From Bdellovibrionales bacterium (GTDB lineage: Bacteria > Bdellovibrionota > Bdellovibrionia > Bdellovibrionales > UBA1609): a stretch of DNA of 64,000 nt. Each line of letters starts with the position of its first letter. Within the stretch, counting starts at the first letter, position 1. Made by a program: the position numbers and the translations under genes. Where the stretch lies: the NCBI GenBank assembly GCA_965203095.1, contig OZ241877.1, positions 32,001 through 96,000 on the forward strand, given 5' to 3'. The notes below the pieces were generated by a model that worked only from the letters and a program-made list of their open reading frames with translations, did no database searches and had not been told where the DNA came from. Shown here one piece after another: positions 1 through 64,000 of the stretch.

Positions 1-166
1 TAGTCATTCCCGCTAAGCCAATCCAAGAAACCCAGCGAATAAGAGAACCCGCCCGGTGGGAAAAAAAATACCGGCGGAAAAAATAAAAAGACATAGCCTT
101 TTATCTATCACAAACTGGTTTTTGTTGACAACAATCCCACCATTAGAGATCATTACAGGATAAACA

Positions 167-2425
167 ATGTATGATAGCAAAAAAAGCCCCGCCTTTATCA
201 AAAAATGTTATGGAAAGGCCCAACAGAGGCTGGCATCTGTTCGAAAACTGTATCCTAAACCGCTCACTCTTACAGAAAAAATATGGATATCCCATCTGAG
301 CTTTCCTGAAAAGTTTTCGGAAAAAGAGGAGTTCCTGCAACTCTTGCCCGATCGGGTGATTATGCAGGATGTGACGGCCCAGATGGCCCTACTGCAATTT
401 ATGTTGGCGGGTAAAAACTCTGTGTCTGTCCGGACAAGTATTCACTGCGATCACCTGATTGTGGCTAAAGAAGGGGCCGAGAAAGACATAAAAAACTCTC
501 TCACTTCCAACAAAGAGGTTTTTGATTTTTTATCCTCCACAGCCAGCCTTTACAATATCGGTTTTTGGAAACCCGGAGCAGGGATCATTCATCAAGTGGT
601 TTTGGAAAATTATGCCTTCCCCGGTGCCCTTATTATTGGGACTGATTCCCACAGCCCCAACGCCGGAGGCTTAGGGACTTTAGCCGTAGGGGTGGGTGGG
701 GCAGACGCCGTAGATGTAATGGCGGGTTTTCCCTGGGAATTAAAAAAACCTCAGGTCATTGGGGTCCATTTAACAGGTGAGCTTTCCGGTTGGGCCTCTC
801 CTAAAGATGTTATTTTAAAGTTATTGGGGCTTTTGACTGTTAAAGGGGGGACAAACAAAGTTATTGAGTATTTTGGCGAAGGGGCCAAAAATATCAGTTG
901 CACAGGCAAGGCCACTATCACTAACATGGGAGCGGAGTTAGGGGCCACCAGCTCTATTTTTCCCTTCGATCTGAAAATGAAAAATTACCTCAAAGCCACT
1001 TTGAGAGAAGAGATAGCCCAGCTGGCACTTCAGTATTCTGCTAACTTAGAGGCGGATAAAGAAGTTTTAAAAGATCCGTCCCAATATTATGATGAGCTTA
1101 TAGAAATCTCTTTGTCCGATCTCAAACCTTATATCTCTGGCCCCCACAGCCCCGATCGGATCCGGACCCTAAAAGAACTCAAAACAGAGGCCAAAAAAGA
1201 AGAATGGCCTTTAAAACTCTCCTCAGCTCTAATTGGCTCTTGCACCAACTCCTCCTATCAGGATATGGGCCGGGCAGTGGATGTGGCCCGGCAGGCTCAT
1301 CTTAAGAATATAAAAATGCCTCAACCTTTTTTAGTGACTCCCGGATCCGACCTTGTAAAAAAGACTATTGAAAGAGATGGCTATATGAAAGATTTTGAAA
1401 AAGTAGGAGCTACAGTTTTAGCCAATGCCTGTGGGCCTTGTATTGGACAATGGAATCGCAATTTAAAAAAAGGCGAGACCAATGTCATATTGAACAGTTT
1501 TAATAGGAATTTTAAAGGTCGGAATGATGCCAACCCTAACACTTTGTCTTTTATAGCCAGTCCGGAAATAGTGATGGCTATCGGCCTCGCCGGCCGTTTG
1601 GATTTTGATCCTGAAACCGATGAGTTGGAGCAAAATGGCCATAAAGTCAAATTCCTCCCCCCTCAGGCTAAAGAACTGCCCACTCACTTTGTGGTGGAAA
1701 AAGGCAATGGATACATAGCCCCCACTGGTCGAGGGGAAATAAAAATCCGCCCTCATTCCCAAAGGCTTTCCCTCTTAAAAGCCTTCCCTCCTTGGGACGG
1801 AAAAGATTTGGAAAATCTTTTAATTTTGTGCAAGGCTGAGGGAAAGTGCACTACAGATCATATTTCCCCCGCGGGGTTTTGGCTGAAATATCGAGGGCAT
1901 TTGGATAAAATTTCTAACAATCTCCTTTTAGGGGCACGAAATAGCTGGACCGGAGAGATAGGGCGAGGGGAAAATATTTTTATAAAACAAAAAGCCCCTT
2001 TTGCTGAAATAGCGAGAGATTATAAAAAAAGAGGCCAAGGCTGGGTGATTATTGGGGGGAGCAATTATGGCGAAGGCAGTAGCCGGGAGCATGCGGCAAT
2101 GAGCCCCCGCCATCTCAACTGCCGAGCAGTTTTAGTCCAAAGTTTTGCCCGTATTCATGAAACCAATTTGAAAAAACAAGGTGTTTTGCCCCTCTGCTTT
2201 GTTGATCCCTCCGATGAAAATTTGTTTTTACCAGAGGATCGGCTCAGTATTACTGAGTTGGATAGGCTTGAGCCTCATAGCCAACACCCTGTTTTGATCC
2301 AGCATCGAGATGGGTCAAAAAAAACCATTTATGTAAAACACTCTATGAATGCGGAACAAATTGAATGGTTTAAAGCCGGATCTTCCCTTAAGGCTCTATC
2401 AAACAAAATATCTGCGGGGGGATAG
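167..2425 (+). CDS. acnA: Aconitate hydratase (mitochondrial-type aconitase)
   Basis: DRVIMQD, SIHCDH, GTDSHSPNAGG, IGSCTNSSY, NACGPCIGQW, TTDHISPAG and NYGEGSSREHAA motifs. Confidence 0.95.
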   Translation: MYDSKKSPAFIKKCYGKAQQRLASVRKLYPKPLTLTEKIWISHLSFPEKFSEKEEFLQLLPDRVIMQDVTAQMALLQFMLAGKNSVSVRTSIHCDHLIVAKEGAEKDIKNSLTSNKEVFDFLSSTASLYNIGFWKPGAGIIHQVVLENYAFPGALIIGTDSHSPNAGGLGTLAVGVGGADAVDVMAGFPWELKKPQVIGVHLTGELSGWASPKDVILKLLGLLTVKGGTNKVIEYFGEGAKNISCTGKATITNMGAELGATSSIFPFDLKMKNYLKATLREEIAQLALQYSANLEADKEVLKDPSQYYDELIEISLSDLKPYISGPHSPDRIRTLKELKTEAKKEEWPLKLSSALIGSCTNSSYQDMGRAVDVARQAHLKNIKMPQPFLVTPGSDLVKKTIERDGYMKDFEKVGATVLANACGPCIGQWNRNLKKGETNVILNSFNRNFKGRNDANPNTLSFIASPEIVMAIGLAGRLDFDPETDELEQNGHKVKFLPPQAKELPTHFVVEKGNGYIAPTGRGEIKIRPHSQRLSLLKAFPPWDGKDLENLLILCKAEGKCTTDHISPAGFWLKYRGHLDKISNNLLLGARNSWTGEIGRGENIFIKQKAPFAEIARDYKKRGQGWVIIGGSNYGEGSSREHAAMSPRHLNCRAVLVQSFARIHETNLKKQGVLPLCFVDPSDENLFLPEDRLSITELDRLEPHSQHPVLIQHRDGSKKTIYVKHSMNAEQIEWFKAGSSLKALSNKISAGG

Positions 2426-2509
2426 ACTAAAGCCCTGTCATGTTCATATTATGCCTGCTGATATGTTGAAAAGGCTTTCTTTCCTGCATAAAATAAAAGT
2501 TAAAGGGGC

Positions 2510-3754
2510 TTGTCCATGTTATTTTATTCATTCAATATTTTTTTAAAAAAACTTGTTTTTCTATTGCTTTTCATGACCCTCTTCTCCTGTATCCCCAACA
2601 TGAACATGGGGGGGGAGAATAGGGATAGAAAAGGCCCTATATCTCAAGTTGTAGAGGGGGATAGGCCAGAAAGAGAAGAGGGCAAAGGTTTTTCAGGTTC
2701 TTGCCCTTCAAACAAATTGTCCTCAAAAGAAATCTCTCTTAAAGATTTAGAATTTGTGGATTCTGAAAATGTGGGTGAGTATCTTCTCCAGGGCCGTTGC
2801 TCAACAAAAAAACACTTGGTTTATGTGACTGTCAATGGTCGCAAAACCACTGCTAATCCCAAGTGTGACAAAGGCCGGTGGAAAGTGACCTTAAACTTAA
2901 CTACTATTGTTCATGAAGAAGAGTATATGATCTTTCTCATAGAGCACAACCGGGAAGAAATTTGTAAAAAAGTGCGAGTGAGTTTTATAGGCCCTAAAAA
3001 CTATGTTCCCATACCTCCAGTGGATGACAACTACGAATCGAGTTTTTATGTGATGAAGTATGAGGCCAAAGTGGAGGAGAAGGAAGGGGCTTTAGCTAAA
3101 GCTATTTCTGTCCCAGAGGGTTTGCCGGCAACGGCAAGAAGAGTTTCACAGGGAGCGGCCCGTATTTTGTGCCAAAACAACGGGAGCCGGTTTGATTTGA
3201 TTCAAAACTCACAGTGGCAAAATATTGCCCGATCTATAGAAGATGTGGATGAAAATTGGTCCCAGGGCCAGGCCATTCCTTCAGACAATAACCTTTTAAA
3301 TTGTGGGGTGATCCGGGGTCGCCCTCGCTCCGCCTCAGCAGACGACAATGAGGACTGTGCCCTTGCCTCCTGTCAGGAGGGCTGGGATGAAAACAGAAGA
3401 ACACATCTTCTCCCTCACGGTGGAGGGCGGATATGGGATATATGTGGCAATGTGGGTGAAATGATGAAGGATAAGTATAGAAAAAACCACTCTTTTGATG
3501 ATTATATCTATCGCCTTTCCGATGAGTTAAAGGAGCTGTTTGGCCCTAAAAAAACTTATAAAACAGCTGGTTCTGGCCGAACCAGAAACACTTGGAATTT
3601 GGGCTATGCCGATGTTAAAAGGGGGAAAGACCTAATTGTTCGTGGAGTTCCGGGAAGAGACGCTGGGATATTCTCTGTAGATGTCTCTCAAAATCAGTCC
3701 AGCCGGCGAGGATACGCTATTGATGTGGGGTTCCGCTGTGTATATATTCCTTAA
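2510..3754 (+). CDS. Lipoprotein with C-terminal FGE-sulfatase/C-type-lectin-like domain
   Basis: Lipobox LFSC; FYVMKYEAK, IWDICGNVGE and terminal VGFRCVY motifs typical of SUMF1/FGE-like domains; start codon uncertain. Confidence 0.6.
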   Translation: MSMLFYSFNIFLKKLVFLLLFMTLFSCIPNMNMGGENRDRKGPISQVVEGDRPEREEGKGFSGSCPSNKLSSKEISLKDLEFVDSENVGEYLLQGRCSTKKHLVYVTVNGRKTTANPKCDKGRWKVTLNLTTIVHEEEYMIFLIEHNREEICKKVRVSFIGPKNYVPIPPVDDNYESSFYVMKYEAKVEEKEGALAKAISVPEGLPATARRVSQGAARILCQNNGSRFDLIQNSQWQNIARSIEDVDENWSQGQAIPSDNNLLNCGVIRGRPRSASADDNEDCALASCQEGWDENRRTHLLPHGGGRIWDICGNVGEMMKDKYRKNHSFDDYIYRLSDELKELFGPKKTYKTAGSGRTRNTWNLGYADVKRGKDLIVRGVPGRDAGIFSVDVSQNQSSRRGYAIDVGFRCVYIP

Positions 3755-4908
3755 GCTCCTGTTTTTTTTAATGAAATATCTTTACCGATAGCTAAGCTGG
3801 TTTTTCCCGATCCGTCATTGATATGGCTTAGGCCACTAAAATACATTTTGAGTTTTTCTGCAGAAGGGCTATTTTTAACAGCCTCCTCTTGGCTGATCTG
3901 TTTCTTGTTAACAAGCTCTATGAGATGCTGATTAAAAGACTGCATTCCCCAAACTTCCAGCCCCTCTTCAATAAGGCTGTCTAAAAGAGAAGTGCTTTTG
4001 TCCTCATCTTCTAAAAAAGAACGTACACGGGGGTTATTGATTAAAATTTCCACAGCGGGGATAAGTCCTTTTTTGTCTTTTCTCATCAATAATTTTTGGC
4101 ACAATATAACTCTTAAACTTGAGGCAAACTTCATACGAAAAAACTTCTTCTTATCCGACTTCACTAAAGCCAAAACCCGATGGATGGTATCAGAAACACT
4201 ATTAGTATGAAGGGTAGAAAAAACCAAATGTCCAGTGCTTGCGGCCGCTAAGGCGGTCTCCATAGATTCAAAATCCCTTATCTCTCCAAAAAAGATAATG
4301 TCTGGGTCTTGCCGCAATGTGGATTTGAGAGCCAGGTTGTAATTCAAATAATCCGATCCCAATTCTCTTTGGCTGACTATGCTCTTCCTGTCCTCAATTA
4401 AAAACTCAATAGGATCTTCAATGGTGATAATATGCCGGCTCAACCGTTGATTGACATCATTGAGCATGGAGGCAATTGTTGAAGATTTCCCATTCCCTGT
4501 GGATCCCGTCACAAGAATCAATCCATTTCTATAAGATCGTAAAATTTTAGGCACTTTTGAGGGCAAATTCAGCTCCTCATAAGTTGGCAATTTGAAGGGA
4601 ATATTTCGCACCACCACTCTTAAGGTTCCCCTTTGATAAAAAATATTGAATCGGAACCGGCCCACCCCCTTCACTCCATAAGAAAAATCCACTTGCCTCA
4701 TCTCCATTAAATTTTGCCGGCGATAGGCATTCAAAAAAGGTTCAATGGCCTGAGTAATGTCTTCATTAGTGAGATAAAATTGCTTTTTATAAAGGAGCAT
4801 CAGCTGGCCGTTTTTTCGAACTACAGGAGCTGTCCCCACCTTAAGGTGTAGGTCACTCAGCTGATGTTTGACCATCAATTCAAAACATTCTTGAATATTG
4901 AGCCTCAT
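3751..4908 (-). CDS. pilT: PilT/PilU family type IV pilus retraction ATPase
   Basis: SDLHLKVG, Walker A GSTGNGKS, TIEDPIE, LRQDPDII..GEIRD, TGHLVFSTLHTN, GMQSFNQ. Confidence 0.92.
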   Translation of the reverse strand: MRLNIQECFELMVKHQLSDLHLKVGTAPVVRKNGQLMLLYKKQFYLTNEDITQAIEPFLNAYRRQNLMEMRQVDFSYGVKGVGRFRFNIFYQRGTLRVVVRNIPFKLPTYEELNLPSKVPKILRSYRNGLILVTGSTGNGKSSTIASMLNDVNQRLSRHIITIEDPIEFLIEDRKSIVSQRELGSDYLNYNLALKSTLRQDPDIIFFGEIRDFESMETALAAASTGHLVFSTLHTNSVSDTIHRVLALVKSDKKKFFRMKFASSLRVILCQKLLMRKDKKGLIPAVEILINNPRVRSFLEDEDKSTSLLDSLIEEGLEVWGMQSFNQHLIELVNKKQISQEEAVKNSPSAEKLKMYFSGLSHINDGSGKTSLAIGKDISLKKTGA

Positions 4909-4915
4909 ATTAACT

Positions 4916-4943
4916 ATATCGGATAAAACTTAAGTAAATTTTA
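4916..4943 (-). promoter_or_regulatory. Putative sigma28 (FliA)-type promoter of pilT
   Basis: Minus strand TAAAATTT-N12-TCCGATAT, 7 nt before the ATG; consensus is TAAAGTTT-N11-GCCGATAA. Confidence 0.55.
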
Positions 4944-4944
4944 G

Positions 4945-5994
4945 TCAAAATCGGCTGTGGGCCAGCCTTTTGATTTCTTTTTGAATGTCGGAAACTTGAG
5001 GCACAGTGGCTGTTTCTAAATGGGGATGAAGCCCCACTCCGGGAATTTGTTTTCCCGCTAAAACTGCTGGTGGGGCCAAAAGATGAGAAAAAAGCTCCTG
5101 AACTGCTCGATAAGCCAAATGCTCCCCAAAATTGGCCACTTCTGTATCCTCATTCACAAAAAGCACTCGCCCTGTTTTTTGAATAGAGCTTTTAATCAAA
5201 GGCCAGTCATAAGGGTAAAGGCTGATCAAATCAATCAACTCCACACTGACATCCCCATCCTTAATAGCCTCTGCTGAAAGATGAAGGGACCGGCCAAAAC
5301 TCACTACTGTCAACTCCTCCCCTTCTTGAACAATTCGCCCCCGGCCAATAGGGACTTTATACTCTTTTAAAGAGGGCCAACGGGGCCGAAAGTTTTTTCT
5401 TTCCTCCCCTAAGGGGGCATCTATCATTTGCTTTAAAACTTTTTCGTCTTCTGGCTCGCCAGGGATCTTTTCTTTAGATTTTATTCTCAAAAGAGCCTTA
5501 GGCTTTAAATAAAAAACAGGATGGGGATCCAAAATGGCAGAGAGCAAAAGCCCATACGCGTCCACAGCATTAGATGGGGATACCACTTTCCAGCCAGGGA
5601 TCCTTACAGCCCAGGTATCAAAACTATGGCTATGGTAAATGGACCCGTGAATCCCGGCCCCATTAGGAGTCATTAAAACCAAAGGCAAAGGGAATTGCCC
5701 ATTACTGGCCCACAAATTATTGCCCGCAAGTTTTAACAAATCAATAGTGTTAAAAATATAATCCGCAAACTGAATTTCAGCAACGCATCTTTGCCCGGTC
5801 ATAGCTATTCCTATAGCCATTCCCACAATACCCCTTTCGTCTAAGGGCGTATTCCATGCCGTTTTGATCCCCTGAGTGGCTGTAAAAACTCCACCTAAGG
5901 GGGGACCTACATCTTGGCCAAACACATCCCTCAACTCCAGGTGCTCTTCCGCATAGTGAAGAGCCATCCTTATCCCCTGAACCATTGTGGCCAT
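4945..5994 (-). CDS. 2-oxoacid (branched-chain-type) dehydrogenase E1 beta subunit
   Basis: VFGQDVG..GGVF, NTPLDERGIVG, AEIQFADY, HSHS, transketolase C-terminal domain. Confidence 0.9.
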   Translation of the reverse strand: MATMVQGIRMALHYAEEHLELRDVFGQDVGPPLGGVFTATQGIKTAWNTPLDERGIVGMAIGIAMTGQRCVAEIQFADYIFNTIDLLKLAGNNLWASNGQFPLPLVLMTPNGAGIHGSIYHSHSFDTWAVRIPGWKVVSPSNAVDAYGLLLSAILDPHPVFYLKPKALLRIKSKEKIPGEPEDEKVLKQMIDAPLGEERKNFRPRWPSLKEYKVPIGRGRIVQEGEELTVVSFGRSLHLSAEAIKDGDVSVELIDLISLYPYDWPLIKSSIQKTGRVLFVNEDTEVANFGEHLAYRAVQELFSHLLAPPAVLAGKQIPGVGLHPHLETATVPQVSDIQKEIKRLAHSRF

Positions 5995-6009
5995 ATTTCT
6001 GTCCTTTTT

Positions 6010-7005
6010 TTAAAATTTTCGCCAGTTGGCCTCTTCATTCTGATAAATATACTGCCATATACTCTCTGGCTTGGGATCTCTCTCCTGCATGACTTCCTGT
6101 TGGGCCTTTTTGGCTTCCTCTTTATAGCCATCCCATACTTTTTTTATCTGTTCTGCATTTAAAATTTTTTCTTTTTTGAGACGGTTCTCAAACTGCTTAA
6201 TACAACAATCTTCGGGAACATAGTTGGCCCCAGAGGCTGAAGAATGGCCATACAGACGGGAAACTTTAGCCTCAATAAATACCGGTTTTCGCTTTTTTCG
6301 AATGCTCTGAATGGATTTTTCCAAAACCTGCCAACTCTCCACAGGATCATTCCCATCAATTGGATAGCTTTCTATTTGAAAAGCTCTGGCCCGATCAATG
6401 ATATTACAAGCATGTTGGCTGGAGTGGCTGGTGGAAATCCCCCACTGATTGTTTTGCACAGTGATAAGTAAAGGCAGTTCCTTTTTGGGGCGACTGGCCC
6501 ATATCAAACAAGTTGCAAAATCCCCTTCATGGGAACCTGCGTCCCCTCCCGTCACTACAGTGAGGCTATTATTGCCTTTTTCCCTTTTTTGAACATGAGC
6601 TGTCCCTATGGCCATAGAGTATTGCACTTCAATAGTTGAGCTTATAGGGGCCACATTCCATTGAGGAAGGCTGTAATGGTTGACAAAATTTCTCCCGCCG
6701 GAAGACTGATCTGTAGCTTTGTTCAACATAGTTCTGAAAGCCTCTTTCATACTCAGGCCCATAGCTATCAAAGTAGGCAAAGCCCTATAGTGAAGGTAAA
6801 GCCAGTCTTTATTTATCCCTTGCCCCTTATCTATTAAAAGACCTAAGGGAACAGAAAAAGCCTCCTCCCCCGGCCCTCCAATCCAAAAATAACCTAAGCC
6901 CTGCTTGTAAATATGAATAAGCCTCTCCTCTGTCACACGGGCTTTGACCATCAAATTATGAATTTGAATCCATCGCTCTTTAGGAAGAATGGAAATTTTT
7001 GACAT
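6010..7005 (-). CDS. 2-oxoacid dehydrogenase E1 alpha subunit (TPP-binding)
   Basis: GDAGSHEGDF...NNQWGIST TPP motif, DGNDP, RLYGHSS; adjacent to the beta subunit. Confidence 0.9.
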   Translation of the reverse strand: MSKISILPKERWIQIHNLMVKARVTEERLIHIYKQGLGYFWIGGPGEEAFSVPLGLLIDKGQGINKDWLYLHYRALPTLIAMGLSMKEAFRTMLNKATDQSSGGRNFVNHYSLPQWNVAPISSTIEVQYSMAIGTAHVQKREKGNNSLTVVTGGDAGSHEGDFATCLIWASRPKKELPLLITVQNNQWGISTSHSSQHACNIIDRARAFQIESYPIDGNDPVESWQVLEKSIQSIRKKRKPVFIEAKVSRLYGHSSASGANYVPEDCCIKQFENRLKKEKILNAEQIKKVWDGYKEEAKKAQQEVMQERDPKPESIWQYIYQNEEANWRKF

Positions 7006-7013
7006 AAAAATTT

Positions 7014-9122
7014 TTAAAAAGATTGGTTTTTAGCAGAGGATTGAGGAGTTCCTGCACTTTTTGAAAGCAAAGCCAGATCGACTGCAACATTTAAAGCCTC
7101 CTGAATATCAGGTCTGGCAAAATATTTCTTTTTATCATTTCCCCCTTCTTCATTTTCCAGTTCCTCTTCTTTTATCCAACTTTTGTCATCATCCTCGTTT
7201 ATGTCCTTCAGGGCTGTAGCAATAGTGATCACTTTTCGTTTTTCTTGTTCTTTTTTAAACTCCGATAACCTTTTTTTTATGCGATGGAATTTTTTGTTTT
7301 TTGAAACTCTTTTTTCAGAAAAATCTTTCAACTTTTTAATGACTTGCTGGTCCAAGGGCTTCCATCGGCCCGGCCCCCCCTTAGGAAATATGTCTTTTGC
7401 GGGGGACAGGAAGCTTTCAATAGTTTCTGCGGCTAAGGCATTATCCGTTTTCCTCTCTCCTAATTCCTCTATATTTAAAATACTGGGAAGAGGCACATCT
7501 GAGCGGACCCCCTCTTTTTGCGTGGATTTGCCACTGGGAATAAAATACAAGCCCACAGTGGTTTTTAAAGCACCAAAACCAGGGCGAAGTCGCTCTACCG
7601 ACTGAACACTGCCCTTGCCAAAAGTGTGCTCGCCACCCACAATTACCGCTCGCCTGTAATCTTGTAAAGTTCCAGAGACAATCTCAGATGCACTGGCACT
7701 CAAGCGATTGACCAGCACAACCAAAGGCCCGGCATAAAAAACCCGGCTGTCCCTATCTCTAAAAATTTGTGGGCGGGAACTGTTTTTTTCTGACTGCTTA
7801 ACCACATTGCCCTTGGAAAAGAAAAGCCCACTTAAGCCCACCGCCTCTTCTAAGGAACCTCCGCGATTAAAGGAGAGATCCAAAACTAAGGCCTGGATCC
7901 CTTGTTTTTTAGCTAAAATCAAAAGCTCTTTGACTTTGCGAGTCACCGACTTGCCCCAACCACCATCAGAACCATAAAAAGAGGGCACTTTTACCAATCC
8001 CACATTATAAGTTTCACCATTGTTTTTTACTTTGTGGTAGGAGATGGAGGCTTCTTCGTCTTTCAACTCCACCCGATCCCTTATGAGTTCCACTACAGAG
8101 ACTGTGTTTTTCCCGCTTTTTTCCGTCCGGGAAATTTTTAAAAAAACAGGAGTCCCCTTGGGCCCACGAATAATCGTCACAACATCTTCTATTCTCTCAC
8201 CAAAAATATTAACTAATTTTTCAGGACTTTGGCCCACAGCTAAAATTCTATCCTTAACTTTTATTTTTTGAGATCGAGCGGCCGCACCACTGGGGATGAG
8301 CTTTTCCACAACGGTATAGCCAGAACGGGAGCTTAAAGTCGCACCAATGCCCTCTAATTCCAAATTCATGTTGATTTGAAATTCCTCCCAATCCTCCTTA
8401 TCTAAATAGTTGGAGTGAGAATCTAAAGACTGGCTATAGGCATTAAGGTAACTAGAAAACCACTTCGATGGCTTGCAGGCTTTAAAGCTATTTTTGCTCC
8501 GGATCTTGCAATCCCTCAGCTCTTTTCGGCTGAGGCGAGGCTTCCAGGATAAAATCTGTTTTTGCTGATTGCTTAAGATATAAAAAACCTGCTGAACTGA
8601 TTTTTTTAAATCTTTCTCCATCAAAAAGATACGGGCAACATGGTATTGAATATAGCTTTTCATATTGTGATTGGCCTCAGTGACTGTTTTAGGATGAGGT
8701 TTTAAAGCCTTCAAATCATCATCCCGAATGTATTTTAATTTTCTTGTAAATAAAAAACTGTCATTTAAGATCTGGCTGGCAAAATGGATCCTCTCTTGAA
8801 CTCTCATAGAGTAAATATCATAGATATAGTAAAGGCCAGCACATCTTCGTTTTTTAATATCTAAAAAAAGCCTTTTGTTTTTTCTCTTAATGCTATCTAT
8901 GTCCGATTGTAAAAAATACATCTTTTCCCGATCCAAGGCTTTAATCAGTTGATCTAAAACCCGATCCCTTAATTCTGTTGTAAGCTTTTTATGAGAAATA
9001 TGGTTTTTCAAAAAGCGACCTTGTATGTAATGGAGTTGCCGGCAGGACAGCTCCTCCGCTTGAGTAAAAGGAGCACTTAAGAGCAGAAAAGCCACCAAAC
9101 TAAAAAAAGAAAAAAGCCTCAT
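7014..9122 (-). CDS. prc: Carboxy-terminal processing protease (S41, Prc/Tsp family)
   Basis: Signal peptide, LDSHSNY, PDZ GIGA, DLSFNRGG, SASASEIVSG, TFGKGSVQ. Confidence 0.9.
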   Translation of the reverse strand: MRLFSFFSLVAFLLLSAPFTQAEELSCRQLHYIQGRFLKNHISHKKLTTELRDRVLDQLIKALDREKMYFLQSDIDSIKRKNKRLFLDIKKRRCAGLYYIYDIYSMRVQERIHFASQILNDSFLFTRKLKYIRDDDLKALKPHPKTVTEANHNMKSYIQYHVARIFLMEKDLKKSVQQVFYILSNQQKQILSWKPRLSRKELRDCKIRSKNSFKACKPSKWFSSYLNAYSQSLDSHSNYLDKEDWEEFQINMNLELEGIGATLSSRSGYTVVEKLIPSGAAARSQKIKVKDRILAVGQSPEKLVNIFGERIEDVVTIIRGPKGTPVFLKISRTEKSGKNTVSVVELIRDRVELKDEEASISYHKVKNNGETYNVGLVKVPSFYGSDGGWGKSVTRKVKELLILAKKQGIQALVLDLSFNRGGSLEEAVGLSGLFFSKGNVVKQSEKNSSRPQIFRDRDSRVFYAGPLVVLVNRLSASASEIVSGTLQDYRRAVIVGGEHTFGKGSVQSVERLRPGFGALKTTVGLYFIPSGKSTQKEGVRSDVPLPSILNIEELGERKTDNALAAETIESFLSPAKDIFPKGGPGRWKPLDQQVIKKLKDFSEKRVSKNKKFHRIKKRLSEFKKEQEKRKVITIATALKDINEDDDKSWIKEEELENEEGGNDKKKYFARPDIQEALNVAVDLALLSKSAGTPQSSAKNQSF

Positions 9123-9263
9123 ATAAATCTCTATCGGTTTAATTCTTAATGGATAATAGCTTTATTTAAAGATTTTTTTCATAAAGTCAAGTTTTTGTCT
9201 AAAAGTAGGACTAAAAAACAGGTCTAAAATTCACTTCATTGGCCCATTTTTTATCTTTATTTT

Positions 9264-10505
9264 TCAGGAAGAGATTTGCTTTAAAATTTCTGATTTGCCC
9301 GCTGAGGGCTTTTGTATTTGAATCTCATAAGCCTCTTTTAGTAAGGGGGAAATTTTATGTCGAGGTAGCTGAGGAAGTCGCTCTAAAATATCAAAACCTT
9401 TGACGAGGGGGCTTGGAAGTCGCCCTCCCTTTTGGATCCTCTCATACCTCCTCAATGTCTGGTTTAAGCCCTCAAGGCAGAGATTTTGACTTTTTTGCCA
9501 AAAAAAACTCAGCTCAAACACCGGCCCTTTTTGCCCTTCGAGGGCCTTCAGCTTTTCTGATAACAGAGAATGAGAGGTCAGCATTTTAACGGCTTTTAAA
9601 TAAGAAAGAACCTTTTTTATATCAGAGGATTTAAGGCGGAGTTTTTTTAAAAAAATATGAGCCGATTCGGGCTGAGAATAAAAAAAGGGCAGGGCCAAAA
9701 TCGCCCAACAAAAGGCTTTTTCATGAAAAAAAGAAAAGTTTTTATCCCAAAAAACAAAGGGATCTTTAAAAAAGGGGCTTTTTTGTGGAAGGCCGGGGAA
9801 AAGGCTTTCAAAAAAGCCATACTGCTTTAAAAGGCTTAAAGCCGGCCCGATTCTCCCTTCAGAAAACAGGCTTTCCAGCTCACTTAAAATCCTCTCTTGA
9901 GAGAGTTTTTTTATTTTTTGTGCAAAAAGGGGGATGGCTTTTTTAGTGGCTTTATCTATGTGAAAAATCAGCTTATGGGCCAGCCTTAAGGCCCTAATGG
10001 CCCGGAGATGATCTTCCTCAAATCTTTTTTCCGGGGAGCCTACGGCTTTAAGCCTTTTTTCACGAAGATCTTTAAGGCCCCCCGTCTTATCAATAATAGA
10101 GTTTTGTTGAGGATCGTAAAATAAGGCATTTATAGTAAAATCCCGCCTTTGGGCGTCTTCCTCCATTGTGCCATAAGATATGGAATCTGGCCTTCTCCCA
10201 TCACTTGAGTGGGAATCTTTTCTAAAACTTGTGATTTCCACAAGCTTTCCCTTTTTAATAGGGACTAAAACCACTCCGTATTTAGCAAATTTCCCCTTGG
10301 CAGAGGGAAAAATTTTTAATAGCTCTTCTGGCTGGGCCGGACTGGCCAGGTCAATGTCTTTGACAGCTCGTCCTAAAAGAATATCCCGAACAGCTCCTCC
10401 TGCCAGAACAGTCGGAAAACCTTTTTGGCAAAGGTTTTGAATCAAAGCCTTTATTTCTGGCCAAAAAGCGATTTTTTGTAAGCGATTCTTAAATTCCTTC
10501 TCCAT
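9264..10505 (-). CDS. CCA tRNA nucleotidyltransferase / poly(A) polymerase family
   Basis: GGAVRD..LGR..KDID, RRDFTINAL, EDHLRAIRA; start placed at MEKEF (10505) because the longer ORF runs through a repeat element. Confidence 0.88.
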   Translation of the reverse strand: MEKEFKNRLQKIAFWPEIKALIQNLCQKGFPTVLAGGAVRDILLGRAVKDIDLASPAQPEELLKIFPSAKGKFAKYGVVLVPIKKGKLVEITSFRKDSHSSDGRRPDSISYGTMEEDAQRRDFTINALFYDPQQNSIIDKTGGLKDLREKRLKAVGSPEKRFEEDHLRAIRALRLAHKLIFHIDKATKKAIPLFAQKIKKLSQERILSELESLFSEGRIGPALSLLKQYGFFESLFPGLPQKSPFFKDPFVFWDKNFSFFHEKAFCWAILALPFFYSQPESAHIFLKKLRLKSSDIKKVLSYLKAVKMLTSHSLLSEKLKALEGQKGPVFELSFFWQKSQNLCLEGLNQTLRRYERIQKGGRLPSPLVKGFDILERLPQLPRHKISPLLKEAYEIQIQKPSAGKSEILKQISS

Positions 10506-10531
10506 AAAAAAACCTTTTTTAGAAGAATAAG

Positions 10532-10635
10532 TAGTCGTCCGTGAAAAAGCTGGAAGATTTTTTTGGCAAAGCTCGTCCCATTTTGTGGGAAAATATCTTG
10601 CCCCCTCCCTCACTGTCTGGTCTTTGAAAAAGCAA
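10532..10635. repeat. Degenerate copy of family-A MITE-like element
   Basis: Begins TAGTCGTCCGTGAAAAAGC, identical to the end of the 29852 copy; decayed core GTGGGAAAATATCTTGCCCC. Confidence 0.6.
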
Positions 10636-10653
10636 GGTGTTGGAACCCCGGGT

Positions 10654-11211
10654 TTATGAGAAAACTCTGGGTTTAAAGTTCTTTCTGTTTTGAACAAAAA
10701 CATCACCCACAGCCTCAATTACAAGAAAGCCCCTTTTTCTGGCTAAAATATCTGCTTGCCGGTTAGATTTTATTAAAAAGGCCACGGCCCCATAAATTGT
10801 TTTCCCCTCAAATTCCGGCCAATAAGTTTTAAATTTTTTTATGTTTTGTTCAAACTCTTTTACATCCGAAGGATCTAAGCTGGCTCTTACTTCCACAACC
10901 ACGACATCTTTTCCGTTAATGGCGACAATGTCAAACTCGGTATCAGCCCTTTTTATCCTGGTCATCACTCGATCCACTTCAAAACCTCTCTCCTTAAGCC
11001 TTTTAGCCAGATTCCCTTTCACTAAGTTTTCACCCAATCTCCCCCACTGGTTCCCGCTATCCCCCATATATTTATCCAATGTTTTTGCGGTTTTTTCCAC
11101 TTGTCGGTCTGTCTTTTGGCTACTGGCTGATAGCTCTTTAAGGTTTTTTTGTGTCTCCCGGACAAGCTTCCAGACTTCAGCCACTGTAGGATTTTTTGAT
11201 GATCGACTCAT
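10654..11211 (-). CDS. Coiled-coil + PD-(D/E)XK nuclease-like protein, paralog 1
   Basis: N-terminal heptad coil, WGRLGENLV, EFDIVAING..VVVVEVRA; RBS AGGAG. Confidence 0.7.
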   Translation of the reverse strand: MSRSSKNPTVAEVWKLVRETQKNLKELSASSQKTDRQVEKTAKTLDKYMGDSGNQWGRLGENLVKGNLAKRLKERGFEVDRVMTRIKRADTEFDIVAINGKDVVVVEVRASLDPSDVKEFEQNIKKFKTYWPEFEGKTIYGAVAFLIKSNRQADILARKRGFLVIEAVGDVFVQNRKNFKPRVFS

Positions 11212-11236
11212 TTTAACTCCTTATTAAAACCCGTGT

Positions 11237-11848
11237 TTATGAGAAAATTCTGGGTTTAAAGTTCTTTCTGTTTTGAACAAAAACATCACCCACAGCCTCA
11301 ATTACAAGAAAGCCCCTTTTTCTGGCTAAAATATCTGCTTGCCGGTTAGATTTTATTAAAAAAGCGACAGCCCCATAAATTGTTTTCCCCTTAAATTCCG
11401 GCCAATAAGTTTTAAATTTTTTTATGTTTTGCTCAAACTCCTTTACATCCGAAGGATCTAAGCTGGCTCTTACTTCCACAACCACGACATCTCTTCCGTT
11501 AATGGCGACAATGTCAAACTCAGTATCGGCCCTTTTTATCCTGGTCATCACTCGATCCACTTCAAAACCTCTCTCCTTAAGCCTTTTAGCCAGATTCCCT
11601 TTCACTAAGTTTTCACCCAATCTCCCCCATTGGTTCCCGCTATCCCCCATATATTTATCCAATGTTTTTGCGGTTTTTTCCACCTGTCGCTCTGTTCTTT
11701 GGCTACTGGCTCGCCATTCGGCGATATCTTTTGCACTTTTTTTGGCTAATTTATTGTGAAGGTCTGATATCTCTTTAATGTTTTTTTGTGTCTCCCGGAC
11801 AAGCTTCCAAGCTTCAGCCACTGTAGGATTTTTTGATGATCGACTCAT
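11237..11848 (-). CDS. Coiled-coil + PD-(D/E)XK nuclease-like protein, paralog 2
   Basis: Near-identical to 10654..11211 with an 18-aa longer coiled coil. Confidence 0.7.
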   Translation of the reverse strand: MSRSSKNPTVAEAWKLVRETQKNIKEISDLHNKLAKKSAKDIAEWRASSQRTERQVEKTAKTLDKYMGDSGNQWGRLGENLVKGNLAKRLKERGFEVDRVMTRIKRADTEFDIVAINGRDVVVVEVRASLDPSDVKEFEQNIKKFKTYWPEFKGKTIYGAVAFLIKSNRQADILARKRGFLVIEAVGDVFVQNRKNFKPRIFS

Positions 11849-12011
11849 TTTAACTCCTTATTTTTAGTTTGTGTCCATAAATACCCTTTATAGTTTAATG
11901 CATAATGGATTCCTCTATTCAGGCCATTATAACATAAGAATTTTAGATGGGCTATAGTTTTTTGCCGGTATCCGGCATTTTTGTTCAGCTGGCGAAAAAT
12001 CTTATTTTTAG

Positions 12012-12515
12012 TTTGCCTAAAGACCACCCCATTTTCTTTCGTGGGAAAAATACCTTGGACCATCACCGGGGGGCTTTGGGCAAAATGAAGATTAAAGGAT
12101 ATTTTCTCCTGAGCTTGTTAAAAAACACCTCTTTAAGTTTCTTTTTCCAAAGGCCATTTCATTTCGGGACGGCAATACCTTGGACCCTCATGAAATGGCC
12201 TTTGGAAAAAAGAAGGAAAAAGCCATTATTCTTTAGTTTTTTTGCTCAAAGATCCCCCCATTATCTGCTCTATTTTGCGGGAAAATACCTTGGCCCCTCA
12301 TGGAACAAAGTCATTAAGAGGATGCTTTTTTAGATCGATTTATTGTCTGTGAAAAACTTCTGTCTTTTATCGCATAAGCAAAAGCCAGCGGTGAGGGTCC
12401 AAGGTATTGCCGTCCCGAACAAGCTGGACTTTTGCTTATGCGATCTATTAAATGTAGACTTTTTCACAGAGGATTTTTTAGCAATTAGTAGGCTGGCTTT
12501 TGGGCAAAAGTGATT
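12012..12515. repeat. Cluster of four family-A hairpin units plus a half-arm
   Basis: TACCTTGG(A/C)CC core on the + strand near 12051, 12176 and 12286, and GGGTCCAAGGTA near 12395; three units are enclosed by long inverted arms and the 12286 unit is decayed; the last unit has TCTGTGAAAAA...TTTTTCACAGA ends (12346..12470). Confidence 0.85.
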
Positions 12516-12563
12516 AAAATGTAGCTTTTCCTGCTTTTTTTAAAGAAAAAGCCCTTTATGGGC

Positions 12564-12591
12564 TAAAGTTTGGGATCAAACCAGCCGATAG
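12564..12591 (+). promoter_or_regulatory. Putative sigma28 (FliA)-type promoter
   Basis: TAAAGTTT-N12-GCCGATAG, 10 nt before the ATG at 12602. Confidence 0.65.
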
Positions 12592-12601
12592 TCTTAATAT
12601 A

Positions 12602-13948
12602 ATGAGAAAAAAGTTTTTTTTATGGACAAAATCCTTTTTTTTTAAAACTTTGCGGGCTGTGGCTGTTGGGGCTGTGGCTGTTGGGGCTGTGGATAATATA
12701 CCTATGCCAGCACCACCAAAAGCAATAGCAGTAGCAGAATCAACAGGGGCGACGGGGACATGTGATGAGATTCTTCCAGCTGAAGTGGAGGCGGCAAGCA
12801 AAGGTCTAATGGATATGGGGGCTATGGCTATGGTGGGGCAAACCGCCAACACTGCGGTATCCGCTACTGAAGATGGAGGAGGTTCTGCCAAATTGGCTCA
12901 CCAAGGCAGTATGGCTATCAATGGGACTATGTCGGCTTATGCCTTATCTGTTTATGACAGTTGCACTTCCGCTTTCACCGCTTGTGAAACAGCTTGTGCG
13001 GTGGGAGAAGAGAAAGACGCTGTTCTTAGTAATTGTCCTAAAGAGGGTGCAGAAATTTGTTCTAAATATGGACCTGGAGAGACTCCTCCTTCTGACCTTA
13101 GTGTTGATTGTTCAAAGGTAAAAGCAAATTGTGAAGACCATAAAACAAAGATTTTAGCTCAATGCACAAGTGCCGCTGGGGCTTGCGATCAGGCTTTAAT
13201 ACAAGCGGGTTTATCTCTTGCCAATGTGGGAATATCCCTTATGGCTTTAAGAGCACTGAGAGGAGATGATGATGGAGGAGATGAATGTGAAGAAGGCGAA
13301 GACTGTCCGGATGAGAATACAACTCCTCTTCCTGATTTTAGGTCTTCCAGCCTTCCAACAGCTACTACAAACTCTCCCAACACTTCACCGGGAGAAGATG
13401 AGAAAAAAACTAATCAAGAATTTACTCCACCGGAAAAACCAGAAGAGAAAAAAACCACTGTGGCGAAAAAGGAGAAAGGGGAAAAATACAAACCCACTAA
13501 AGAAGGGACAGGAAGTGACAACACAATGGGTTTGGCCTCTGCACTTGGTGGGCAAAAGTCCGCTACTCCCTCAAATTCTGCTGGGGGCTTAGGTTCCTCT
13601 GGTTTGGGCCGAGGGCTTAGTTCTGCCTCTAATAATGATGGCGAGCCTTTAATGGATGATGAAGATGATGAGGACTGGAGACGAAATAACCCAGGAATAA
13701 CAGGTGCTTTTTCCGGAGGTCTGACATCTCAGCCCGCCAATGTTAGAGGAGGGGCAGGGGGCTTAGGGGGGCCTTCTCAAAGAGGAAAGTCGGGCAAAAA
13801 AAATAAAAACAAAAAATGGGCCCAAGCCTCCAAAAAGAAAGGGGATATTTTTGCTAAAGCCGGAGCACATAGCAGTATTTTTGAAAAAATGAGCCAGATC
13901 ATTCAATCTTATTGTGGCAAAGAAAAGGGGAATTGTAGCCAAAAATAA
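12602..13948 (+). CDS. Exported Cys-rich hypothetical protein with central hydrophobic helix and low-complexity tail
   Basis: N-terminal hydrophobic AVAVG repeats, many Cys, TM-like AGLSLANVGISLMAL, Gly/Ser/Lys-rich linker, C-terminal SIFEKMS. Confidence 0.7.
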   Translation: MRKKFFLWTKSFFFKTLRAVAVGAVAVGAVDNIPMPAPPKAIAVAESTGATGTCDEILPAEVEAASKGLMDMGAMAMVGQTANTAVSATEDGGGSAKLAHQGSMAINGTMSAYALSVYDSCTSAFTACETACAVGEEKDAVLSNCPKEGAEICSKYGPGETPPSDLSVDCSKVKANCEDHKTKILAQCTSAAGACDQALIQAGLSLANVGISLMALRALRGDDDGGDECEEGEDCPDENTTPLPDFRSSSLPTATTNSPNTSPGEDEKKTNQEFTPPEKPEEKKTTVAKKEKGEKYKPTKEGTGSDNTMGLASALGGQKSATPSNSAGGLGSSGLGRGLSSASNNDGEPLMDDEDDEDWRRNNPGITGAFSGGLTSQPANVRGGAGGLGGPSQRGKSGKKNKNKKWAQASKKKGDIFAKAGAHSSIFEKMSQIIQSYCGKEKGNCSQK

Positions 13949-14004
13949 AAGGATATGCTTTTTTTGGAAAAAAGGCATTTTTAATTAAAAAAAAGGAGGA
14001 CAAT

Positions 14005-15588
14005 ATGGGTAAAAAAACTTTTATTGGGATTTTTTTATTGAGCATGGTCTGTGCGGGATCCCCTTTATGGGCTTTGAGTCCTGATCTCGAAAGAGAAACA
14101 GCACATGCCACACGAATTGCTGAGGAAAGTATGGCAAGACTTAAAAGCGATTTGGACAATTGCCGGCACCGTTGCCAAAGCTCCTGCCGAAGAGATGATC
14201 CCAATGGAGATTGTTCACCAAAAAAATGTGATGAGATACAATGTAAAACTCAAAAAACCAACTATGACAATGCCTCTGGAAAAGGAGTGAGTGCTCAAAG
14301 TGCCACTATCGAGGATTCAAAAGCACAACAACAGGAAATCATCAACAGACATAATCAAACTCTTGAAGGGAGAAAAACCGCTTTAGAACAGTGCCGTTCT
14401 CGATGCAAATCCAACTGCCAACAAAGCAATGGGGACAATTGCACAGATGATTTTTGTGATAATGAACATTGTAGTGCTTTAAAACGAGAAGTTGATCATC
14501 AACAAGAACGGGTGAATACGGCCGAACAAGGTATGGCAGAACTGGACCGCACTGCAGGAGAATCTACAAATGGAGGCTCCTCCAGCCCCTTAGAGGAAGT
14601 TGGAAAAAAAGCCAGGGATATGGGCATTTATGCGGCCATTGGCGGGGCGGGAACAGCGGCATTTTCCGCCTGGGCCTATGTTGCTTGTGGATGTACCGGT
14701 GGTTGTTGGCAATGTCCTGTAGCTGTAGCCGCGGCCGCGGCCGCGGCCTGGCAAACAGTGAGTATGGTAAAAAAGGCAAAAGAATTAGGGGACATAGAAC
14801 AAACCCTGTGTGCAGAGGAAGAGGGATGCCCCCCGAAAGATCCCCCAGGGGTTCCCCAAGATCCCCATCTTTATCTTTGCGGATCTGCTCCTTGTCCGTC
14901 ACCAGAAGAACTGAAGGCACAATTCAGTTCTTCTGGTGGCTCTGGTAATGATCCAAATGAAAATGATCCTTCTGACATTAAAAAATTTACACCAAAAGAT
15001 GAGACGGATGCGTTTACAGGCAGTTCAACTTATAGAGATGTGACAGATGCATGGCCAGGAGGACTTCCGGGTTTTCCACAAGATCTGTTAGATCGTAAAA
15101 TTCCTCAAAATGAGGACGATTGGAAGAAGTTTCCTAAAAAATACAGACCCACTCCGGCAACTAAGAATAAAATGAAAAAAATGATGGCCCAGGTCAATAA
15201 AGACAACAAAGCCTTGTTAAATCAGCTGTCCACCGGGAATCCTTTTGATGAGGACGGGGAGTTGAAAGAATTAGGGGATATGGATGGAGCCAAAACAGCT
15301 CAATTTTCTGGAGGAAGTAGTTCTGCTGGCCCTTCTCGCCCTTTAGCCTCTACAGCCACTGGTGGGGCACAAAAAAAGAAAAAGAAAAACGCACTGGCGG
15401 AACAGATGAAAAAGATGCTCAATAAAATGTATGGAGAAGGAGGAAGTGGGAAAAAAGATCTTTCGGATAAATCCATTCAAGTGGGCACTGATATTGTGGG
15501 AGTGGCTGAGGACAATATTTTTATGATGGTCCATCGCCGGCACCGGAGCTTAGATGGTGAAAATCGCTTTATCAAGGAAATGTTTTAG
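14005..15588 (+). CDS. Exported Cys-rich hypothetical protein with duplicated 6-Cys module and Ala-rich hairpin
   Basis: Signal peptide, RBS AGGAGG, two CxxxCxxxC...C-x4-C-x4-C modules, hydrophobic hairpin, C-terminal DNIFMMVHRR. Confidence 0.75.
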   Translation: MGKKTFIGIFLLSMVCAGSPLWALSPDLERETAHATRIAEESMARLKSDLDNCRHRCQSSCRRDDPNGDCSPKKCDEIQCKTQKTNYDNASGKGVSAQSATIEDSKAQQQEIINRHNQTLEGRKTALEQCRSRCKSNCQQSNGDNCTDDFCDNEHCSALKREVDHQQERVNTAEQGMAELDRTAGESTNGGSSSPLEEVGKKARDMGIYAAIGGAGTAAFSAWAYVACGCTGGCWQCPVAVAAAAAAAWQTVSMVKKAKELGDIEQTLCAEEEGCPPKDPPGVPQDPHLYLCGSAPCPSPEELKAQFSSSGGSGNDPNENDPSDIKKFTPKDETDAFTGSSTYRDVTDAWPGGLPGFPQDLLDRKIPQNEDDWKKFPKKYRPTPATKNKMKKMMAQVNKDNKALLNQLSTGNPFDEDGELKELGDMDGAKTAQFSGGSSSAGPSRPLASTATGGAQKKKKKNALAEQMKKMLNKMYGEGGSGKKDLSDKSIQVGTDIVGVAEDNIFMMVHRRHRSLDGENRFIKEMF

Positions 15589-15617
15589 GCTTTGCCCAAC
15601 CCCTCCTCGGATTTTTT

Positions 15618-15640
15618 GATTCCTGCTTTTGCAGGAATAC
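15618..15640. repeat. Short palindrome ATTCCT-N8-AGGAAT (dRS3/REP-like)
   Basis: GATTCCTGCTTTTGCAGGAATAC just downstream of the 15588 stop; same geometry as the 45589 palindrome. Confidence 0.5.
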
Positions 15641-15641
15641 T

Positions 15642-15668
15642 TAAGCTTTAAAGAAGAAAATCCGATAA
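15642..15668 (+). promoter_or_regulatory. Putative sigma28-type promoter
   Basis: TAAGCTTT-N11-TCCGATAA, 7 nt before the ATG at 15676. Confidence 0.55.
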
Positions 15669-15675
15669 GATAATC

Positions 15676-16140
15676 ATGATGAAGCTTTGGTTTTTTCTCT
15701 CTTTTCTTTTTTGGACATCATCCTGCCAAGGGAATTTCTCTTTATCTCAATGGTTCGGCCAACTTAAGGATCAGGGCTTAACTTATTTTGCCTCAAGAGC
15801 GACTGAAAACAAACTCTCTGCCAAAGATCGACAAGAATTTTTGTATCTTTTTGGCGATTTGAGTTCTGCCAGCTCCTGCTCTCAGGTTCGTGCCTCTATA
15901 GAGGGCAATACCAGCCTTCAATTTTTTGAAAGGGAGTTTCACCTGCCCAAAGGTTTTTTATTTGATGAGTTTTTAGACTATGACTATGAAGAAGCCTTAC
16001 TGCAAGCTCAGCGAGAGCCTTCAGCTGAAGTGGCCTTTTCCTTAGTCAGTGTTTGGAAGACGGAGCTTTCCTTAGAAGAAATAGAGCCTATTATAAAAAA
16101 AGTCAGAATATGCTACCCAGACGAATATTTAGAAACTTGA
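15676..16140 (+). CDS. Hypothetical lipoprotein
   Basis: Hydrophobic N-terminus with lipobox-like TSSC. Confidence 0.6.
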   Translation: MMKLWFFLSFLFWTSSCQGNFSLSQWFGQLKDQGLTYFASRATENKLSAKDRQEFLYLFGDLSSASSCSQVRASIEGNTSLQFFEREFHLPKGFLFDEFLDYDYEEALLQAQREPSAEVAFSLVSVWKTELSLEEIEPIIKKVRICYPDEYLET

Positions 16141-16194
16141 AGTTTAATAGATCGAAAAATCCCTACTTGAGATAGCCTGCCCCCTCACACAAGG

Positions 16195-16752
16195 TTAACA
16201 AGGCTCAACCCCTTTGATTTCCGGCACAAACTGTCGCAAACGGGTTTCAATACCTTGTTTTAAAGTGAAAGTGGAGCTGGGGCAACCCGAACAGGCCCCC
16301 TTCAGCCTCAAAAACACAATTCCCTCTTTGTAGGAGACAAACTCAATTTGCCCCCCGTCCAAGGCCACTGCGGGCTGAATGTCCCGTTCTAAAATTTCTT
16401 TTATCTTTTGAGCCTCTAAGGAATCTGGAATAGTGGGTGGCTCTTTTTTGGCCTTATTCTCTTTAGGCCGGAGAACAAGCTCCCCACGATTTAAATGTTC
16501 CCGAATCAGATCGGATAAGGGATCACAAATCATATCCCATTCTAACCAATCCTCTTTTGTGACCGTCACAAAATCTTTACCTAAGAAAACCCTTTGGGCC
16601 CAGGGAAAGCCTAAAATTTTTTCCGCCAAGGGGGATCTTTGGGCTTGATCCCTTTCAGTAAATTCTAAAGCCTCATTGCTTATGGGCCGAGAGATAACAA
16701 ACTTCAAAGATTGAGGGTTGGGTGTTCTTTCATAAGTGACCTGAAAAGGCAT
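16195..16752 (-). CDS. NifU/Nfu-family Fe-S cluster scaffold protein
   Basis: TPNPQSLKF Nfu N-domain; IQPAVALDGG, LKGACSGCPSS, LKQGIE. Confidence 0.92.
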   Translation of the reverse strand: MPFQVTYERTPNPQSLKFVISRPISNEALEFTERDQAQRSPLAEKILGFPWAQRVFLGKDFVTVTKEDWLEWDMICDPLSDLIREHLNRGELVLRPKENKAKKEPPTIPDSLEAQKIKEILERDIQPAVALDGGQIEFVSYKEGIVFLRLKGACSGCPSSTFTLKQGIETRLRQFVPEIKGVEPC

Positions 16753-16789
16753 ATTTTTATTTTATACAAAAAAATAAAATAAGCAAAAA

Positions 16790-17155
16790 CTATTCTTTAG
16801 TTTTTATGCAGTCTTTGAGAAAATACTCTATGTCCTCAGCCCTGATGGCAAGGGCCATCTCATTGGCTTGAAGACGAATTTCTGCCTCTTCTATCTCTTC
16901 AGCTATTTGAATAATTTGTGCCTGATCTTTTGGCAGATTTTTTAAAAGCTCAGTGACTGTCTTCAAGGAGGCCCTTAAAGCCTGTTGGCTGAGCTGAATA
17001 TCTTGATAGTATCGGCTAAAGTGAGAGGGGATGTCTTGACAGGCTATCTCGGACTCCATATCAAAAAGATCTTCGCCCATAGCGGGAAGGCTTACAAACA
17101 AAGAAAAGATAATAAAGATTTTTTTTACAAACATTAGAAACTCCTTTAATGGCAA
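16790..17155 (-). CDS. Hypothetical exported helical protein
   Basis: Signal-peptide-like N-terminus; two Cys flank a coiled segment. Confidence 0.55.
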   Translation of the reverse strand: MPLKEFLMFVKKIFIIFSLFVSLPAMGEDLFDMESEIACQDIPSHFSRYYQDIQLSQQALRASLKTVTELLKNLPKDQAQIIQIAEEIEEAEIRLQANEMALAIRAEDIEYFLKDCIKTKE

Positions 17156-17296
17156 TGGCCTTGTCAGGAAGGGTTTTTGATTTTCAAGCTCAAGCTTTCT
17201 TCCCCAATGGCTATTATGTTTATACAGGATTTTTATGGAAAAATCAAGTATAGAGAGGGAAAGTGAAAATTTTTCACTTTTTCACAAAGGACTATT

Positions 17297-17488
17297 TAGT
17301 TGTCCGTGAAAAAGCCTCAGTAAGTCCTTCTCATCCCCTGCTTTTACAGGCTCAGGCTTTTCAATGACTTTTGCCTAAAGGCCGTCCGGTGATGGTCCAA
17401 GGTATTGCCGTCCCGAAATGGGACGGACCTTTAGGCAAAGAAACTGAAGAATCCCCTGTGAATTATAGAGGTTTTTCACGAGCGACTA
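17297..17488 (+). mobile_element. Full-length family-A MITE-like element (192 bp)
   Basis: Terminal inverted repeats TAGTTGTCCGTGAAAAA / TTTTTCACGAGCGACTA, central long hairpin with conserved loop; near-identical to 29852..30043. Confidence 0.85.
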
Positions 17489-17493
17489 TTTAG

Positions 17494-17547
17494 AATGAGG
17501 AAAATTTGTGGAAAAGAAGAGTCCCACAAAAATAAAAGAGCTTGACA
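17494..17547 (+). repeat. ~54-bp repeat ending in a -35 hexamer, upstream of icd
   Basis: 28-nt block AGAGTCCCACAAAAATAAAAGAGCTTGA is identical to the reverse complement of 29721..29748; ends in TTGACA. Confidence 0.7.
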
Positions 17548-17594
17548 TTCCCAATACTTCAAAGAATCTTTAAAATCCCAAAAAAGGAGGGGCT

Positions 17595-19034
17595 TTGTCT
17601 CAAAAAATCACTGTGGCTTATGGCGATGGCATTGGGCCTGAAATTATGGCTGTGGTTTTAAATATTCTCCACCGGGCCGGGGCGGATTTAAAAATAGATC
17701 AGGTGGAATTAGGAGAAAAGATCTACAAACAAGGCTATATGTCCGGCATCCGTCCAGAGGATTGGGCCCTTATTCGGAAAAACAAAGTTTTCCTTAAAGC
17801 CCCCGTCACCACCCCACAGGGGGGTGGTTTTAAAAGCCTTAATGTCAAGGTGAGAAAAAGCCTGGGGCTTTTTGCCAATGTTCGCCCCATTCGCTCCCTT
17901 TCCCCTTATGTGGGAACAAAATTTCCCGATATGGATGTGGTGATCATTCGTGAAAATGAAGAGGATCTTTACGCAGGTATTGAGCACAGGCAGACCCAGG
18001 AGGTTTTTCAATGTTTAAAGCTGATAAGCCTTTCCGGTTCTGAAAGAGTGGCTCGCTATGCTTTTGAGTATGCCCGGCAAAATGGCCGGAAAAAAATAAC
18101 TTGTATGACCAAAGACAACATTATGAAACTCACTGACGGCTCTTTTCGAAAAGTTTTTGAAAAAGTGGCCAAAGAATATCCGGACATATTGAGCGAACAT
18201 TGGATTATAGATATTGGTTCGGCCAAATTTGCCGTTCAACCAGAAGATTTTGATGTGATTCTTCTGCCCAATCTTTATGGGGATATTTTGAGCGATGTCT
18301 CTGCTCAACTGGCAGGCTCTGTAGGTATGGGCGGGTCCAGTAATATTGGAGAAAGCCATGCTATGTTTGAGGCCATCCATGGTTCTGCTCCCCGGAGGGC
18401 GGGCCAAAACATAGCTAACCCCAGCGGGCTGTTAAATGCCTCTTTGATCCTGCTCTGTCATATTGGCAAAAAAGATATTGCAGAAAAGATACATAAAGCA
18501 TGGCTTAGGACTCTTGAGGAGGGGATCCACACTTATGATATTTATAACTCTCAAAACAGCCGTCAAAAGGTGAGCACAAGCGACTTTGGGAAGGCCCTAA
18601 TGGAAAATTTAGGGGCTGAGCCTAAAAATCTTTCTTCAAATTTTAAAAAAGGGGCGGGAGGGCCTATCTCCATCTCCCCTATCCCCTCACCTCCTATAGA
18701 GGAAAAGCATTTGGACGGGGTGGATGTTTTTGTTTGTGAGTCGAGCAGGGATCCTGAGGCTTTAGCCCTCCGGTTAAAAAAAGCCAATTCTCATTCGGAT
18801 ATGGATCTGGCACAAATCACTAATAGAGGGATTAAGGTTTATCCCAATCCTTTTCCTGAAACTTTTTGTGTGGATCACTGGCGTTGCCGTTTTTTAAAAA
18901 ACCCATCCACTGCTTTAAAAACAAAACATATTCTCTCTTTGTTGAGGGATTTGGATCTGGCTCAAATAGAAGTTATCAAAACAGAAAATCTTTATTCTTT
19001 TTCCGGAAAAGCTCAATACTCTCAAATTGAATAA
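17595..19034 (+). CDS. icd: Isocitrate dehydrogenase (with C-terminal extension)
   Basis: GDGIGPEI, KAPVTTPQGGG, RENEEDLY, PNLYGDILSD, FEAIHGSAP; TTG start after AGGAGG. Confidence 0.93.
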   Translation: MSQKITVAYGDGIGPEIMAVVLNILHRAGADLKIDQVELGEKIYKQGYMSGIRPEDWALIRKNKVFLKAPVTTPQGGGFKSLNVKVRKSLGLFANVRPIRSLSPYVGTKFPDMDVVIIRENEEDLYAGIEHRQTQEVFQCLKLISLSGSERVARYAFEYARQNGRKKITCMTKDNIMKLTDGSFRKVFEKVAKEYPDILSEHWIIDIGSAKFAVQPEDFDVILLPNLYGDILSDVSAQLAGSVGMGGSSNIGESHAMFEAIHGSAPRRAGQNIANPSGLLNASLILLCHIGKKDIAEKIHKAWLRTLEEGIHTYDIYNSQNSRQKVSTSDFGKALMENLGAEPKNLSSNFKKGAGGPISISPIPSPPIEEKHLDGVDVFVCESSRDPEALALRLKKANSHSDMDLAQITNRGIKVYPNPFPETFCVDHWRCRFLKNPSTALKTKHILSLLRDLDLAQIEVIKTENLYSFSGKAQYSQIE

Positions 19035-19036
19035 TT

Positions 19037-19219
19037 TTATGAGGATTGGTTTTTATCTTTAAAAAACAGGCCCTTGTGATTTCTCCAATTTTTTTCCGGA
19101 CTTTTTTTATAAAGCTCTTGCCACTTTTTAAAAAATTGAGATCTGGAGTGCTCTATCTCCCCCTCTTTATTAAAAATGGGGTATTTTTTACCAAAAAGAA
19201 ATTCCATAATTTTTTTCAT
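19037..19219 (-). CDS. Small hypothetical protein
   Basis: 60-aa ORF in line with the upstream lipoprotein gene. Confidence 0.45.
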   Translation of the reverse strand: MKKIMEFLFGKKYPIFNKEGEIEHSRSQFFKKWQELYKKSPEKNWRNHKGLFFKDKNQSS

Positions 19220-19247
19220 ACTGCTGGTTTTTTACCTAAAACTATTT

Positions 19248-19799
19248 TTAAGTATAGCCTGTGCGAAACTCATGCCGGGCCTTTTCCTCCAGTTCTCTTT
19301 TAATATTGATTAAATCAGCTTTTAGATCTTTTTCAACATGCAAGGATATAGCCAAAAAAATTTTGGCCAGCCGATGGAGATGCTCATTACCCGCGTCCAT
19401 TAGATTGCTTGCTGTAGATTCTTTTTTTAAATCATTTAAGGCAGTCAAAATTTTTGAGCGGTCGCAGTTTGTAGGGTATGAGGACAAAAAAGCTTGTGAA
19501 AAGCCCTCCACAGCCTTTGTCAAATCGTCAAAAATGGGGGCATTAGGGCCTATTCTATCTTGCAGGAACTGGCTTAGGGCTGTTTGAACTGGGCCTATCG
19601 GAGGCAAATCTTTGGCTTGGCAAGGATTTTGCAGGGCCCCCTGCTTGGTGTAATTTGCAGAGGATTTGCCTTTATCCTGCCCCTTTGTGGCTGGACTCTT
19701 TTCCGTAGGAGTGATTTTTAAGGTTTTGCCTTTGTCCTTCTTTTCCGGAGAGCAGGCCACTGTCCCCAAAATAAAAGCCAATAAATAAAGCCACTTCAT
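19248..19799 (-). CDS. Hypothetical lipoprotein
   Basis: MKWLYLLAFILGTVAC lipobox. Confidence 0.7.
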   Translation of the reverse strand: MKWLYLLAFILGTVACSPEKKDKGKTLKITPTEKSPATKGQDKGKSSANYTKQGALQNPCQAKDLPPIGPVQTALSQFLQDRIGPNAPIFDDLTKAVEGFSQAFLSSYPTNCDRSKILTALNDLKKESTASNLMDAGNEHLHRLAKIFLAISLHVEKDLKADLINIKRELEEKARHEFRTGYT

Positions 19800-19853
19800 A
19801 AGGAAAACTCTATCTCACTTACAAGAGTTTTGTCAAACAGATCTTATGCTATA

Positions 19854-19912
19854 TAATCGCCTGTGAAAAGCCTCTGCGATCTATCAAATATAGACTTTTT
19901 CACGGATGATTA
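19854..19912. mobile_element. Minimal (internally deleted) family-A element, 59 bp
   Basis: TAATCGCCTGTGAAAAG...CTTTTTCACGGATGATTA flanked by TA; right half matches 12440..12470. Confidence 0.7.
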
Positions 19913-19992
19913 TATAGTTTGAGGACTTTTAGCTCAACTGGGCCGGTGCCAGCCGAAAAACTTTGTGAGCAAAACAGGCCAAAAAAGATTTT

Positions 19993-20703
19993 TTATCGTT
20001 TCCGACCCTTTGGTTCGCTAAACCTATCCAAATCAATGGTTGTGCAAACTTGACGGGCCCTTTTGTCAACACATCGGGTAAAAGCTCTAAAAGTATCTTT
20101 TACGACAAACCTACTGGCCACTCTGCCAATCCTTTCCCATGCATCATACTTCCCTTCCGCCTTTTTGTTCTCCCTCCGTTCATCTATCTCTTCAATACCA
20201 TAATCTTCATAGTCTGCAATATCATCAGCCATAGAGTAAAACTCTTCAGTTAAAGAAAACTTTTCTTCTTCAATACTTTCTAAAGAGGTTTCAATCTCCG
20301 CCACCTTATCTTCATCTCCCTTATTTTTATAATACTTCAATGCCCTTTTGTATTTTTGCTCTGTCTCACAAAGTGGCCTTAAATTGCTATCAATGCTCTC
20401 AATAAGGCAGTTAAGAGCCATGTTTCGAGGATCATAATCTCCAAGTCCAACTCTTACTCTGCAAGTGTGTTTCTTATAACTCGCACATTCAACAAGACTT
20501 CCTCCTAAAGCAGCCAGAAAGTCTTTTTTATCTTCTGAAATATCAATCTCTGTGAGGTCTGGTAAATCTTCAAACTCATCTATTCCTGTTCCAGTATCTT
20601 TGGGTGGTTCTCTTTCCCGATCCTTAGCGGGTCTTAACCCCCCACATGAAGTGAGACAAAAAAAGAAAAGAAGAAACAAAGCTTTATTTTTCATTAGTTC
20701 CAC
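19993..20703 (-). CDS. Hypothetical lipoprotein
   Basis: LFLLFFFCLTSC lipobox, acidic helical body, several Cys. Confidence 0.7.
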   Translation of the reverse strand: MELMKNKALFLLFFFCLTSCGGLRPAKDREREPPKDTGTGIDEFEDLPDLTEIDISEDKKDFLAALGGSLVECASYKKHTCRVRVGLGDYDPRNMALNCLIESIDSNLRPLCETEQKYKRALKYYKNKGDEDKVAEIETSLESIEEEKFSLTEEFYSMADDIADYEDYGIEEIDERRENKKAEGKYDAWERIGRVASRFVVKDTFRAFTRCVDKRARQVCTTIDLDRFSEPKGRKR

Positions 20704-20861
20704 TCCTTAAAGGCCACTGGGGCTTATTTTTTCAAAAATTGTGAGCCTATCAGCCCTCTCACAAAAACTCTATCGGTTTATTGTCCTATAAAATAAATAG
20801 AATTTTGAATCAGTTGATTAAAACAGGCATAAAGGCTGGCTTTAGGCAAAAAAACTAAAGC

Positions 20862-21290
20862 TTAATTCCCTTTTTTATTGATGATTTTAATGAGATGGAG
20901 TTGGTTCATCCCCTCTTTTCTCTCATAAGAAAGGCTATCCACACATTTTTTAGCAATTCTTATGCCCAGGCCCCCCAGTGGGCGATCTGCTATGCCAGCA
21001 TTTAAATTTTTTGGCTGGTATCCCAAAGGGTTAAAGGCGGGGCCAGCAGATGTTAAAAGGCAGTGGATTTTATCTCCCTTTATATTACAATCCACTTGAA
21101 TGCTTTTTGTCCCCCTTCTAAGGTTTTTCCCGGGACGACTGTATTTTATAATGTTGGTCACCAACTCTCCTAAAGCCAAATCCATTTCAGAGATGATTTT
21201 TTTGGGAATCTGTCTCTCCCGGCCCATTTCTTCTAAAAAAAAACTCAACTGCTCTAAAGCCCCTATTTGAAGTGGCAGTTGGATTTGCAT
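20862..21290 (-). CDS. RsbW-like anti-sigma factor / Ser kinase (HATPase_c)
   Basis: LALGELVTNIIKYS N-box, GPAFNP, RPLGGLGI G-box, LSYERKEGMNQL; start at MQIQL inferred. Confidence 0.85.
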   Translation of the reverse strand: MQIQLPLQIGALEQLSFFLEEMGRERQIPKKIISEMDLALGELVTNIIKYSRPGKNLRRGTKSIQVDCNIKGDKIHCLLTSAGPAFNPLGYQPKNLNAGIADRPLGGLGIRIAKKCVDSLSYERKEGMNQLHLIKIINKKGN

Positions 21291-21456
21291 AACCCCCCCC
21301 TTCCCAACGGAAAAAATAGATCGTCCCCTCTGAAAAACTTGCCTAAAAGCCCGCATGTGTCAAGCCTTAAAAAAATCTTTAACAGGTTTTGCGAAATGGC
21401 TCAAAAATGATTCTGTCAAAAAAATCATGAACAGGACAGGAATAACTGTTTATGTG

Positions 21457-21540
21457 CTTTTGCCCAAAGCCACAGCATGAGGGTCCAAGGTATTGCCGTC
21501 CCGAAATGCTGTGGCCTTTGAGCAAAGAAACTAAAGAACA
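21457..21540 (+). repeat. Family-A hairpin unit between divergent rsbW-like and STAS genes
   Basis: TTTGCCCAAAGCCACAGC-[31-nt core 21477..21507]-GCTGTGGCCTTTGAGCAAA. Confidence 0.85.
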
Positions 21541-21587
21541 ATTTTTTGCACTTGACAAAAACAATTTTTTTGAATGAAGTATAAATT

Positions 21588-21968
21588 ATGACTGAGGATT
21601 TAAAGCATTTCATGTCCCATAGCCAGGATCCCGAGGGCTATTTAATTGTTCAAATCAAAGATCGCTTTGATGAGAAAAACTATTCTCCCATTCAAGAAGA
21701 GATCGAGAATTTAATAAAAAATTCAAGCTCTCATCTCATTTTAGACCTCAACAATGTAAAAAGCATCCGGAGTGCGGGCTTGCGGGTGATTTTATCCCTG
21801 GCCAAGCTTTTCCAAAACACAAACAAAAATTTTGTCCTACTGTATTCTGAAAATGAGGAAAACAACCAAGTGGCACAAATACTGGAAGTCAGTGGCTTTA
21901 CAAAAATCATCCCTATCTTTTCCTCAAAAGAATCTGCTGTAAAGTATTGTAAAAAACCTACAGGATAA
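21588..21968 (+). CDS. STAS-domain anti-anti-sigma factor
   Basis: LILDLNNVKSIRSAGLRVIL (phospho-Ser position kept), QILEVSGF. Confidence 0.88.
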   Translation: MTEDLKHFMSHSQDPEGYLIVQIKDRFDEKNYSPIQEEIENLIKNSSSHLILDLNNVKSIRSAGLRVILSLAKLFQNTNKNFVLLYSENEENNQVAQILEVSGFTKIIPIFSSKESAVKYCKKPTG

Positions 21969-21978
21969 GGAGCGAGCT

Positions 21979-23031
21979 TTGGGCTTTTGTGAGTATATTT
22001 GGATAGACGGGGCCCAACCCACTCAAAAACTTCGCTCAAAGGCTCGATTCTTACATTTTAACAAAAATATGGAAAAAATTTCTTTAGAGGATTTCCCTCT
22101 ATGGGGTTTTGACGGTTCCTCCACATATCAGGCCAAGGGCCATAACTCCGATCTGATTTTAAAGCCAGTGAATTTTGTCCGGGACCCTTTGCGAGCGGGG
22201 GAAGGGCAGTTTTTAATCATCTGTGAGGTTTTAACCCCCTCTAACAAGCCCCATCCCACCAATACCAGAGCACGGTTGAGGCAGGTCCTCTCCCGCGGGG
22301 CAGATCGGGAAAAGCCCCTTTTTGGAGTGGAGCAGGAATACACCCTATTTAAAAACCGAACCCCTTTGGGCTGGCCGGACAAAGGCTACCCCGCCCCCCA
22401 AGGCCCTTTTTACTGCGGGGTAGGGGCGGATGAAGTTTTTGGAAGGGAGCTTGTGGAAAGGCATAGCCAGGCCTGTGTTCAAGCCAATATTATGATTTTT
22501 GGGATCAATGCGGAGGTCATGCCGGGCCAATGGGAATTCCAGATCGGTTATAGAGGGATTGAGGGGGAAAGTGCGGACCCTTTAAATGTAGGGGATCATA
22601 CATGGATAGCTCGCTGGCTTCTCTACCGGCTGGGGGAGGATTTGGGCATTACCGCCACCTTGGACCCTAAACCTGTCCGGGGGGACTGGAACGGTGCGGG
22701 CCAACACACTAACTTTTCTACAAAATCCCTTCGAAATCCTAAAACAGGGGCGGAAAGCATCAAAAAATATTTAGAAAGGCTTTCCAAAAAACACAAAGAG
22801 CATATTGCCGTCTATGGCCACAGGCTTTCAGAGCGACTGACAGGGCGACATGAGACCTGCCATATTGATGAGTTTCGCCATGGCGTGGCCGACCGAGGGG
22901 CCTCTATCCGAATCCCACTTCATGTCTCCAACAAAGGTTATGGCTATTTAGAAGACAGAAGGCCAGGGGCCAACGCCGATCCTTATGAAGTGGCGGAGAG
23001 GATCTTAAAAACCATCTGCGAAATTGAGTAA
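21979..23031 (+). CDS. glnII: Glutamine synthetase type II (eukaryote-like GSII)
   Basis: EYIWIDG, LRSK, WGFDGSST, GVEQEY, PQGPFYCGVG, NAEVMPGQWEFQIG, DWNGAG.HTNFS, RLTGRHET, RGASIRIP, YLEDRRP; 350 aa. Confidence 0.95.
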   Translation: MGFCEYIWIDGAQPTQKLRSKARFLHFNKNMEKISLEDFPLWGFDGSSTYQAKGHNSDLILKPVNFVRDPLRAGEGQFLIICEVLTPSNKPHPTNTRARLRQVLSRGADREKPLFGVEQEYTLFKNRTPLGWPDKGYPAPQGPFYCGVGADEVFGRELVERHSQACVQANIMIFGINAEVMPGQWEFQIGYRGIEGESADPLNVGDHTWIARWLLYRLGEDLGITATLDPKPVRGDWNGAGQHTNFSTKSLRNPKTGAESIKKYLERLSKKHKEHIAVYGHRLSERLTGRHETCHIDEFRHGVADRGASIRIPLHVSNKGYGYLEDRRPGANADPYEVAERILKTICEIE

Positions 23032-23034
23032 AAC

Positions 23035-24471
23035 ATGAAAAACCCGGCCCAACTCTTCCAATCCTATAAAATAAAACCTCAGTTTTACGATGAGTTTTTT
23101 TCTTCTGAAAATAAAGCCCGCCCCTTAGCTCAAAACTTTATTCAAGAGTTTAATAACTTGCCTTTGCAGGACATTGAAAGGGCCCATTCATCCATCTCTC
23201 AGTTTTTTCAAACAGAGCTTTCCGCCTTTAATGTCCCAAAGGAAAGGGCCCTCTCTATGGACATCATCCCCTCCCTCCTCAATCAAAAAGATTGGGATCA
23301 TATAAAAAAAGGACTGAGTCAAAGGCTAAAGGCTCTAAACCTCTTTCTCAAAGACATTTATACTAAAGAACAAATTTTAAAAGAGGGCCTTGTGCCCAAA
23401 GATTTGGTTTATGAATCTCCACATTTTTTAAAAGAGATGAAGGGGGTCAAAATCCCCTTTGATATTTATATTCAAATATTGGGATCAAATATTGTTCGAA
23501 CTTCTGAAGGTTTTTTTGTGGGAGTGAGCCAGCCCAGCCCCCAAGGGAGTTTTTATTTAATACTGAGCCGGCGGGTGATGAAGCAAAAGTTCCCTCGCCT
23601 TTTCAGGAAGTGCAATGTTAAAAAAACCGATGGCTTAATTCCCTTTTTAAAATCCTTAAAATCACTTTCTGAAGAAGAAAAACCTTTTTCCGCCATTTTA
23701 AGCCCTGGCCCTTCCCACCCCCATTATTTTGAAATGAGTTGCCTCAGTAGACAAATGGGAATAGAGATGATCCAAAGTGCCGATCTAACCATCCACGAGG
23801 GAGGGCTTTATGTTAAAACCATTAAAAAGCTTAAAAAAATACATGTTGTATTTTGTCCCTTTGATATTTTTTACCCCCCTTTGGCCTTTCCGGATCATTT
23901 TGCCAAAGATATTCTTCAGCTTTTTTCCACTAACTATCCTGCAAGTATCACCCCAGTTCCTGGGGCCGGTGTGGCCTGTGACCGATCTATTTATAGCTAT
24001 ATCCCTAAAATCATACAGTATTATTTAAAAGAAGAAAGCCTTTTACCCAATATTCCCACTCAGCTTTGTCGCGAAAAAAAACATTTAGAACAAATTTTAC
24101 AAGATCTGCCAAAGTTAATTGTCAAACGCCTTACTGAATCAGAGAACTTTTTTATTGGGCCGAAATCCTCTAAAAAAGAGAGAGAGATTTTTAAGGAACA
24201 ACTTAAAGCCCATCCAAAAGATTTTATAGCCCAAACCCTTTTGCCTATTTCCACATCCCCTTGTTTTATTGATGGGGAAATAAAACCCCGGCATATATCT
24301 TTAAGAATGTTCACTTGGCTCAACCGTTTTTTTGAGGTGGGCACTGTTCCGGGGGGCTTTTGCCAAGCCTTTTCTGAGGAAGAAGATCTATTCTACCCCA
24401 CTCATTCTGCAGTGGCTTTAAAAGATCTGTGGCTTTTAAAAGAGGAGGATTATGCTTTCCCGCGTAGCTAA
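23035..24471 (+). CDS. Circularly permuted type 2 ATP-grasp protein, catalytic motifs degenerate
   Basis: Scaffold motifs YDE, GLSQRLKALNLFLKDIY, ILSPG...YFE, YYLKEE.LLPNIPT, FIAQ...STSP, PRH..LR, VPGG, KDLWLL. Confidence 0.85.
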   Translation: MKNPAQLFQSYKIKPQFYDEFFSSENKARPLAQNFIQEFNNLPLQDIERAHSSISQFFQTELSAFNVPKERALSMDIIPSLLNQKDWDHIKKGLSQRLKALNLFLKDIYTKEQILKEGLVPKDLVYESPHFLKEMKGVKIPFDIYIQILGSNIVRTSEGFFVGVSQPSPQGSFYLILSRRVMKQKFPRLFRKCNVKKTDGLIPFLKSLKSLSEEEKPFSAILSPGPSHPHYFEMSCLSRQMGIEMIQSADLTIHEGGLYVKTIKKLKKIHVVFCPFDIFYPPLAFPDHFAKDILQLFSTNYPASITPVPGAGVACDRSIYSYIPKIIQYYLKEESLLPNIPTQLCREKKHLEQILQDLPKLIVKRLTESENFFIGPKSSKKEREIFKEQLKAHPKDFIAQTLLPISTSPCFIDGEIKPRHISLRMFTWLNRFFEVGTVPGGFCQAFSEEEDLFYPTHSAVALKDLWLLKEEDYAFPRS

Positions 24472-25456
24472 TAATTTTTACTGGATGGGGCGATATATAG
24501 AAAGGGCCTCTACCATAGCTCGGCTTTTGTTGGTTCAAATCAGTGAAATGCCGGAAGACTCTTCTGATTTTGTCTCCGCCAGCTGGAAAGGGATTTTTGA
24601 TAGCTTTAAATTATCGGATTTAAAGAAAAGTTTTTTGCCGGAACCAAAAGGTGAAAAATCAGTTTCAGATGATTTTTTGTTGGCAGACGCTTACACCCTG
24701 ACAGACTATTTTACTTTTGAAACTCATCACCCAGTATCCATCTATAGTTGCTTTAAATGGGCCAGGGAAAATGCCATTCAAAATCAAGATATAGCCAGAT
24801 CTATTGGCCTCTCCATTCATAAAACCTATTTGAAATTGGAAAAAACAAGCTTAAAAGAGCTTTGGCCGGACAAAATGGCGGATTTTTATAAAAACATTTT
24901 AGAGTTTAGCTGGCTCTTCCATGGCCTCATAAAAGATCGGCTCTACCAAGGCTTAGCCTTCCACTTCATCCACTTGGGCATTTACTTAGAGAGATTGCAA
25001 AATCAAGCCTCTATTTTTGAAAATCATATTCGCCTAATGATACAGCATAAAGAAGAAGAAGAGGATGTCATCAGCCTTCTCTTAAGGCTCTCTGCTTTAG
25101 AAAGCTATCGCCAGATTCACTCTTTAGATCTCACACTCCCTAAAGTGGCTGATTTTTTAATTTATGCCCAATTCCCGCACTCCTTAAAGTTTGCTGAAGA
25201 GCAAATAAGAAAATCCCTTTCCTCCATTGAGGGAATAGAAGATCCCAATGCCCTACCCTTTCCCTCCTTAAACAAAATAGAGAGCCAGCTGAGAGCCTCT
25301 TATGTGGGACAAGCCTTGCCTAAATTTTTAAATTCTTTTTATAAAAATGCAATAGCTGTAGGAGAGTCCATTAGCAAAATTTATTTTCATCAAGAAAAGA
25401 TAGGGGAAGGGCCACAAGAACAGTTCCCTCATCTTTTTTCGAAAAAAAAGAAATAA
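24452..25456 (+). CDS. Alpha-E domain protein
   Basis: MLSRVANNFYWMGRYIERA, ARENA, second ER motif LGIYLERL; overlaps the ATP-grasp stop. Confidence 0.9.
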   Translation: MLSRVANNFYWMGRYIERASTIARLLLVQISEMPEDSSDFVSASWKGIFDSFKLSDLKKSFLPEPKGEKSVSDDFLLADAYTLTDYFTFETHHPVSIYSCFKWARENAIQNQDIARSIGLSIHKTYLKLEKTSLKELWPDKMADFYKNILEFSWLFHGLIKDRLYQGLAFHFIHLGIYLERLQNQASIFENHIRLMIQHKEEEEDVISLLLRLSALESYRQIHSLDLTLPKVADFLIYAQFPHSLKFAEEQIRKSLSSIEGIEDPNALPFPSLNKIESQLRASYVGQALPKFLNSFYKNAIAVGESISKIYFHQEKIGEGPQEQFPHLFSKKKK

Positions 25457-25474
25457 TGCCCCATTAAAAAAGCT

Positions 25475-27181
25475 TTATCGAATTTTAGGGAACAAAGGGA
25501 TAGAAGGGCATTTTATAGCCCAATCAAAGGGGAAACTGCCCCAAGCGGTATGTTTAAGGCTCAGCTTTTGCCCATCATAGTTTAGCTTAGTGGTAGGGTT
25601 TAGAGCGGGATTTATCTCCGGCAAGGAGGGGACCATTCCCAACTGAGATAAAAGCTCTGTCATTTTCCCCGGCATAATCGGGAAAAGAAATAGAGCACAA
25701 ATCCTTAAAGCCTCTATAACAGTCCAAAGAACTTGTCCGGCTCGCTTTTTCCCGCTTTGTGATTTTAATAACTTCCAAGGGGCCTCTCGCTCTAAATACC
25801 TGTTAAGCTCTGTCAAAAGGCCAAACAGATCCTCTAAGGCTTGAGAAAGCTCAAATTTCTCTATCCGCTCTTTCCAGCCTGCTTTTGTTTTTAAATTCCC
25901 AAAAAAAAGCTCTTCCGTCATCTGTTTGATCTTTTGATCTGCTATCTCATCCCTTGGGACTTTCCCCTCAAAATGCTTTTCTATCAAACGGGAGACTCGG
26001 CTAAAAATATTGCCTAAATTGTCCGACAGATCCTCATTGCATTTTTGGATCATTAATTCTTTAGAAATAGCTGAATCTTTTCCTAAAAAAATGTTCTTAG
26101 CTAAAAAATACCTCAAGCCATCCACCCCTAAAATATCCGATAACTCCAAAGGATCCAGTTTATCCCCTTGAGATTTGCTCATCTTTTTATCCGATCGGTT
26201 CAAAAGCCAGCCATGGGCAAAAATACTTTTGGGCAATTTTAAATCCAAAGCCATCAAAAGGCAGGGCCAATACACCGCATGAGTCATTAAAATATCTTTG
26301 CCAATAAGATGAATGGCTCCAGCTCTATTCCAAAAATTTTCAAAATAAGTTTTATCTTCCTCCTTACCAATATAATCCTCCTTTACAAGGTAGGCCCCAT
26401 AACCCAAACCGGTAATATAATTGAGAAGGGCATCCACCCAAACATAAACTACAGAGCTTTTATCAAAACTCAGCTCTATCCCCCACTGGACTCTTGACTT
26501 GGGGCGACTCACACAAAGATCTTTCAGAGGCTTTTTTAAAAAGGCTTTAATTTCATTTTGCCTCTCTATTGGCCGGATAAATTGGGGATGAGTTTCTAAA
26601 TGACGAATCAAAAGATCTTGATATTTTGACATTTTAAAAAACCAAGCCTTTTCCTGTAGGGGGATAACCTCTTTTCCCGATGGGGATTTTCCATCTATTA
26701 AATCTTTTTCGGTATAAAAAATCTCTTCGCTCACACAATACCAGCCCTTGTATTGGCTTAAATAAATGTCTCCCTTATCTTTTATTTTTTGAAGAAGGCT
26801 TTGAACCGTTTGACTGTGATTAGGAGGAGTGCCCCCCTCTTTTAGTTGTTGATATTTATGACTTGTGTAAAAAAAAGATTGATCCTCCTCACCAATGGCA
26901 TTGTATTCAATGTTCAGTTTTTGCCAAACGGTTTTAAAATGCTCTCTCATCTCTGCACAGTGGAGTTCCGGCTCTACGCCTCTGGCCTTTGCGGCCTGCT
27001 CGCATTTTTGCCCATGCTCGTCCGTTCCCGTTAAAAAAAAAGTCTCATAATCTAAAAGTTTGTGATAGCGGTTCAAAATATCAGCAATAATTGTGCTGTA
27101 AGCTGTCCCTAAGTGAGGCCGATCGTTTACATAATAAAGAGGGGTGCTGATATAAAAAAAATGGGAACAGCTCATCCGCAT
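25475..27181 (-). CDS. metG: Methionine--tRNA ligase
   Basis: YYVNDRPHLG (HIGH), TGTDEHGQK, YVWVDAL, IGKDI, KMSKS. Confidence 0.96.
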   Translation of the reverse strand: MRMSCSHFFYISTPLYYVNDRPHLGTAYSTIIADILNRYHKLLDYETFFLTGTDEHGQKCEQAAKARGVEPELHCAEMREHFKTVWQKLNIEYNAIGEEDQSFFYTSHKYQQLKEGGTPPNHSQTVQSLLQKIKDKGDIYLSQYKGWYCVSEEIFYTEKDLIDGKSPSGKEVIPLQEKAWFFKMSKYQDLLIRHLETHPQFIRPIERQNEIKAFLKKPLKDLCVSRPKSRVQWGIELSFDKSSVVYVWVDALLNYITGLGYGAYLVKEDYIGKEEDKTYFENFWNRAGAIHLIGKDILMTHAVYWPCLLMALDLKLPKSIFAHGWLLNRSDKKMSKSQGDKLDPLELSDILGVDGLRYFLAKNIFLGKDSAISKELMIQKCNEDLSDNLGNIFSRVSRLIEKHFEGKVPRDEIADQKIKQMTEELFFGNLKTKAGWKERIEKFELSQALEDLFGLLTELNRYLEREAPWKLLKSQSGKKRAGQVLWTVIEALRICALFLFPIMPGKMTELLSQLGMVPSLPEINPALNPTTKLNYDGQKLSLKHTAWGSFPFDWAIKCPSIPLFPKIR

Positions 27182-27186
27182 AGTCC

Positions 27187-29688
27187 TCAGTTTTTTTGCT
27201 TGAGGGAGATAGAAAACTCTGCTTTTACTTGTTGAATGGCTTTTTCTAAAAGAGTTTGTATCTTTTCCTCTGTCCAGGATTGGCCTTGAGGCTCTAATCG
27301 CACTCTAAACGAAAGGGATCTCTCTTTTTTCTGCTCATAAATGTCAAAAAGCTGAACTTCCACCGGTAAAGCTTTCAGGCTTTTTTTTATCCCCTTTCTC
27401 AGATCTTCTGCAGGAAGAGAGGGGGGGACTACAAAAGAGAGATCTCTTTCTACAGAGGGGAGATCAGAAAAAGGCTTAAAGCGGGAGGCTTTTTTATTTT
27501 GGAATAAAAAAGTCTCACAAAAGATCTCAGCTAAAGCCACATCTACAGGGATTTTATATTTTTTCCGCAAGAGGGGGTGCAAACTAAACAAAAAACCGGA
27601 AGGCTGGTTTTTAAAAATAAGGCTCACACTCTGTTGGGGATGAAGGAAGGGAATATTCTTTTTTAAAGGTTGATAAATCACTTTAATTTGAAAAGCCTCA
27701 AAAATAAGATCTAAAAGAGATTTGAGTTGATATAAATTATTGGCCTTTTTTTGACTCCAAATATCCACTGGATCGCCCCAAAGGGCCAAGCCCAAGTGCA
27801 ACTGTTGCCGGTAGCTTTTCCCTTCCTGATAAAATACAGGAGACAGTTCAAAAATCCGGCCCTGTTTATTATTATGGCGAAAATTGTTAACTACATTTTT
27901 AAACAGGTCAGGCACCAACAAAGGCTTCATTAAGGACAACTGCTGGCTCAAAGGGTTATTTATTGAAAAAAAACTCCGGCGGAGTTCCGTCTTTTTAAAA
28001 TCAGTTAAACCCATAATATCTTCTAAAACAGAGCTGTCTTTTAAAAACTCTTTATAATAGAGGGGATCACAAAAACTATAATTGATGGCCTCTAAGCATC
28101 CTTTTCCGATTAAAAAATTTCGCAGTTTCTGATGGTTCCGGTAAGGGGCCTCAGGCATAAATGTAGGAATGGGTGGGGGCATACTCTCTATTATTTTGTG
28201 ATAGCCTTGGAGACGAGCCAATTCCTCAATCAGATCCTCTTTAATTTTTAAATCTCTCCGGTAAGAGGGGGCTAAAACTTTAAAGCGGGTTTTGGCTGTG
28301 GGAAGATTTGCACTACCGCTTTTAATTTCTTTTTGAAGTTTTTGCCCACTTTGAGTTGAGCTATCCTTTTGGATTTGGCAAGCCAACCTCTTCAGGTCAT
28401 TTTGAAATTGAGACAAGGGCATGGCCTGCCCTAAGCGATCTTCCACATCTTCTAAACTGATTTCTATTTCTGCCAGTGGGGCCATTTCGTGTTGAATATC
28501 ATAAAAATCCTTAGACAACTCCCCCCCCGCCTCTTTTTGAATAAGGAAACAGGCCCAATCCAAAGCCTCCCGGACTGCTAAAGGATCTATACCTCTACTA
28601 AAACGATAAGACGAATCGGTCTCCAAAGCATATCTTCGGGCTGTTTTCCTTATGGGGGCCGGAGCAAAAAAAGCCGACTCTATAAAAACATCTTTTGTCT
28701 CTTTTTTAATGCCAGAATTTATCCCGCCAATAATTCCGGCCAAAGCCAAAATTTTATCTTTGTCTCTAATCACTATCTCCTCACCAGTCAAAACCCGTTC
28801 GCATTCATCTAAGGCTAAAAATTTTTCGTCTTTTTTAGACCAGTCCACAGTTAAACTTTGAATGGTGTTAAAATCAAAAGTGTGCAAAGGTTGGCCTTGG
28901 TCCCATAAAACAAAATTAGCGACATCCACCACATTGTTAATGGGCTTTAAGCCCAAAGATTTTAACTTTTGTTTGAGCCTATCTGAAGACTCCCCCACCG
29001 CTACCCCTTTGATTAAACGGCCAGAGTAGCGAGGGCAGGCTAAGGGGGCTTTAACCTGAACAGGTATCCTCTTTTTGACAGAAAGAGATTTGTCCTCAAT
29101 AAGAGAAAACTTAGGGACAGAAAAAGATAAGGAGAACAAACAGGCAATCTCCCTGGCCAAACCTCTATGGCTCAAACAGTCGGATCGGTTGGGCGGGATA
29201 GTGATCTCAAAAATCACATCCTTTAAAGCCATCCTATCAGAAAAGCTTTGGCCTAAAAGGGCTTTTTCAGGCAAAACCCATATCCCATCCTCTTCATCTG
29301 GGAAAGCCAACTCCGATCGGCTAAGGAGCATGCCTTCGCTTTCTATCCCTCGGATACGGGATTTTTTAATTTTTAAGCCTCCTGCAAGCACCGCTCCCGG
29401 CAAGGCTAAAATCACCTTATCCCCCACTTTGTAATTTTTGGCCCCACAAACAACAGTATAATTTTTAAGCCCGTCAAACACTTTACAAAGGCTCAGACGA
29501 TCAGCCTGAGGATGTTGTTCCGATGACTGAATTTCCGTTATAAAAATATTTTTAAATAGCTCTCTTTGATCTTCAAAAGAGTCCACCTCTAAGCCCGATA
29601 GAGTTAAGGCCGTTCCTAATTTTTCTGGCTTATCAAAAAAAGCCTTAGTCTCTATAAAATCACTTATCCAATTGAGAGAAAATTTCAT
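27187..29688 (-). CDS. pheT: Phenylalanine--tRNA ligase beta subunit
   Basis: MKFSLNWI, HPQADRL, VVCGA, PNRSDCLS, GQPLHTFD, DLIEELARL.GY, ERDLSF. Confidence 0.96.
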   Translation of the reverse strand: MKFSLNWISDFIETKAFFDKPEKLGTALTLSGLEVDSFEDQRELFKNIFITEIQSSEQHPQADRLSLCKVFDGLKNYTVVCGAKNYKVGDKVILALPGAVLAGGLKIKKSRIRGIESEGMLLSRSELAFPDEEDGIWVLPEKALLGQSFSDRMALKDVIFEITIPPNRSDCLSHRGLAREIACLFSLSFSVPKFSLIEDKSLSVKKRIPVQVKAPLACPRYSGRLIKGVAVGESSDRLKQKLKSLGLKPINNVVDVANFVLWDQGQPLHTFDFNTIQSLTVDWSKKDEKFLALDECERVLTGEEIVIRDKDKILALAGIIGGINSGIKKETKDVFIESAFFAPAPIRKTARRYALETDSSYRFSRGIDPLAVREALDWACFLIQKEAGGELSKDFYDIQHEMAPLAEIEISLEDVEDRLGQAMPLSQFQNDLKRLACQIQKDSSTQSGQKLQKEIKSGSANLPTAKTRFKVLAPSYRRDLKIKEDLIEELARLQGYHKIIESMPPPIPTFMPEAPYRNHQKLRNFLIGKGCLEAINYSFCDPLYYKEFLKDSSVLEDIMGLTDFKKTELRRSFFSINNPLSQQLSLMKPLLVPDLFKNVVNNFRHNNKQGRIFELSPVFYQEGKSYRQQLHLGLALWGDPVDIWSQKKANNLYQLKSLLDLIFEAFQIKVIYQPLKKNIPFLHPQQSVSLIFKNQPSGFLFSLHPLLRKKYKIPVDVALAEIFCETFLFQNKKASRFKPFSDLPSVERDLSFVVPPSLPAEDLRKGIKKSLKALPVEVQLFDIYEQKKERSLSFRVRLEPQGQSWTEEKIQTLLEKAIQQVKAEFSISLKQKN

Positions 29689-29694
29689 AAAAAC

Positions 29695-29774
29695 AGTATA
29701 ACCGGAACAAAGAGCCTTCTTCAAGCTCTTTTATTTTTGTGGGACTCTATACTTTTTCCATAAATTTTCCTTAT
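29695..29774 (-). promoter_or_regulatory. Putative sigma70 promoter of pheT, -35 contributed by the repeat shared with the icd upstream region
   Basis: Minus strand TTGAAG-N18-TATACT-N6-ATG with no Shine-Dalgarno; 29721..29774 matches 17494..17545. Confidence 0.5.
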
Positions 29775-29775
29775 T

Positions 29776-29849
29776 TATACTGATTTTGTTTGAAAATTCC
29801 TGCTTTCTCTACTCTGTTTTGACCGGAAATCTCAAATGTAATCAGTATA
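29776..29849 (+). mobile_element. Family-B 74-bp inverted-repeat element (copy 1)
   Basis: TATACTGAT...ATCAGTATA ends; body TTTGTTTGAAAATTCCTGC...GGAAATCTCAAATGTA recurs at 41024, 50084 and 58139. Confidence 0.8.
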
Positions 29850-29851
29850 AT

Positions 29852-30043
29852 TAGTCGTCCGTGAAAAAGCCTCAGTAAGTCCCTCTCATCCCCTGCTTTT
29901 ACAGGCTCAGACTTTTCAATCACTTTTGCCTAAAGGCCGTCCCATGAGGGTCCAAGGTATTGCCGTCCCGAAATGGGACGGACCTTTAGGCAAAGAAACT
30001 GAAGAATCCCCTGTGAATTATAGAGCTTTTTCACGGGCGATTA
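29852..30043 (+). mobile_element. Full-length family-A element (192 bp)
   Basis: TAGTCGTCCGTGAAAAA...TTTTTCACGGGCGATTA; core ATGAGGGTCCAAGGTATTGCCGTCCCGAAAT at 29944..29974. Confidence 0.88.
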
Positions 30044-30078
30044 ATTTAGTCGTTCTAAAAAAACTATCCTCCTAAATT

Positions 30079-30232
30079 TAGTGACTCATGAAAAAGTATC
30101 CTCTCAACTTCTTTTTTCCAAAGGCCATTTCATTCATGAGGGTCCAAGGTATTGCCGTCCCGAAATGGGATGGCCTTTGGAAAAAGAAACTAAAGAATAA
30201 GGCTTTCCAGAAGGATTTTTCACAAAAGATTG
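30079..30232 (+). mobile_element. Family-A element variant
   Basis: Degenerate ends TAGTGACTCATGAAAAAG / TTTTTCAC; core at 30136..30166 on a CCAAAGGCCAT / ATGGCCTTTGG stem. Confidence 0.8.
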
Positions 30233-30335
30233 TTGAGTTATATGCTTGCAAGTGATGATAATAGGTTATATAAATCACTGTAAAACAACAAAATGATTTG
30301 TTTTCTGTTCATCTCACTTAAAGGATCTAAAAGCT

Positions 30336-31139
30336 ATGTATTTAAAAATGAGAATTTTGATCATATTTTTTGTCAGTTTTGAGTTTACTGGCCATTCCTC
30401 AGCCACAAAATCAAAAAAACCAGTCTCTACTTATGGGGTAGCTGTCCAAAAACCGGCCTTTGTAGGCTCCGCTTGGACAAAGATAAAAAATAATACTGCT
30501 TATGGGGCGGCCATCAATGGGGATATGGGCACTCTTCTTGCCGAACTGGCCAAAGGCTATGACCCTAACAAAAAATTGAGATACAGCAAAAATACAGCTT
30601 TGCACTTTGCCGCTGAAAAGGGGCATTTGCCCATTATTATGGAACTGGTAAAACATGGGGCCAGAATTAACTCCTACAATGGAAAGGGCTTAAGCCCTCT
30701 TCATATAGCTCTTCAATTTAGGCAATTAAAAGTAGCTGAATGGCTTATTGAACAGGGGGCTGATATTTATATTCCAAATGAAAAAAATTATGGAAAATCG
30801 GAATCAGTCCATCTGTCTTTAGAAATAGCAATAGCTGAATGGAAAAAGCTCTTCCATAGCAAAATTGAAGTGAGCCCCCCCGATAGACCTATAAAATATT
30901 ACATACCGGAAGATCAACTGGAACAATACTCTCACTTACCCATCGAGGGAGAAGATGTGGTCCGACAAAGGGAGAAGATCCAACAACTTATTTCAGGTTA
31001 TGGAAGGCTCATTTTGATTATTTTAGAAAAAGGAGAAATAAATATCCCTCTGTTTTTAAAAAAACTTCCAGAAAAATATAGAGAACGGCTTAAAGCACAA
31101 ACGACAAAAGGGGGGCCTTGCCAGGCCTCTTTCCAATAA
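30336..31139 (+). CDS. Exported ankyrin-repeat protein
   Basis: TALHFAAEKGH..IIMELVKHGARIN, SPLHIALQ...VAEWLIEQGADI; hydrophobic N-terminus. Confidence 0.88.
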   Translation: MYLKMRILIIFFVSFEFTGHSSATKSKKPVSTYGVAVQKPAFVGSAWTKIKNNTAYGAAINGDMGTLLAELAKGYDPNKKLRYSKNTALHFAAEKGHLPIIMELVKHGARINSYNGKGLSPLHIALQFRQLKVAEWLIEQGADIYIPNEKNYGKSESVHLSLEIAIAEWKKLFHSKIEVSPPDRPIKYYIPEDQLEQYSHLPIEGEDVVRQREKIQQLISGYGRLILIILEKGEINIPLFLKKLPEKYRERLKAQTTKGGPCQASFQ

Positions 31140-31187
31140 TAGGCCAATAGGTCTTAAAGGCTTTTATAAACCAGGGCCTTTAACCCA

Positions 31188-32228
31188 TTATAAAGAGGAA
31201 AATTGCTTTAAAAATCGAATGTCATTTTCAAAAAACAGCCGAATATTGGGAATACCATATAAAAGTAAAGCCAGCCTCTCCACACCTAAGCCAAAAGCAA
31301 AACCCTGCCACTGGGAGCTATCCATATTAACGGAATGAAAGACTTTGGGATGGACTAAGCCACAGCCCCCAATTTCAATCCAGCCTGTTTTTTTGCAAAC
31401 CGAACAACCTTTCATAGAGCAAAAAAGGCAAGAGACATCATACTCCGCAGAAGGCTCCGTAAAAGGGAAAAAACTGGGGCGAAATCGCACCTGAGCCTTT
31501 GATTCTTGAAAAAGCTCTTTTAAAAAATAAGAGAGTGTCCCCTTGAGATCTGCTAAAGACACCCGCCGATTCACATAAAGACCTTCTACCTGATGAAACA
31601 TGGGGGAATGAGAGACATCGCTGTCCCGGCGGAACACAGCCCCTGGAGCTAAGGCGGATAAAGGGGGCTTTTGTGATTCCAAAATTCGAATTTGAACGGG
31701 GCTGGTATGTGTTCTTAAAACATGATCCTCTCCAATATAAAAACTGTCTTGCAGATCTCGGCTGGGGTGAAAGGGGGGGAAATTTAAGGCCGAAAAATTA
31801 TACCAGTCCGACTCCACAAAAGGCCCTGTTTGAACAGAATAGCCTAAAGGCTTGAAAACATCCACAACAAGTTCAATCACTTGGGATATGGGATGCTTTG
31901 CTCCTATAGGCAAATAAGGCCCAGGCAAGCTTAAATCTATGGCTTCTTTTTTAAGATCCTCTTTTATGGCCTCTTCCACTATTTCCCTTTTGCGTTTTAA
32001 ATAAAGGGAATCCAGCTGTAGTCGCATTTTATTTAACTGCTGACCATGGGCTGGTCTTTCTTTTAAGGGGAGGTCTTTGATGCCTCGCATAGCCAAAATC
32101 AAAAAACTTTTTTTACCTAAATACTGAACTTTTAAATCATAAAGCTCTTTTTCAGTTGAGGCTTTGTTAAAAGCCTCTTTAGCCTCTTTTAACATGGAGT
32201 TTATATTTTTATTCATACCATCGCCCAT
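31188..32228 (-). CDS. pheS: Phenylalanine--tRNA ligase alpha subunit
   Basis: HPSRDLQDSFY, LRTHTSPVQ, HSPMFHQVEG, RPSFFPFTEPS, GFAFGLGVER. Confidence 0.97.
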   Translation of the reverse strand: MGDGMNKNINSMLKEAKEAFNKASTEKELYDLKVQYLGKKSFLILAMRGIKDLPLKERPAHGQQLNKMRLQLDSLYLKRKREIVEEAIKEDLKKEAIDLSLPGPYLPIGAKHPISQVIELVVDVFKPLGYSVQTGPFVESDWYNFSALNFPPFHPSRDLQDSFYIGEDHVLRTHTSPVQIRILESQKPPLSALAPGAVFRRDSDVSHSPMFHQVEGLYVNRRVSLADLKGTLSYFLKELFQESKAQVRFRPSFFPFTEPSAEYDVSCLFCSMKGCSVCKKTGWIEIGGCGLVHPKVFHSVNMDSSQWQGFAFGLGVERLALLLYGIPNIRLFFENDIRFLKQFSSL

Positions 32229-32324
32229 TTTTTAAATCAGCTCCTATTATCAGGAGAATGAATAAAACTTCAACTGATATTGAATTATTTAATCTCTCGT
32301 GAAAATCTAAATTCATGGTGACTT

Positions 32325-32449
32325 AAGCTGGCTTTTATGATAGCTAACTTATTGGAATCACTATGAAGAATAGGTATTTTATCCGTTCCCGAATCGCAGA
32401 GAGGAAATTTAGGGAGATTATTAGGCTCTTTTCAGCTGATTTTTTTTAA
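32325..32449 (+). pseudogene. IS1595-family (IS1016-like) transposase 5' remnant
   Basis: ATG at 32363 gives MKNRYFIRSRIAERKFREIIRLFSAD then a stop, resembling the N-terminus of IS1595-family transposases from memory. Confidence 0.55.
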
Positions 32450-32627
32450 GATTTTTTGCTTTTTTTTGTGAAAAATAGGATCCCGGGGGGAAGATGTAAG
32501 GCCCTCCCCGTGATATTTAAGCCCCCCTCCATTGTAGGGAGACTCCAGACTTGTTTTTAAGGCTTATTTGATAGCTGAGGCTTGGATATAGATAAAGATT
32601 AGAGAGAAAAATAGAGGGTTCTGAGGC

Positions 32628-33110
32628 TTAATCCACCCAGTTAATCTTGTCTGTGTTCAATGCTCCGCTGTCCATAATCATGTCATAATGTTTTGAGTCT
32701 ATAAAAGCTCCTGCCAAGTCTGCCTTTGTCAAGTTTGCCCCTATCAATTTTGCCCCTGCCAAGTCTGCCATAAACAAGTCTGCCCCTATCAATTTTGCCC
32801 TATACAAGTTTGCCCATGTCAAGACTGCTCAAGTCAAGTCTGCCTTTATCAAGACTGCCCCTGTTAAGTCTGCCATAAACAAGTCTGCCCATCTCAATTT
32901 TGCCCTATACAAGTTTGCCCATGTCAAGACTGCCCCATACAAGTTGGCCTCTGTTAAGTCTGCCCATCTCAAGTCAGTTTTTTCCAGGTGTTTTTTTCCT
33001 TGTCTGATTTGTTCAATCAATTCTGCTTGTTTTGTGGGATCAACTGGCCCCGGATTTTCAGAAAAAGCCGGCAAGCTTATTAAAAGAATAAGGCTCAATA
33101 GTATTTTCAT
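32628..33110 (-). pseudogene. Exported pentapeptide-repeat protein interrupted by an in-frame TGA
   Basis: Signal peptide MKILLSL..., A(D/N)Lxx repeats; ...ADLT-TGA(32831..32829)-AVLTWANLYRA continues in frame. Confidence 0.8.
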
Positions 33111-33205
33111 TGTCTGTCTTATAGCAGGATTGTCTGGGGGAATAAAGTCTTTTGTAAATTTTTCACACAAAAGGGCAGGGCTTTATTGTGGGGCTTTGTC
33201 TTTTA

Positions 33206-33275
33206 AGCTGGTCTTTTGCTTATGCGATAACGGACAGAGCTTTTTCACGAGCGACTAAATCGCCTGTGACAAGCC
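33206..33275. repeat. Half family-A element plus the start of another end
   Basis: GCTGGTCTTTTGCTTATGCGATAA..GACAGAGCTTTTTCACGAGCGACTA resembles the reverse complement of 12346..12389; followed by AATCGCCTGTGA. Confidence 0.7.
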
Positions 33276-33401
33276 TTGTTAAAAAGATTGCATTATTCTT
33301 CAATTTCTTTAAGCCATAGCTTGCTTTTCCACAAAAAGCATTTTATACTATTTTTTTGGATTCTCAGTAAGTTAAACACCAACTAATAAGGAGATATACC
33401 A

Positions 33402-34385
33402 ATGAAAATCAAAACTCAAAAAACTAAAAAAGAACTTGGGGAATTTTCGGTATTAAAGCCCGGAAATCATCACGACAAATTTTTTAAAAGATTCTATTCT
33501 CAGCCTCAATTTGCTGAGGAGATTGTGAGATTGATATTGTCTAAAGAGGAGTTAAAAGCCTGTAATCTATCAAAACTCAAAGTAGAAAAAAGCCTTTTTA
33601 AAGATAAGCAGATGGACTTGGTTTTGTCTTTTCCCCTAAAAAACTTTCCTAAAAGCCAGATCAGGATAGTCGTCCTGTTTGAGCACAAGTCCAAATATGA
33701 CAAAAATCTCTTTAAGCAGGTTTTAAGGTATCAGACAAAGCTTTATGAGCAGTCCCAACAGAGGATAGTGGTAATTCCTGTTTTGTTTTATCACGGAAAA
33801 GTCCCTTGGAGTTGGAAGTTGTCTTTTCAGGAGGTTGTTTTAGGAGAGTTTTTTTTAAAAATTCCTCGATCTTTTAGAAAAAACATGTTAAATTATGGTT
33901 TGAGGTTATTGAATACAGGGGATAGGAGGGTTCAGAGGGTTTTTGATGATCGGAGTTTTAAGACGGGTCGGGTTTTACAGTTGTTGGACCGTGTGTGGTT
34001 TTTAAAGGATAATGAGCGGGAGTTGCGGGAGGTATTATTTGCTTTTTTTAGGGTTTTTAAGCGTGATGAGTGGATATTGGCTGTGGCCAAGTATTTGAGG
34101 TCGGCGGGGGTAAATATTAAGCTTTGGAACAAGTTGGAGGAAGAGGCTATTAAGAAGGCTTTATTAAAGAAAGGAGGCTATATGGACATAAAAGAGGAAA
34201 TTCGGTTGGAAGGTCGCTGGGAAGGACGACAGGAAGGTCGGCAAGAGGGACGGGAGGAAGGTCGGGAGGAAGGCCGACAGGAAGTTATCCGGAATATGCT
34301 GAGAGAAAAGGCAGATCTGACTTTCATCTCTAAAGTGACGGGCCTACCTGTTCGAGAGATCAAAAAGCTTAAAAACGGTTCTTGA
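33402..34385 (+). CDS. Rpn family recombination-promoting nuclease / putative transposase (PD-(D/E)XK)
   Basis: HDKFFK, MDLVL...LFEHKS, VIPVLFYHG, C-terminal EGRQ/EGRE repeats and ISKVTGL helix-turn-helix. Confidence 0.9.
   Translation: MKIKTQKTKKELGEFSVLKPGNHHDKFFKRFYSQPQFAEEIVRLILSKEELKACNLSKLKVEKSLFKDKQMDLVLSFPLKNFPKSQIRIVVLFEHKSKYDKNLFKQVLRYQTKLYEQSQQRIVVIPVLFYHGKVPWSWKLSFQEVVLGEFFLKIPRSFRKNMLNYGLRLLNTGDRRVQRVFDDRSFKTGRVLQLLDRVWFLKDNERELREVLFAFFRVFKRDEWILAVAKYLRSAGVNIKLWNKLEEEAIKKALLKKGGYMDIKEEIRLEGRWEGRQEGRQEGREEGREEGRQEVIRNMLREKADLTFISKVTGLPVREIKKLKNGS
34182..34385 (+). CDS. Predicted intragenic small C-terminal product (RpnS-like, 67 aa)
   Basis: AGGAGG at 34172..34177, then an in-frame ATG at 34182 (codon 261). 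Confidence 0.6.
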   Translation: MDIKEEIRLEGRWEGRQEGRQEGREEGREEGRQEVIRNMLREKADLTFISKVTGLPVREIKKLKNGS

Positions 34386-34401
34386 TTCTTGTTCAGTTTG
34401 T

Positions 34402-36957
34402 TTAAAAATAGGTTTTAAGGTATTGCCCGGTCAGGCTTTTTTTGTTTTTTGCCACATCCTCTGGAGGGGCCTGAGCCAAAAGCTGTCCACCTGCTGGTCC
34501 AGCTCCAGGGCCTAAATCTATAAGATAATCACAAGATTTGAGTATATCTAAGTGATGCTCGATAACCATCACTGTATGCCCTTGATCCACCAGACGGTGT
34601 AAAATTTGAATCAGCCTCTCCACATCCTGAAAATGAAGTCCTGTAGTAGGCTCATCTAAAATATAAAAACTGTGAGAGCGAGTTTTTTTGGCCAGTTCCC
34701 TGGACAGTTTGATCCTCTGGGCTTCACCACCGGAAAGGCTAAGAGAGCTTTGCCCTAAGCGAATATATCCTAAACCCACATCTTGCAAAAATTTTAACTG
34801 ATAATTAATGCCCGGATGATTTTTAAAAAACTTTAGAGCTGAATCCACACTCATATTTAAAACATCAAAAATATTTTTCCCTTTGTAAAATACATTTAAA
34901 ATCTCCGGTGTGTATCTTTTGCCATTACAAACTTCACACTGCGAAAATACATCTGGCAAAAATCGCATCTCCAATTTAACAGCTCCTGCCCCTTTGCAAT
35001 TCTCACAACGGCCTCCAGGAATATTAAAGCTAAAATGCCCCGGTGCTTGCCCTCGCATTCTGGCTGTAGGTAAAAAAGCAAAAAAATTCCTAATTTGTTG
35101 GAATAGGCCCACATAAGTGGCTGGGTTAGAACGAGGGCTCCGGCCAATTGGTTTTTGATCAATACAAATGACTCTTTCCACAAGATCTAAACCATAAGCC
35201 TTGCGAACCAAGCCCTTGGGGTAAGAACTTTTGTTAATTGAGCTGAGCAAAAGAGGCTCAATACTACCTGTGACAAGAGAACTTTTCCCACTTCCGGAAA
35301 CTCCACTCACAGCCACCAAGCAAGATAAGGGAATATTCACATTTATATTTTTTAAATTGTTGGTTTTAAGCCCTTGAAGCCGGATAGTAGAGGCTTTTCT
35401 GTTGAAACGACTCTGGTAAATGGGGATGGATTTTTTTTTGGATAGATAAGCCCCAGTCAGGCTTTTTTTGTTTTTTTTGATTTCAGAAACTGTTCCCTCC
35501 GCTAATAAAAAACCTCCGTTTTCCCCAGCTCCGGGCCCCAAATCAATCACCTTGTCGGCCTGACAGATGCTCTCCTCATCATGCTCCACTATGATGACTG
35601 TATTCCCTCTATCCCTTATTTTTTGGACTGCCTTTAAAAGGCGATGATGATCTTTTGCGTGAAGGCCAATGCTGGGCTCATCTAAAACATAAAGTGCCCC
35701 CACTACCGGAGAGGCCATTTGAGAAGCCAGACGAACCCTTTGGGCCTCTCCTCCGGAAAGGGTGGAAAGAGAGCGGTTTAAACTCAAATAATCTAAACTC
35801 AGTTCATGCAAAAAAGAGAGCCTTTCTAAAATAGGCTTTTTTATCTTTTCCACAATTTGCTTTCGAGTCCCAGAAAATTTTAAAGCCTTTATAAATTTTT
35901 CCAACTGGACAATATTCATTGCACTGAGCTGATTGATATTTAAATCTTGAATTTTTACTTGTAGGGCCAACTCATTTAAACGGCCCCCTTGGCATTGAGG
36001 GCAAAGCTCGCCCACTTTCTCTTTATGTCTGTAATAAATATCCTCTCTGTCTATCGATCGCCCTGTCCCATTACAAGAGGCACAAGCCCCTTTGGGGCTG
36101 TTAAAGCTGAAAAGCTTAGGCTCCATGTCGGGAAAACTGAAGTCACACTGAGGGCAAGACAGATGGAGGGAGTAAAGTTTTTTTTGTCCCTTAGGGCTTT
36201 CTGCCTGCACAAAAGAATGGCTGAGGTTTAAAGCCCCCTCCACCGCAGAGGTGATTTTTTCCAAATAACCTCTATCCCAAGTCACTATATCCACTAAAAC
36301 CTCAATATAATGATCCTTTCTTTTTTCCAGTTTATGAACTTGGCCCAAGTCCCTCCACTGGCCATCAATTCGTGCACGATCCCATCCCATAGAGAGGCAC
36401 TGCTCTATCTCTTTAGAAAACTCCCCCTTTTTGCCTCTGGCAATGGGGCTTAAAATATAAAGAGGTTCTGTTTTAGGGGACTTGGCTATTTCCGCAGTGA
36501 TCTCCTCAGCAGTTTGTGATTTTAAGAGCTTTTTGTGAAGGGGGCAAAAGGACTCTCCGGCACGGGCATATAAAAGCCGGACAAAATCATAAATTTCCGT
36601 AAGAGTGCCCACAGTGGAACGAGGGTTAAAAGAGATGGTTTTTTGATCGATGGCAATGCTGGGGGAAAGCCCGTAAATGAAGTCCACTTGGGGCCTTTTC
36701 ATCTGATCGATAAAGTATCTCACATAAACGGATAGGCTTTCTAAATAGCGCCTTTGCCCCTCAGCGTAAAGGGTATCAAAAGCCAAGGTGGATTTACCAC
36801 TGCCACTGAGTCCGGTGATAAGAGTGATTTTATTCCGGGGGATAAAAACATTTATGTTTTTTAAGTTGTGCTCCCTGGCACCCAGGACCTGAATGCCCTC
36901 TTTTGCTGTTTTCCTTAAAGGGGATTTTTGTAAAATAGGTTTTTTTAAGCCTTCCAT
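34402..36957 (-). CDS. uvrA: Excinuclease ABC subunit A
   Basis: GAREHNLKN, two Walker A (GLSGSGKS, GVSGSGKS), LSGGEAQR twice, zinc fingers. Confidence 0.96.
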   Translation of the reverse strand: MEGLKKPILQKSPLRKTAKEGIQVLGAREHNLKNINVFIPRNKITLITGLSGSGKSTLAFDTLYAEGQRRYLESLSVYVRYFIDQMKRPQVDFIYGLSPSIAIDQKTISFNPRSTVGTLTEIYDFVRLLYARAGESFCPLHKKLLKSQTAEEITAEIAKSPKTEPLYILSPIARGKKGEFSKEIEQCLSMGWDRARIDGQWRDLGQVHKLEKRKDHYIEVLVDIVTWDRGYLEKITSAVEGALNLSHSFVQAESPKGQKKLYSLHLSCPQCDFSFPDMEPKLFSFNSPKGACASCNGTGRSIDREDIYYRHKEKVGELCPQCQGGRLNELALQVKIQDLNINQLSAMNIVQLEKFIKALKFSGTRKQIVEKIKKPILERLSFLHELSLDYLSLNRSLSTLSGGEAQRVRLASQMASPVVGALYVLDEPSIGLHAKDHHRLLKAVQKIRDRGNTVIIVEHDEESICQADKVIDLGPGAGENGGFLLAEGTVSEIKKNKKSLTGAYLSKKKSIPIYQSRFNRKASTIRLQGLKTNNLKNINVNIPLSCLVAVSGVSGSGKSSLVTGSIEPLLLSSINKSSYPKGLVRKAYGLDLVERVICIDQKPIGRSPRSNPATYVGLFQQIRNFFAFLPTARMRGQAPGHFSFNIPGGRCENCKGAGAVKLEMRFLPDVFSQCEVCNGKRYTPEILNVFYKGKNIFDVLNMSVDSALKFFKNHPGINYQLKFLQDVGLGYIRLGQSSLSLSGGEAQRIKLSRELAKKTRSHSFYILDEPTTGLHFQDVERLIQILHRLVDQGHTVMVIEHHLDILKSCDYLIDLGPGAGPAGGQLLAQAPPEDVAKNKKSLTGQYLKTYF

Positions 36958-37871
36958 CCTCCCTTTACCCCTTTGACGATAGAGCTTTCCACAGTGAAAG
37001 GATGAAGGCTCTCATAATGTTGCACACGAATAAAGTAATCCACAAGCCCCTTTTCCCTCCGGAACAAAAAGGCCAATCGCCGGACGGCATCTTCACAAAA
37101 CATCATATTGTTGGCATTGAGACGGGCAAACTCCGCCTCATCCTCCCTTTTGACCGCTGTTTGCACAGCTGTTTTTAGGCTTTCTTCTACTTTACCCACT
37201 GTCTTTAAAAAAGAAAAAGAGTTTTTTGATTTTTCCCCCAACTGAAGTTTAAAAAAAGCTTTACTTTTTTGAGCATGAGGGACGGCAGACAAAAAACCCC
37301 TCTCATTCAAATAAGCTAAAGCCTCTTCTTTTTTAATGCTGTTTTGACTTATGAAAGCCTTTTCAAAATCCCGTTTGATGATCTCACGGGCTAAAGAAGC
37401 AGAGCAAGGGCAAGTCGAAGAGTAAAGAACCTCCCCCCCAGCAATATATTGAAAAGCCTTTTTCTTCCCCTCAAAGTTCAATTCCAAATAAAAAGGATAC
37501 TCCCTCCACCCCCTGAGCGAACTTTTAAGAGCTTTTCGCAAAACAGGCCATCCGGCTGAGAGACGAATACGGCCGGATTGAGATGGCCCTTTTTGACTTT
37601 TGATGGCCTTCAGCAAAACTTTTTTTAAGCCTGAGAAGCTCACAATATTTTTGGAAAAATACTCATGCAAGCTCAAATAAAGCCTCGACATGTGTATCCC
37701 TCTCACTTTTTGATCTTGTAAAGAGACCAAAACCGACAACTTGGCCGATGTTGTGATCTGGGTTGTGAGACGCACAGGCAAGCTCAAACCCTGAATGCCC
37801 ACCAAATCAATAGCTTGGCTGGACTTTAGCCTTTCCCTCGCGACATCGGGAACTTGTTGAGATAAAGACAC
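36945..37871 (-). CDS. folE2: GTP cyclohydrolase IB
   Basis: PDV, RGIHMSRL, YSSTCPCS, PHAQKS, VKREDE, FCEDAVR, ESLHP. Confidence 0.92.
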   Translation of the reverse strand: MSLSQQVPDVARERLKSSQAIDLVGIQGLSLPVRLTTQITTSAKLSVLVSLQDQKVRGIHMSRLYLSLHEYFSKNIVSFSGLKKVLLKAIKSQKGPSQSGRIRLSAGWPVLRKALKSSLRGWREYPFYLELNFEGKKKAFQYIAGGEVLYSSTCPCSASLAREIIKRDFEKAFISQNSIKKEEALAYLNERGFLSAVPHAQKSKAFFKLQLGEKSKNSFSFLKTVGKVEESLKTAVQTAVKREDEAEFARLNANNMMFCEDAVRRLAFLFRREKGLVDYFIRVQHYESLHPFTVESSIVKGVKGGWKA

Positions 37872-37881
37872 TGGTCAAGCC

Positions 37882-38097
37882 TTACAGCCTATCCGCTGGA
37901 CGAATGGGATTGTCATAATCAAAATAAACTTTGCCTTTAGCCACCTCTCTTAAAGCTGTCACTACCGGCTTGTTTTTTACAGCTACCAAAGGAGAGTCCC
38001 CCTTTAAAATCTGCTTGACACGCTTAGAGACAATCACCGCCAACTCAAAGCGATTGGGAACTTTTTTTAAGCAATCTTCCACAGTGACACGAGCCAT
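37882..38097 (-). CDS. rpoZ: RNA polymerase omega subunit
   Basis: [38 protein letters not shown]. Confidence 0.96.
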
Positions 38098-38157
38098 ATT
38101 TTCCTCCTTATTTAAAGCTCTCTTCTATCATCATTTTTAAGCCTTCTCAAGTTTTTT

Positions 38158-38838
38158 TTACATTTTGATTAGGGCATAGAAAAGCATTTTTTTCAATTCA
38201 AAAGGCAAAAAAGGTTTTTCCAATAAAAGGCTAATTCGTTTGGCCTTTTTGTCATTCCACTGGGAGGGTTGGTTCAAAAACTGAAGGGCTTGAGCTTTTT
38301 TTGAGCTGATCCGGGGGGTCCGTTGCGGGGCTTTTTGGCCGGGATAAACCGTTTTAAAAAGCCGGGGCCAGTCAAACAAATAGCCCGGATCGGCTTTGCC
38401 ACGAAAGCCAGCAATATGCTCATGCCCTAAAATCCTTTCCGGCTTTTCCAAAGCAGGATAAAGCTTTTTAAGCTGAGACAAAAGGGCAAAAAGGCTGGCA
38501 TATTGGTTTTCAGAAAAGGGAAAAACATTGCCGTTCCAATTCACTAACTCTATCCCAAGAGAAAAGCGGTTAAAGTTTTCCCAAAGAGCTTCAGAATCTA
38601 AAAAACGACTGTGACCAGCATGAAAAGCTTTTTGGCAAAGGCCCTTTGTGCAAGGGACTATTTCATATAAAGCCCCTTTCTCATCTATCAGAATATGACA
38701 GGATACTGGGTGAGAATGAGATAAAAAAATATTCAAACTCCCCTTCAAGCTCTGTGCTGTATAATGCAAAACTGCAAACTGAACAGGAATAGGCTTTTTT
38801 TCAAGATGAGGGGAACGGTATTTTTGGGAAATCAGCAT
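38158..38838 (-). CDS. N-acetylmuramoyl-L-alanine amidase (AmpD / Amidase_2)
   Basis: VLHYT, VSCHILI, AFHAG.S, SLGIELVN, ILGHEHIA..GKADPG. Confidence 0.9.
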   Translation of the reverse strand: MLISQKYRSPHLEKKPIPVQFAVLHYTAQSLKGSLNIFLSHSHPVSCHILIDEKGALYEIVPCTKGLCQKAFHAGHSRFLDSEALWENFNRFSLGIELVNWNGNVFPFSENQYASLFALLSQLKKLYPALEKPERILGHEHIAGFRGKADPGYLFDWPRLFKTVYPGQKAPQRTPRISSKKAQALQFLNQPSQWNDKKAKRISLLLEKPFLPFELKKMLFYALIKM

Positions 38839-38933
38839 AATGGACTCTGCCCTGTATAGAAATTTTAGATTAAGTCTCTTCTTCTAATTTTTTTAAAATA
38901 ATAGACCCTGCCCTGTATACAAAAAAATTTAGA

Positions 38934-39017
38934 TAGTTGCCTGATAAAAGTCTACATTTAACAGATCGCATAAACAAAAATCCATCTTACCTGGCGGGAA
39001 AAATACCCATGAACCAT
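38934..39017. repeat. Decayed family-A half element
   Basis: TAGTTGCCTGATAAAAGTCTACATTTAACAGATCGCATAA resembles the reverse complement of 12435..12470; decayed core GCGGGAAAAATACC. Confidence 0.6.
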
Positions 39018-39267
39018 ACAAAAAACTTAGGATAAGTATAAGCTAAAACTAAGACTAAAAAAAACAGGAAACAAGTTTAAAATTTAAAAACATAAAAAAG
39101 TTAAAAAAACATAAAGTTTGAAGTAAAAAAAGCCGGATCCCGGCATTTTTGCCATAGAGTTATTTTCTATTAAAAAACATTTCTGTGAAATTATTTCAAA
39201 GTTGGTTGAGGTTTTTACAAATAAAAAGTAAAAAAGCTTAATGACTTTATTTTATGAAATAATAAAA

Positions 39268-41010
39268 ATGAAATATATTGTTTTGTTTGCTTTGTTTATT
39301 TTGATCTCATGTAAAGATCACTTCACCCCCACCTTTTCTGAAAAATTAGATGAACCTCAAATTTACCTCAGTCAAGATCGAGAATCTGTGGGCTTAAAAG
39401 ATCTCAACAGGGATGAATCCCAGTTTTTACTGCTGTCGGACAAAATCATTTTCCCTAAGAAAACCAATGTAAAAAAACCGGATCCGCTCAGCTCATGGAA
39501 AACTCTCGATAGCTTGAAACCGGAAGATATTAAAATCAAAATATCCTCTTTTTGCTCCTGGACAAAGCAAGAAACAAACTCTGAGGAAAGGCTTGTTCGG
39601 GAAATGGCCAGCTCATCTTACCATAGATCCTTTTCTGTTTTAGAGCTTGTGCCAAAAAAAGTTTTGCTTTCCTCTCCACAAAAAACTTTTTATTGCAGTT
39701 TTATTTTTGCTTTTAAAAATGAGTCCGGGCTTTTTGACCATTACAGTATAAACCAACAAAGCATTCATCCTTTGTTTGCTGTTTTTGAAGATTCACCTCG
39801 GCCCCATCAAGAACTCTCTTTAATCAGGGAAACGGCTGAAGGCTACCTTCCCATTCAAAACAAAGTGATAAAAAAAGAAGATCTTTCTAAAATCACACTC
39901 TTTGACAGATCAGAGCAGTCGGTTAAAAATTACCTGTTATTTTGTGAAGGTTTAAAAGCACTCAATATTCCCGGAAATCCCACTGGCCTATCCCCTGCTT
40001 TTGTCCATCTGAGTCAAGCCCATCTAAAAGATGCTCCTCAAGGGCTGAGCCTTTGCCGATTCTTTTCTGAAGATAAAAATGGAAAAACTCTGGGAATAAG
40101 CTCTCCTTTTCAAATAGATTTTGCCAGTTTGCAAGAAGAAGAACAAACTCCTTTAGATCTGGAGGCCCTCTCGGCACCAAAGTTAATATCTCCCGACTAT
40201 TCTAAAATCCTATCTGGTCGTGATCCGGCCCCTTTAAACAGCTGGTTTCAATTTCAAGGGCTTGAGCCTTTTTTAGGAAAAAGCGACTCATCCATAGATA
40301 TCGAAGTGACCACATATTGTTCTAACAGAAAAAATCTTGGCCGGGGCCAAGTGGTTGTGGAAAGCTATCGCTTTCCCTTCCAAACCCAATTTCCCCTAAT
40401 GGCTGTCACCCCCAAACCACTTTTTCTTTTAGATACTGTGAGCACAAAACGATGGGAAGGTAAAAAAGAGAGATTTCGGGAGAGGGGGACATTTTCCATG
40501 CCTCGCCGGCAACATCGTGCAGACAAAGCCACCTGCCTATATGAAATCCAGTTAAAAAGCCCGGAAAAACCTAAAGTCTCAAAAAAGTTTCCTGTCCGTC
40601 ATCAAGATATTATATTCAGCAATGGATCTTATGGGATAGATTATAATCCCTTAAGCCAATACCCCTTTATCAACCCTGTATCTCCAAATAGAAGCAGAAG
40701 TAAATATTTTTTAAGCCTTAGAGATTTGGATCAGGCGGGGCATTTTCATTTTGTTTTTGAAAGCCCCTCTTTAGCCAATCATACAGTTATAGAATGCCAC
40801 GGTGGAAAAGACTCTAAAAAAACAGATCAATATATAAAAATCTCCCTGGATCTGAGTTCAGTGGGGCGGATCATGTCTGCAAAGGCACTGTTCCTTAATC
40901 CAGAATTAAAAGAATATATAGACAGGAAAACCATGGCCGCATGTCGTCTTTTTATTTATAAAAATAATATTATTCAAAGTTTTTCCGGTGAGATGAAAAT
41001 CATGAAATAA
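39268..41010 (+). CDS. Large hypothetical lipoprotein
   Basis: MKYIVLFALFILISC lipobox; long uninterrupted ORF. Confidence 0.7.
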   Translation: MKYIVLFALFILISCKDHFTPTFSEKLDEPQIYLSQDRESVGLKDLNRDESQFLLLSDKIIFPKKTNVKKPDPLSSWKTLDSLKPEDIKIKISSFCSWTKQETNSEERLVREMASSSYHRSFSVLELVPKKVLLSSPQKTFYCSFIFAFKNESGLFDHYSINQQSIHPLFAVFEDSPRPHQELSLIRETAEGYLPIQNKVIKKEDLSKITLFDRSEQSVKNYLLFCEGLKALNIPGNPTGLSPAFVHLSQAHLKDAPQGLSLCRFFSEDKNGKTLGISSPFQIDFASLQEEEQTPLDLEALSAPKLISPDYSKILSGRDPAPLNSWFQFQGLEPFLGKSDSSIDIEVTTYCSNRKNLGRGQVVVESYRFPFQTQFPLMAVTPKPLFLLDTVSTKRWEGKKERFRERGTFSMPRRQHRADKATCLYEIQLKSPEKPKVSKKFPVRHQDIIFSNGSYGIDYNPLSQYPFINPVSPNRSRSKYFLSLRDLDQAGHFHFVFESPSLANHTVIECHGGKDSKKTDQYIKISLDLSSVGRIMSAKALFLNPELKEYIDRKTMAACRLFIYKNNIIQSFSGEMKIMK

Positions 41011-41023
41011 ATTCATAAGTGTT

Positions 41024-41097
41024 TATACCGATTCTGTTTGAAAATTCCTGCTTTTTCTATCCTGTTTTGAACGGAAATCTCAAATGTAACCAGTATA
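41024..41097 (+). mobile_element. Family-B 74-bp element (copy 2), left flank of the defence cassette
   Basis: TATACCGAT...AACCAGTATA; body nearly identical to 29776..29849. Confidence 0.8.
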
Positions 41098-41212
41098 AGA
41101 GTTCTTTTTATCAAGAAAAACTTGACAAGCTACCATATTTAAAGACAAAGTATTTGATACGATTTAAGTCACTATGAACCTTTATAAAGTTCTGTGGTAG
41201 CCTTAGAAAAAT

Positions 41213-43732
41213 ATGCCCATAAAAAAAGAAGCTATAGCCAGAATAAAAATCAATAAACTGCTGGAAAAAGCAGGTTGGCGGTTTTTTGAAAGCCCTCAGG
41301 GCTTAGCCAATATTCAGTTAGAACCCAACATCAAAATTCGTCCCAAAGACATTTCAGCCATAGGCGACAACTTTGAAAAAACCAAAAGGGGCATGCTGGA
41401 CTACCTGCTTTTAGATGGCAAAGGCTTTCCCCTTGTCGTGTTGGAAGCCAAAAGGGAGGAAAAAGACCCCTTGGACGGCAAAGAGCAAGCCAGAAAATAT
41501 GCCTATAGCTTAAATGTCCGGTTTGTCATTTTATCTAACGGAAATTTACATTATTTTTGGGATCTGGAAATAGGCCATCCTGAAATTATTATAGACTTTC
41601 CTACCCAGGAATCCTTACAGCAAAGACTTCATTTTAAGCCCAACAAGCAAAAACTTTATAAAGAGCTTATAGATGAGGACTATATTGCCTCTTCACAAAA
41701 GCCAGAAATTTTAAGAGATCCGGATTGGGCGAAAAAAAAGCTGGCACTGGCAAGACAATACAATATCCCTATTTTGCGACCCTATCAGTTAAAAGCCATT
41801 AGGCTTTTACAAAAATCAGCTCAAGAGGGCAATAAGCGTTTTCTTTTTGAAATGGCTACAGGGACGGGTAAAACCCTGCTTTCCTCAGCTGTGATCAAGC
41901 TTTTTCTCAGGACGGGAAATGCAAAAAGAGTTTTATTTCTTGTAGATAGGCTGGAGCTTGAAGATCAAGCTTTTAAAAACTTCAAGAATTATCTCAAAAA
42001 TGACTATCAATCGGTTATTTATAAAGAGAGTAAGGAGGATTGGAGGAGAGCAGAGATAGTTATTTCTACTGTGCAAAGCTTAATGGCAGGAGATAAATAC
42101 ATTCAGCTTTTTTCCCCTACAGACTTTGATCTTTTAATTTCAGATGAAGCTCATCGCTCTATTGGGGGCAAAAGCCGAGCCATTTTTGAGTATTTTATTG
42201 GGTTCAAGATAGGTCTGACAGCCACACCAAAAGATTTTTTAAAGAATATAAATGCTCTAAAACTATCCGAAAAAGATCAAAGAAGTTGGGAGCGAAGATT
42301 GCTTTTAGACACTTACACCACTTTTGGTTGTGAAAGTGGGGAGCCTACCTTTAAATACAGTTTAATAGACGGAGTTCGTGAAGGCTACTTGATTGATCCT
42401 CTCGTAGTAGACGCCCGGACAGATATTACAACGGAGCTTTTGTCAAAACAGGGCTACAGCCTAAAAATGGAAACTGAAGAGGGCTTAGAGGAAGAGCATA
42501 TTTTTTTTAAAAAAGATTTTGAAAGAAAATTCTTCTCTGAAAAAACAAATCTTATTTTTTGCAAGAGTTTTTTGGAAAATGCTCTAAAAGATCCTATCAC
42601 TAAGGAAATGGGAAAAAGTATTGTTTTTTGTGTAAGCCAAAAACATGCGAGAAAAATCACTCAAATTTTAAATCGGCTGGCTGATAAGATCTGGCCCGGC
42701 AAATACAATTCTGATTTTGCGATTCAAATTACTTCTAACATTGAGGGCACTCAGGGCTACACAGTTAATTTTGCCAACAACAAACTGAATGGCTATAGCC
42801 GATTTAAAGAGGGCTATAAAACCAGCAAAACCAGAGTTTGCGTCACAGTTCGTATGATGACTACAGGTTATGATTGCGAGGATATTTTAAACCTTTGTTT
42901 AATGAGGCCGGTATTCTCCCCCACAGACTTTGTTCAGATGAAAGGCCGGGGAACCAGAAAATTTACATTCCAATACAAAAACGAAAACGGAAGAGAACAC
43001 AAAATAGAAAAAGAAAAGTTTAAACTTTTTGATTTTTTTGCAGTCTATGAGTTTTTTGAAAAAGAGTTCAATTATGACATAGCCTTAAAACTGCCTTTAG
43101 GCCAATCAAAGATTTTAGATAGTGAGAGAGTTGCTCCTATCATGGATAAAGCGGAAATATATGACCCCGATAGTTTAAAAAGCCTCTCTGAAACAAAAGT
43201 TGGAATTGAGGGCATGAGAGTTGATCGGGAACTATGGGGCCAGGCACAAGATAAAATCTCAAAAGACCAGGATTTGGCAGAAGCCGTTCAAAAAGAAATG
43301 TGGCAAAAAGCAGAAAGCATTGTAAGAGAGAGATATGAAGACAAACCAGAGCTTTATTTGAATTTGCAAAAAATCCGTAAAGCAGAAAATTTAGACCGGC
43401 GGATCACTTGGAAAGAGGTCTTACTGAGGGTATTTGGTATTATTGACTCCTTCCCTAACAGAGAGGAGCTGATTGAGGAGGAATGTAATAAATTCATAGC
43501 CATTTTTAAACCAGAAAATAAATATATCCATCACATTAAAAATTATATTTGGTCTTACATTACAGACGCAAAGTTTAGAGAAATTATTGACACCAAGGCT
43601 TATGCTCTATTAAATGTCAACCCAGGTTTTGATTTTCAGGATTTTAAGGCTTTAAACGGCAAAACAGGCTTACAAACAAAAATTCCTGAATATATAAAAA
43701 ACTATGTTAACTTAAACCTCTTTATGGATTAA
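41213..43732 (+). CDS. hsdR: Type I restriction enzyme R subunit (EcoEI-like)
   Basis: DYLL...VVLEAK nuclease, LRPYQ, MATGTGKT, DEAH, GLTATP, MTTGYD, QMKGRGTR. Confidence 0.92.
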   Translation: MPIKKEAIARIKINKLLEKAGWRFFESPQGLANIQLEPNIKIRPKDISAIGDNFEKTKRGMLDYLLLDGKGFPLVVLEAKREEKDPLDGKEQARKYAYSLNVRFVILSNGNLHYFWDLEIGHPEIIIDFPTQESLQQRLHFKPNKQKLYKELIDEDYIASSQKPEILRDPDWAKKKLALARQYNIPILRPYQLKAIRLLQKSAQEGNKRFLFEMATGTGKTLLSSAVIKLFLRTGNAKRVLFLVDRLELEDQAFKNFKNYLKNDYQSVIYKESKEDWRRAEIVISTVQSLMAGDKYIQLFSPTDFDLLISDEAHRSIGGKSRAIFEYFIGFKIGLTATPKDFLKNINALKLSEKDQRSWERRLLLDTYTTFGCESGEPTFKYSLIDGVREGYLIDPLVVDARTDITTELLSKQGYSLKMETEEGLEEEHIFFKKDFERKFFSEKTNLIFCKSFLENALKDPITKEMGKSIVFCVSQKHARKITQILNRLADKIWPGKYNSDFAIQITSNIEGTQGYTVNFANNKLNGYSRFKEGYKTSKTRVCVTVRMMTTGYDCEDILNLCLMRPVFSPTDFVQMKGRGTRKFTFQYKNENGREHKIEKEKFKLFDFFAVYEFFEKEFNYDIALKLPLGQSKILDSERVAPIMDKAEIYDPDSLKSLSETKVGIEGMRVDRELWGQAQDKISKDQDLAEAVQKEMWQKAESIVRERYEDKPELYLNLQKIRKAENLDRRITWKEVLLRVFGIIDSFPNREELIEEECNKFIAIFKPENKYIHHIKNYIWSYITDAKFREIIDTKAYALLNVNPGFDFQDFKALNGKTGLQTKIPEYIKNYVNLNLFMD

Positions 43733-43757
43733 ACCACACAAACAAAAAGGAAAAATA

Positions 43758-46436
43758 ATGTTAGATCAAGAAACCAAAAGAAAAATTGATTCAGTTAGGG
43801 ACATTCTTGTTGGAAAAATCCCTGACCCCACCCAGCAAGTAGATCAAATTACAACAGCTCTTATCTATAAGTTTATGGATGATATGGATCAGATTTCCAT
43901 TGGAGCAGGGGGATCCGCTCAGTTTTTTAAAGGCCGGTTAAAGAATTTCAGCTGGCCTAAAATTATGGATCGAAAACTCTCTGGTCAAGAGCGATTAGAC
44001 CTCTACATTCAAGCCTTAAACCAACTCCCACAAAGCCAAAACTTGCCCCCTCTTTTTCGTGAGATTTTTAAAAACGCACTCCTGCCTTATAGAGATGCTG
44101 AAACTTTAAATCTTTTTTTAAAAGAGATAAACAACTTCTCTTACGATCACAGTGAAAATTTAGGCAATGCCTTTGAATATTTGCTTTCTATATTAAGCAG
44201 TCAAGGCGATGCGGGGCAATTTAGGACTCCCAGACATATTATTGATTTTATGGTAGAAATTGTAGATCCTAAAAAAAGAGAGAACATTTTAGATCCTGCT
44301 TGTGGGACTGCCGGTTTTTTAATTTCTTCCTACAAACATATTATAAAAAACAATTCAAAAAATTACAATCCGGAAAAAGACAAGCATAGCTTTGGAAACC
44401 TGTCTTTTAAAGATCAAAATAAATCTAAAAACAAAATTGAGAATGGCACTGATAGCTCTATGGAAAATGCCTCTGCTGTGCAAATCCAAAGCAATGGGCA
44501 ATACAAAGGCGAAAAACTAAAAGCTGGGGAGGAAAAGCTTTTACAAAAAAACATTGTGGGCTACGATATATCTCCTAAAATGGTCAAGCTTTCCCTTGTG
44601 AATATGTATTTGCATCGGTTTAATGATCCCAAAATTTATGAGTATGATAGTTTAACCAGTGAAGATCGATGGGGAGATGAGTTTGATGTGATTTTAGCTA
44701 ATCCTCCCTTTATGAGCCCGAAAGGGGGGATCCGCCCTCATAAAAAATTTTCGGTCCAGGCCAATCGCTCAGAGGTTCTTTTTGTAGATTACATAGCAGA
44801 GCATTTAAGGCTTAATGGCCGGGCCGGCATTATTGTCCCGGAAGGAATCATCTTTAAAGGTGATAAAGCTTACAAGGAACTTAGGAAAATCCTGTTGGAA
44901 GATCGATTCCTTTGGGCGGTTTTGAGTCTTCCTTCTAAAATTTTTGAGCCTTACTCTGGAGTGAAAACCAGCATTTTGTTTTTAGACCGGAAAAGAGCCA
45001 AAATAACAGATGAGATTTTGTTTATAAATATTCAAAACGATGGTTTTGATTTGGGAGCCACTCGCCGAAAGATTGATGAAAATGACTTGCCAAAGGCTTT
45101 TCAAATTTTAAAAGCTTGGAGGGAAGGGAAAAAACAAACCAGCCCCTTAGCTCATTGGATTCATAGAGAAAAAATCAGAACCTCTGGCGATTATAATTTT
45201 ACCGCCAATCGATATAAAGAAATCCAGCAAAAACCTACAAAATACCCTCTCATAGAACTTGGAGAGGTTTTAGACTATGAACAACCAACAAAATATGTTG
45301 TTCAATCCACCCATTATAAAGATGAATATGAAACCCCTGTTTTGACTGCTGGAAAAAGCTTTTTATTGGGTCGGACAAATGAAAAACAAGGAATCTTTCC
45401 AAAAGAAAAGCTACCAGTAATAATTTTTGATGATTTCACAACAGCAACAAAGTTTGTGGATTTTCCTTTTAAAGTCAAATCCTCAGCAATGAAAATTTTG
45501 CATTTATCCAGCATTTGTCATTCTCATAATATCCCTTATTCTCACAATCTGCATCCTTCCCACAATCTGCATCCTTCCCACAAAGACCGTCATTCCCGCG
45601 AAAGCGGGAATCCAGAAAATATAATAAAAAAAGATAAAATCACTTATATAAAATTTATTTTCTATATGATGCAAAATATTAAATTTAACGCTAAAACACA
45701 TAAACGGTATTGGATTTCTCAATACTCAAAAATCAAAATCCCACTCCCTCCCCTGGAAGCCCAAAAGGAAATCGTAACGGAGATTGAAGGCTATCAAAAA
45801 ATCATTAAAGGAGCAAAACAGGTTGTCGCAAATTGGAAACCCACCATTCCAATCGATCCCTCTTGGCCTCTTGTAGAGCTTGGGGAGATTGCTGAAATAA
45901 ACTCTGGCAATTCAGCTCCTCAAGATAAAAGCCTTTTTAAAAATGGAAAATATCCTTTTTGCAGAACTGGCGATGTTGGTAAAATTCACATATCAGATAA
46001 TTTTAAAGAAATTAATGATCGCTTAAATGATAAGGGAATTAAGGGTCTAAGACTATTTAAAAAAGACACAATTTTGTTTCCAAAAAGTGGAGCTTCAACT
46101 TTTTTAAATCATCGTGTTTTATTGAAAGTAGATAGTTATGTTTCAAGCCACTTAGCAACCATTTATGCAAACAAAGAAAAGATGATTTCTAAATTCTTAT
46201 TTACTTTGCTGTGTTTTGTTGATGCAAAGAGCTTAACAAATGAGCAAAACTATCCTTCTTTGAGACTGTCAGAAATAAAGAGCATAAAAATTCCCCTGCC
46301 TCCTCTTAAAACTCAGAAAGCGATTGTGGAAAAGATTGAAGAAGAGCAAGCTCATGTTGAATCTTGTAAAAAAATGATTAAACTCTATGAGCAAAAAATC
46401 CAACAAAAAATCTCTGAAGTATTTAAGGAAAAATAA
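43758..46436 (+). CDS. Fused type I methyltransferase-specificity subunit (HsdM-HsdS, two TRDs)
   Basis: GQFRTPRHI, DPACGTAGFL, NPPF, then two TRD/conserved-region units ending IPLPPLEAQ and IPLPPLKTQ. Confidence 0.92.
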   Translation: MLDQETKRKIDSVRDILVGKIPDPTQQVDQITTALIYKFMDDMDQISIGAGGSAQFFKGRLKNFSWPKIMDRKLSGQERLDLYIQALNQLPQSQNLPPLFREIFKNALLPYRDAETLNLFLKEINNFSYDHSENLGNAFEYLLSILSSQGDAGQFRTPRHIIDFMVEIVDPKKRENILDPACGTAGFLISSYKHIIKNNSKNYNPEKDKHSFGNLSFKDQNKSKNKIENGTDSSMENASAVQIQSNGQYKGEKLKAGEEKLLQKNIVGYDISPKMVKLSLVNMYLHRFNDPKIYEYDSLTSEDRWGDEFDVILANPPFMSPKGGIRPHKKFSVQANRSEVLFVDYIAEHLRLNGRAGIIVPEGIIFKGDKAYKELRKILLEDRFLWAVLSLPSKIFEPYSGVKTSILFLDRKRAKITDEILFINIQNDGFDLGATRRKIDENDLPKAFQILKAWREGKKQTSPLAHWIHREKIRTSGDYNFTANRYKEIQQKPTKYPLIELGEVLDYEQPTKYVVQSTHYKDEYETPVLTAGKSFLLGRTNEKQGIFPKEKLPVIIFDDFTTATKFVDFPFKVKSSAMKILHLSSICHSHNIPYSHNLHPSHNLHPSHKDRHSRESGNPENIIKKDKITYIKFIFYMMQNIKFNAKTHKRYWISQYSKIKIPLPPLEAQKEIVTEIEGYQKIIKGAKQVVANWKPTIPIDPSWPLVELGEIAEINSGNSAPQDKSLFKNGKYPFCRTGDVGKIHISDNFKEINDRLNDKGIKGLRLFKKDTILFPKSGASTFLNHRVLLKVDSYVSSHLATIYANKEKMISKFLFTLLCFVDAKSLTNEQNYPSLRLSEIKSIKIPLPPLKTQKAIVEKIEEEQAHVESCKKMIKLYEQKIQQKISEVFKEK
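45517..45615 (+). repeat. In-frame 18-bp tandem repeats plus dRS3-like palindrome inside hsdMS
   Basis: CACAATCTGCATCCTTCC twice with degenerate flanking units, then GTCATTCCCGCGAAAGCGGGAATCCAG (ATTCCC-N8-GGGAAT) encoding RHSRESGNP. Confidence 0.85.
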
Positions 46437-46446
46437 AGGTGTCAAT

Positions 46447-48813
46447 ATGAAAATAGGCAGAATTAAAGAAATAAAAGACATAGGAGCTTTTGCAAACTTT
46501 AAAAACGGAGGTTCTCTCAGCTTTGAAAAACTAACATTTATTTATGGCTTGAACACTTATGGAAAAACCACTTTAGCAGATATTTTTCAATCTTTAAAAC
46601 AAAAGGATCCGCAATTAATTAAAAATCGAAAAACCATTCCGTATCAATTGGAATCACAAAAAGTCATTTTAACAGAGAAAGATCAAAAAGAAAATGATAT
46701 TATATTTCAAGACAATCAGTGGCAGGAAAATAGCTTAAGCTCTCATCTTGAAGTATTTGGTTCTGACTTTGTTTATAAAAATCTTTTTACTGGACTTAAT
46801 ATTGAAAGGAAGAATAAAAAAAATTTTACCCAGTTTATCCTTGGAGAGCAGGGAGTCAAAATCACTAAAGAAATTGAGAGTAAAAAACAAGAATCTCAAG
46901 AAAAGAAAAAAAATCTAAAGACAACAACTCCTCTTTTTGTAAAAGGCAAAGAGGATGATGTTATTGAGCAATTTTTAAAGTTTTCTATAGAAGGATTAAA
47001 CCTGCAAAAAGTCAGAGAAGAGCTAATTCAAAAAATCTCAGAATGGGAAAAAGAGAAAAAGCGAATTGAAAAACCACAAAAAATTTTAGGAATGGAAGAA
47101 CCAGATCAATATACAACTCCCAAAATAAATATTATTGGTTTAATGGACTCCATAAATGAGATTTTTCAAAAAGATTACTCTGAAATAAAAGATGAAATTT
47201 TAAAAAAACTAAACCAACACCTTGAAGAGCATTTTCCCAAACAGAATGGAGCTGAAAACTGGATAAAAGAAGGCTTAGATTATTGCAAGAATAAAACCAA
47301 CTGTCCCTTTTGTGGCCAGCCATTAACCACAGCTCAAGATTTGATCGAAAATTACCATTCTTATTTTGATCAAGCTTATACAAGCTTTATTCAAGAGATC
47401 GAAAATGCTTTATCAAAAAACTGCAATAAGATTGAAAATTCTTATTTTTCAGAAAAATCAAAAATCCAAACAGTTTTAACAAAAGCCAATAAATTTAAAG
47501 TTAAAGATCTTATAACTGATAATGAATTTCAACAGCAACTTGATGAATTAGAGGAACTGATAAATAAATTAGATGAGGATAGATTAAATGATGAAAAAAA
47601 CTCAGTTTTTGAAAAAATAAAAACAAATTGTGATATTAAAAATAAGAAACCTTATAAAAAAATAGAAGCTCTTGATTGTTCTGAATTTAAAAAGCATGTG
47701 AAACTTTATATGCAATCCCTTTTTGAATCTGAACAGAAGATCAAAAAAATCAAAATCCATATAGATAAATTTAAAGAGCTATATCGTGACACTCATAAGA
47801 TAAAAGAGAAAATCAATCATCTGGAAAAAGAAGTTAAAGAGTTAGAATATAAAAAAGCTCGCATAGAGCAAAATGAAGATTGTCTAAAATATATTGATCT
47901 TGAAGATAAAATTGAAAAACTTGATCAAAATGTTAATGAGCTGAGAAAAAAATTAGAAAAAGAACAGTCAGAATATCTTGAAAAATATTTTTTTAAGATA
48001 AATGAATTATTTAAAAATTTTGGAAGTAAAGATTTTACTCTTGAAAAAAAGATAGATAAAAGAGGAAATATGACAGTCTGTTCCCTAAAAGTAAAATTTC
48101 GTAAAGAGGAAATACAAAATGAACAATTAAAAAACACTTTTAGTGATTCTGATAGAAGAGCTTTAGCTCTATCTGTATTTTTATCAAAAATAAAATTAAA
48201 AGAAGATTTTGAAAAACAAAAATTAACTGTAATTTTAGACGATCCTATTACGAGTTTTGACGATATTCGGATCACCAGTAGCATTAACCTTTTTAGAAAC
48301 ATATTAGGCAAAATAGATCAGATGATCATATTGACACATTACCCACAATTTATAAAAAGGTTTTGTGAAATCACTCATTCTGAATCCATAAAAATTCTAC
48401 AAATAAAACAAGATACTGTCACCAGTTTTTTAGAGCAAACAAATAAAGACTTTTTCCTTCAAAATGAATATCAGAAAGCTTTTGAAAAAATTTATGGTTT
48501 TATCAATAAAAACCATTCAAAGGATATAAAAACCAACTTACGGCCTTTTTTTGAGAATCATTTAAAGATGATTTTTGCTAAAAAAATAAAAGATGAAAAT
48601 ATAAATTGCAATGATTTGAAATCAATGATTGATGGAATTTTTAAAGACAATAAAGAGGTAAAAAACAAAATGAATGGGTTTAGGGAAACATTAAACCCAG
48701 CCTCTCATATTATAACTTCTGATAATGAAGAGAATATTCGAAACTTTGCCAGAGAGCTAATGGATCATTTATACTCTATAAAATTATATGATAATTTAAG
48801 CGGGAACTTATGA
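46447..48813 (+). CDS. RloC-like ABC/SMC-type ATPase with zinc hook and C-terminal HEPN-like nuclease
   Basis: Walker A YGLNTYGKTT, CPFC hook between coiled coils, FSDSDRRAL signature, LDDPITSFD, ILTH, terminal RETLNPASH; visibly AT-rich. Confidence 0.8.
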   Translation: MKIGRIKEIKDIGAFANFKNGGSLSFEKLTFIYGLNTYGKTTLADIFQSLKQKDPQLIKNRKTIPYQLESQKVILTEKDQKENDIIFQDNQWQENSLSSHLEVFGSDFVYKNLFTGLNIERKNKKNFTQFILGEQGVKITKEIESKKQESQEKKKNLKTTTPLFVKGKEDDVIEQFLKFSIEGLNLQKVREELIQKISEWEKEKKRIEKPQKILGMEEPDQYTTPKINIIGLMDSINEIFQKDYSEIKDEILKKLNQHLEEHFPKQNGAENWIKEGLDYCKNKTNCPFCGQPLTTAQDLIENYHSYFDQAYTSFIQEIENALSKNCNKIENSYFSEKSKIQTVLTKANKFKVKDLITDNEFQQQLDELEELINKLDEDRLNDEKNSVFEKIKTNCDIKNKKPYKKIEALDCSEFKKHVKLYMQSLFESEQKIKKIKIHIDKFKELYRDTHKIKEKINHLEKEVKELEYKKARIEQNEDCLKYIDLEDKIEKLDQNVNELRKKLEKEQSEYLEKYFFKINELFKNFGSKDFTLEKKIDKRGNMTVCSLKVKFRKEEIQNEQLKNTFSDSDRRALALSVFLSKIKLKEDFEKQKLTVILDDPITSFDDIRITSSINLFRNILGKIDQMIILTHYPQFIKRFCEITHSESIKILQIKQDTVTSFLEQTNKDFFLQNEYQKAFEKIYGFINKNHSKDIKTNLRPFFENHLKMIFAKKIKDENINCNDLKSMIDGIFKDNKEVKNKMNGFRETLNPASHIITSDNEENIRNFARELMDHLYSIKLYDNLSGNL

Positions 48814-48884
48814 AATATACCAAAATAGAATGGATAAATATGCATGAAATTCTGTGATAGTTCTACCCAATAAAAGGAGGGTTT

Positions 48885-50072
48885 ATGAATAGGCCAAAAT
48901 GTTTTTATTATATCAGTCATAAGGACAATTTAAAATCTATCTTAAAAAGAGGTATATTGTCCCGATCACAAATAAAAGCTGGTTTGTTTGCTAAAATTGG
49001 ATTAGGCCAAAAAACAAAATCCATCCATGATGAAAGCATTATTCAAAGTAGAAAAAGCAGGAAATTCAAAAACCGTTCCCTTTGGGATTATGCCAATGTG
49101 TATTTTCAAGCACGAAACCCTATGCTCTACCGGGTGATTAAAGAGTTTGGGAAGGAGGAGATTGTTGTTTTGCAAATCAACTCAGATATTTTAGACATAC
49201 CCGGCTCTGGAATTACAGACGGCAATTCAGCCTCTCCAAATGCTATTATTTTTGAAGACATAAATGAAGGCTTAAGTGCTTTGGACAAGACCTTATTTGA
49301 AAAAGGCCATTGGATTAACATTGAGAACGGAAAAAGAAAAATAATGGCAGAAGCCTTAATCCCCGATCAAATTCCAACAGAAAAAATAACAAGCATATAC
49401 ACAAACTCTCAACAAACAAGTCAAGAAATAAAAGAAGAGCTGAAAATATTGCTAAATAACATACCTGTTATTTTTCATCCTTGGATATTTTTTCATCCTA
49501 AATTTCAAAAAAATATTCCAAAAAAAATCTCACTTGTAAAAGGGGATATGTTTTTTTCAAAAATGAAAACTTTTACAATTAGTGTAAATACTGTCGGGGT
49601 TATGGGCAAGGGCCTGGCCTCAAGGGCTAAGTATCAATTCCCCGATGTTTATGTTCTTTATCAAGATATTTGCCGGCAAAGGAGGTTAAAAATGGGTGTT
49701 CCTTATCTTTATAAAAGAGAAGAAAATTATGAAAAAACTCTTATAGAGGACACAAACTCCACTGTGACTGAAAACGGGAATCGATGGTTTTTGCTCTTCC
49801 CCACAAAAAATCATTGGAGGGAAAAATCCCCACTGGAAGGGATCGAAAAGGGCCTGCAACACTTGGTAGCCCATTATAAAAACCAAGAAATAGAATCCAT
49901 AGCTCTCCCCGCCTTAGGCTGTGGCTTAGGTGGTTTGGATTGGAAGGATGTCGGCCCTTTGATGTGCCGATACTTAGATAAAATGGATATTCCGAGTTCG
50001 GTTTATTTGCCTCTTGAAGGGCAGATTCCTGAAAAACAGTTGTCAGCTGAGTTTTTATTAAACTACAAATAA
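48885..50072 (+). CDS. Single-chain fusion of DarT ssDNA ADP-ribosyltransferase and DarG-type macrodomain
   Basis: DarT motifs YYISH..NL.SIL..GILS, YANVYF.ARNPMLY, TDGN, AEALIP; macrodomain GDMF, VNTVGVMGKGLA, FPTKNHWR, SIALPALGCGLGGLDW. Confidence 0.88.
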   Translation: MNRPKCFYYISHKDNLKSILKRGILSRSQIKAGLFAKIGLGQKTKSIHDESIIQSRKSRKFKNRSLWDYANVYFQARNPMLYRVIKEFGKEEIVVLQINSDILDIPGSGITDGNSASPNAIIFEDINEGLSALDKTLFEKGHWINIENGKRKIMAEALIPDQIPTEKITSIYTNSQQTSQEIKEELKILLNNIPVIFHPWIFFHPKFQKNIPKKISLVKGDMFFSKMKTFTISVNTVGVMGKGLASRAKYQFPDVYVLYQDICRQRRLKMGVPYLYKREENYEKTLIEDTNSTVTENGNRWFLLFPTKNHWREKSPLEGIEKGLQHLVAHYKNQEIESIALPALGCGLGGLDWKDVGPLMCRYLDKMDIPSSVYLPLEGQIPEKQLSAEFLLNYK

Positions 50073-50083
50073 AAAAACAAAAT

Positions 50084-50159
50084 TATACCGATTTTGTTTG
50101 AAAATTCTTGTTTTTTCTATCCCCTATTTTGAACGGAATTTTAACTGTGATTGCTGTAT
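50084..50159 (+). mobile_element. Family-B element (copy 3), right flank of the defence cassette
   Basis: TATACCGATTTTGTTTGAAAATTCTTG...GAACGGAA; right end degenerate. Confidence 0.75.
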
Positions 50160-50544
50160 GTTAGATCAATAGACTAAAGGCTGGGAAAAGCCCAAAAAAG
50201 AATTTTTATAGAGGAATATTTTTAAAAAATTTAAAGCCATCAGTCAAAATAATTGATACAGCACTGCACAATAGGGGATAAGGGGTTTTTACACTATGCG
50301 ACAATTCCCGTATTAAAGAAGGAAGCTCTAACAACATAATTGGGGGTAGGGAGCTGTTGGGCTTTAGTGCAGAGAAGATATAAAAAAGCAGAAAAAAGGC
50401 TTTGCTAAAATAGGGAAAGGGATTTATATTCAGATTAGAGTAAGGGAATTAGATGGGGATAAAGAGAGGAAATGAAACATAAAAAATTATTAGGAAATAG
50501 TGTTAGTAAAAGATATTCGGTCACCATGAACCCACACTAATAAA

Positions 50545-51363
50545 ATGAAAAGGCTTAATTCTACCGCTAAAAAAGTTTTTTCTATAAATAAAAAAAATCA
50601 ATTTTTATTAAAAACAATAGACTTTAAACCTTTGCTTAAAAGTATAAAGCCCAATACTACAGATTTGATTTTGACTGATCCCCCTTATGCTATCTCAAAA
50701 AAAACAGGATTTAAACAAATGGGAAAAAACTCTATTGAAAGGTTTGCTGTCTCAATGGATTTTGGAAAATGGGATAACCAAGAGATAAACCTAAAAGAAT
50801 TTGCTCGTTTAAGCTACAAAGCCTTAAGGCCTGGCGGGACTATCATTTGCTTTTATGACTTGTGGAAAATCACAAAAGTTCAAACAGCCTTTATCTCGGC
50901 GGGATTTGGAATGATAAGGCTAATTATATGGGAAAAAACAAATCCTGTCCCTCTCAATTCGCATAGTATTTATTTAAGCAACTCAAGGGAAGTGGCTGTT
51001 TTAGGGATAAAAGGGGGCAAGCCTACTTTTAATAGTAAATACGATAATGGGATTTATGAATTTCCTATACATAGAGAAAAAAGAATACATCCCACACAAA
51101 AACCCTTAAAGCTCATGTCCGCCTTAATCAAAAAACATTCCAAAGTTAATGATTTAGTAGTGGATCCTTTCTTAGGTTCCGGTTCCACGGCACTTGCCGC
51201 ATTAAAATTAAAAAGAAAATTTATCGGAGGCGATAAAGATAGGAGGTATGTTGAAAAAGCAAGAAAAAGAATTGAAAAAGCTAACAAAGAAAGCTCTGTT
51301 TTTAGAATTAGCAAAGCCCGACAAAACGGGTCTGTCAAAAAAAGTGTATATAAAAGAGTTTAA
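50545..51363 (+). CDS. Beta-class N4-C/N6-A DNA methyltransferase
   Basis: LILTDPPY precedes HPTQKP and DPFLGSGST. Confidence 0.92.
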   Translation: MKRLNSTAKKVFSINKKNQFLLKTIDFKPLLKSIKPNTTDLILTDPPYAISKKTGFKQMGKNSIERFAVSMDFGKWDNQEINLKEFARLSYKALRPGGTIICFYDLWKITKVQTAFISAGFGMIRLIIWEKTNPVPLNSHSIYLSNSREVAVLGIKGGKPTFNSKYDNGIYEFPIHREKRIHPTQKPLKLMSALIKKHSKVNDLVVDPFLGSGSTALAALKLKRKFIGGDKDRRYVEKARKRIEKANKESSVFRISKARQNGSVKKSVYKRV

Positions 51364-51841
51364 AGGTAAATATAAATCTCTATTCTACAGAAACGGCAAT
51401 CCCTGGGCCAGAAGTTTAAAGGAATATAATATTTATATTCATAAAGAAAAAAACAAAACTCAATATATCCAGTTAAGAGGTTTTAAGCCTCATAGTTTTA
51501 GCCAAAACATAAAATCATCTATTAAAAAAGAGATCTTAACAAAACCCTGTGTTGTATTAAATACTACACATAATCTTGAATGCGATCATAAAGACGGCTT
51601 TAAAGAGTTTGATATATTACCAGAAAATCAAACTCAAGATTTATTCCAGCCAATGCATAAGTCTGTTAATTCTGCTAAAAGAGAGCATTGTAAAAAATGT
51701 AGGAAAACTAAAATCCGATTTGACGCTAAAAAGCTTGGTTATAAAAAATCTCAATGGAAGGGAAAAAGCAGATATGAAGGAAGTTGTGAAGGTTGTTATT
51801 GGCATGACCCCTTCCGTTTTAACAGGGAGTCAAGTATATAA
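51248..51841 (+). CDS. IceA/NlaIII-like HNH restriction endonuclease
   Basis: LFLELAKPD..G, GNPWAR, CVVL, ECDHKDG, FQP...N.AKR..CKKC, RFDAKKLGY, CEGCYWHDP resemble NlaIII/IceA1. Confidence 0.8.
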   Translation: MLKKQEKELKKLTKKALFLELAKPDKTGLSKKVYIKEFKGKYKSLFYRNGNPWARSLKEYNIYIHKEKNKTQYIQLRGFKPHSFSQNIKSSIKKEILTKPCVVLNTTHNLECDHKDGFKEFDILPENQTQDLFQPMHKSVNSAKREHCKKCRKTKIRFDAKKLGYKKSQWKGKSRYEGSCEGCYWHDPFRFNRESSI

Positions 51842-51868
51842 TTCCCAAACTTCTCAATTGTGATCAGT

Positions 51869-52561
51869 TTAAGAGATTATGTTGGGATGAGGAAGAGATC
51901 TTAACTTGTTAAAAAAAGCAAAAGCTTTATCACACCATTTTAAAAAAAGTTCTTTCCGGCAAAGCTTTATTCCCGGATAAAATGAGAGTTTGTCATGCTT
52001 CCGGCCGGCCTCCCCACAACTTTTAATGGCAGAAAACAAACTCAAATCATTTTCCACATTAATAGACAAACCCTGCTGGCTCAGCCCTTCAGAAATATGG
52101 ATCCCAAAAAAACAAATTTTCCCCCTGGCTGTCCAAAGGCCCGCCCGATCCCCCTGTTTTACTACCTGCACATTAAGGCTCTTAAAAAAATCTATACTGA
52201 TCTCCTCTAAAGAGGAAATAAAATCCTTAACCCTCAAACCAAAAAAAGGGAGATGAATAACAGGATAAATCACCAACTGCCCCGGAGAATGCAAAGTGGC
52301 CCCCCCTCCCCTTTTGACCTCACAGCAAGAAAGCCCTTTTTCCTTTAAGCGACTTTTAGGCCAAAGAATATGCTCTGCCCCGGACTTCAGCCCTAAACTG
52401 ACCACCGCCTTAGAGCTTTCAAAACCAAAAAAACAAAACTTTGATTTTTTTGCAGATTTTTTTAATTCCTTTTGCAGGAAAAGGCTTTTTTCAAAAGGCA
52501 AAATTCCGGCCCAATGGCAGGAAAGCTCTCCCTTATCCCTATTTCCTACATTATTACTCAC
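51869..52561 (-). CDS. lipB: Lipoyl(octanoyl) transferase
   Basis: RGGGATLHSPGQLVIYP, GKICFFGI, GLSINV, IKSCG. Confidence 0.9.
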   Translation of the reverse strand: MSNNVGNRDKGELSCHWAGILPFEKSLFLQKELKKSAKKSKFCFFGFESSKAVVSLGLKSGAEHILWPKSRLKEKGLSCCEVKRGGGATLHSPGQLVIYPVIHLPFFGLRVKDFISSLEEISIDFFKSLNVQVVKQGDRAGLWTARGKICFFGIHISEGLSQQGLSINVENDLSLFSAIKSCGEAGRKHDKLSFYPGIKLCRKELFLKWCDKAFAFFNKLRSLPHPNIIS

Positions 52562-53748
52562 AGTGTTTTAGCGTAAATCTCCATTTTCCGCTTTTTAAAA
52601 CCTTTAACTTGAATGGCAAAACCAGGCAAACGAGCCTTTTTTAACTCTTTAATAATAGAAGTCATGCTTTTTGAAGACTCTGCTAAATAAAGCCAACGAC
52701 CACTACTTAAAAATCTCTCTTCTAAACTTTGTATCCCTGAAATATTTTCCACAAGAGCTTTTTTAAGCCGTTCCGCCTCAGCATAAGTGAGTGCACCTTG
52801 GATACTGATAATCATACGGTTCAATTCCAAAACCCCTTCTTCCTGATAAAAAGCCAGCTGATAACTCAGGCTATTTAAAACATCCTTTGAACGGAGAAGC
52901 AGTTCCTTTACAGGATCCTTCATAAGGGCCGGAGAGAATGGGAATTGCTTTTTCAACTTGAATAAAAACTGACGAGTCTTTATGTTAAAAACATTAAATG
53001 AAAACTGAGTCTGATAAGAGGAAGAAAGCGAACCCTGCCCAATTAAATCAGCTGAAGAACCTGTTTGGATATGGCCTAATAAAATGAGGTCACAATTATA
53101 AAATTCAGATAAAGAGGCAAAATGTTTGGCCCGTGTGACTTTTTTTGGCAAAACAAAGGAGGGAGCACCTTCGTCTATCCTTTGAAAAACAGGATCTAAA
53201 ACATAAAAACCTTGTTTAATTAGCTCTCCACTTAACAACTTGAAAAAAGCTGTGGCCATTTGCTTTAAAAGAGGATCTGCTGTTTCGCTTGATTTTTTTT
53301 TAAACCAAGAATAGCTTTTCTTTTTCTCTTCAAAATAAGAGGAAAAAGAAATAGCAGGAAGTAAGCAAAAAGAACCTTCCGAAGTATAAAATAAATTATG
53401 GTTTAACAAAAGATTTTTTAAATTCTCCCTGGAGACTTGAGCTGTCACAGTAAAGGAAAAAGCCCCATCATCTTGCAAAACCCCAGAGGAGATCTGAACC
53501 GATAGGATATAGCGGTTCCGGCCCTTTATTATATATTTTACAATTTTTTGCTTTTCTTTTTGATATTTGTCTGCCCCCACCATCTCTTTAACAAGCTCCT
53601 GGGATATTTCATCTAAAGCCGATTTTTGTGCCAAAGCCTTGTCATCTGTTTTTAAACTTATCTCCTTTACCAATGTCTCTATTTTTTGTGCAGAGGCTCC
53701 GTTCAACAAAGCACCGGACAAAAATATAAAAAACCATTTTTTAATCAT
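52558..53748 (-). CDS. Exported hypothetical protein
   Basis: Signal peptide MIKKWFFIFLSGALLNGASA; in line between dnaE and lipB. Confidence 0.7.
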   Translation of the reverse strand: MIKKWFFIFLSGALLNGASAQKIETLVKEISLKTDDKALAQKSALDEISQELVKEMVGADKYQKEKQKIVKYIIKGRNRYILSVQISSGVLQDDGAFSFTVTAQVSRENLKNLLLNHNLFYTSEGSFCLLPAISFSSYFEEKKKSYSWFKKKSSETADPLLKQMATAFFKLLSGELIKQGFYVLDPVFQRIDEGAPSFVLPKKVTRAKHFASLSEFYNCDLILLGHIQTGSSADLIGQGSLSSSYQTQFSFNVFNIKTRQFLFKLKKQFPFSPALMKDPVKELLLRSKDVLNSLSYQLAFYQEEGVLELNRMIISIQGALTYAEAERLKKALVENISGIQSLEERFLSSGRWLYLAESSKSMTSIIKELKKARLPGFAIQVKGFKKRKMEIYAKTL

Positions 53749-53764
53749 AACATCCCTCTTTTTT

Positions 53765-56700
53765 TTAAGACCTGTATAACACAATAGGTTCTGTTGTTTT
53801 AAAAATTTTTCGTGCCTTTTGCAAAAAACCATGTGTGATCTTTATACCATGCCATTTCCCCTGAGTGTCAATTTCCACAAAAGCTTTTTTTTCTGGAATA
53901 TATGTTTTAAGGCCAATACAAGAGGGGCCGGAAGGGCTGGAGGAAAGCAACTCCTTTAACTCCGAAAGGCTTTGTTTGCTCATATCTGGAGAGAGCTCAA
54001 ACTCAATTTTTTGAACCTGCTTTAATAAGTCATCTAAAAAACTCAACTCCTCCACAACTAACTGAGGGGTCCGCCCTCTGTCTTTTTTTAAAGAACCAGT
54101 AAGACAAAAAACTTCCCCTTCCTGAAGAAGCTTTTCCTTAGCCTTCCCATACACTTCGGGAAATAAAATGGCCTCCATAGAGCCGGCCCCATCCTCTAAA
54201 ATAGCAAATGCCATGAGTTGGGACTTTTTTTTAGTCACTATTTCCCTAATGTGAGAGATCAAAGCCAAAGTTTTCACAGTTTGAGAGGCCAAACCTCTCC
54301 GTTTGAGATGAGAGACTGTTTGACAACCTAAAGACAATTCCAAACCCTCCAAAGCCTTAGTGGGATGGTCATTTAAGTAAAAACCAAAAGATTCCTTTTC
54401 ATAAGCTAACCTTTCTTTCCGGGACCAAGGTTCTGTTTTTAAAATCTGAACATGGGCTGATTTTTCAGAATGAGAATCAAAAAGGCTTTGTTGACCGGAC
54501 ATTTGATCTTCCTTTTGCTTTAAGCCATAATGGCTGAATTTTTCTATATTTTCAAAAATTTCCCTCCGTTTATAGCCAAAACCATCTAAAGCACCGGATT
54601 TGATTAAGCCCTCTAAAGTTTTTTTATTGACTTTTTTTAAATCTACAAGCTCAAAAAACTCCTCTAACCGAGAAAACTTTTTGCCCTTTAACTGCTCTCT
54701 CGCTCGCACAATCTCTTTAGCCGCTGAAAGGCCCACACCTTTAATAGCTCCAAGTGAAAAATAAATTTTTCCCTCCTTTATCACGAAACGAAAAGAGGAA
54801 CTATTGACATGAGGGGAAAGGGGGCTTGTGCCATGCTCTCTGGCATCCCGAATGTAGGGTAGCAGTTTATCCGAATCGTTTTGCTCGACAGTCATTTGTG
54901 AGGCTAAAAATTCTACCGTATAATATCGTTTCAACCAAGCGGTTTGTGCGGCCAAAACACAGTAAGCCGCCGCATGGGATTTGTTAAATCCGTATTTAGC
55001 AAACTCCGCCATCAAGTCAAAAAGCTCTTCTGATTTTTTTAAAGGCTGTCCCTTTTTTGTTGCCCCTTCTAAAAACCGATTTTTTTGCTTTTTCATAACC
55101 GACTGAATCTTCTTTCCCATAGCTCGCCTCAAAACATCTGCTTCGCCATAGCTATAGCCGGCAATTTCCACAGCAATTTGCTGGACTTGCTCTTGATAAA
55201 CAATAATTCCGTAAGTCTCTTTTAAAATAGGCTCTAATTGGGGGAACATATATTCCACAGGCACACGGGCTTTTTTACGATCCAAATAAGAGGAGATCAT
55301 ACTCATCGGCCCTGGGCGATAAAGGGCGTTTATGGCCACAATATCCTCAAAACAAGTGGGCTGGGATTTAATTAAAAGATCGGTAATGCCAGCACCTTCA
55401 AACTGAAAGATCCCCACTGTGTCCCCACGGGACATAATCTCATAAATGCCACTGTCCTTTAAAGAAATTTGCCCTGTTGTGATCCTCTTCCCATGATTTT
55501 CCTCAATCAAACGAAAAGTCTCCGCCATAATAGTCAAAGTTTTTAAGCCCAAAAAATCAAACTTCACTAAGCCAATTTTTTCAGCCTGTTTCAGATCGTA
55601 TTGGATAACATTTTCGCCATCGGCTCCTCGGCAAAGGGGGGCATAACTAACAATGGGAGTATCCGCTATAATAATGCCTGCGGCATGCAGTCCAACATGA
55701 CGAACCAAGCCCTCAAGCAAAGCCGTAAGTTGGATCCATTCGGCAACTTTAGGATCTTCGTCCGCCATCTTCTTTAAACGAGGCTCTTTTTTTAAAGCCT
55801 CCTTTAAAGTGATCCCCAAAATGTCCGGTATGAGTTTGCTCACCTGATCCACTTCGCTATAATTTAAAGCCAACACACGACCCACATCACGAAGGGCCGC
55901 CCGGACACTTAACCTCCCATAAGTAATAACATGAGCACTGCATTCCGATCCGTATTTTTTAGTAATGTAATCAATCACTCTTTGCCGATTTTCCTGACAG
56001 AAATCAATATCAAAATCCGGCATGCTGATTCTTTCAGGATTTAAAAATCTTTCAAAAATCAAATTTAAGGGCATAGGATCTAAGTCTGTAATGCCCAAAC
56101 AAAAAGACACTAAAGAGCTGGCTCCAGATCCTCTTCCCGGCCCCACAGGGATCCCATTTTTTTTGGCCCAACTAATAAAATCATAAACAATATAAAAATA
56201 ACCCTTAAAGCCCATTCTTTCTATAATTTCCAACTCATAATTGAGCCTTTTAAGATATTTTGACTTTTTCTCCGAAGTCCAAACCTCTCCTCGTGTGTGA
56301 GCTTCTTTCATTCGATTTTCCAAACCCTTTATGGCCAGATCTTTTAAATTCTTTTCGCCATCAATTAACTGAGGCAAATGATAAATGGGGCGAGCCTTAT
56401 CATCCTTGACTTTAAAACGGACATGGCACTGTTCAGCTATTTCCAAAGTGTTATCGCAAGCCTTTTGGTAAAAGCCGGAAATAGCGGGATTATTTTTAAA
56501 CATGCCTCTCATTTCATCCGGGCTTTTAACATAAAAAACCGCTGGGCCTAACCGGGGCCGATCTTTATCAGACAAAGTTCTATTAGCACCAATGCAAAAT
56601 AAAATGTCTTGCACTAAGGAGTCTTTTTTCTCTATATAGTGGACATCCCCCCCGGCAACTAAAGGCAAATTTTCGCGATGACCTACTTCCGCTAAAAAAA

Positions 56701-57274
56701 CATTGTAAGCCTCACAAGCCTTAAGCCCTACAGGAGCCAACTGGAGATAGAGGTTGGAACCAAAAAGGCTTTTTAATTTTTTAATCTCTTGAATGGCAAA
56801 GTCAGGACCTTTATTGTGAAATAAATAGGGCACAAAGCCACGGCTGGCCCCAGTTAAAGCTATAAGCCCCTCTTTACACTTCTCTAAAAGAGCCAGGTCG
56901 GCTCGCGGAACAAAATAAAAGCCTTTTTGATGAGCTGATGTATTGATACGACAAAGGTTTTTATAACCTTCTAAATTTTTAGATAAAAGAACAATAGTGT
57001 TATATTTAATGGGGTGACGAAAGCTTGCACCTGTCCATTTTTTTTCCTTTTTTTTATAATCCTCCACATAATACATTTCACAAGCTAAGATAGGATTGAT
57101 GCCCTTGGACAAGGCGGAAAAATAAAACTCCAAAGCACCAAACATGTTGCCATAGTCTGTTAAGGCCATGGCCGGCATTTTAAACTCTAAACACTTGTCT
57201 ATGAGGGCGGGCACTGTGCATGCCGCATTCAAAAGGGAATAATGGGAATGAACATGAAGATGGACAAAAGACAT
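53765..57274 (-). CDS. dnaE: DNA polymerase III alpha subunit
   Basis: PHP HLHVHSHYSLL, GPGRGSGA, FERFLNPERISMPDFDIDF, KFDFLGL, YGFNKSHAAAY, OB fold. Confidence 0.97.
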   Translation of the reverse strand: MSFVHLHVHSHYSLLNAACTVPALIDKCLEFKMPAMALTDYGNMFGALEFYFSALSKGINPILACEMYYVEDYKKKEKKWTGASFRHPIKYNTIVLLSKNLEGYKNLCRINTSAHQKGFYFVPRADLALLEKCKEGLIALTGASRGFVPYLFHNKGPDFAIQEIKKLKSLFGSNLYLQLAPVGLKACEAYNVFLAEVGHRENLPLVAGGDVHYIEKKDSLVQDILFCIGANRTLSDKDRPRLGPAVFYVKSPDEMRGMFKNNPAISGFYQKACDNTLEIAEQCHVRFKVKDDKARPIYHLPQLIDGEKNLKDLAIKGLENRMKEAHTRGEVWTSEKKSKYLKRLNYELEIIERMGFKGYFYIVYDFISWAKKNGIPVGPGRGSGASSLVSFCLGITDLDPMPLNLIFERFLNPERISMPDFDIDFCQENRQRVIDYITKKYGSECSAHVITYGRLSVRAALRDVGRVLALNYSEVDQVSKLIPDILGITLKEALKKEPRLKKMADEDPKVAEWIQLTALLEGLVRHVGLHAAGIIIADTPIVSYAPLCRGADGENVIQYDLKQAEKIGLVKFDFLGLKTLTIMAETFRLIEENHGKRITTGQISLKDSGIYEIMSRGDTVGIFQFEGAGITDLLIKSQPTCFEDIVAINALYRPGPMSMISSYLDRKKARVPVEYMFPQLEPILKETYGIIVYQEQVQQIAVEIAGYSYGEADVLRRAMGKKIQSVMKKQKNRFLEGATKKGQPLKKSEELFDLMAEFAKYGFNKSHAAAYCVLAAQTAWLKRYYTVEFLASQMTVEQNDSDKLLPYIRDAREHGTSPLSPHVNSSSFRFVIKEGKIYFSLGAIKGVGLSAAKEIVRAREQLKGKKFSRLEEFFELVDLKKVNKKTLEGLIKSGALDGFGYKRREIFENIEKFSHYGLKQKEDQMSGQQSLFDSHSEKSAHVQILKTEPWSRKERLAYEKESFGFYLNDHPTKALEGLELSLGCQTVSHLKRRGLASQTVKTLALISHIREIVTKKKSQLMAFAILEDGAGSMEAILFPEVYGKAKEKLLQEGEVFCLTGSLKKDRGRTPQLVVEELSFLDDLLKQVQKIEFELSPDMSKQSLSELKELLSSSPSGPSCIGLKTYIPEKKAFVEIDTQGKWHGIKITHGFLQKARKIFKTTEPIVLYRS

Positions 57275-57407
57275 AAAATTTTAGGAGATAGACTCCCAAT
57301 ATTCAGTATAAAAAAATAAGTTGAGGGTTCTGTTTGTATGTTTTATCACCCTTAAATCTAATATCTCAACCTGCGAACCCCACCAACTGCTCATAGATAA
57401 GGAGGGA

Positions 57408-58028
57408 CTAAGCCTTCCTGGCGGCATAATACTCTGTAAAAAGCCCGACATTAAAGGCAAAAGGGATATGCTCTGGTCCGGGAGAGGATTGCAGAATGCC
57501 AATGATTTTCCCCTGTTTTTCCTCTTTTCTTAAGTAGTCTGGCAGATCCAAGCGAGGGCGACTTAAACCCTGCAAAACAATTTGATTTTTTAAAGATTTC
57601 TCTTTGAGAGATATCTCCTGGTTTTCCTTCACGACAATGGAGGGAATGTTGGCCTTTTTTCCTGAAAGGAGGATATGACCATGGCCCACCAACTGCCGGG
57701 CCGCGGGAATGCTGGTAGCAAAACCTAAGCGAAACACCACATTGTCCAGCCGGCTTTCTAAAAGGCAAATCAGTTTGTTGACCCAATGGCTGGATCGGCC
57801 CTGCTTGGCATTCCTGATAAATCGCCTCAACTGCCTTTCTTTTAAAACATAATGATAGCGAAGCTTTTGCTTCTCCTCTAAACGGAGGGCATAATCGGAA
57901 TACTTCTTCCTCTTATTCCCGCTCTCCCCTGGAGGGTAAGGTCGCCTTTCTAAGGCACCGCTTTTCCCTAATCCGGCCAACTCCAGGCCCAATCGCCTTT
58001 GTGTTTTGAATCGAGCTTTTCGCAACAT
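57408..58028 (-). CDS. rpsD: 30S ribosomal protein S4
   Basis: PYPPG, SDYALRLEEKQKLR, LESRLDNVVFRLGFA, ARQLVGHGH. Confidence 0.95.
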   Translation of the reverse strand: MLRKARFKTQRRLGLELAGLGKSGALERRPYPPGESGNKRKKYSDYALRLEEKQKLRYHYVLKERQLRRFIRNAKQGRSSHWVNKLICLLESRLDNVVFRLGFATSIPAARQLVGHGHILLSGKKANIPSIVVKENQEISLKEKSLKNQIVLQGLSRPRLDLPDYLRKEEKQGKIIGILQSSPGPEHIPFAFNVGLFTEYYAARKA

Positions 58029-58138
58029 AATTTACCCCTTGCCTATACTTTTGCGGAAGGCTGATTTTAAGATCTCCGCAAATAAAACCTGCCTCTGTAT
58101 AATGTCTGTTGGCTCACCTGTCCAGTTTTTTTGTTTTT

Positions 58139-58211
58139 TATATTGATTTTGTTTGAAAATTTCTACCTTTTCTGCTCTTTTTTGACCGGAAAATTCCACT
58201 GTATCAGTATA
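58139..58211 (+). mobile_element. Family-B element (copy 4)
   Basis: TATATTGATTTTGTTTGAAAATT...TGACCGGAAAA...ATCAGTATA. Confidence 0.75.
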
Positions 58212-58239
58212 AATTACCCTTGAAACTGAAGTTCGCAGG

Positions 58240-60042
58240 TTAATTTTCAGATTTCATAAAGGCCATAAAAGCTTTTTGCGGGACCTCCACTCGCCCAATG
58301 GACTTCATTTTTCTTTTACCGGCTTTTTGTTTTTCCAGCAGTTTCTTTTTCCGAGTCACATCTCCGCCATAGAGCTTGGCCGTCACATCTTTTCGGTAAG
58401 CTCCTAAAGTTTCTCTGGCAATAATTTTTGATCCCACAGCGGTCTGGATAGCCACCTGAAATTGCTGACGAGGTATCAACTCCTTTAGTCGCTTAACCAT
58501 GATCCGCCCTCGCCCTTGTGTTTGTGAACGGTGGATAATTACAGATAAGCTATCCACGGCCTCCCCATTCAACAAAACATCCATTTTTACTAAATCTCCC
58601 GGCTCATAACCTGCTAACTCATAATCCATGGAGGCATAACCCTTAGACAAAGATTTTAAACGATCATGAAAATCCAAAATTATTTCACTTAAAGGGATTT
58701 TATATTTCAATATTACTCTGTGACTGGATATGTATTCCAAACCCTCTTGTTGCCCTCTCTTGCTTTCGCAAAGTTTAAGAAGATGACCAATGCAAAATGT
58801 TGGGGAATGAATTTGCAGGATAGCCACAGGCTCCTCTATACAGGCTATTTTTGTAGGATCAGGAAGTAGAGCTGGATTTTCCACATTTAAAATTTCAGCC
58901 TTTTTTTTAAGATGAACCTTGTAAATCACACTGGGTGCTGTGGCAATGAGATCTAACTCAAACTCTCTTTCCAACCTCTCTCGCACGATTTCCTGATGGA
59001 GCCATCCCAAAAAACCACAACGAAAACCAAAGCCTAAAGCCCTTGAGGACTCCATCTCATAACTCAAACTGGAGTCATTAAGAGAAAGTTTTTCCAAAGC
59101 TTTTTTTAGATGTTCAAAACCATCCGTATGAATGGGAAAAATCCCGGAATAAACCATAGGCTGAATCTTTTTAAAACCCTTTAAAGGAGGGACATCCTTG
59201 GAGTTTTTATGGACAATGCTATCCCCCACTCTCATATCTGCAATTTTTTTAATGCCTGTAATTACAAAACCGACCTCTCCGGCCCTCAACTCAGCCAACT
59301 CGGAGACAAAAGGGGTGAACACCCCCAACTTTAAAACCTCACACTCCCTGTTAGAACCTTTTAAACAGATGGAATCCCCTTTTTTGATAATCCCCTGTTT
59401 CACACAGCAAAGGGCCACAACCCCCTGGTAACTATCAAACCAAGAATCAAAAACCAAAGCTTGTAAAGGCTGGAAAGAATCTCCTGATGGGGGAGGAATT
59501 TTTTGTGCCACTGCCTCTAAAATCTCTTGAATGCCTTTTTTCTCCCTGGCACTGGCTAAAAGAATACTTTCTTCTTTTAAACCTATAAGATCTGTGATCT
59601 GCCTTTTAACTTCATCCACTCTTTGAGTGGGCAAATCAATTTTATTGATTACAGGGATAAGCTCTAAATTGTTTTCCAAAGCTAAAGCAGAATGAGCTAA
59701 AGTTTGTGCTTCCACACCTTGACTGGCATCCACTACCAAAAGGGCCCCCTCACAAGCAGAAAGAGAGCGGGAAACCTCGTAAGAAAAATCCACATGTCCC
59801 GGAGTGTCAATCAGATGAAATTGATAGATCTGGCCGTCTTTACTTTGAAAATTCAGCCTCACAGTTTGAGCTTTAATGGTGATCCCCCGTTCCCTTTCTA
59901 AATCCATCTGATCCAAAAAGCGATCCTTCCTACTTCGCTCGTCTAAGGCATGGGTCAGCTCCAAAAAACAGTCGGCTAAGCTGGACTTACCATGGTCAAT
60001 ATGAGCTATGATGGAAAAATTCCTAATTCGATCTAAAGGCAT
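58240..60042 (-). CDS. lepA: Elongation factor 4
   Basis: IRNFSIIAHIDHGKS, ERERGITIK, DTPGHVDFSYEVSRS, NKID, YGGDVTRKKKLLEKQK. Confidence 0.97.
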   Translation of the reverse strand: MPLDRIRNFSIIAHIDHGKSSLADCFLELTHALDERSRKDRFLDQMDLERERGITIKAQTVRLNFQSKDGQIYQFHLIDTPGHVDFSYEVSRSLSACEGALLVVDASQGVEAQTLAHSALALENNLELIPVINKIDLPTQRVDEVKRQITDLIGLKEESILLASAREKKGIQEILEAVAQKIPPPSGDSFQPLQALVFDSWFDSYQGVVALCCVKQGIIKKGDSICLKGSNRECEVLKLGVFTPFVSELAELRAGEVGFVITGIKKIADMRVGDSIVHKNSKDVPPLKGFKKIQPMVYSGIFPIHTDGFEHLKKALEKLSLNDSSLSYEMESSRALGFGFRCGFLGWLHQEIVRERLEREFELDLIATAPSVIYKVHLKKKAEILNVENPALLPDPTKIACIEEPVAILQIHSPTFCIGHLLKLCESKRGQQEGLEYISSHRVILKYKIPLSEIILDFHDRLKSLSKGYASMDYELAGYEPGDLVKMDVLLNGEAVDSLSVIIHRSQTQGRGRIMVKRLKELIPRQQFQVAIQTAVGSKIIARETLGAYRKDVTAKLYGGDVTRKKKLLEKQKAGKRKMKSIGRVEVPQKAFMAFMKSEN

Positions 60043-60100
60043 AAGTTTTTATAGAAAGTTGAGACAAATACATTAAAAATCCAGGGCAATAAAAGATCAG

Positions 60101-60289
60101 TTAATCCTTTTCATCCTCTAAAGGCAAGGATATTTGGCCAGAAAGTTTTTTATCATATTTTTTTAAAATCAAATCAATACCTTGGCGAATCAACTCAGAG
60201 ATGGGAATCTTTAAGCGATCATTTAGCTCTCTAAGTTGCCTTTGTTGCTTTTCTGTAATATAAATTGTAGTGGCTTGTTTTTTTGCCAT
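60101..60289 (-). CDS. Ribbon-helix-helix DNA-binding protein
   Basis: TTIYITEKQ beta-ribbon, IPISELIRQGIDL helix. Confidence 0.8.
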   Translation of the reverse strand: MAKKQATTIYITEKQQRQLRELNDRLKIPISELIRQGIDLILKKYDKKLSGQISLPLEDEKD

Positions 60290-60306
60290 GTTTTATAATG
60301 TTTTAA

Positions 60307-60383
60307 TGGCACGTCCGAGAGGATTTGAACCCCTAACCCCTGGATCCGAAGTCCAGTGCTCTATCCAGTTGAGCTACGGACGC
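60307..60383 (-). tRNA. tRNA-Arg(UCG)
   Basis: Minus strand GCGTCCGTAGCTCAACTGGATAGAGCA-CTGGA-CTTCGGA-TCCAG-GGGTTAGGGGTTCAAATCCTCTCGGACGTGCCA; cloverleaf with encoded CCA. Confidence 0.95.
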
Positions 60384-60547
60384 TGATTAAATTTTATATA
60401 CCTCTGAGATGGTTTAAACACTTCCTATCTTATTTAAGCTATTTTGTTGATATATGTCAAGATTTCCTGGCCAGCTTAAAAGAAGAAAACTTTTCATTAA
60501 ACACTTTTTTATAGACAAAAAGCCTTTTTTGTGTTATTTTTATAAAC

Positions 60548-60985
60548 ATGAAGTGGGCCTTTTATTTCTTTCTTATTTCTTTTTTACTGCCGGCCTGCTC
60601 CCATCTGAACACCACATGCAAAGCTATCAACTGGTATGAGTTGGGCCGACAAGATAGTGCGAAAGGTTTAAAAAAAAGCTCTATCTTTGAAAAGAGAAGG
60701 AAGGTTTGCCCTATTTCCCCTAACTCTATTTATGCTAAAGCTTATGACAATGGGTTTTCAGCAGGTTTAAGGGATTATTGTAGTTTTAAAACTGGCTATA
60801 TTTACAGCCTCTCTCAGATGAAAAGGGAGCTTGTTTCCGCCTGCCCGGAAAACTTAAAAATAGAGTTTATCAAAGGCTATGAGATAGGTTCTTACATGAA
60901 AGAGATCCAATCCCTCCAAAATGAAATTCAGGACAAAATTCAACGGGTGGCTAAAAAATTGGTTTCTATGGCAAACAAAAAATAG
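60548..60985 (+). CDS. DUF2799-like lipoprotein
   Basis: LLPAC lipobox, C...NWYELG.QD..KG, Y..GF..GLRDYC, GY.IG. Confidence 0.75.
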   Translation: MKWAFYFFLISFLLPACSHLNTTCKAINWYELGRQDSAKGLKKSSIFEKRRKVCPISPNSIYAKAYDNGFSAGLRDYCSFKTGYIYSLSQMKRELVSACPENLKIEFIKGYEIGSYMKEIQSLQNEIQDKIQRVAKKLVSMANKK

Positions 60986-61032
60986 TTCAGGTTCAAAAAA
61001 TAGGTTCAGGTTGATCTTAAGGGACGACTAAT

Positions 61033-61223
61033 TAGTCGCCTGTGAAAAACCTCTATAATTCACAGGGGATTCTTCAGTTTCTTTGCCCAAAAGCCACAGC
61101 ATTTCGGGACGGCAATACCTTGGACCCTCATGCCGTGGCCTTTGGGCAAAAGTCATTGAAAAGCCTGAGCCTGTAAAAGCAGGGGATGAGAGGGACTTAC
61201 TGAGGTTTTTTCACGGGGGACTA
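61033..61223 (-). mobile_element. Full-length family-A element, reverse orientation
   Basis: TAGTCGCCTGTGAAAAA...TTTTTTCACGGGGGACTA; core reverse complement at 61101..61131. Confidence 0.88.
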
Positions 61224-62270
61224 ATTATCGAATTTATCGAATTTCGTTAATGTTCTTTGTTTCTTTCTCTTAAAAGTTCTATAACAAGTACTCACAGCAC
61301 CAACAACTAATGGAACTCCTAAGATTTGTCCAGTCCCTTCAATTCTACTGGGTAGCCTGGAGGGAGAATCAAGAGATGGAAAAAAGTTTCCCACAAGAGT
61401 AGTATCTATACCGGCATCCAAGGTGATTATTTTGGCTATAAAAAATAGCACAGCAGTAGGCACACCAAATATAGCCATATTAGAGACAAAGAAAAATAAG
61501 CTATCTGATTGTACTTTCAATTTTTTAAGGGCAAAGTAGGTAGGAAAGTTTTCTTCTTGTTTAGCCAACTTAGAGAGGCGAGAAAGTTTTAAACTATTCT
61601 GTAAGGCTTGACTTCTTCCCGATATCGATAGTCCTCTCTGGAGTTGAGGTGCCTTTGAGTAAAGTTGAGGCGTCTTTGAGGGAGACAAATAGTTTTTATC
61701 AATATGTTCCACCACAAAACTGGTGCTCATCTTTGTATTTGGCAAGCCGTAAAAATGGCCAATAAGATCACGAGCGGGGCCTTCTAACAGATTATTAAGA
61801 GCTGTTTTTAGTTTTTCCCTATCTTTTAACAAAATGGCCTGGCCAATGGCTGTTTCTTCCATCTTAGGAACTTTTATCCACTCACCTCCCAGTTCGATTG
61901 AAGGAGAGATTCTACTAGAAAAAGAGGTATAACCAGACATTAAAAGCAGTAAAGCCTCTAACTCTTCAGAAAACTCTTTTTGGTGTTTTTTAGCTTTAAT
62001 TATTTGATGAATAATGCTGTCGCCTTTTTTATCCACATAAGAGATGGCAGTTATAAAATCCTCCACAGGGCCATCTAATAGCCGGCTCATCTCTTCTGAA
62101 TATTGGCTATAATCTGAATTTTTGACAGCCTCATAAATAGGAGAGGGTTTTAAAGTTTCTTCATACTCAACTATAGATTGATCCCAGCGGGATCCATCAA
62201 ATGGAAAAAAATTCGCCCCCATGCTATGGGAAGAAAAAATCAAAGTTAAAAGTAAAGTTAAAAACTTCAT
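61221..62270 (-). CDS. Exported hypothetical protein with C-terminal hydrophobic segments
   Basis: Signal peptide; weak internal repeat (LLDGPVED / LLEGPARD); TM-like C-terminus. Confidence 0.65.
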   Translation of the reverse strand: MKFLTLLLTLIFSSHSMGANFFPFDGSRWDQSIVEYEETLKPSPIYEAVKNSDYSQYSEEMSRLLDGPVEDFITAISYVDKKGDSIIHQIIKAKKHQKEFSEELEALLLLMSGYTSFSSRISPSIELGGEWIKVPKMEETAIGQAILLKDREKLKTALNNLLEGPARDLIGHFYGLPNTKMSTSFVVEHIDKNYLSPSKTPQLYSKAPQLQRGLSISGRSQALQNSLKLSRLSKLAKQEENFPTYFALKKLKVQSDSLFFFVSNMAIFGVPTAVLFFIAKIITLDAGIDTTLVGNFFPSLDSPSRLPSRIEGTGQILGVPLVVGAVSTCYRTFKRKKQRTLTKFDKFDN

Positions 62271-62422
62271 ATTTTGAGCCTATATTAAAAATGATTTTTA
62301 ATTTGTCAAAATAAAAAAAGAGATTTTGTAAATTTTTCACAAAATTTTAAAAAGCTTGAGTGGCCTCTTAGATACAAGCAGACTTAAAAAAACTTACGCC
62401 AGTTGTTCCCGCCAAACTTTGC

Positions 62423-63520
62423 TCAAAAAGCACTAATAAAGGATAAGCTTTGCTTTAAAAGATCCAACTGCTCTTTTGTGTGCTGAAAGTGAAGGCTCAA
62501 CCTTAAACCAGACCGGCCCTTAGGCACTGTGGGTTCTCGAATAGCGGGGATAAAAAAACCCTTCTGCTTTAACTTTCGCGAAAACTCTAAGGCGACTTTA
62601 GAATTTTTTAAAACAATAAAAAGAATGGGGCTTTCCGATAGGCTTAAGCCTAAATCTTTTCTTAACTGAAGAGCTTTTTGCCTGAGATTGAGGGCACGGT
62701 GCCTTTCTTTTTTTAAAACCCGCAAAACCGCCAACCACTGGAGCATAAGAAGAGGAGAAACAGCTGTGCTGTAAATAAAAGAACGGCAGTTGTTGATAAG
62801 ATATTTTTTTATCAAAACAGATGAGCCAACAAAAGCCCCCGAACAAGCTAAAGCCTTCCCTCCGGTATGAACGGTGACAATATGCTCTTTTTGTTTTAAA
62901 TCACTCACAAAACCTCCGAGGTTTTTCCCAAAAAGCCCTGTGCTGTGGGCTTCATCCACAAGTAAAAGAGCCTGATAAGCCTGTGCAAGGCGGGAAAGCT
63001 CTTCTAAGGGAGAAAAATCCCCCTCCATACTGAAAAGGCTTTCTGTGACGATCAATTTCCCTCCTTTTTCTTTTTTCAGTAAATCCTCAAGATGATTCCA
63101 ATCATTATGCCGAAAAATATGATAGGGCCTCCGGCTCAAACGAATGCCATCAATAAGGCTGGCATGACTTAGCTGATCGGAGAAGATCACCCTTTCCTTA
63201 GATAAAGCGGGAATAAGACCCAAATTGGCCTGATAGCCGGAACAAAAACTCAAAACTGCGGGCCGGCGGATAAATTGTGCCATTTGTTTTTCCGCTTGAA
63301 TATGATAAGGGCTTGTCCCCCCAATCAAACGGGAGGCCTTAGAAGACAAAGCCAACCCTTCCTCCCTCAGGCTTTTGATAAGATCTTTTTTAATCTCTGA
63401 ATGTTGGCTAAGATCCAAATAGTCATTAGAGCTAAAATCTATATCTTCTAAAGACCTGCATTTCCGGTAGAGGAGGTTTTGTTTTTTTTGCTCTATATCC
63501 TTTTTAAAAAAATCAAACAT
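62423..63520 (-). CDS. bioF: 8-amino-7-oxononanoate synthase
   Basis: DFSSNDYL, SGYQAN, HASLIDG, TESLFSMEGD, VDEAH, TGGKALA (PLP Lys). Confidence 0.92.
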   Translation of the reverse strand: MFDFFKKDIEQKKQNLLYRKCRSLEDIDFSSNDYLDLSQHSEIKKDLIKSLREEGLALSSKASRLIGGTSPYHIQAEKQMAQFIRRPAVLSFCSGYQANLGLIPALSKERVIFSDQLSHASLIDGIRLSRRPYHIFRHNDWNHLEDLLKKEKGGKLIVTESLFSMEGDFSPLEELSRLAQAYQALLLVDEAHSTGLFGKNLGGFVSDLKQKEHIVTVHTGGKALACSGAFVGSSVLIKKYLINNCRSFIYSTAVSPLLMLQWLAVLRVLKKERHRALNLRQKALQLRKDLGLSLSESPILFIVLKNSKVALEFSRKLKQKGFFIPAIREPTVPKGRSGLRLSLHFQHTKEQLDLLKQSLSFISAF

Positions 63521-63571
63521 TCTTCCCCTTTTACCTCAACAGAGCTTTTAAATAATTTTTCCCCATCAAGA

Positions 63572-64000
63572 TTATAAAAATTTTTGTTCCTTTAAATGGG
63601 ATAAAATTTTTTCTAAAAGTTCTTCTGGTGGATGGAGGGCATTCAATATCAACCATTTTTCAGAATAAGCTTTGGCCATTTTAAGGTAATAATCCCTCAC
63701 TCTTTGGTAAAAGGCGGGCCTTTCCTTTTCCATCCGATCCCGCAGGCCCTTTTTTAAAGAATAATGGCTTAAAAGAGGCAGTTGATCTTCTCTTGTTTTG
63801 GTTTTTTTTGAAGGGAGTCGCTTAAAAGCCTCCGCCACAGGCAGATCTAAAAGAATCCAAAGGTCTGGCTCACAACTCCCACAAATTTTTTGTTTTAAAA
63901 GCTGGATAAAAGCAGGATCCATCCCCTTCCCCCCACACTGATATGCCGAAGTGCTGGCATAATAACGATCGGATAAAACCCATTGGCCTTTTTCAAGGGC
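63572..64000 (-). CDS. tmk: Thymidylate kinase (5' end outside the window)
   Basis: Frame extends to the window edge: WVLSDRYYASTSAYQ, PDLWILLD, DRME, FYQRVRDYY. Confidence 0.88.
   Translation of the reverse strand, partial: ALEKGQWVLSDRYYASTSAYQCGGKGMDPAFIQLLKQKICGSCEPDLWILLDLPVAEAFKRLPSKKTKTREDQLPLLSHYSLKKGLRDRMEKERPAFYQRVRDYYLKMAKAYSEKWLILNALHPPEELLEKILSHLKEQKFL

Follow-up and report, generated by a model that had tools for sequence, protein, structure and literature searches.

A conserved-core hairpin carried by IS5-family MITEs in a Bdellovibrionales bacterium, and its likeness to TwoAYGGAY repeats

A 31-nt core recurs across a 64,000-nt stretch of Bdellovibrionales DNA (the whole of which we analysed and call the window), each time on a stem of a different sequence whose arms are nevertheless complementary. 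Such an element raises two questions, namely what carries it from place to place and what, if anything, reads its fold. The original prediction was of a selected single-stranded structure, RNA or ssDNA, which might be a mobile RNA or the substrate of a transposase.

Copies of the hairpin in the window and the genome

The five exact core matches that had been predicted, at 12161 (reverse strand), 21477, 29944, 30136 and 61101 (reverse strand), were all recovered, as were core variants at 12391 (3 mismatches) and 17389 (2 mismatches) and decayed copies at 10565-10631, 12012-12085, 12241-12306 and near 38990, and the core had no match in 100 shuffles of the sequence. The stem arms given for these copies, the bulges in their 3' arms and the G.T pairs of the 61101 copy are likewise present. 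Full copies do have terminal repeats, but the proposed size of 191-192 bp has to be corrected to 187-188 bp for type A, because the terminal TA is part of a 6-bp TANNTA target duplication (Table 1). The 55-bp pair of end repeats was probably derived from type C by deletion.

Table 1. Hairpin copies, MITEs and related fragments in the window
Feature	Coordinates	Strand	Details
Decayed hairpin with one intact end repeat	10534..10631	-	End repeat 10534-10548
Second-type core hairpin, decayed	12012..12085	-	
Hairpin without recognisable end repeats	12133..12212	-	Core 12161-12191, exact
Second-type core, strongly decayed	12241..12306	-	
Type C MITE, 133 bp	12342..12474	+	Core 12391-12421; 2 mismatches per end, duplication gone
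Type A MITE, 188 bp	17299..17486	+	IS5-type ends enclosing spacers and hairpin; core 17389-17419; TATTTA duplicated exactly on either side
End-repeat pair, 55 bp, no hairpin	19856..19910	.	Exact TATATA duplication
Hairpin without recognisable end repeats	21455..21530	+	Core 21477-21507, exact
Type A MITE, 188 bp	29854..30041	+	Core 29944-29974; duplication TAATTA/TAATTT
Older tandem copy	30049..30230	+	Ends decayed (4 and 3 mismatches); core 30136-30166, exact
Fragment: one end repeat and one type C arm	33213..33255	+	
Fragment: decayed end repeat, type C arm, partial second-type core	38935..39015	-	
MITE, 187 bp	61035..61221	-	Type A spacers, other arm pair; core 61101-61131; exact TAATTA duplication

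The Bdellovibrionales-like genome G000 (90% complete) holds 123-136 copies of the hairpin, about a third of them flanked by IS5-family ends, and genome-wide its MITEs come in sizes of 187-188 bp (type A), 153 bp and 133 bp. Copies are intergenic in 127 of 134 classified cases, CGTC-type repeats flank many of those without ends, and the strands are split 58/78, with GC skew yielding no usable origin for a leading or lagging assignment. Because copies were located by core similarity, and some G366 regions were chosen for having variants, conservation and variant counts are inflated.

The carrier is an IS5-family MITE

The assignment of the carrier to the IS5-family MITEs is well supported, since the copies have IS5-family ends and a 6-bp TANNTA duplication. 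This duplication is exact in 18 of 35 G000 copies, where 10,000 permutations gave a mean of 4.6 and a maximum of 12, and in 38 of 68 copies of G366. An 18-mer identical to the MITE end bounds elements of 1.4-1.5 kb whose ORFs pass NF033578 (3/3), the end repeats are the same as or near-identical to the ends of NF033578 transposase elements, including those in G367 and G371, and exact duplications occur at the IS5 loci L162 and L180 (TACGTA and TATTTA). Like other MITEs of this family, the units share their 15-bp ends with autonomous IS5s, have no ORF, remain at 133-188 bp below the 300-bp MITE limit and form tandem arrays with a shared target. Unlike them, they contain a structurally constrained passenger, in which stem and core do not drift as the spacers do, and recognisable end repeats are missing from 37 of the 91 main-type G000 copies.

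A transposase gene bounded by the same terminal repeats, which the original prediction had proposed to look for, occurs in relatives (NF033578), intact in G371 and G367 and as fragments in G366. Two queries and two profiles found no cognate IS5 transposase in the 90% complete G000, which makes present activity less likely and leaves the classification as a MITE unaffected; a DUF772 search for a partner gene found none.

The hairpin is a passenger of this MITE, because 18 of 20 IS5 3' ends lack it. At the IS5 loci L355 and L353 it sits exactly at the transposase stop codon. The idea that the hairpin itself is the transposase substrate finds no support, as the ends are those of the IS5 family and most IS5s, together with several MITEs with the same ends, have no hairpin; the MITEs of G005 share these ends and carry none. 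IS5 transposition does not need the pairing of the stem.

Support for a maintained, strand-specific fold

The 31 nt had been described as an open loop presenting a protein-binding sequence. They form a folded domain instead, in which the region is paired and the tip is the most variable part. The complete fold is a rod of 70-75 nt: above a long stem whose sequence is free come an internal loop (RUGA/GAA), a helix (GGG/CCC), a mismatch (U.U), a pair (C-G) and a bulge (CAA), and the tip is free as well. In an alignment fitted to this model, 16 of 19 pairs have changed on both sides and 94% of cells are paired, a level that none of 500 shuffles reaches and that compares with 37-52% in slid controls. 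An alternative pairing of CCGTCCC with GGGA(C/T)GG is possible, as had been proposed, for some arms only, and it is not the predicted minimum-energy fold.

The stems do differ while remaining complementary: across 130 distinct stems from the three main genomes, an arm matches its own partner at 11.7 of 13 positions and a foreign arm at 7.6 of 13. In a second genus covariation extends to the 3-bp GGG/CCC helix; there U.U, C-G and the CAA bulge are near-fixed, and the tip is free to vary. This inner helix is GAG/CTC, GTG/CAC or AGG/CCT in G366, GTG/CAC in G026 and GAG/CTC in G370, and the tip pair has switched from G-C to C-G in G026, G367 and G370.

The two strands are not equivalent. Among the 130 stems, G.T contexts outnumber A.C contexts by 46:14, a count restricted to the inner 15 stem columns, the outer stem merging with AT-rich flanks; substitutions in spacers and ends show no such skew (C>T 23, G>A 24). 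Bulges are skewed 41:2 to the 3' arm, RNA folding predictions come out better for the GAGGG strand in 125 of the 130, and pairing of the spacers between ends and arms is at the level of shuffled sequence (0.41 vs 0.42; 0.51 vs 0.49). This stem-confined asymmetry, and paired changes even in the 3-bp helix of several genomes, support the upkeep of a strand-specific folded structure, and to that extent the original prediction is borne out in part.

Covariation in the stem carries less weight once hairpin gene conversion is allowed for. Nearest stems compared in four genomes differ by 118 double and 89 single changes, with transversions making up 47 of the 118, and much of the stem covariation fits arm-to-arm copying better than selection alone, so that one of the refuting conditions set with the original prediction applies in part. 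The best reading is that arms are kept matched partly by such copying; PMC5941160 supports the view that bacterial inverted repeats are corrected by template switching. Three other accounts were discarded: errors made in the 3' arm by fold-back synthesis, as G.T comes up as often on one arm as on the other (18/19); stems derived from target DNA, as G384 stems follow one family pattern; and a peptide frame in the core, as the core of relatives is 1 nt shorter.

Relatives and a probable TwoAYGGAY ancestry

The hairpin occurs on new stems in 7 of 15 genomes of the second genus and in none of nine same-genus relatives. Exact core searches of the genome-contig collection gave no match, and none of 60 relatives matched with 3 mismatches allowed, because their core is one letter short. 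Ten matches to a fixed-gap pattern were rejected as chance, having no flanking stems. Among the listed matches to a gapped pattern, 11 from outside Bdellovibrionales, 2 from metagenomes and 2 from viruses were likewise put down to chance. Model R1 had no hit in the phylum sample's 150 other genomes, nor at IS5-end loci belonging to other phyla. In four contig runs, depth over the core was about 100-fold, which says nothing about expression. Rfam searches of the window at gathering and E-value level returned one tRNA and nothing credible on the element, and models of self-cleaving ribozymes and riboswitches gave no match to it. Resemblances to hammerhead, HDV, SECIS, k-turn and attC were dropped, since core elements of these seem to be missing.

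Longer relatives branch once more at the CAA, which gives a three-way junction with two AYGGA loops, and such forms were found in G026, G372, G384, G262, G048 and others. The base of the compact form, TGA-GGG-Y-T ... YRA-G ... C-G-T-CCC-GA, is kept by those of G026 and G372 and differs by one letter in one of G262. The TwoAYGGAY RNA motif is Rfam RF01731 (Weinberg 2010, PMC2864571); its binding of CsrA is a prediction only (PMC4333381), and we found a CsrA gene in 5 of 5 genomes tested. The longer relatives align across the entire RF01731 model with 27.9-42.3 bits (one at 35.5). Like TwoAYGGAY, the compact form is dispersed, multicopy and structured, with a long, poorly conserved basal stem and tandem GA, the latter missing in G370 copies. 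Unlike it, the window form lacks any AYGGA loop or three-way junction, both absent from G000 copies generally, has no RF01731 match and is housed in IS5 MITEs. The best reading of the compact hairpin is a reduced TwoAYGGAY-like repeat that has lost its CsrA-type loops and on which selection for a folded single strand still acts. The accessible part of 10.64898/2026.09.22.753630 takes copy-number variation of TwoAYGGAY to suggest mobile-element-like expansion, leaves a link between mobility and regulation unsettled and describes Pseudomonas doublets as 68% divergent, unlike the pairs here, of which 23 of 24 within 600 bp run head to tail.

Other repeat families offer partial parallels. bcr1, NEMIS/Correia and ERIC are also non-autonomous repeats with long-stem folds, with compensatory changes reported for bcr1 (both from the available portion of PMC3184786), but the present element places one non-canonical core on about 10 unrelated arm pairs per genome and in several carriers. 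REP, CGTC and SRM hairpins, which RAYT or Ssn nucleases recognise in the form of ssDNA, are similarly intergenic, strand-specific and abundant and tolerate tip changes, as far as the excerpts of PMC3733652 and PMC11893778 go; they measure 20-50 nt rather than 70-75 nt, and ours has no GTAG or CGTC tag at its stem ends. No Y1 transposase (Y1_Tnp) was found in G000 or G366, no mobilising gene recurred beside copies among 748 clustered neighbouring ORFs, and paralogue enrichment yielded no partner gene. GIY-YIG matches lie in frames of 236-621 aa in G000, G366, G371 and G361 and in one 119-aa frame in G372.

A two-layer model and its rivals

We lean, with some reserve, towards a selfish element of two layers. 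In the outer layer, which is well supported, the 15-bp IS5-family ends allow transposition into TANNTA sites by an IS5 transposase supplied in trans, with duplication of 6 bp. The inner layer, as the comparison of forms suggests, would be a reduced version of an order-wide TwoAYGGAY-like three-way-junction repeat, in which the first hairpin would have been lost, with CAA marking the junction, and the second would have been retained minus its AYGGA loop. The GAGGG strand would then fold while single-stranded, and copies that keep the fold would be favoured, most likely during copying, because a putative factor reads the junction. Template switching from arm to arm could convert single changes into paired ones, and homologous exchange through the core could swap arms and spacers. 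As to what is read, ssDNA during propagation is a tentative first candidate, with RNA close behind, and conversion alone, with nothing reading the fold, appears unlikely. Still more speculatively, and rather doubtfully, the kept junction (3-bp helix, Y.U, C-G and YRA-G...C-G on a long self-correcting stem) could act in cis as the signal for a copying system not described so far, through which TwoAYGGAY-like repeats would spread by way of a folded single-stranded intermediate.

Several observations fit this two-layer model poorly. No copy reaches the 43-bit gathering cut-off of RF01731, and G000 has amplified both a variant with an unpaired T.C (10-12 copies) and a second core type, more decayed and with a broken inner helix (32 copies). 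A hybrid with mismatched arms at C1:1597788 has an exact target duplication, and the core of type B diverges much as its spacers do (0.036 vs 0.039/0.022). The amplified broken variants would suit a neutral palindrome, homogenised by template switching in the arms and gene conversion in the core and read by nothing, as would the mosaic of arms and spacers among copies and the match or excess of double over single changes. We hold this quite unlikely, since it leaves unexplained the paired changes in a mismatch-flanked 3-bp helix in three genomes, the fixed U.U and CAA, the 3'-arm bulge bias, the stem-confined G.T bias and the spacers that were not homogenised.

In a host-level RNA element, each copy would be transcribed and would bind a host protein or govern how stable the transcript is, a role suggested for NEMIS, ERIC and bcr1 and, in the form of a CsrA sponge, for TwoAYGGAY. 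Such an element would account for the preference of the RNA fold for one strand, for the position of the hairpin in IS5s of G367 and G366, where it meets the stop codon of the transposase gene and lies on its sense strand, for a parent form with CsrA-type loops in genomes that have CsrA, and for a core that stays conserved where end repeats are lacking (0.95 vs 0.74 mismatches). It seems to us rather unlikely: orientation between co-directional genes is unbiased (same/opposite 24/26 in G000, 7/7 in G366, 4/12 in G371), divergent gaps hold 60 of 127 G000 copies where 31-37% is expected, the 17299 copy contains no promoter-like site, and the compact form has lost its AYGGA loops. Tips in G026, G370 and G367 moreover include GCGNAGC/GCGNNAGC, a type of tip hairpin that the accessible text of PMC13037366 describes as far stabler in DNA than in RNA. 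The hairpin could also work as a subterminal element of the IS5s of this lineage, required for excision or transposase control or a strong help in it, and have passed from them to the MITEs. Its place at the IS5 3' end in two genomes would suggest this, as would the distance from core to right end, which is 55-57 nt both for G000 types B and C and for 59 of the 68 G366 copies, although these differ in sequence. This is very unlikely given that the hairpin-free IS5 ends include L349/L352 (G367) and L350 (G371), insertions interrupt the core in the L353 remnant and several G367 copies, end-repeat pairs without hairpins possess exact duplications, and copies in G361, G372, G026 and G370 mostly lack IS5 ends.

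Implications

The forms with both CsrA-type loops and the compact form with none make up a natural deletion series with one documented vehicle, the IS5 MITEs with their 6-bp duplications. If the junction is what selection acts on, then CsrA sponging is not the core function of the TwoAYGGAY family, and a substrate of 70 nt, for which compensatory variants occur naturally, could be used for pull-down and probing. If the copying-system reading were true, the CsrA-type loops that name the family would be dispensable cargo and the 70-nt form a minimal substrate for finding the enzyme. Double changes make up roughly half of those in the stem, many of them transversions, so arm-to-arm copying can give hairpin repeats strong covariation, which calls for caution in RNA-motif discovery. 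The hairpin of this window indicates which part of a widespread repeat may matter for its spreading.

Hairpin copies and their carrier

The hairpin repeat is real. Five exact and two variant copies of its near-invariant 31-nt core lie in the window at the positions given in the original prediction, and none appeared in 100 shuffles. Across the source genome (1.80 Mb, 38% GC, the window being positions 32001-96000 of its contig C1; the closest relatives of its rpsD are Bdellovibrionales, at 79-86% at best), 88 core sites occur at up to 7 mismatches, 32 of them exact. An iterated profile gives 136 copies there and an anchored scan 123, made up of 91 with the main core and 32 with a second, more decayed core.

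The carrier of the hairpin is very probably an IS5-family MITE. Sites resembling its 15-bp end repeats number 283 in the source genome versus 64 in a reversed-genome control, and those facing inward pair up at spans of 133, 153 and 187-188 bp. Both ends are present in 35 of the 91 main-type copies, one end in 19 and neither in 37, and an exact 6-bp duplication, mostly TANNTA, flanks 18 of the 35 two-ended copies versus a permuted mean of 4.6. The same end repeat occurs in at least 125 stretches from many phyla; there it flanks 1.4-1.5-kb elements whose ORFs pass NF033578, an IS5 model (3 of 3). IS5 elements typically move as double-stranded DNA, by cut and paste. Protein and profile searches of the source genome found no IS5-type transposase matching these ends; an NF033578-type transposase is intact in genomes G371 and G367 and fragmentary in G366.

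Between these ends the hairpin is a passenger. MITEs with the same ends and no hairpin occur in G005, a genome of the same genus, and the source genome itself has end-repeat pairs that lack the hairpin, some of them flanked by exact duplications. In an alignment of 20 IS5 3' ends (one spurious row left out, some rows from one genome), 18 have a stop codon no more than 64 nt from the end and no hairpin. The other two (L355, from G367, and L353, a remnant from G366) bear the hairpin on the transposase sense strand, its left arm containing the last transposase codons and the stop. An IS5 may have captured an adjacent MITE, or the reverse. At loci in unrelated taxa (L163, L175, L185, L245, L265 and L269), these IS5 ends also bound MITE-like units built around other hairpin repeat types, so capture of hairpin repeats may be a general property of the ends.

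Features observed in the window, the source genome (contigs C1 and C2) and related genomes
Feature	Location	Remarks
Two tandem genes, 96% identical	window 10654-11848	Hjc-like nuclease domain; adjoin decayed hairpin copies; 12-member family in source genome, not enriched near the element
Dispersed 40-77-bp repeat, separate family	window 29774, 41022, 50083, 58137	once right beside MITE
~20 tandem copies of 15-bp unit	window 32692-32991	upstream of YhgA-like (Rpn) gene
Restriction-modification-like region	window 41213-51363	ResIII/helicase gene, methylase and the DarT/Macro ORF of the next row
ORF with both DarT and Macro domains	window 48885-50072	
Only tRNA-Asn gene of source genome, with upstream DNA	C1 226061-226252	between a pair of the MITE's IS5-type ends; duplication TATTTA/TATATA
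Six identical 338-aa transposase-like genes	C1 684572, 1265861, 1284234, 1647314, 1697700, 1717492	presumably IS630-like; not bounded by MITE ends
Four 592-596-aa transposase-like genes	C1 175352, 971215, 1227679, 1351045	match DDE_Tnp_1; presumably IS1634-like; not bounded by MITE ends
Six near-identical short ORFs, regularly spaced	C2 (17 kb) 6137-14166	suggests tandem repeat
Small palindromes, one GTAG type, in hairpin tip	L356:2840-2877; L357; L493; L353	lower motif undisturbed
Two-loop form	G026, L535:1700-2031	~100 bp upstream of RNase P RNA gene
Five hairpin copies with identical scores	G372:C5:105159-106501	1.3-kb tandem region

Fold and selection

The core had been drawn as an open loop, which did not hold: the 31 nt themselves fold into an inner helix and bulge. 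Across genomes the rod runs from the long stem through an RUGA/GAA internal loop, GGG/CCC, U.U, C-G, a CAA bulge and G-C to a free tip, which is TATT, TATTG, GAA, GTA, AAA, GTAA or a 30-nt hairpin and into which other palindromes insert. The 3-bp helix in G366 is GGG/CCC in 32 copies, GTG/CAC in 12, GAG/CTC in 7, AGG/CCT in 7 and unpaired in 1, these coming from a set of about 95 of some 140 copies, with 39 regions picked for carrying variants; paired changes recur as GTG/CAC in G026 and GAG/CTC in G370. Over 69 distinct rows, in an alignment that had been fitted to the covariance model and whose related rows are not independent, 94% of cells are paired and double changes are seen at 16 of the 19 pairs; 0 of 500 shuffles did as well (slid controls, 37-52%). 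Counting against a kept fold are a T.C mismatch amplified to 10-12 copies in the source genome, the amplification there of the helix-breaking second core, and the absence of the tandem GA from G370 copies.

The folded single strand is probably under selection. Among 130 distinct inner stems, read on the GAGGG strand predicted to fold, G.T exceeds A.C by 80:16 (46:14 after collapsing; p ~4e-5, an optimistic value), and bulges favour the 3' arm by 41 to 2. The ends, and the spacers that separate them from the arms, show symmetric substitutions (C>T 23, G>A 24, A>G 12, T>C 18). The stem G.T bias therefore does not reflect a mutational bias acting on the entire element. Spacer pairing is no better than shuffled and arm pairing is 0.77-0.95; hairpin divergence is below flank divergence in MITE types A (187-188 bp) and C (133 bp), but not in type B. 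Double and single changes between nearest stems number 40 and 39 in the source genome, 37 and 18 in G366, 17 and 10 in G371, and 24 and 22 in G384. Transversions, which cannot go via wobble, make up 47 of the 118 double changes. We read this pattern of changes as arm-to-arm template switching, a process described for bacterial inverted repeats (PMC5941160), acting on top of selection. Mosaic copies show exchange through the core.

The folded strand is a candidate to act either as RNA or as single-stranded DNA. Action as RNA would fit the location of the hairpin at the transposase stop, the CsrA-type loops of the parent form together with the presence of CsrA, a GAGGG-strand preference that is larger with RNA energies (125 versus 115 of 130 stems), and a CAA bulge that may resemble a C-loop. 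Pointing instead to single-stranded DNA, copies show no orientation bias to host genes (same versus opposite, 24 versus 26 in the source genome, 7 versus 7 in G366 and 4 versus 12 in G371) and fall into divergent gaps more often than expected (60 of 127, source genome); some tips, in G026, G370 and G367, are of the GCGNAGC type, which is far stabler as DNA (PMC13037366), and CGTC-type repeats, known sites of a single-stranded DNA nuclease (PMC11893778), adjoin the hairpin. A search for Y1 transposases in the source genome and G366 and clustering of neighbouring genes found no partner gene; GIY-YIG matches lie in frames of 236-621 aa in the source genome, G366, G371 and G361, with one frame of 119 aa in G372.

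Ancestry and spread

A longer relative of the hairpin is seen in genomes G026 and G372, whose weak matches to the hairpin's covariance model carry an extra branch at the CAA position on an unchanged base, with AYGGA-like loops on both tips. TwoAYGGAY (Rfam RF01731) is a three-way-junction repeat with two such loops; locus L516 aligns over its full model at 35.5 bits (cut-off 43), and among 109 family genomes six score 27.9-42.3 bits and none exceeds the cut-off. Of 151 genomes in the order, 18 match a sequence model made from 13 two-loop forms, the source genome not among them. These forms stand on 26-49-bp near-perfect stems with paired variation, and that of G262 has a base nearly identical to that of the source-genome element. 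The published seed also has the UGA/GAA tandem (PMC2864571 supplement; PMC4333381). The window element lies outside RF01731, and the shared base, weak model scores and tandem make it likely that it is best read as a reduced TwoAYGGAY-like repeat.

Structured MITEs with compensatory changes are already known from bcr1 (PMC3184786), and TwoAYGGAY expansion has been described as mobile-element-like in a preprint that leaves it unresolved (10.64898/2026.09.22.753630). The open-access literature yielded no account of the compact hairpin form, nor of TwoAYGGAY-like repeats in Bdellovibrionales or carried by IS5 MITEs.

Among 384 genomes from the order, three contain many copies of a 17-letter pattern (117 in the source genome, 138 in G366, 28 in G371), and the others have 0-3. 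The covariance model of the compact hairpin, built from 24 copies, matches 8 of the 109 family genomes, namely the source genome and 7 of 15 from a second genus, g18; it matches none of 9 other genomes of the source genus and nothing in 150 other genomes of a phylum sample. Because the source genome alone within its genus bears the hairpin, this distribution suggests that it may have been gained horizontally, from a g18-like donor.
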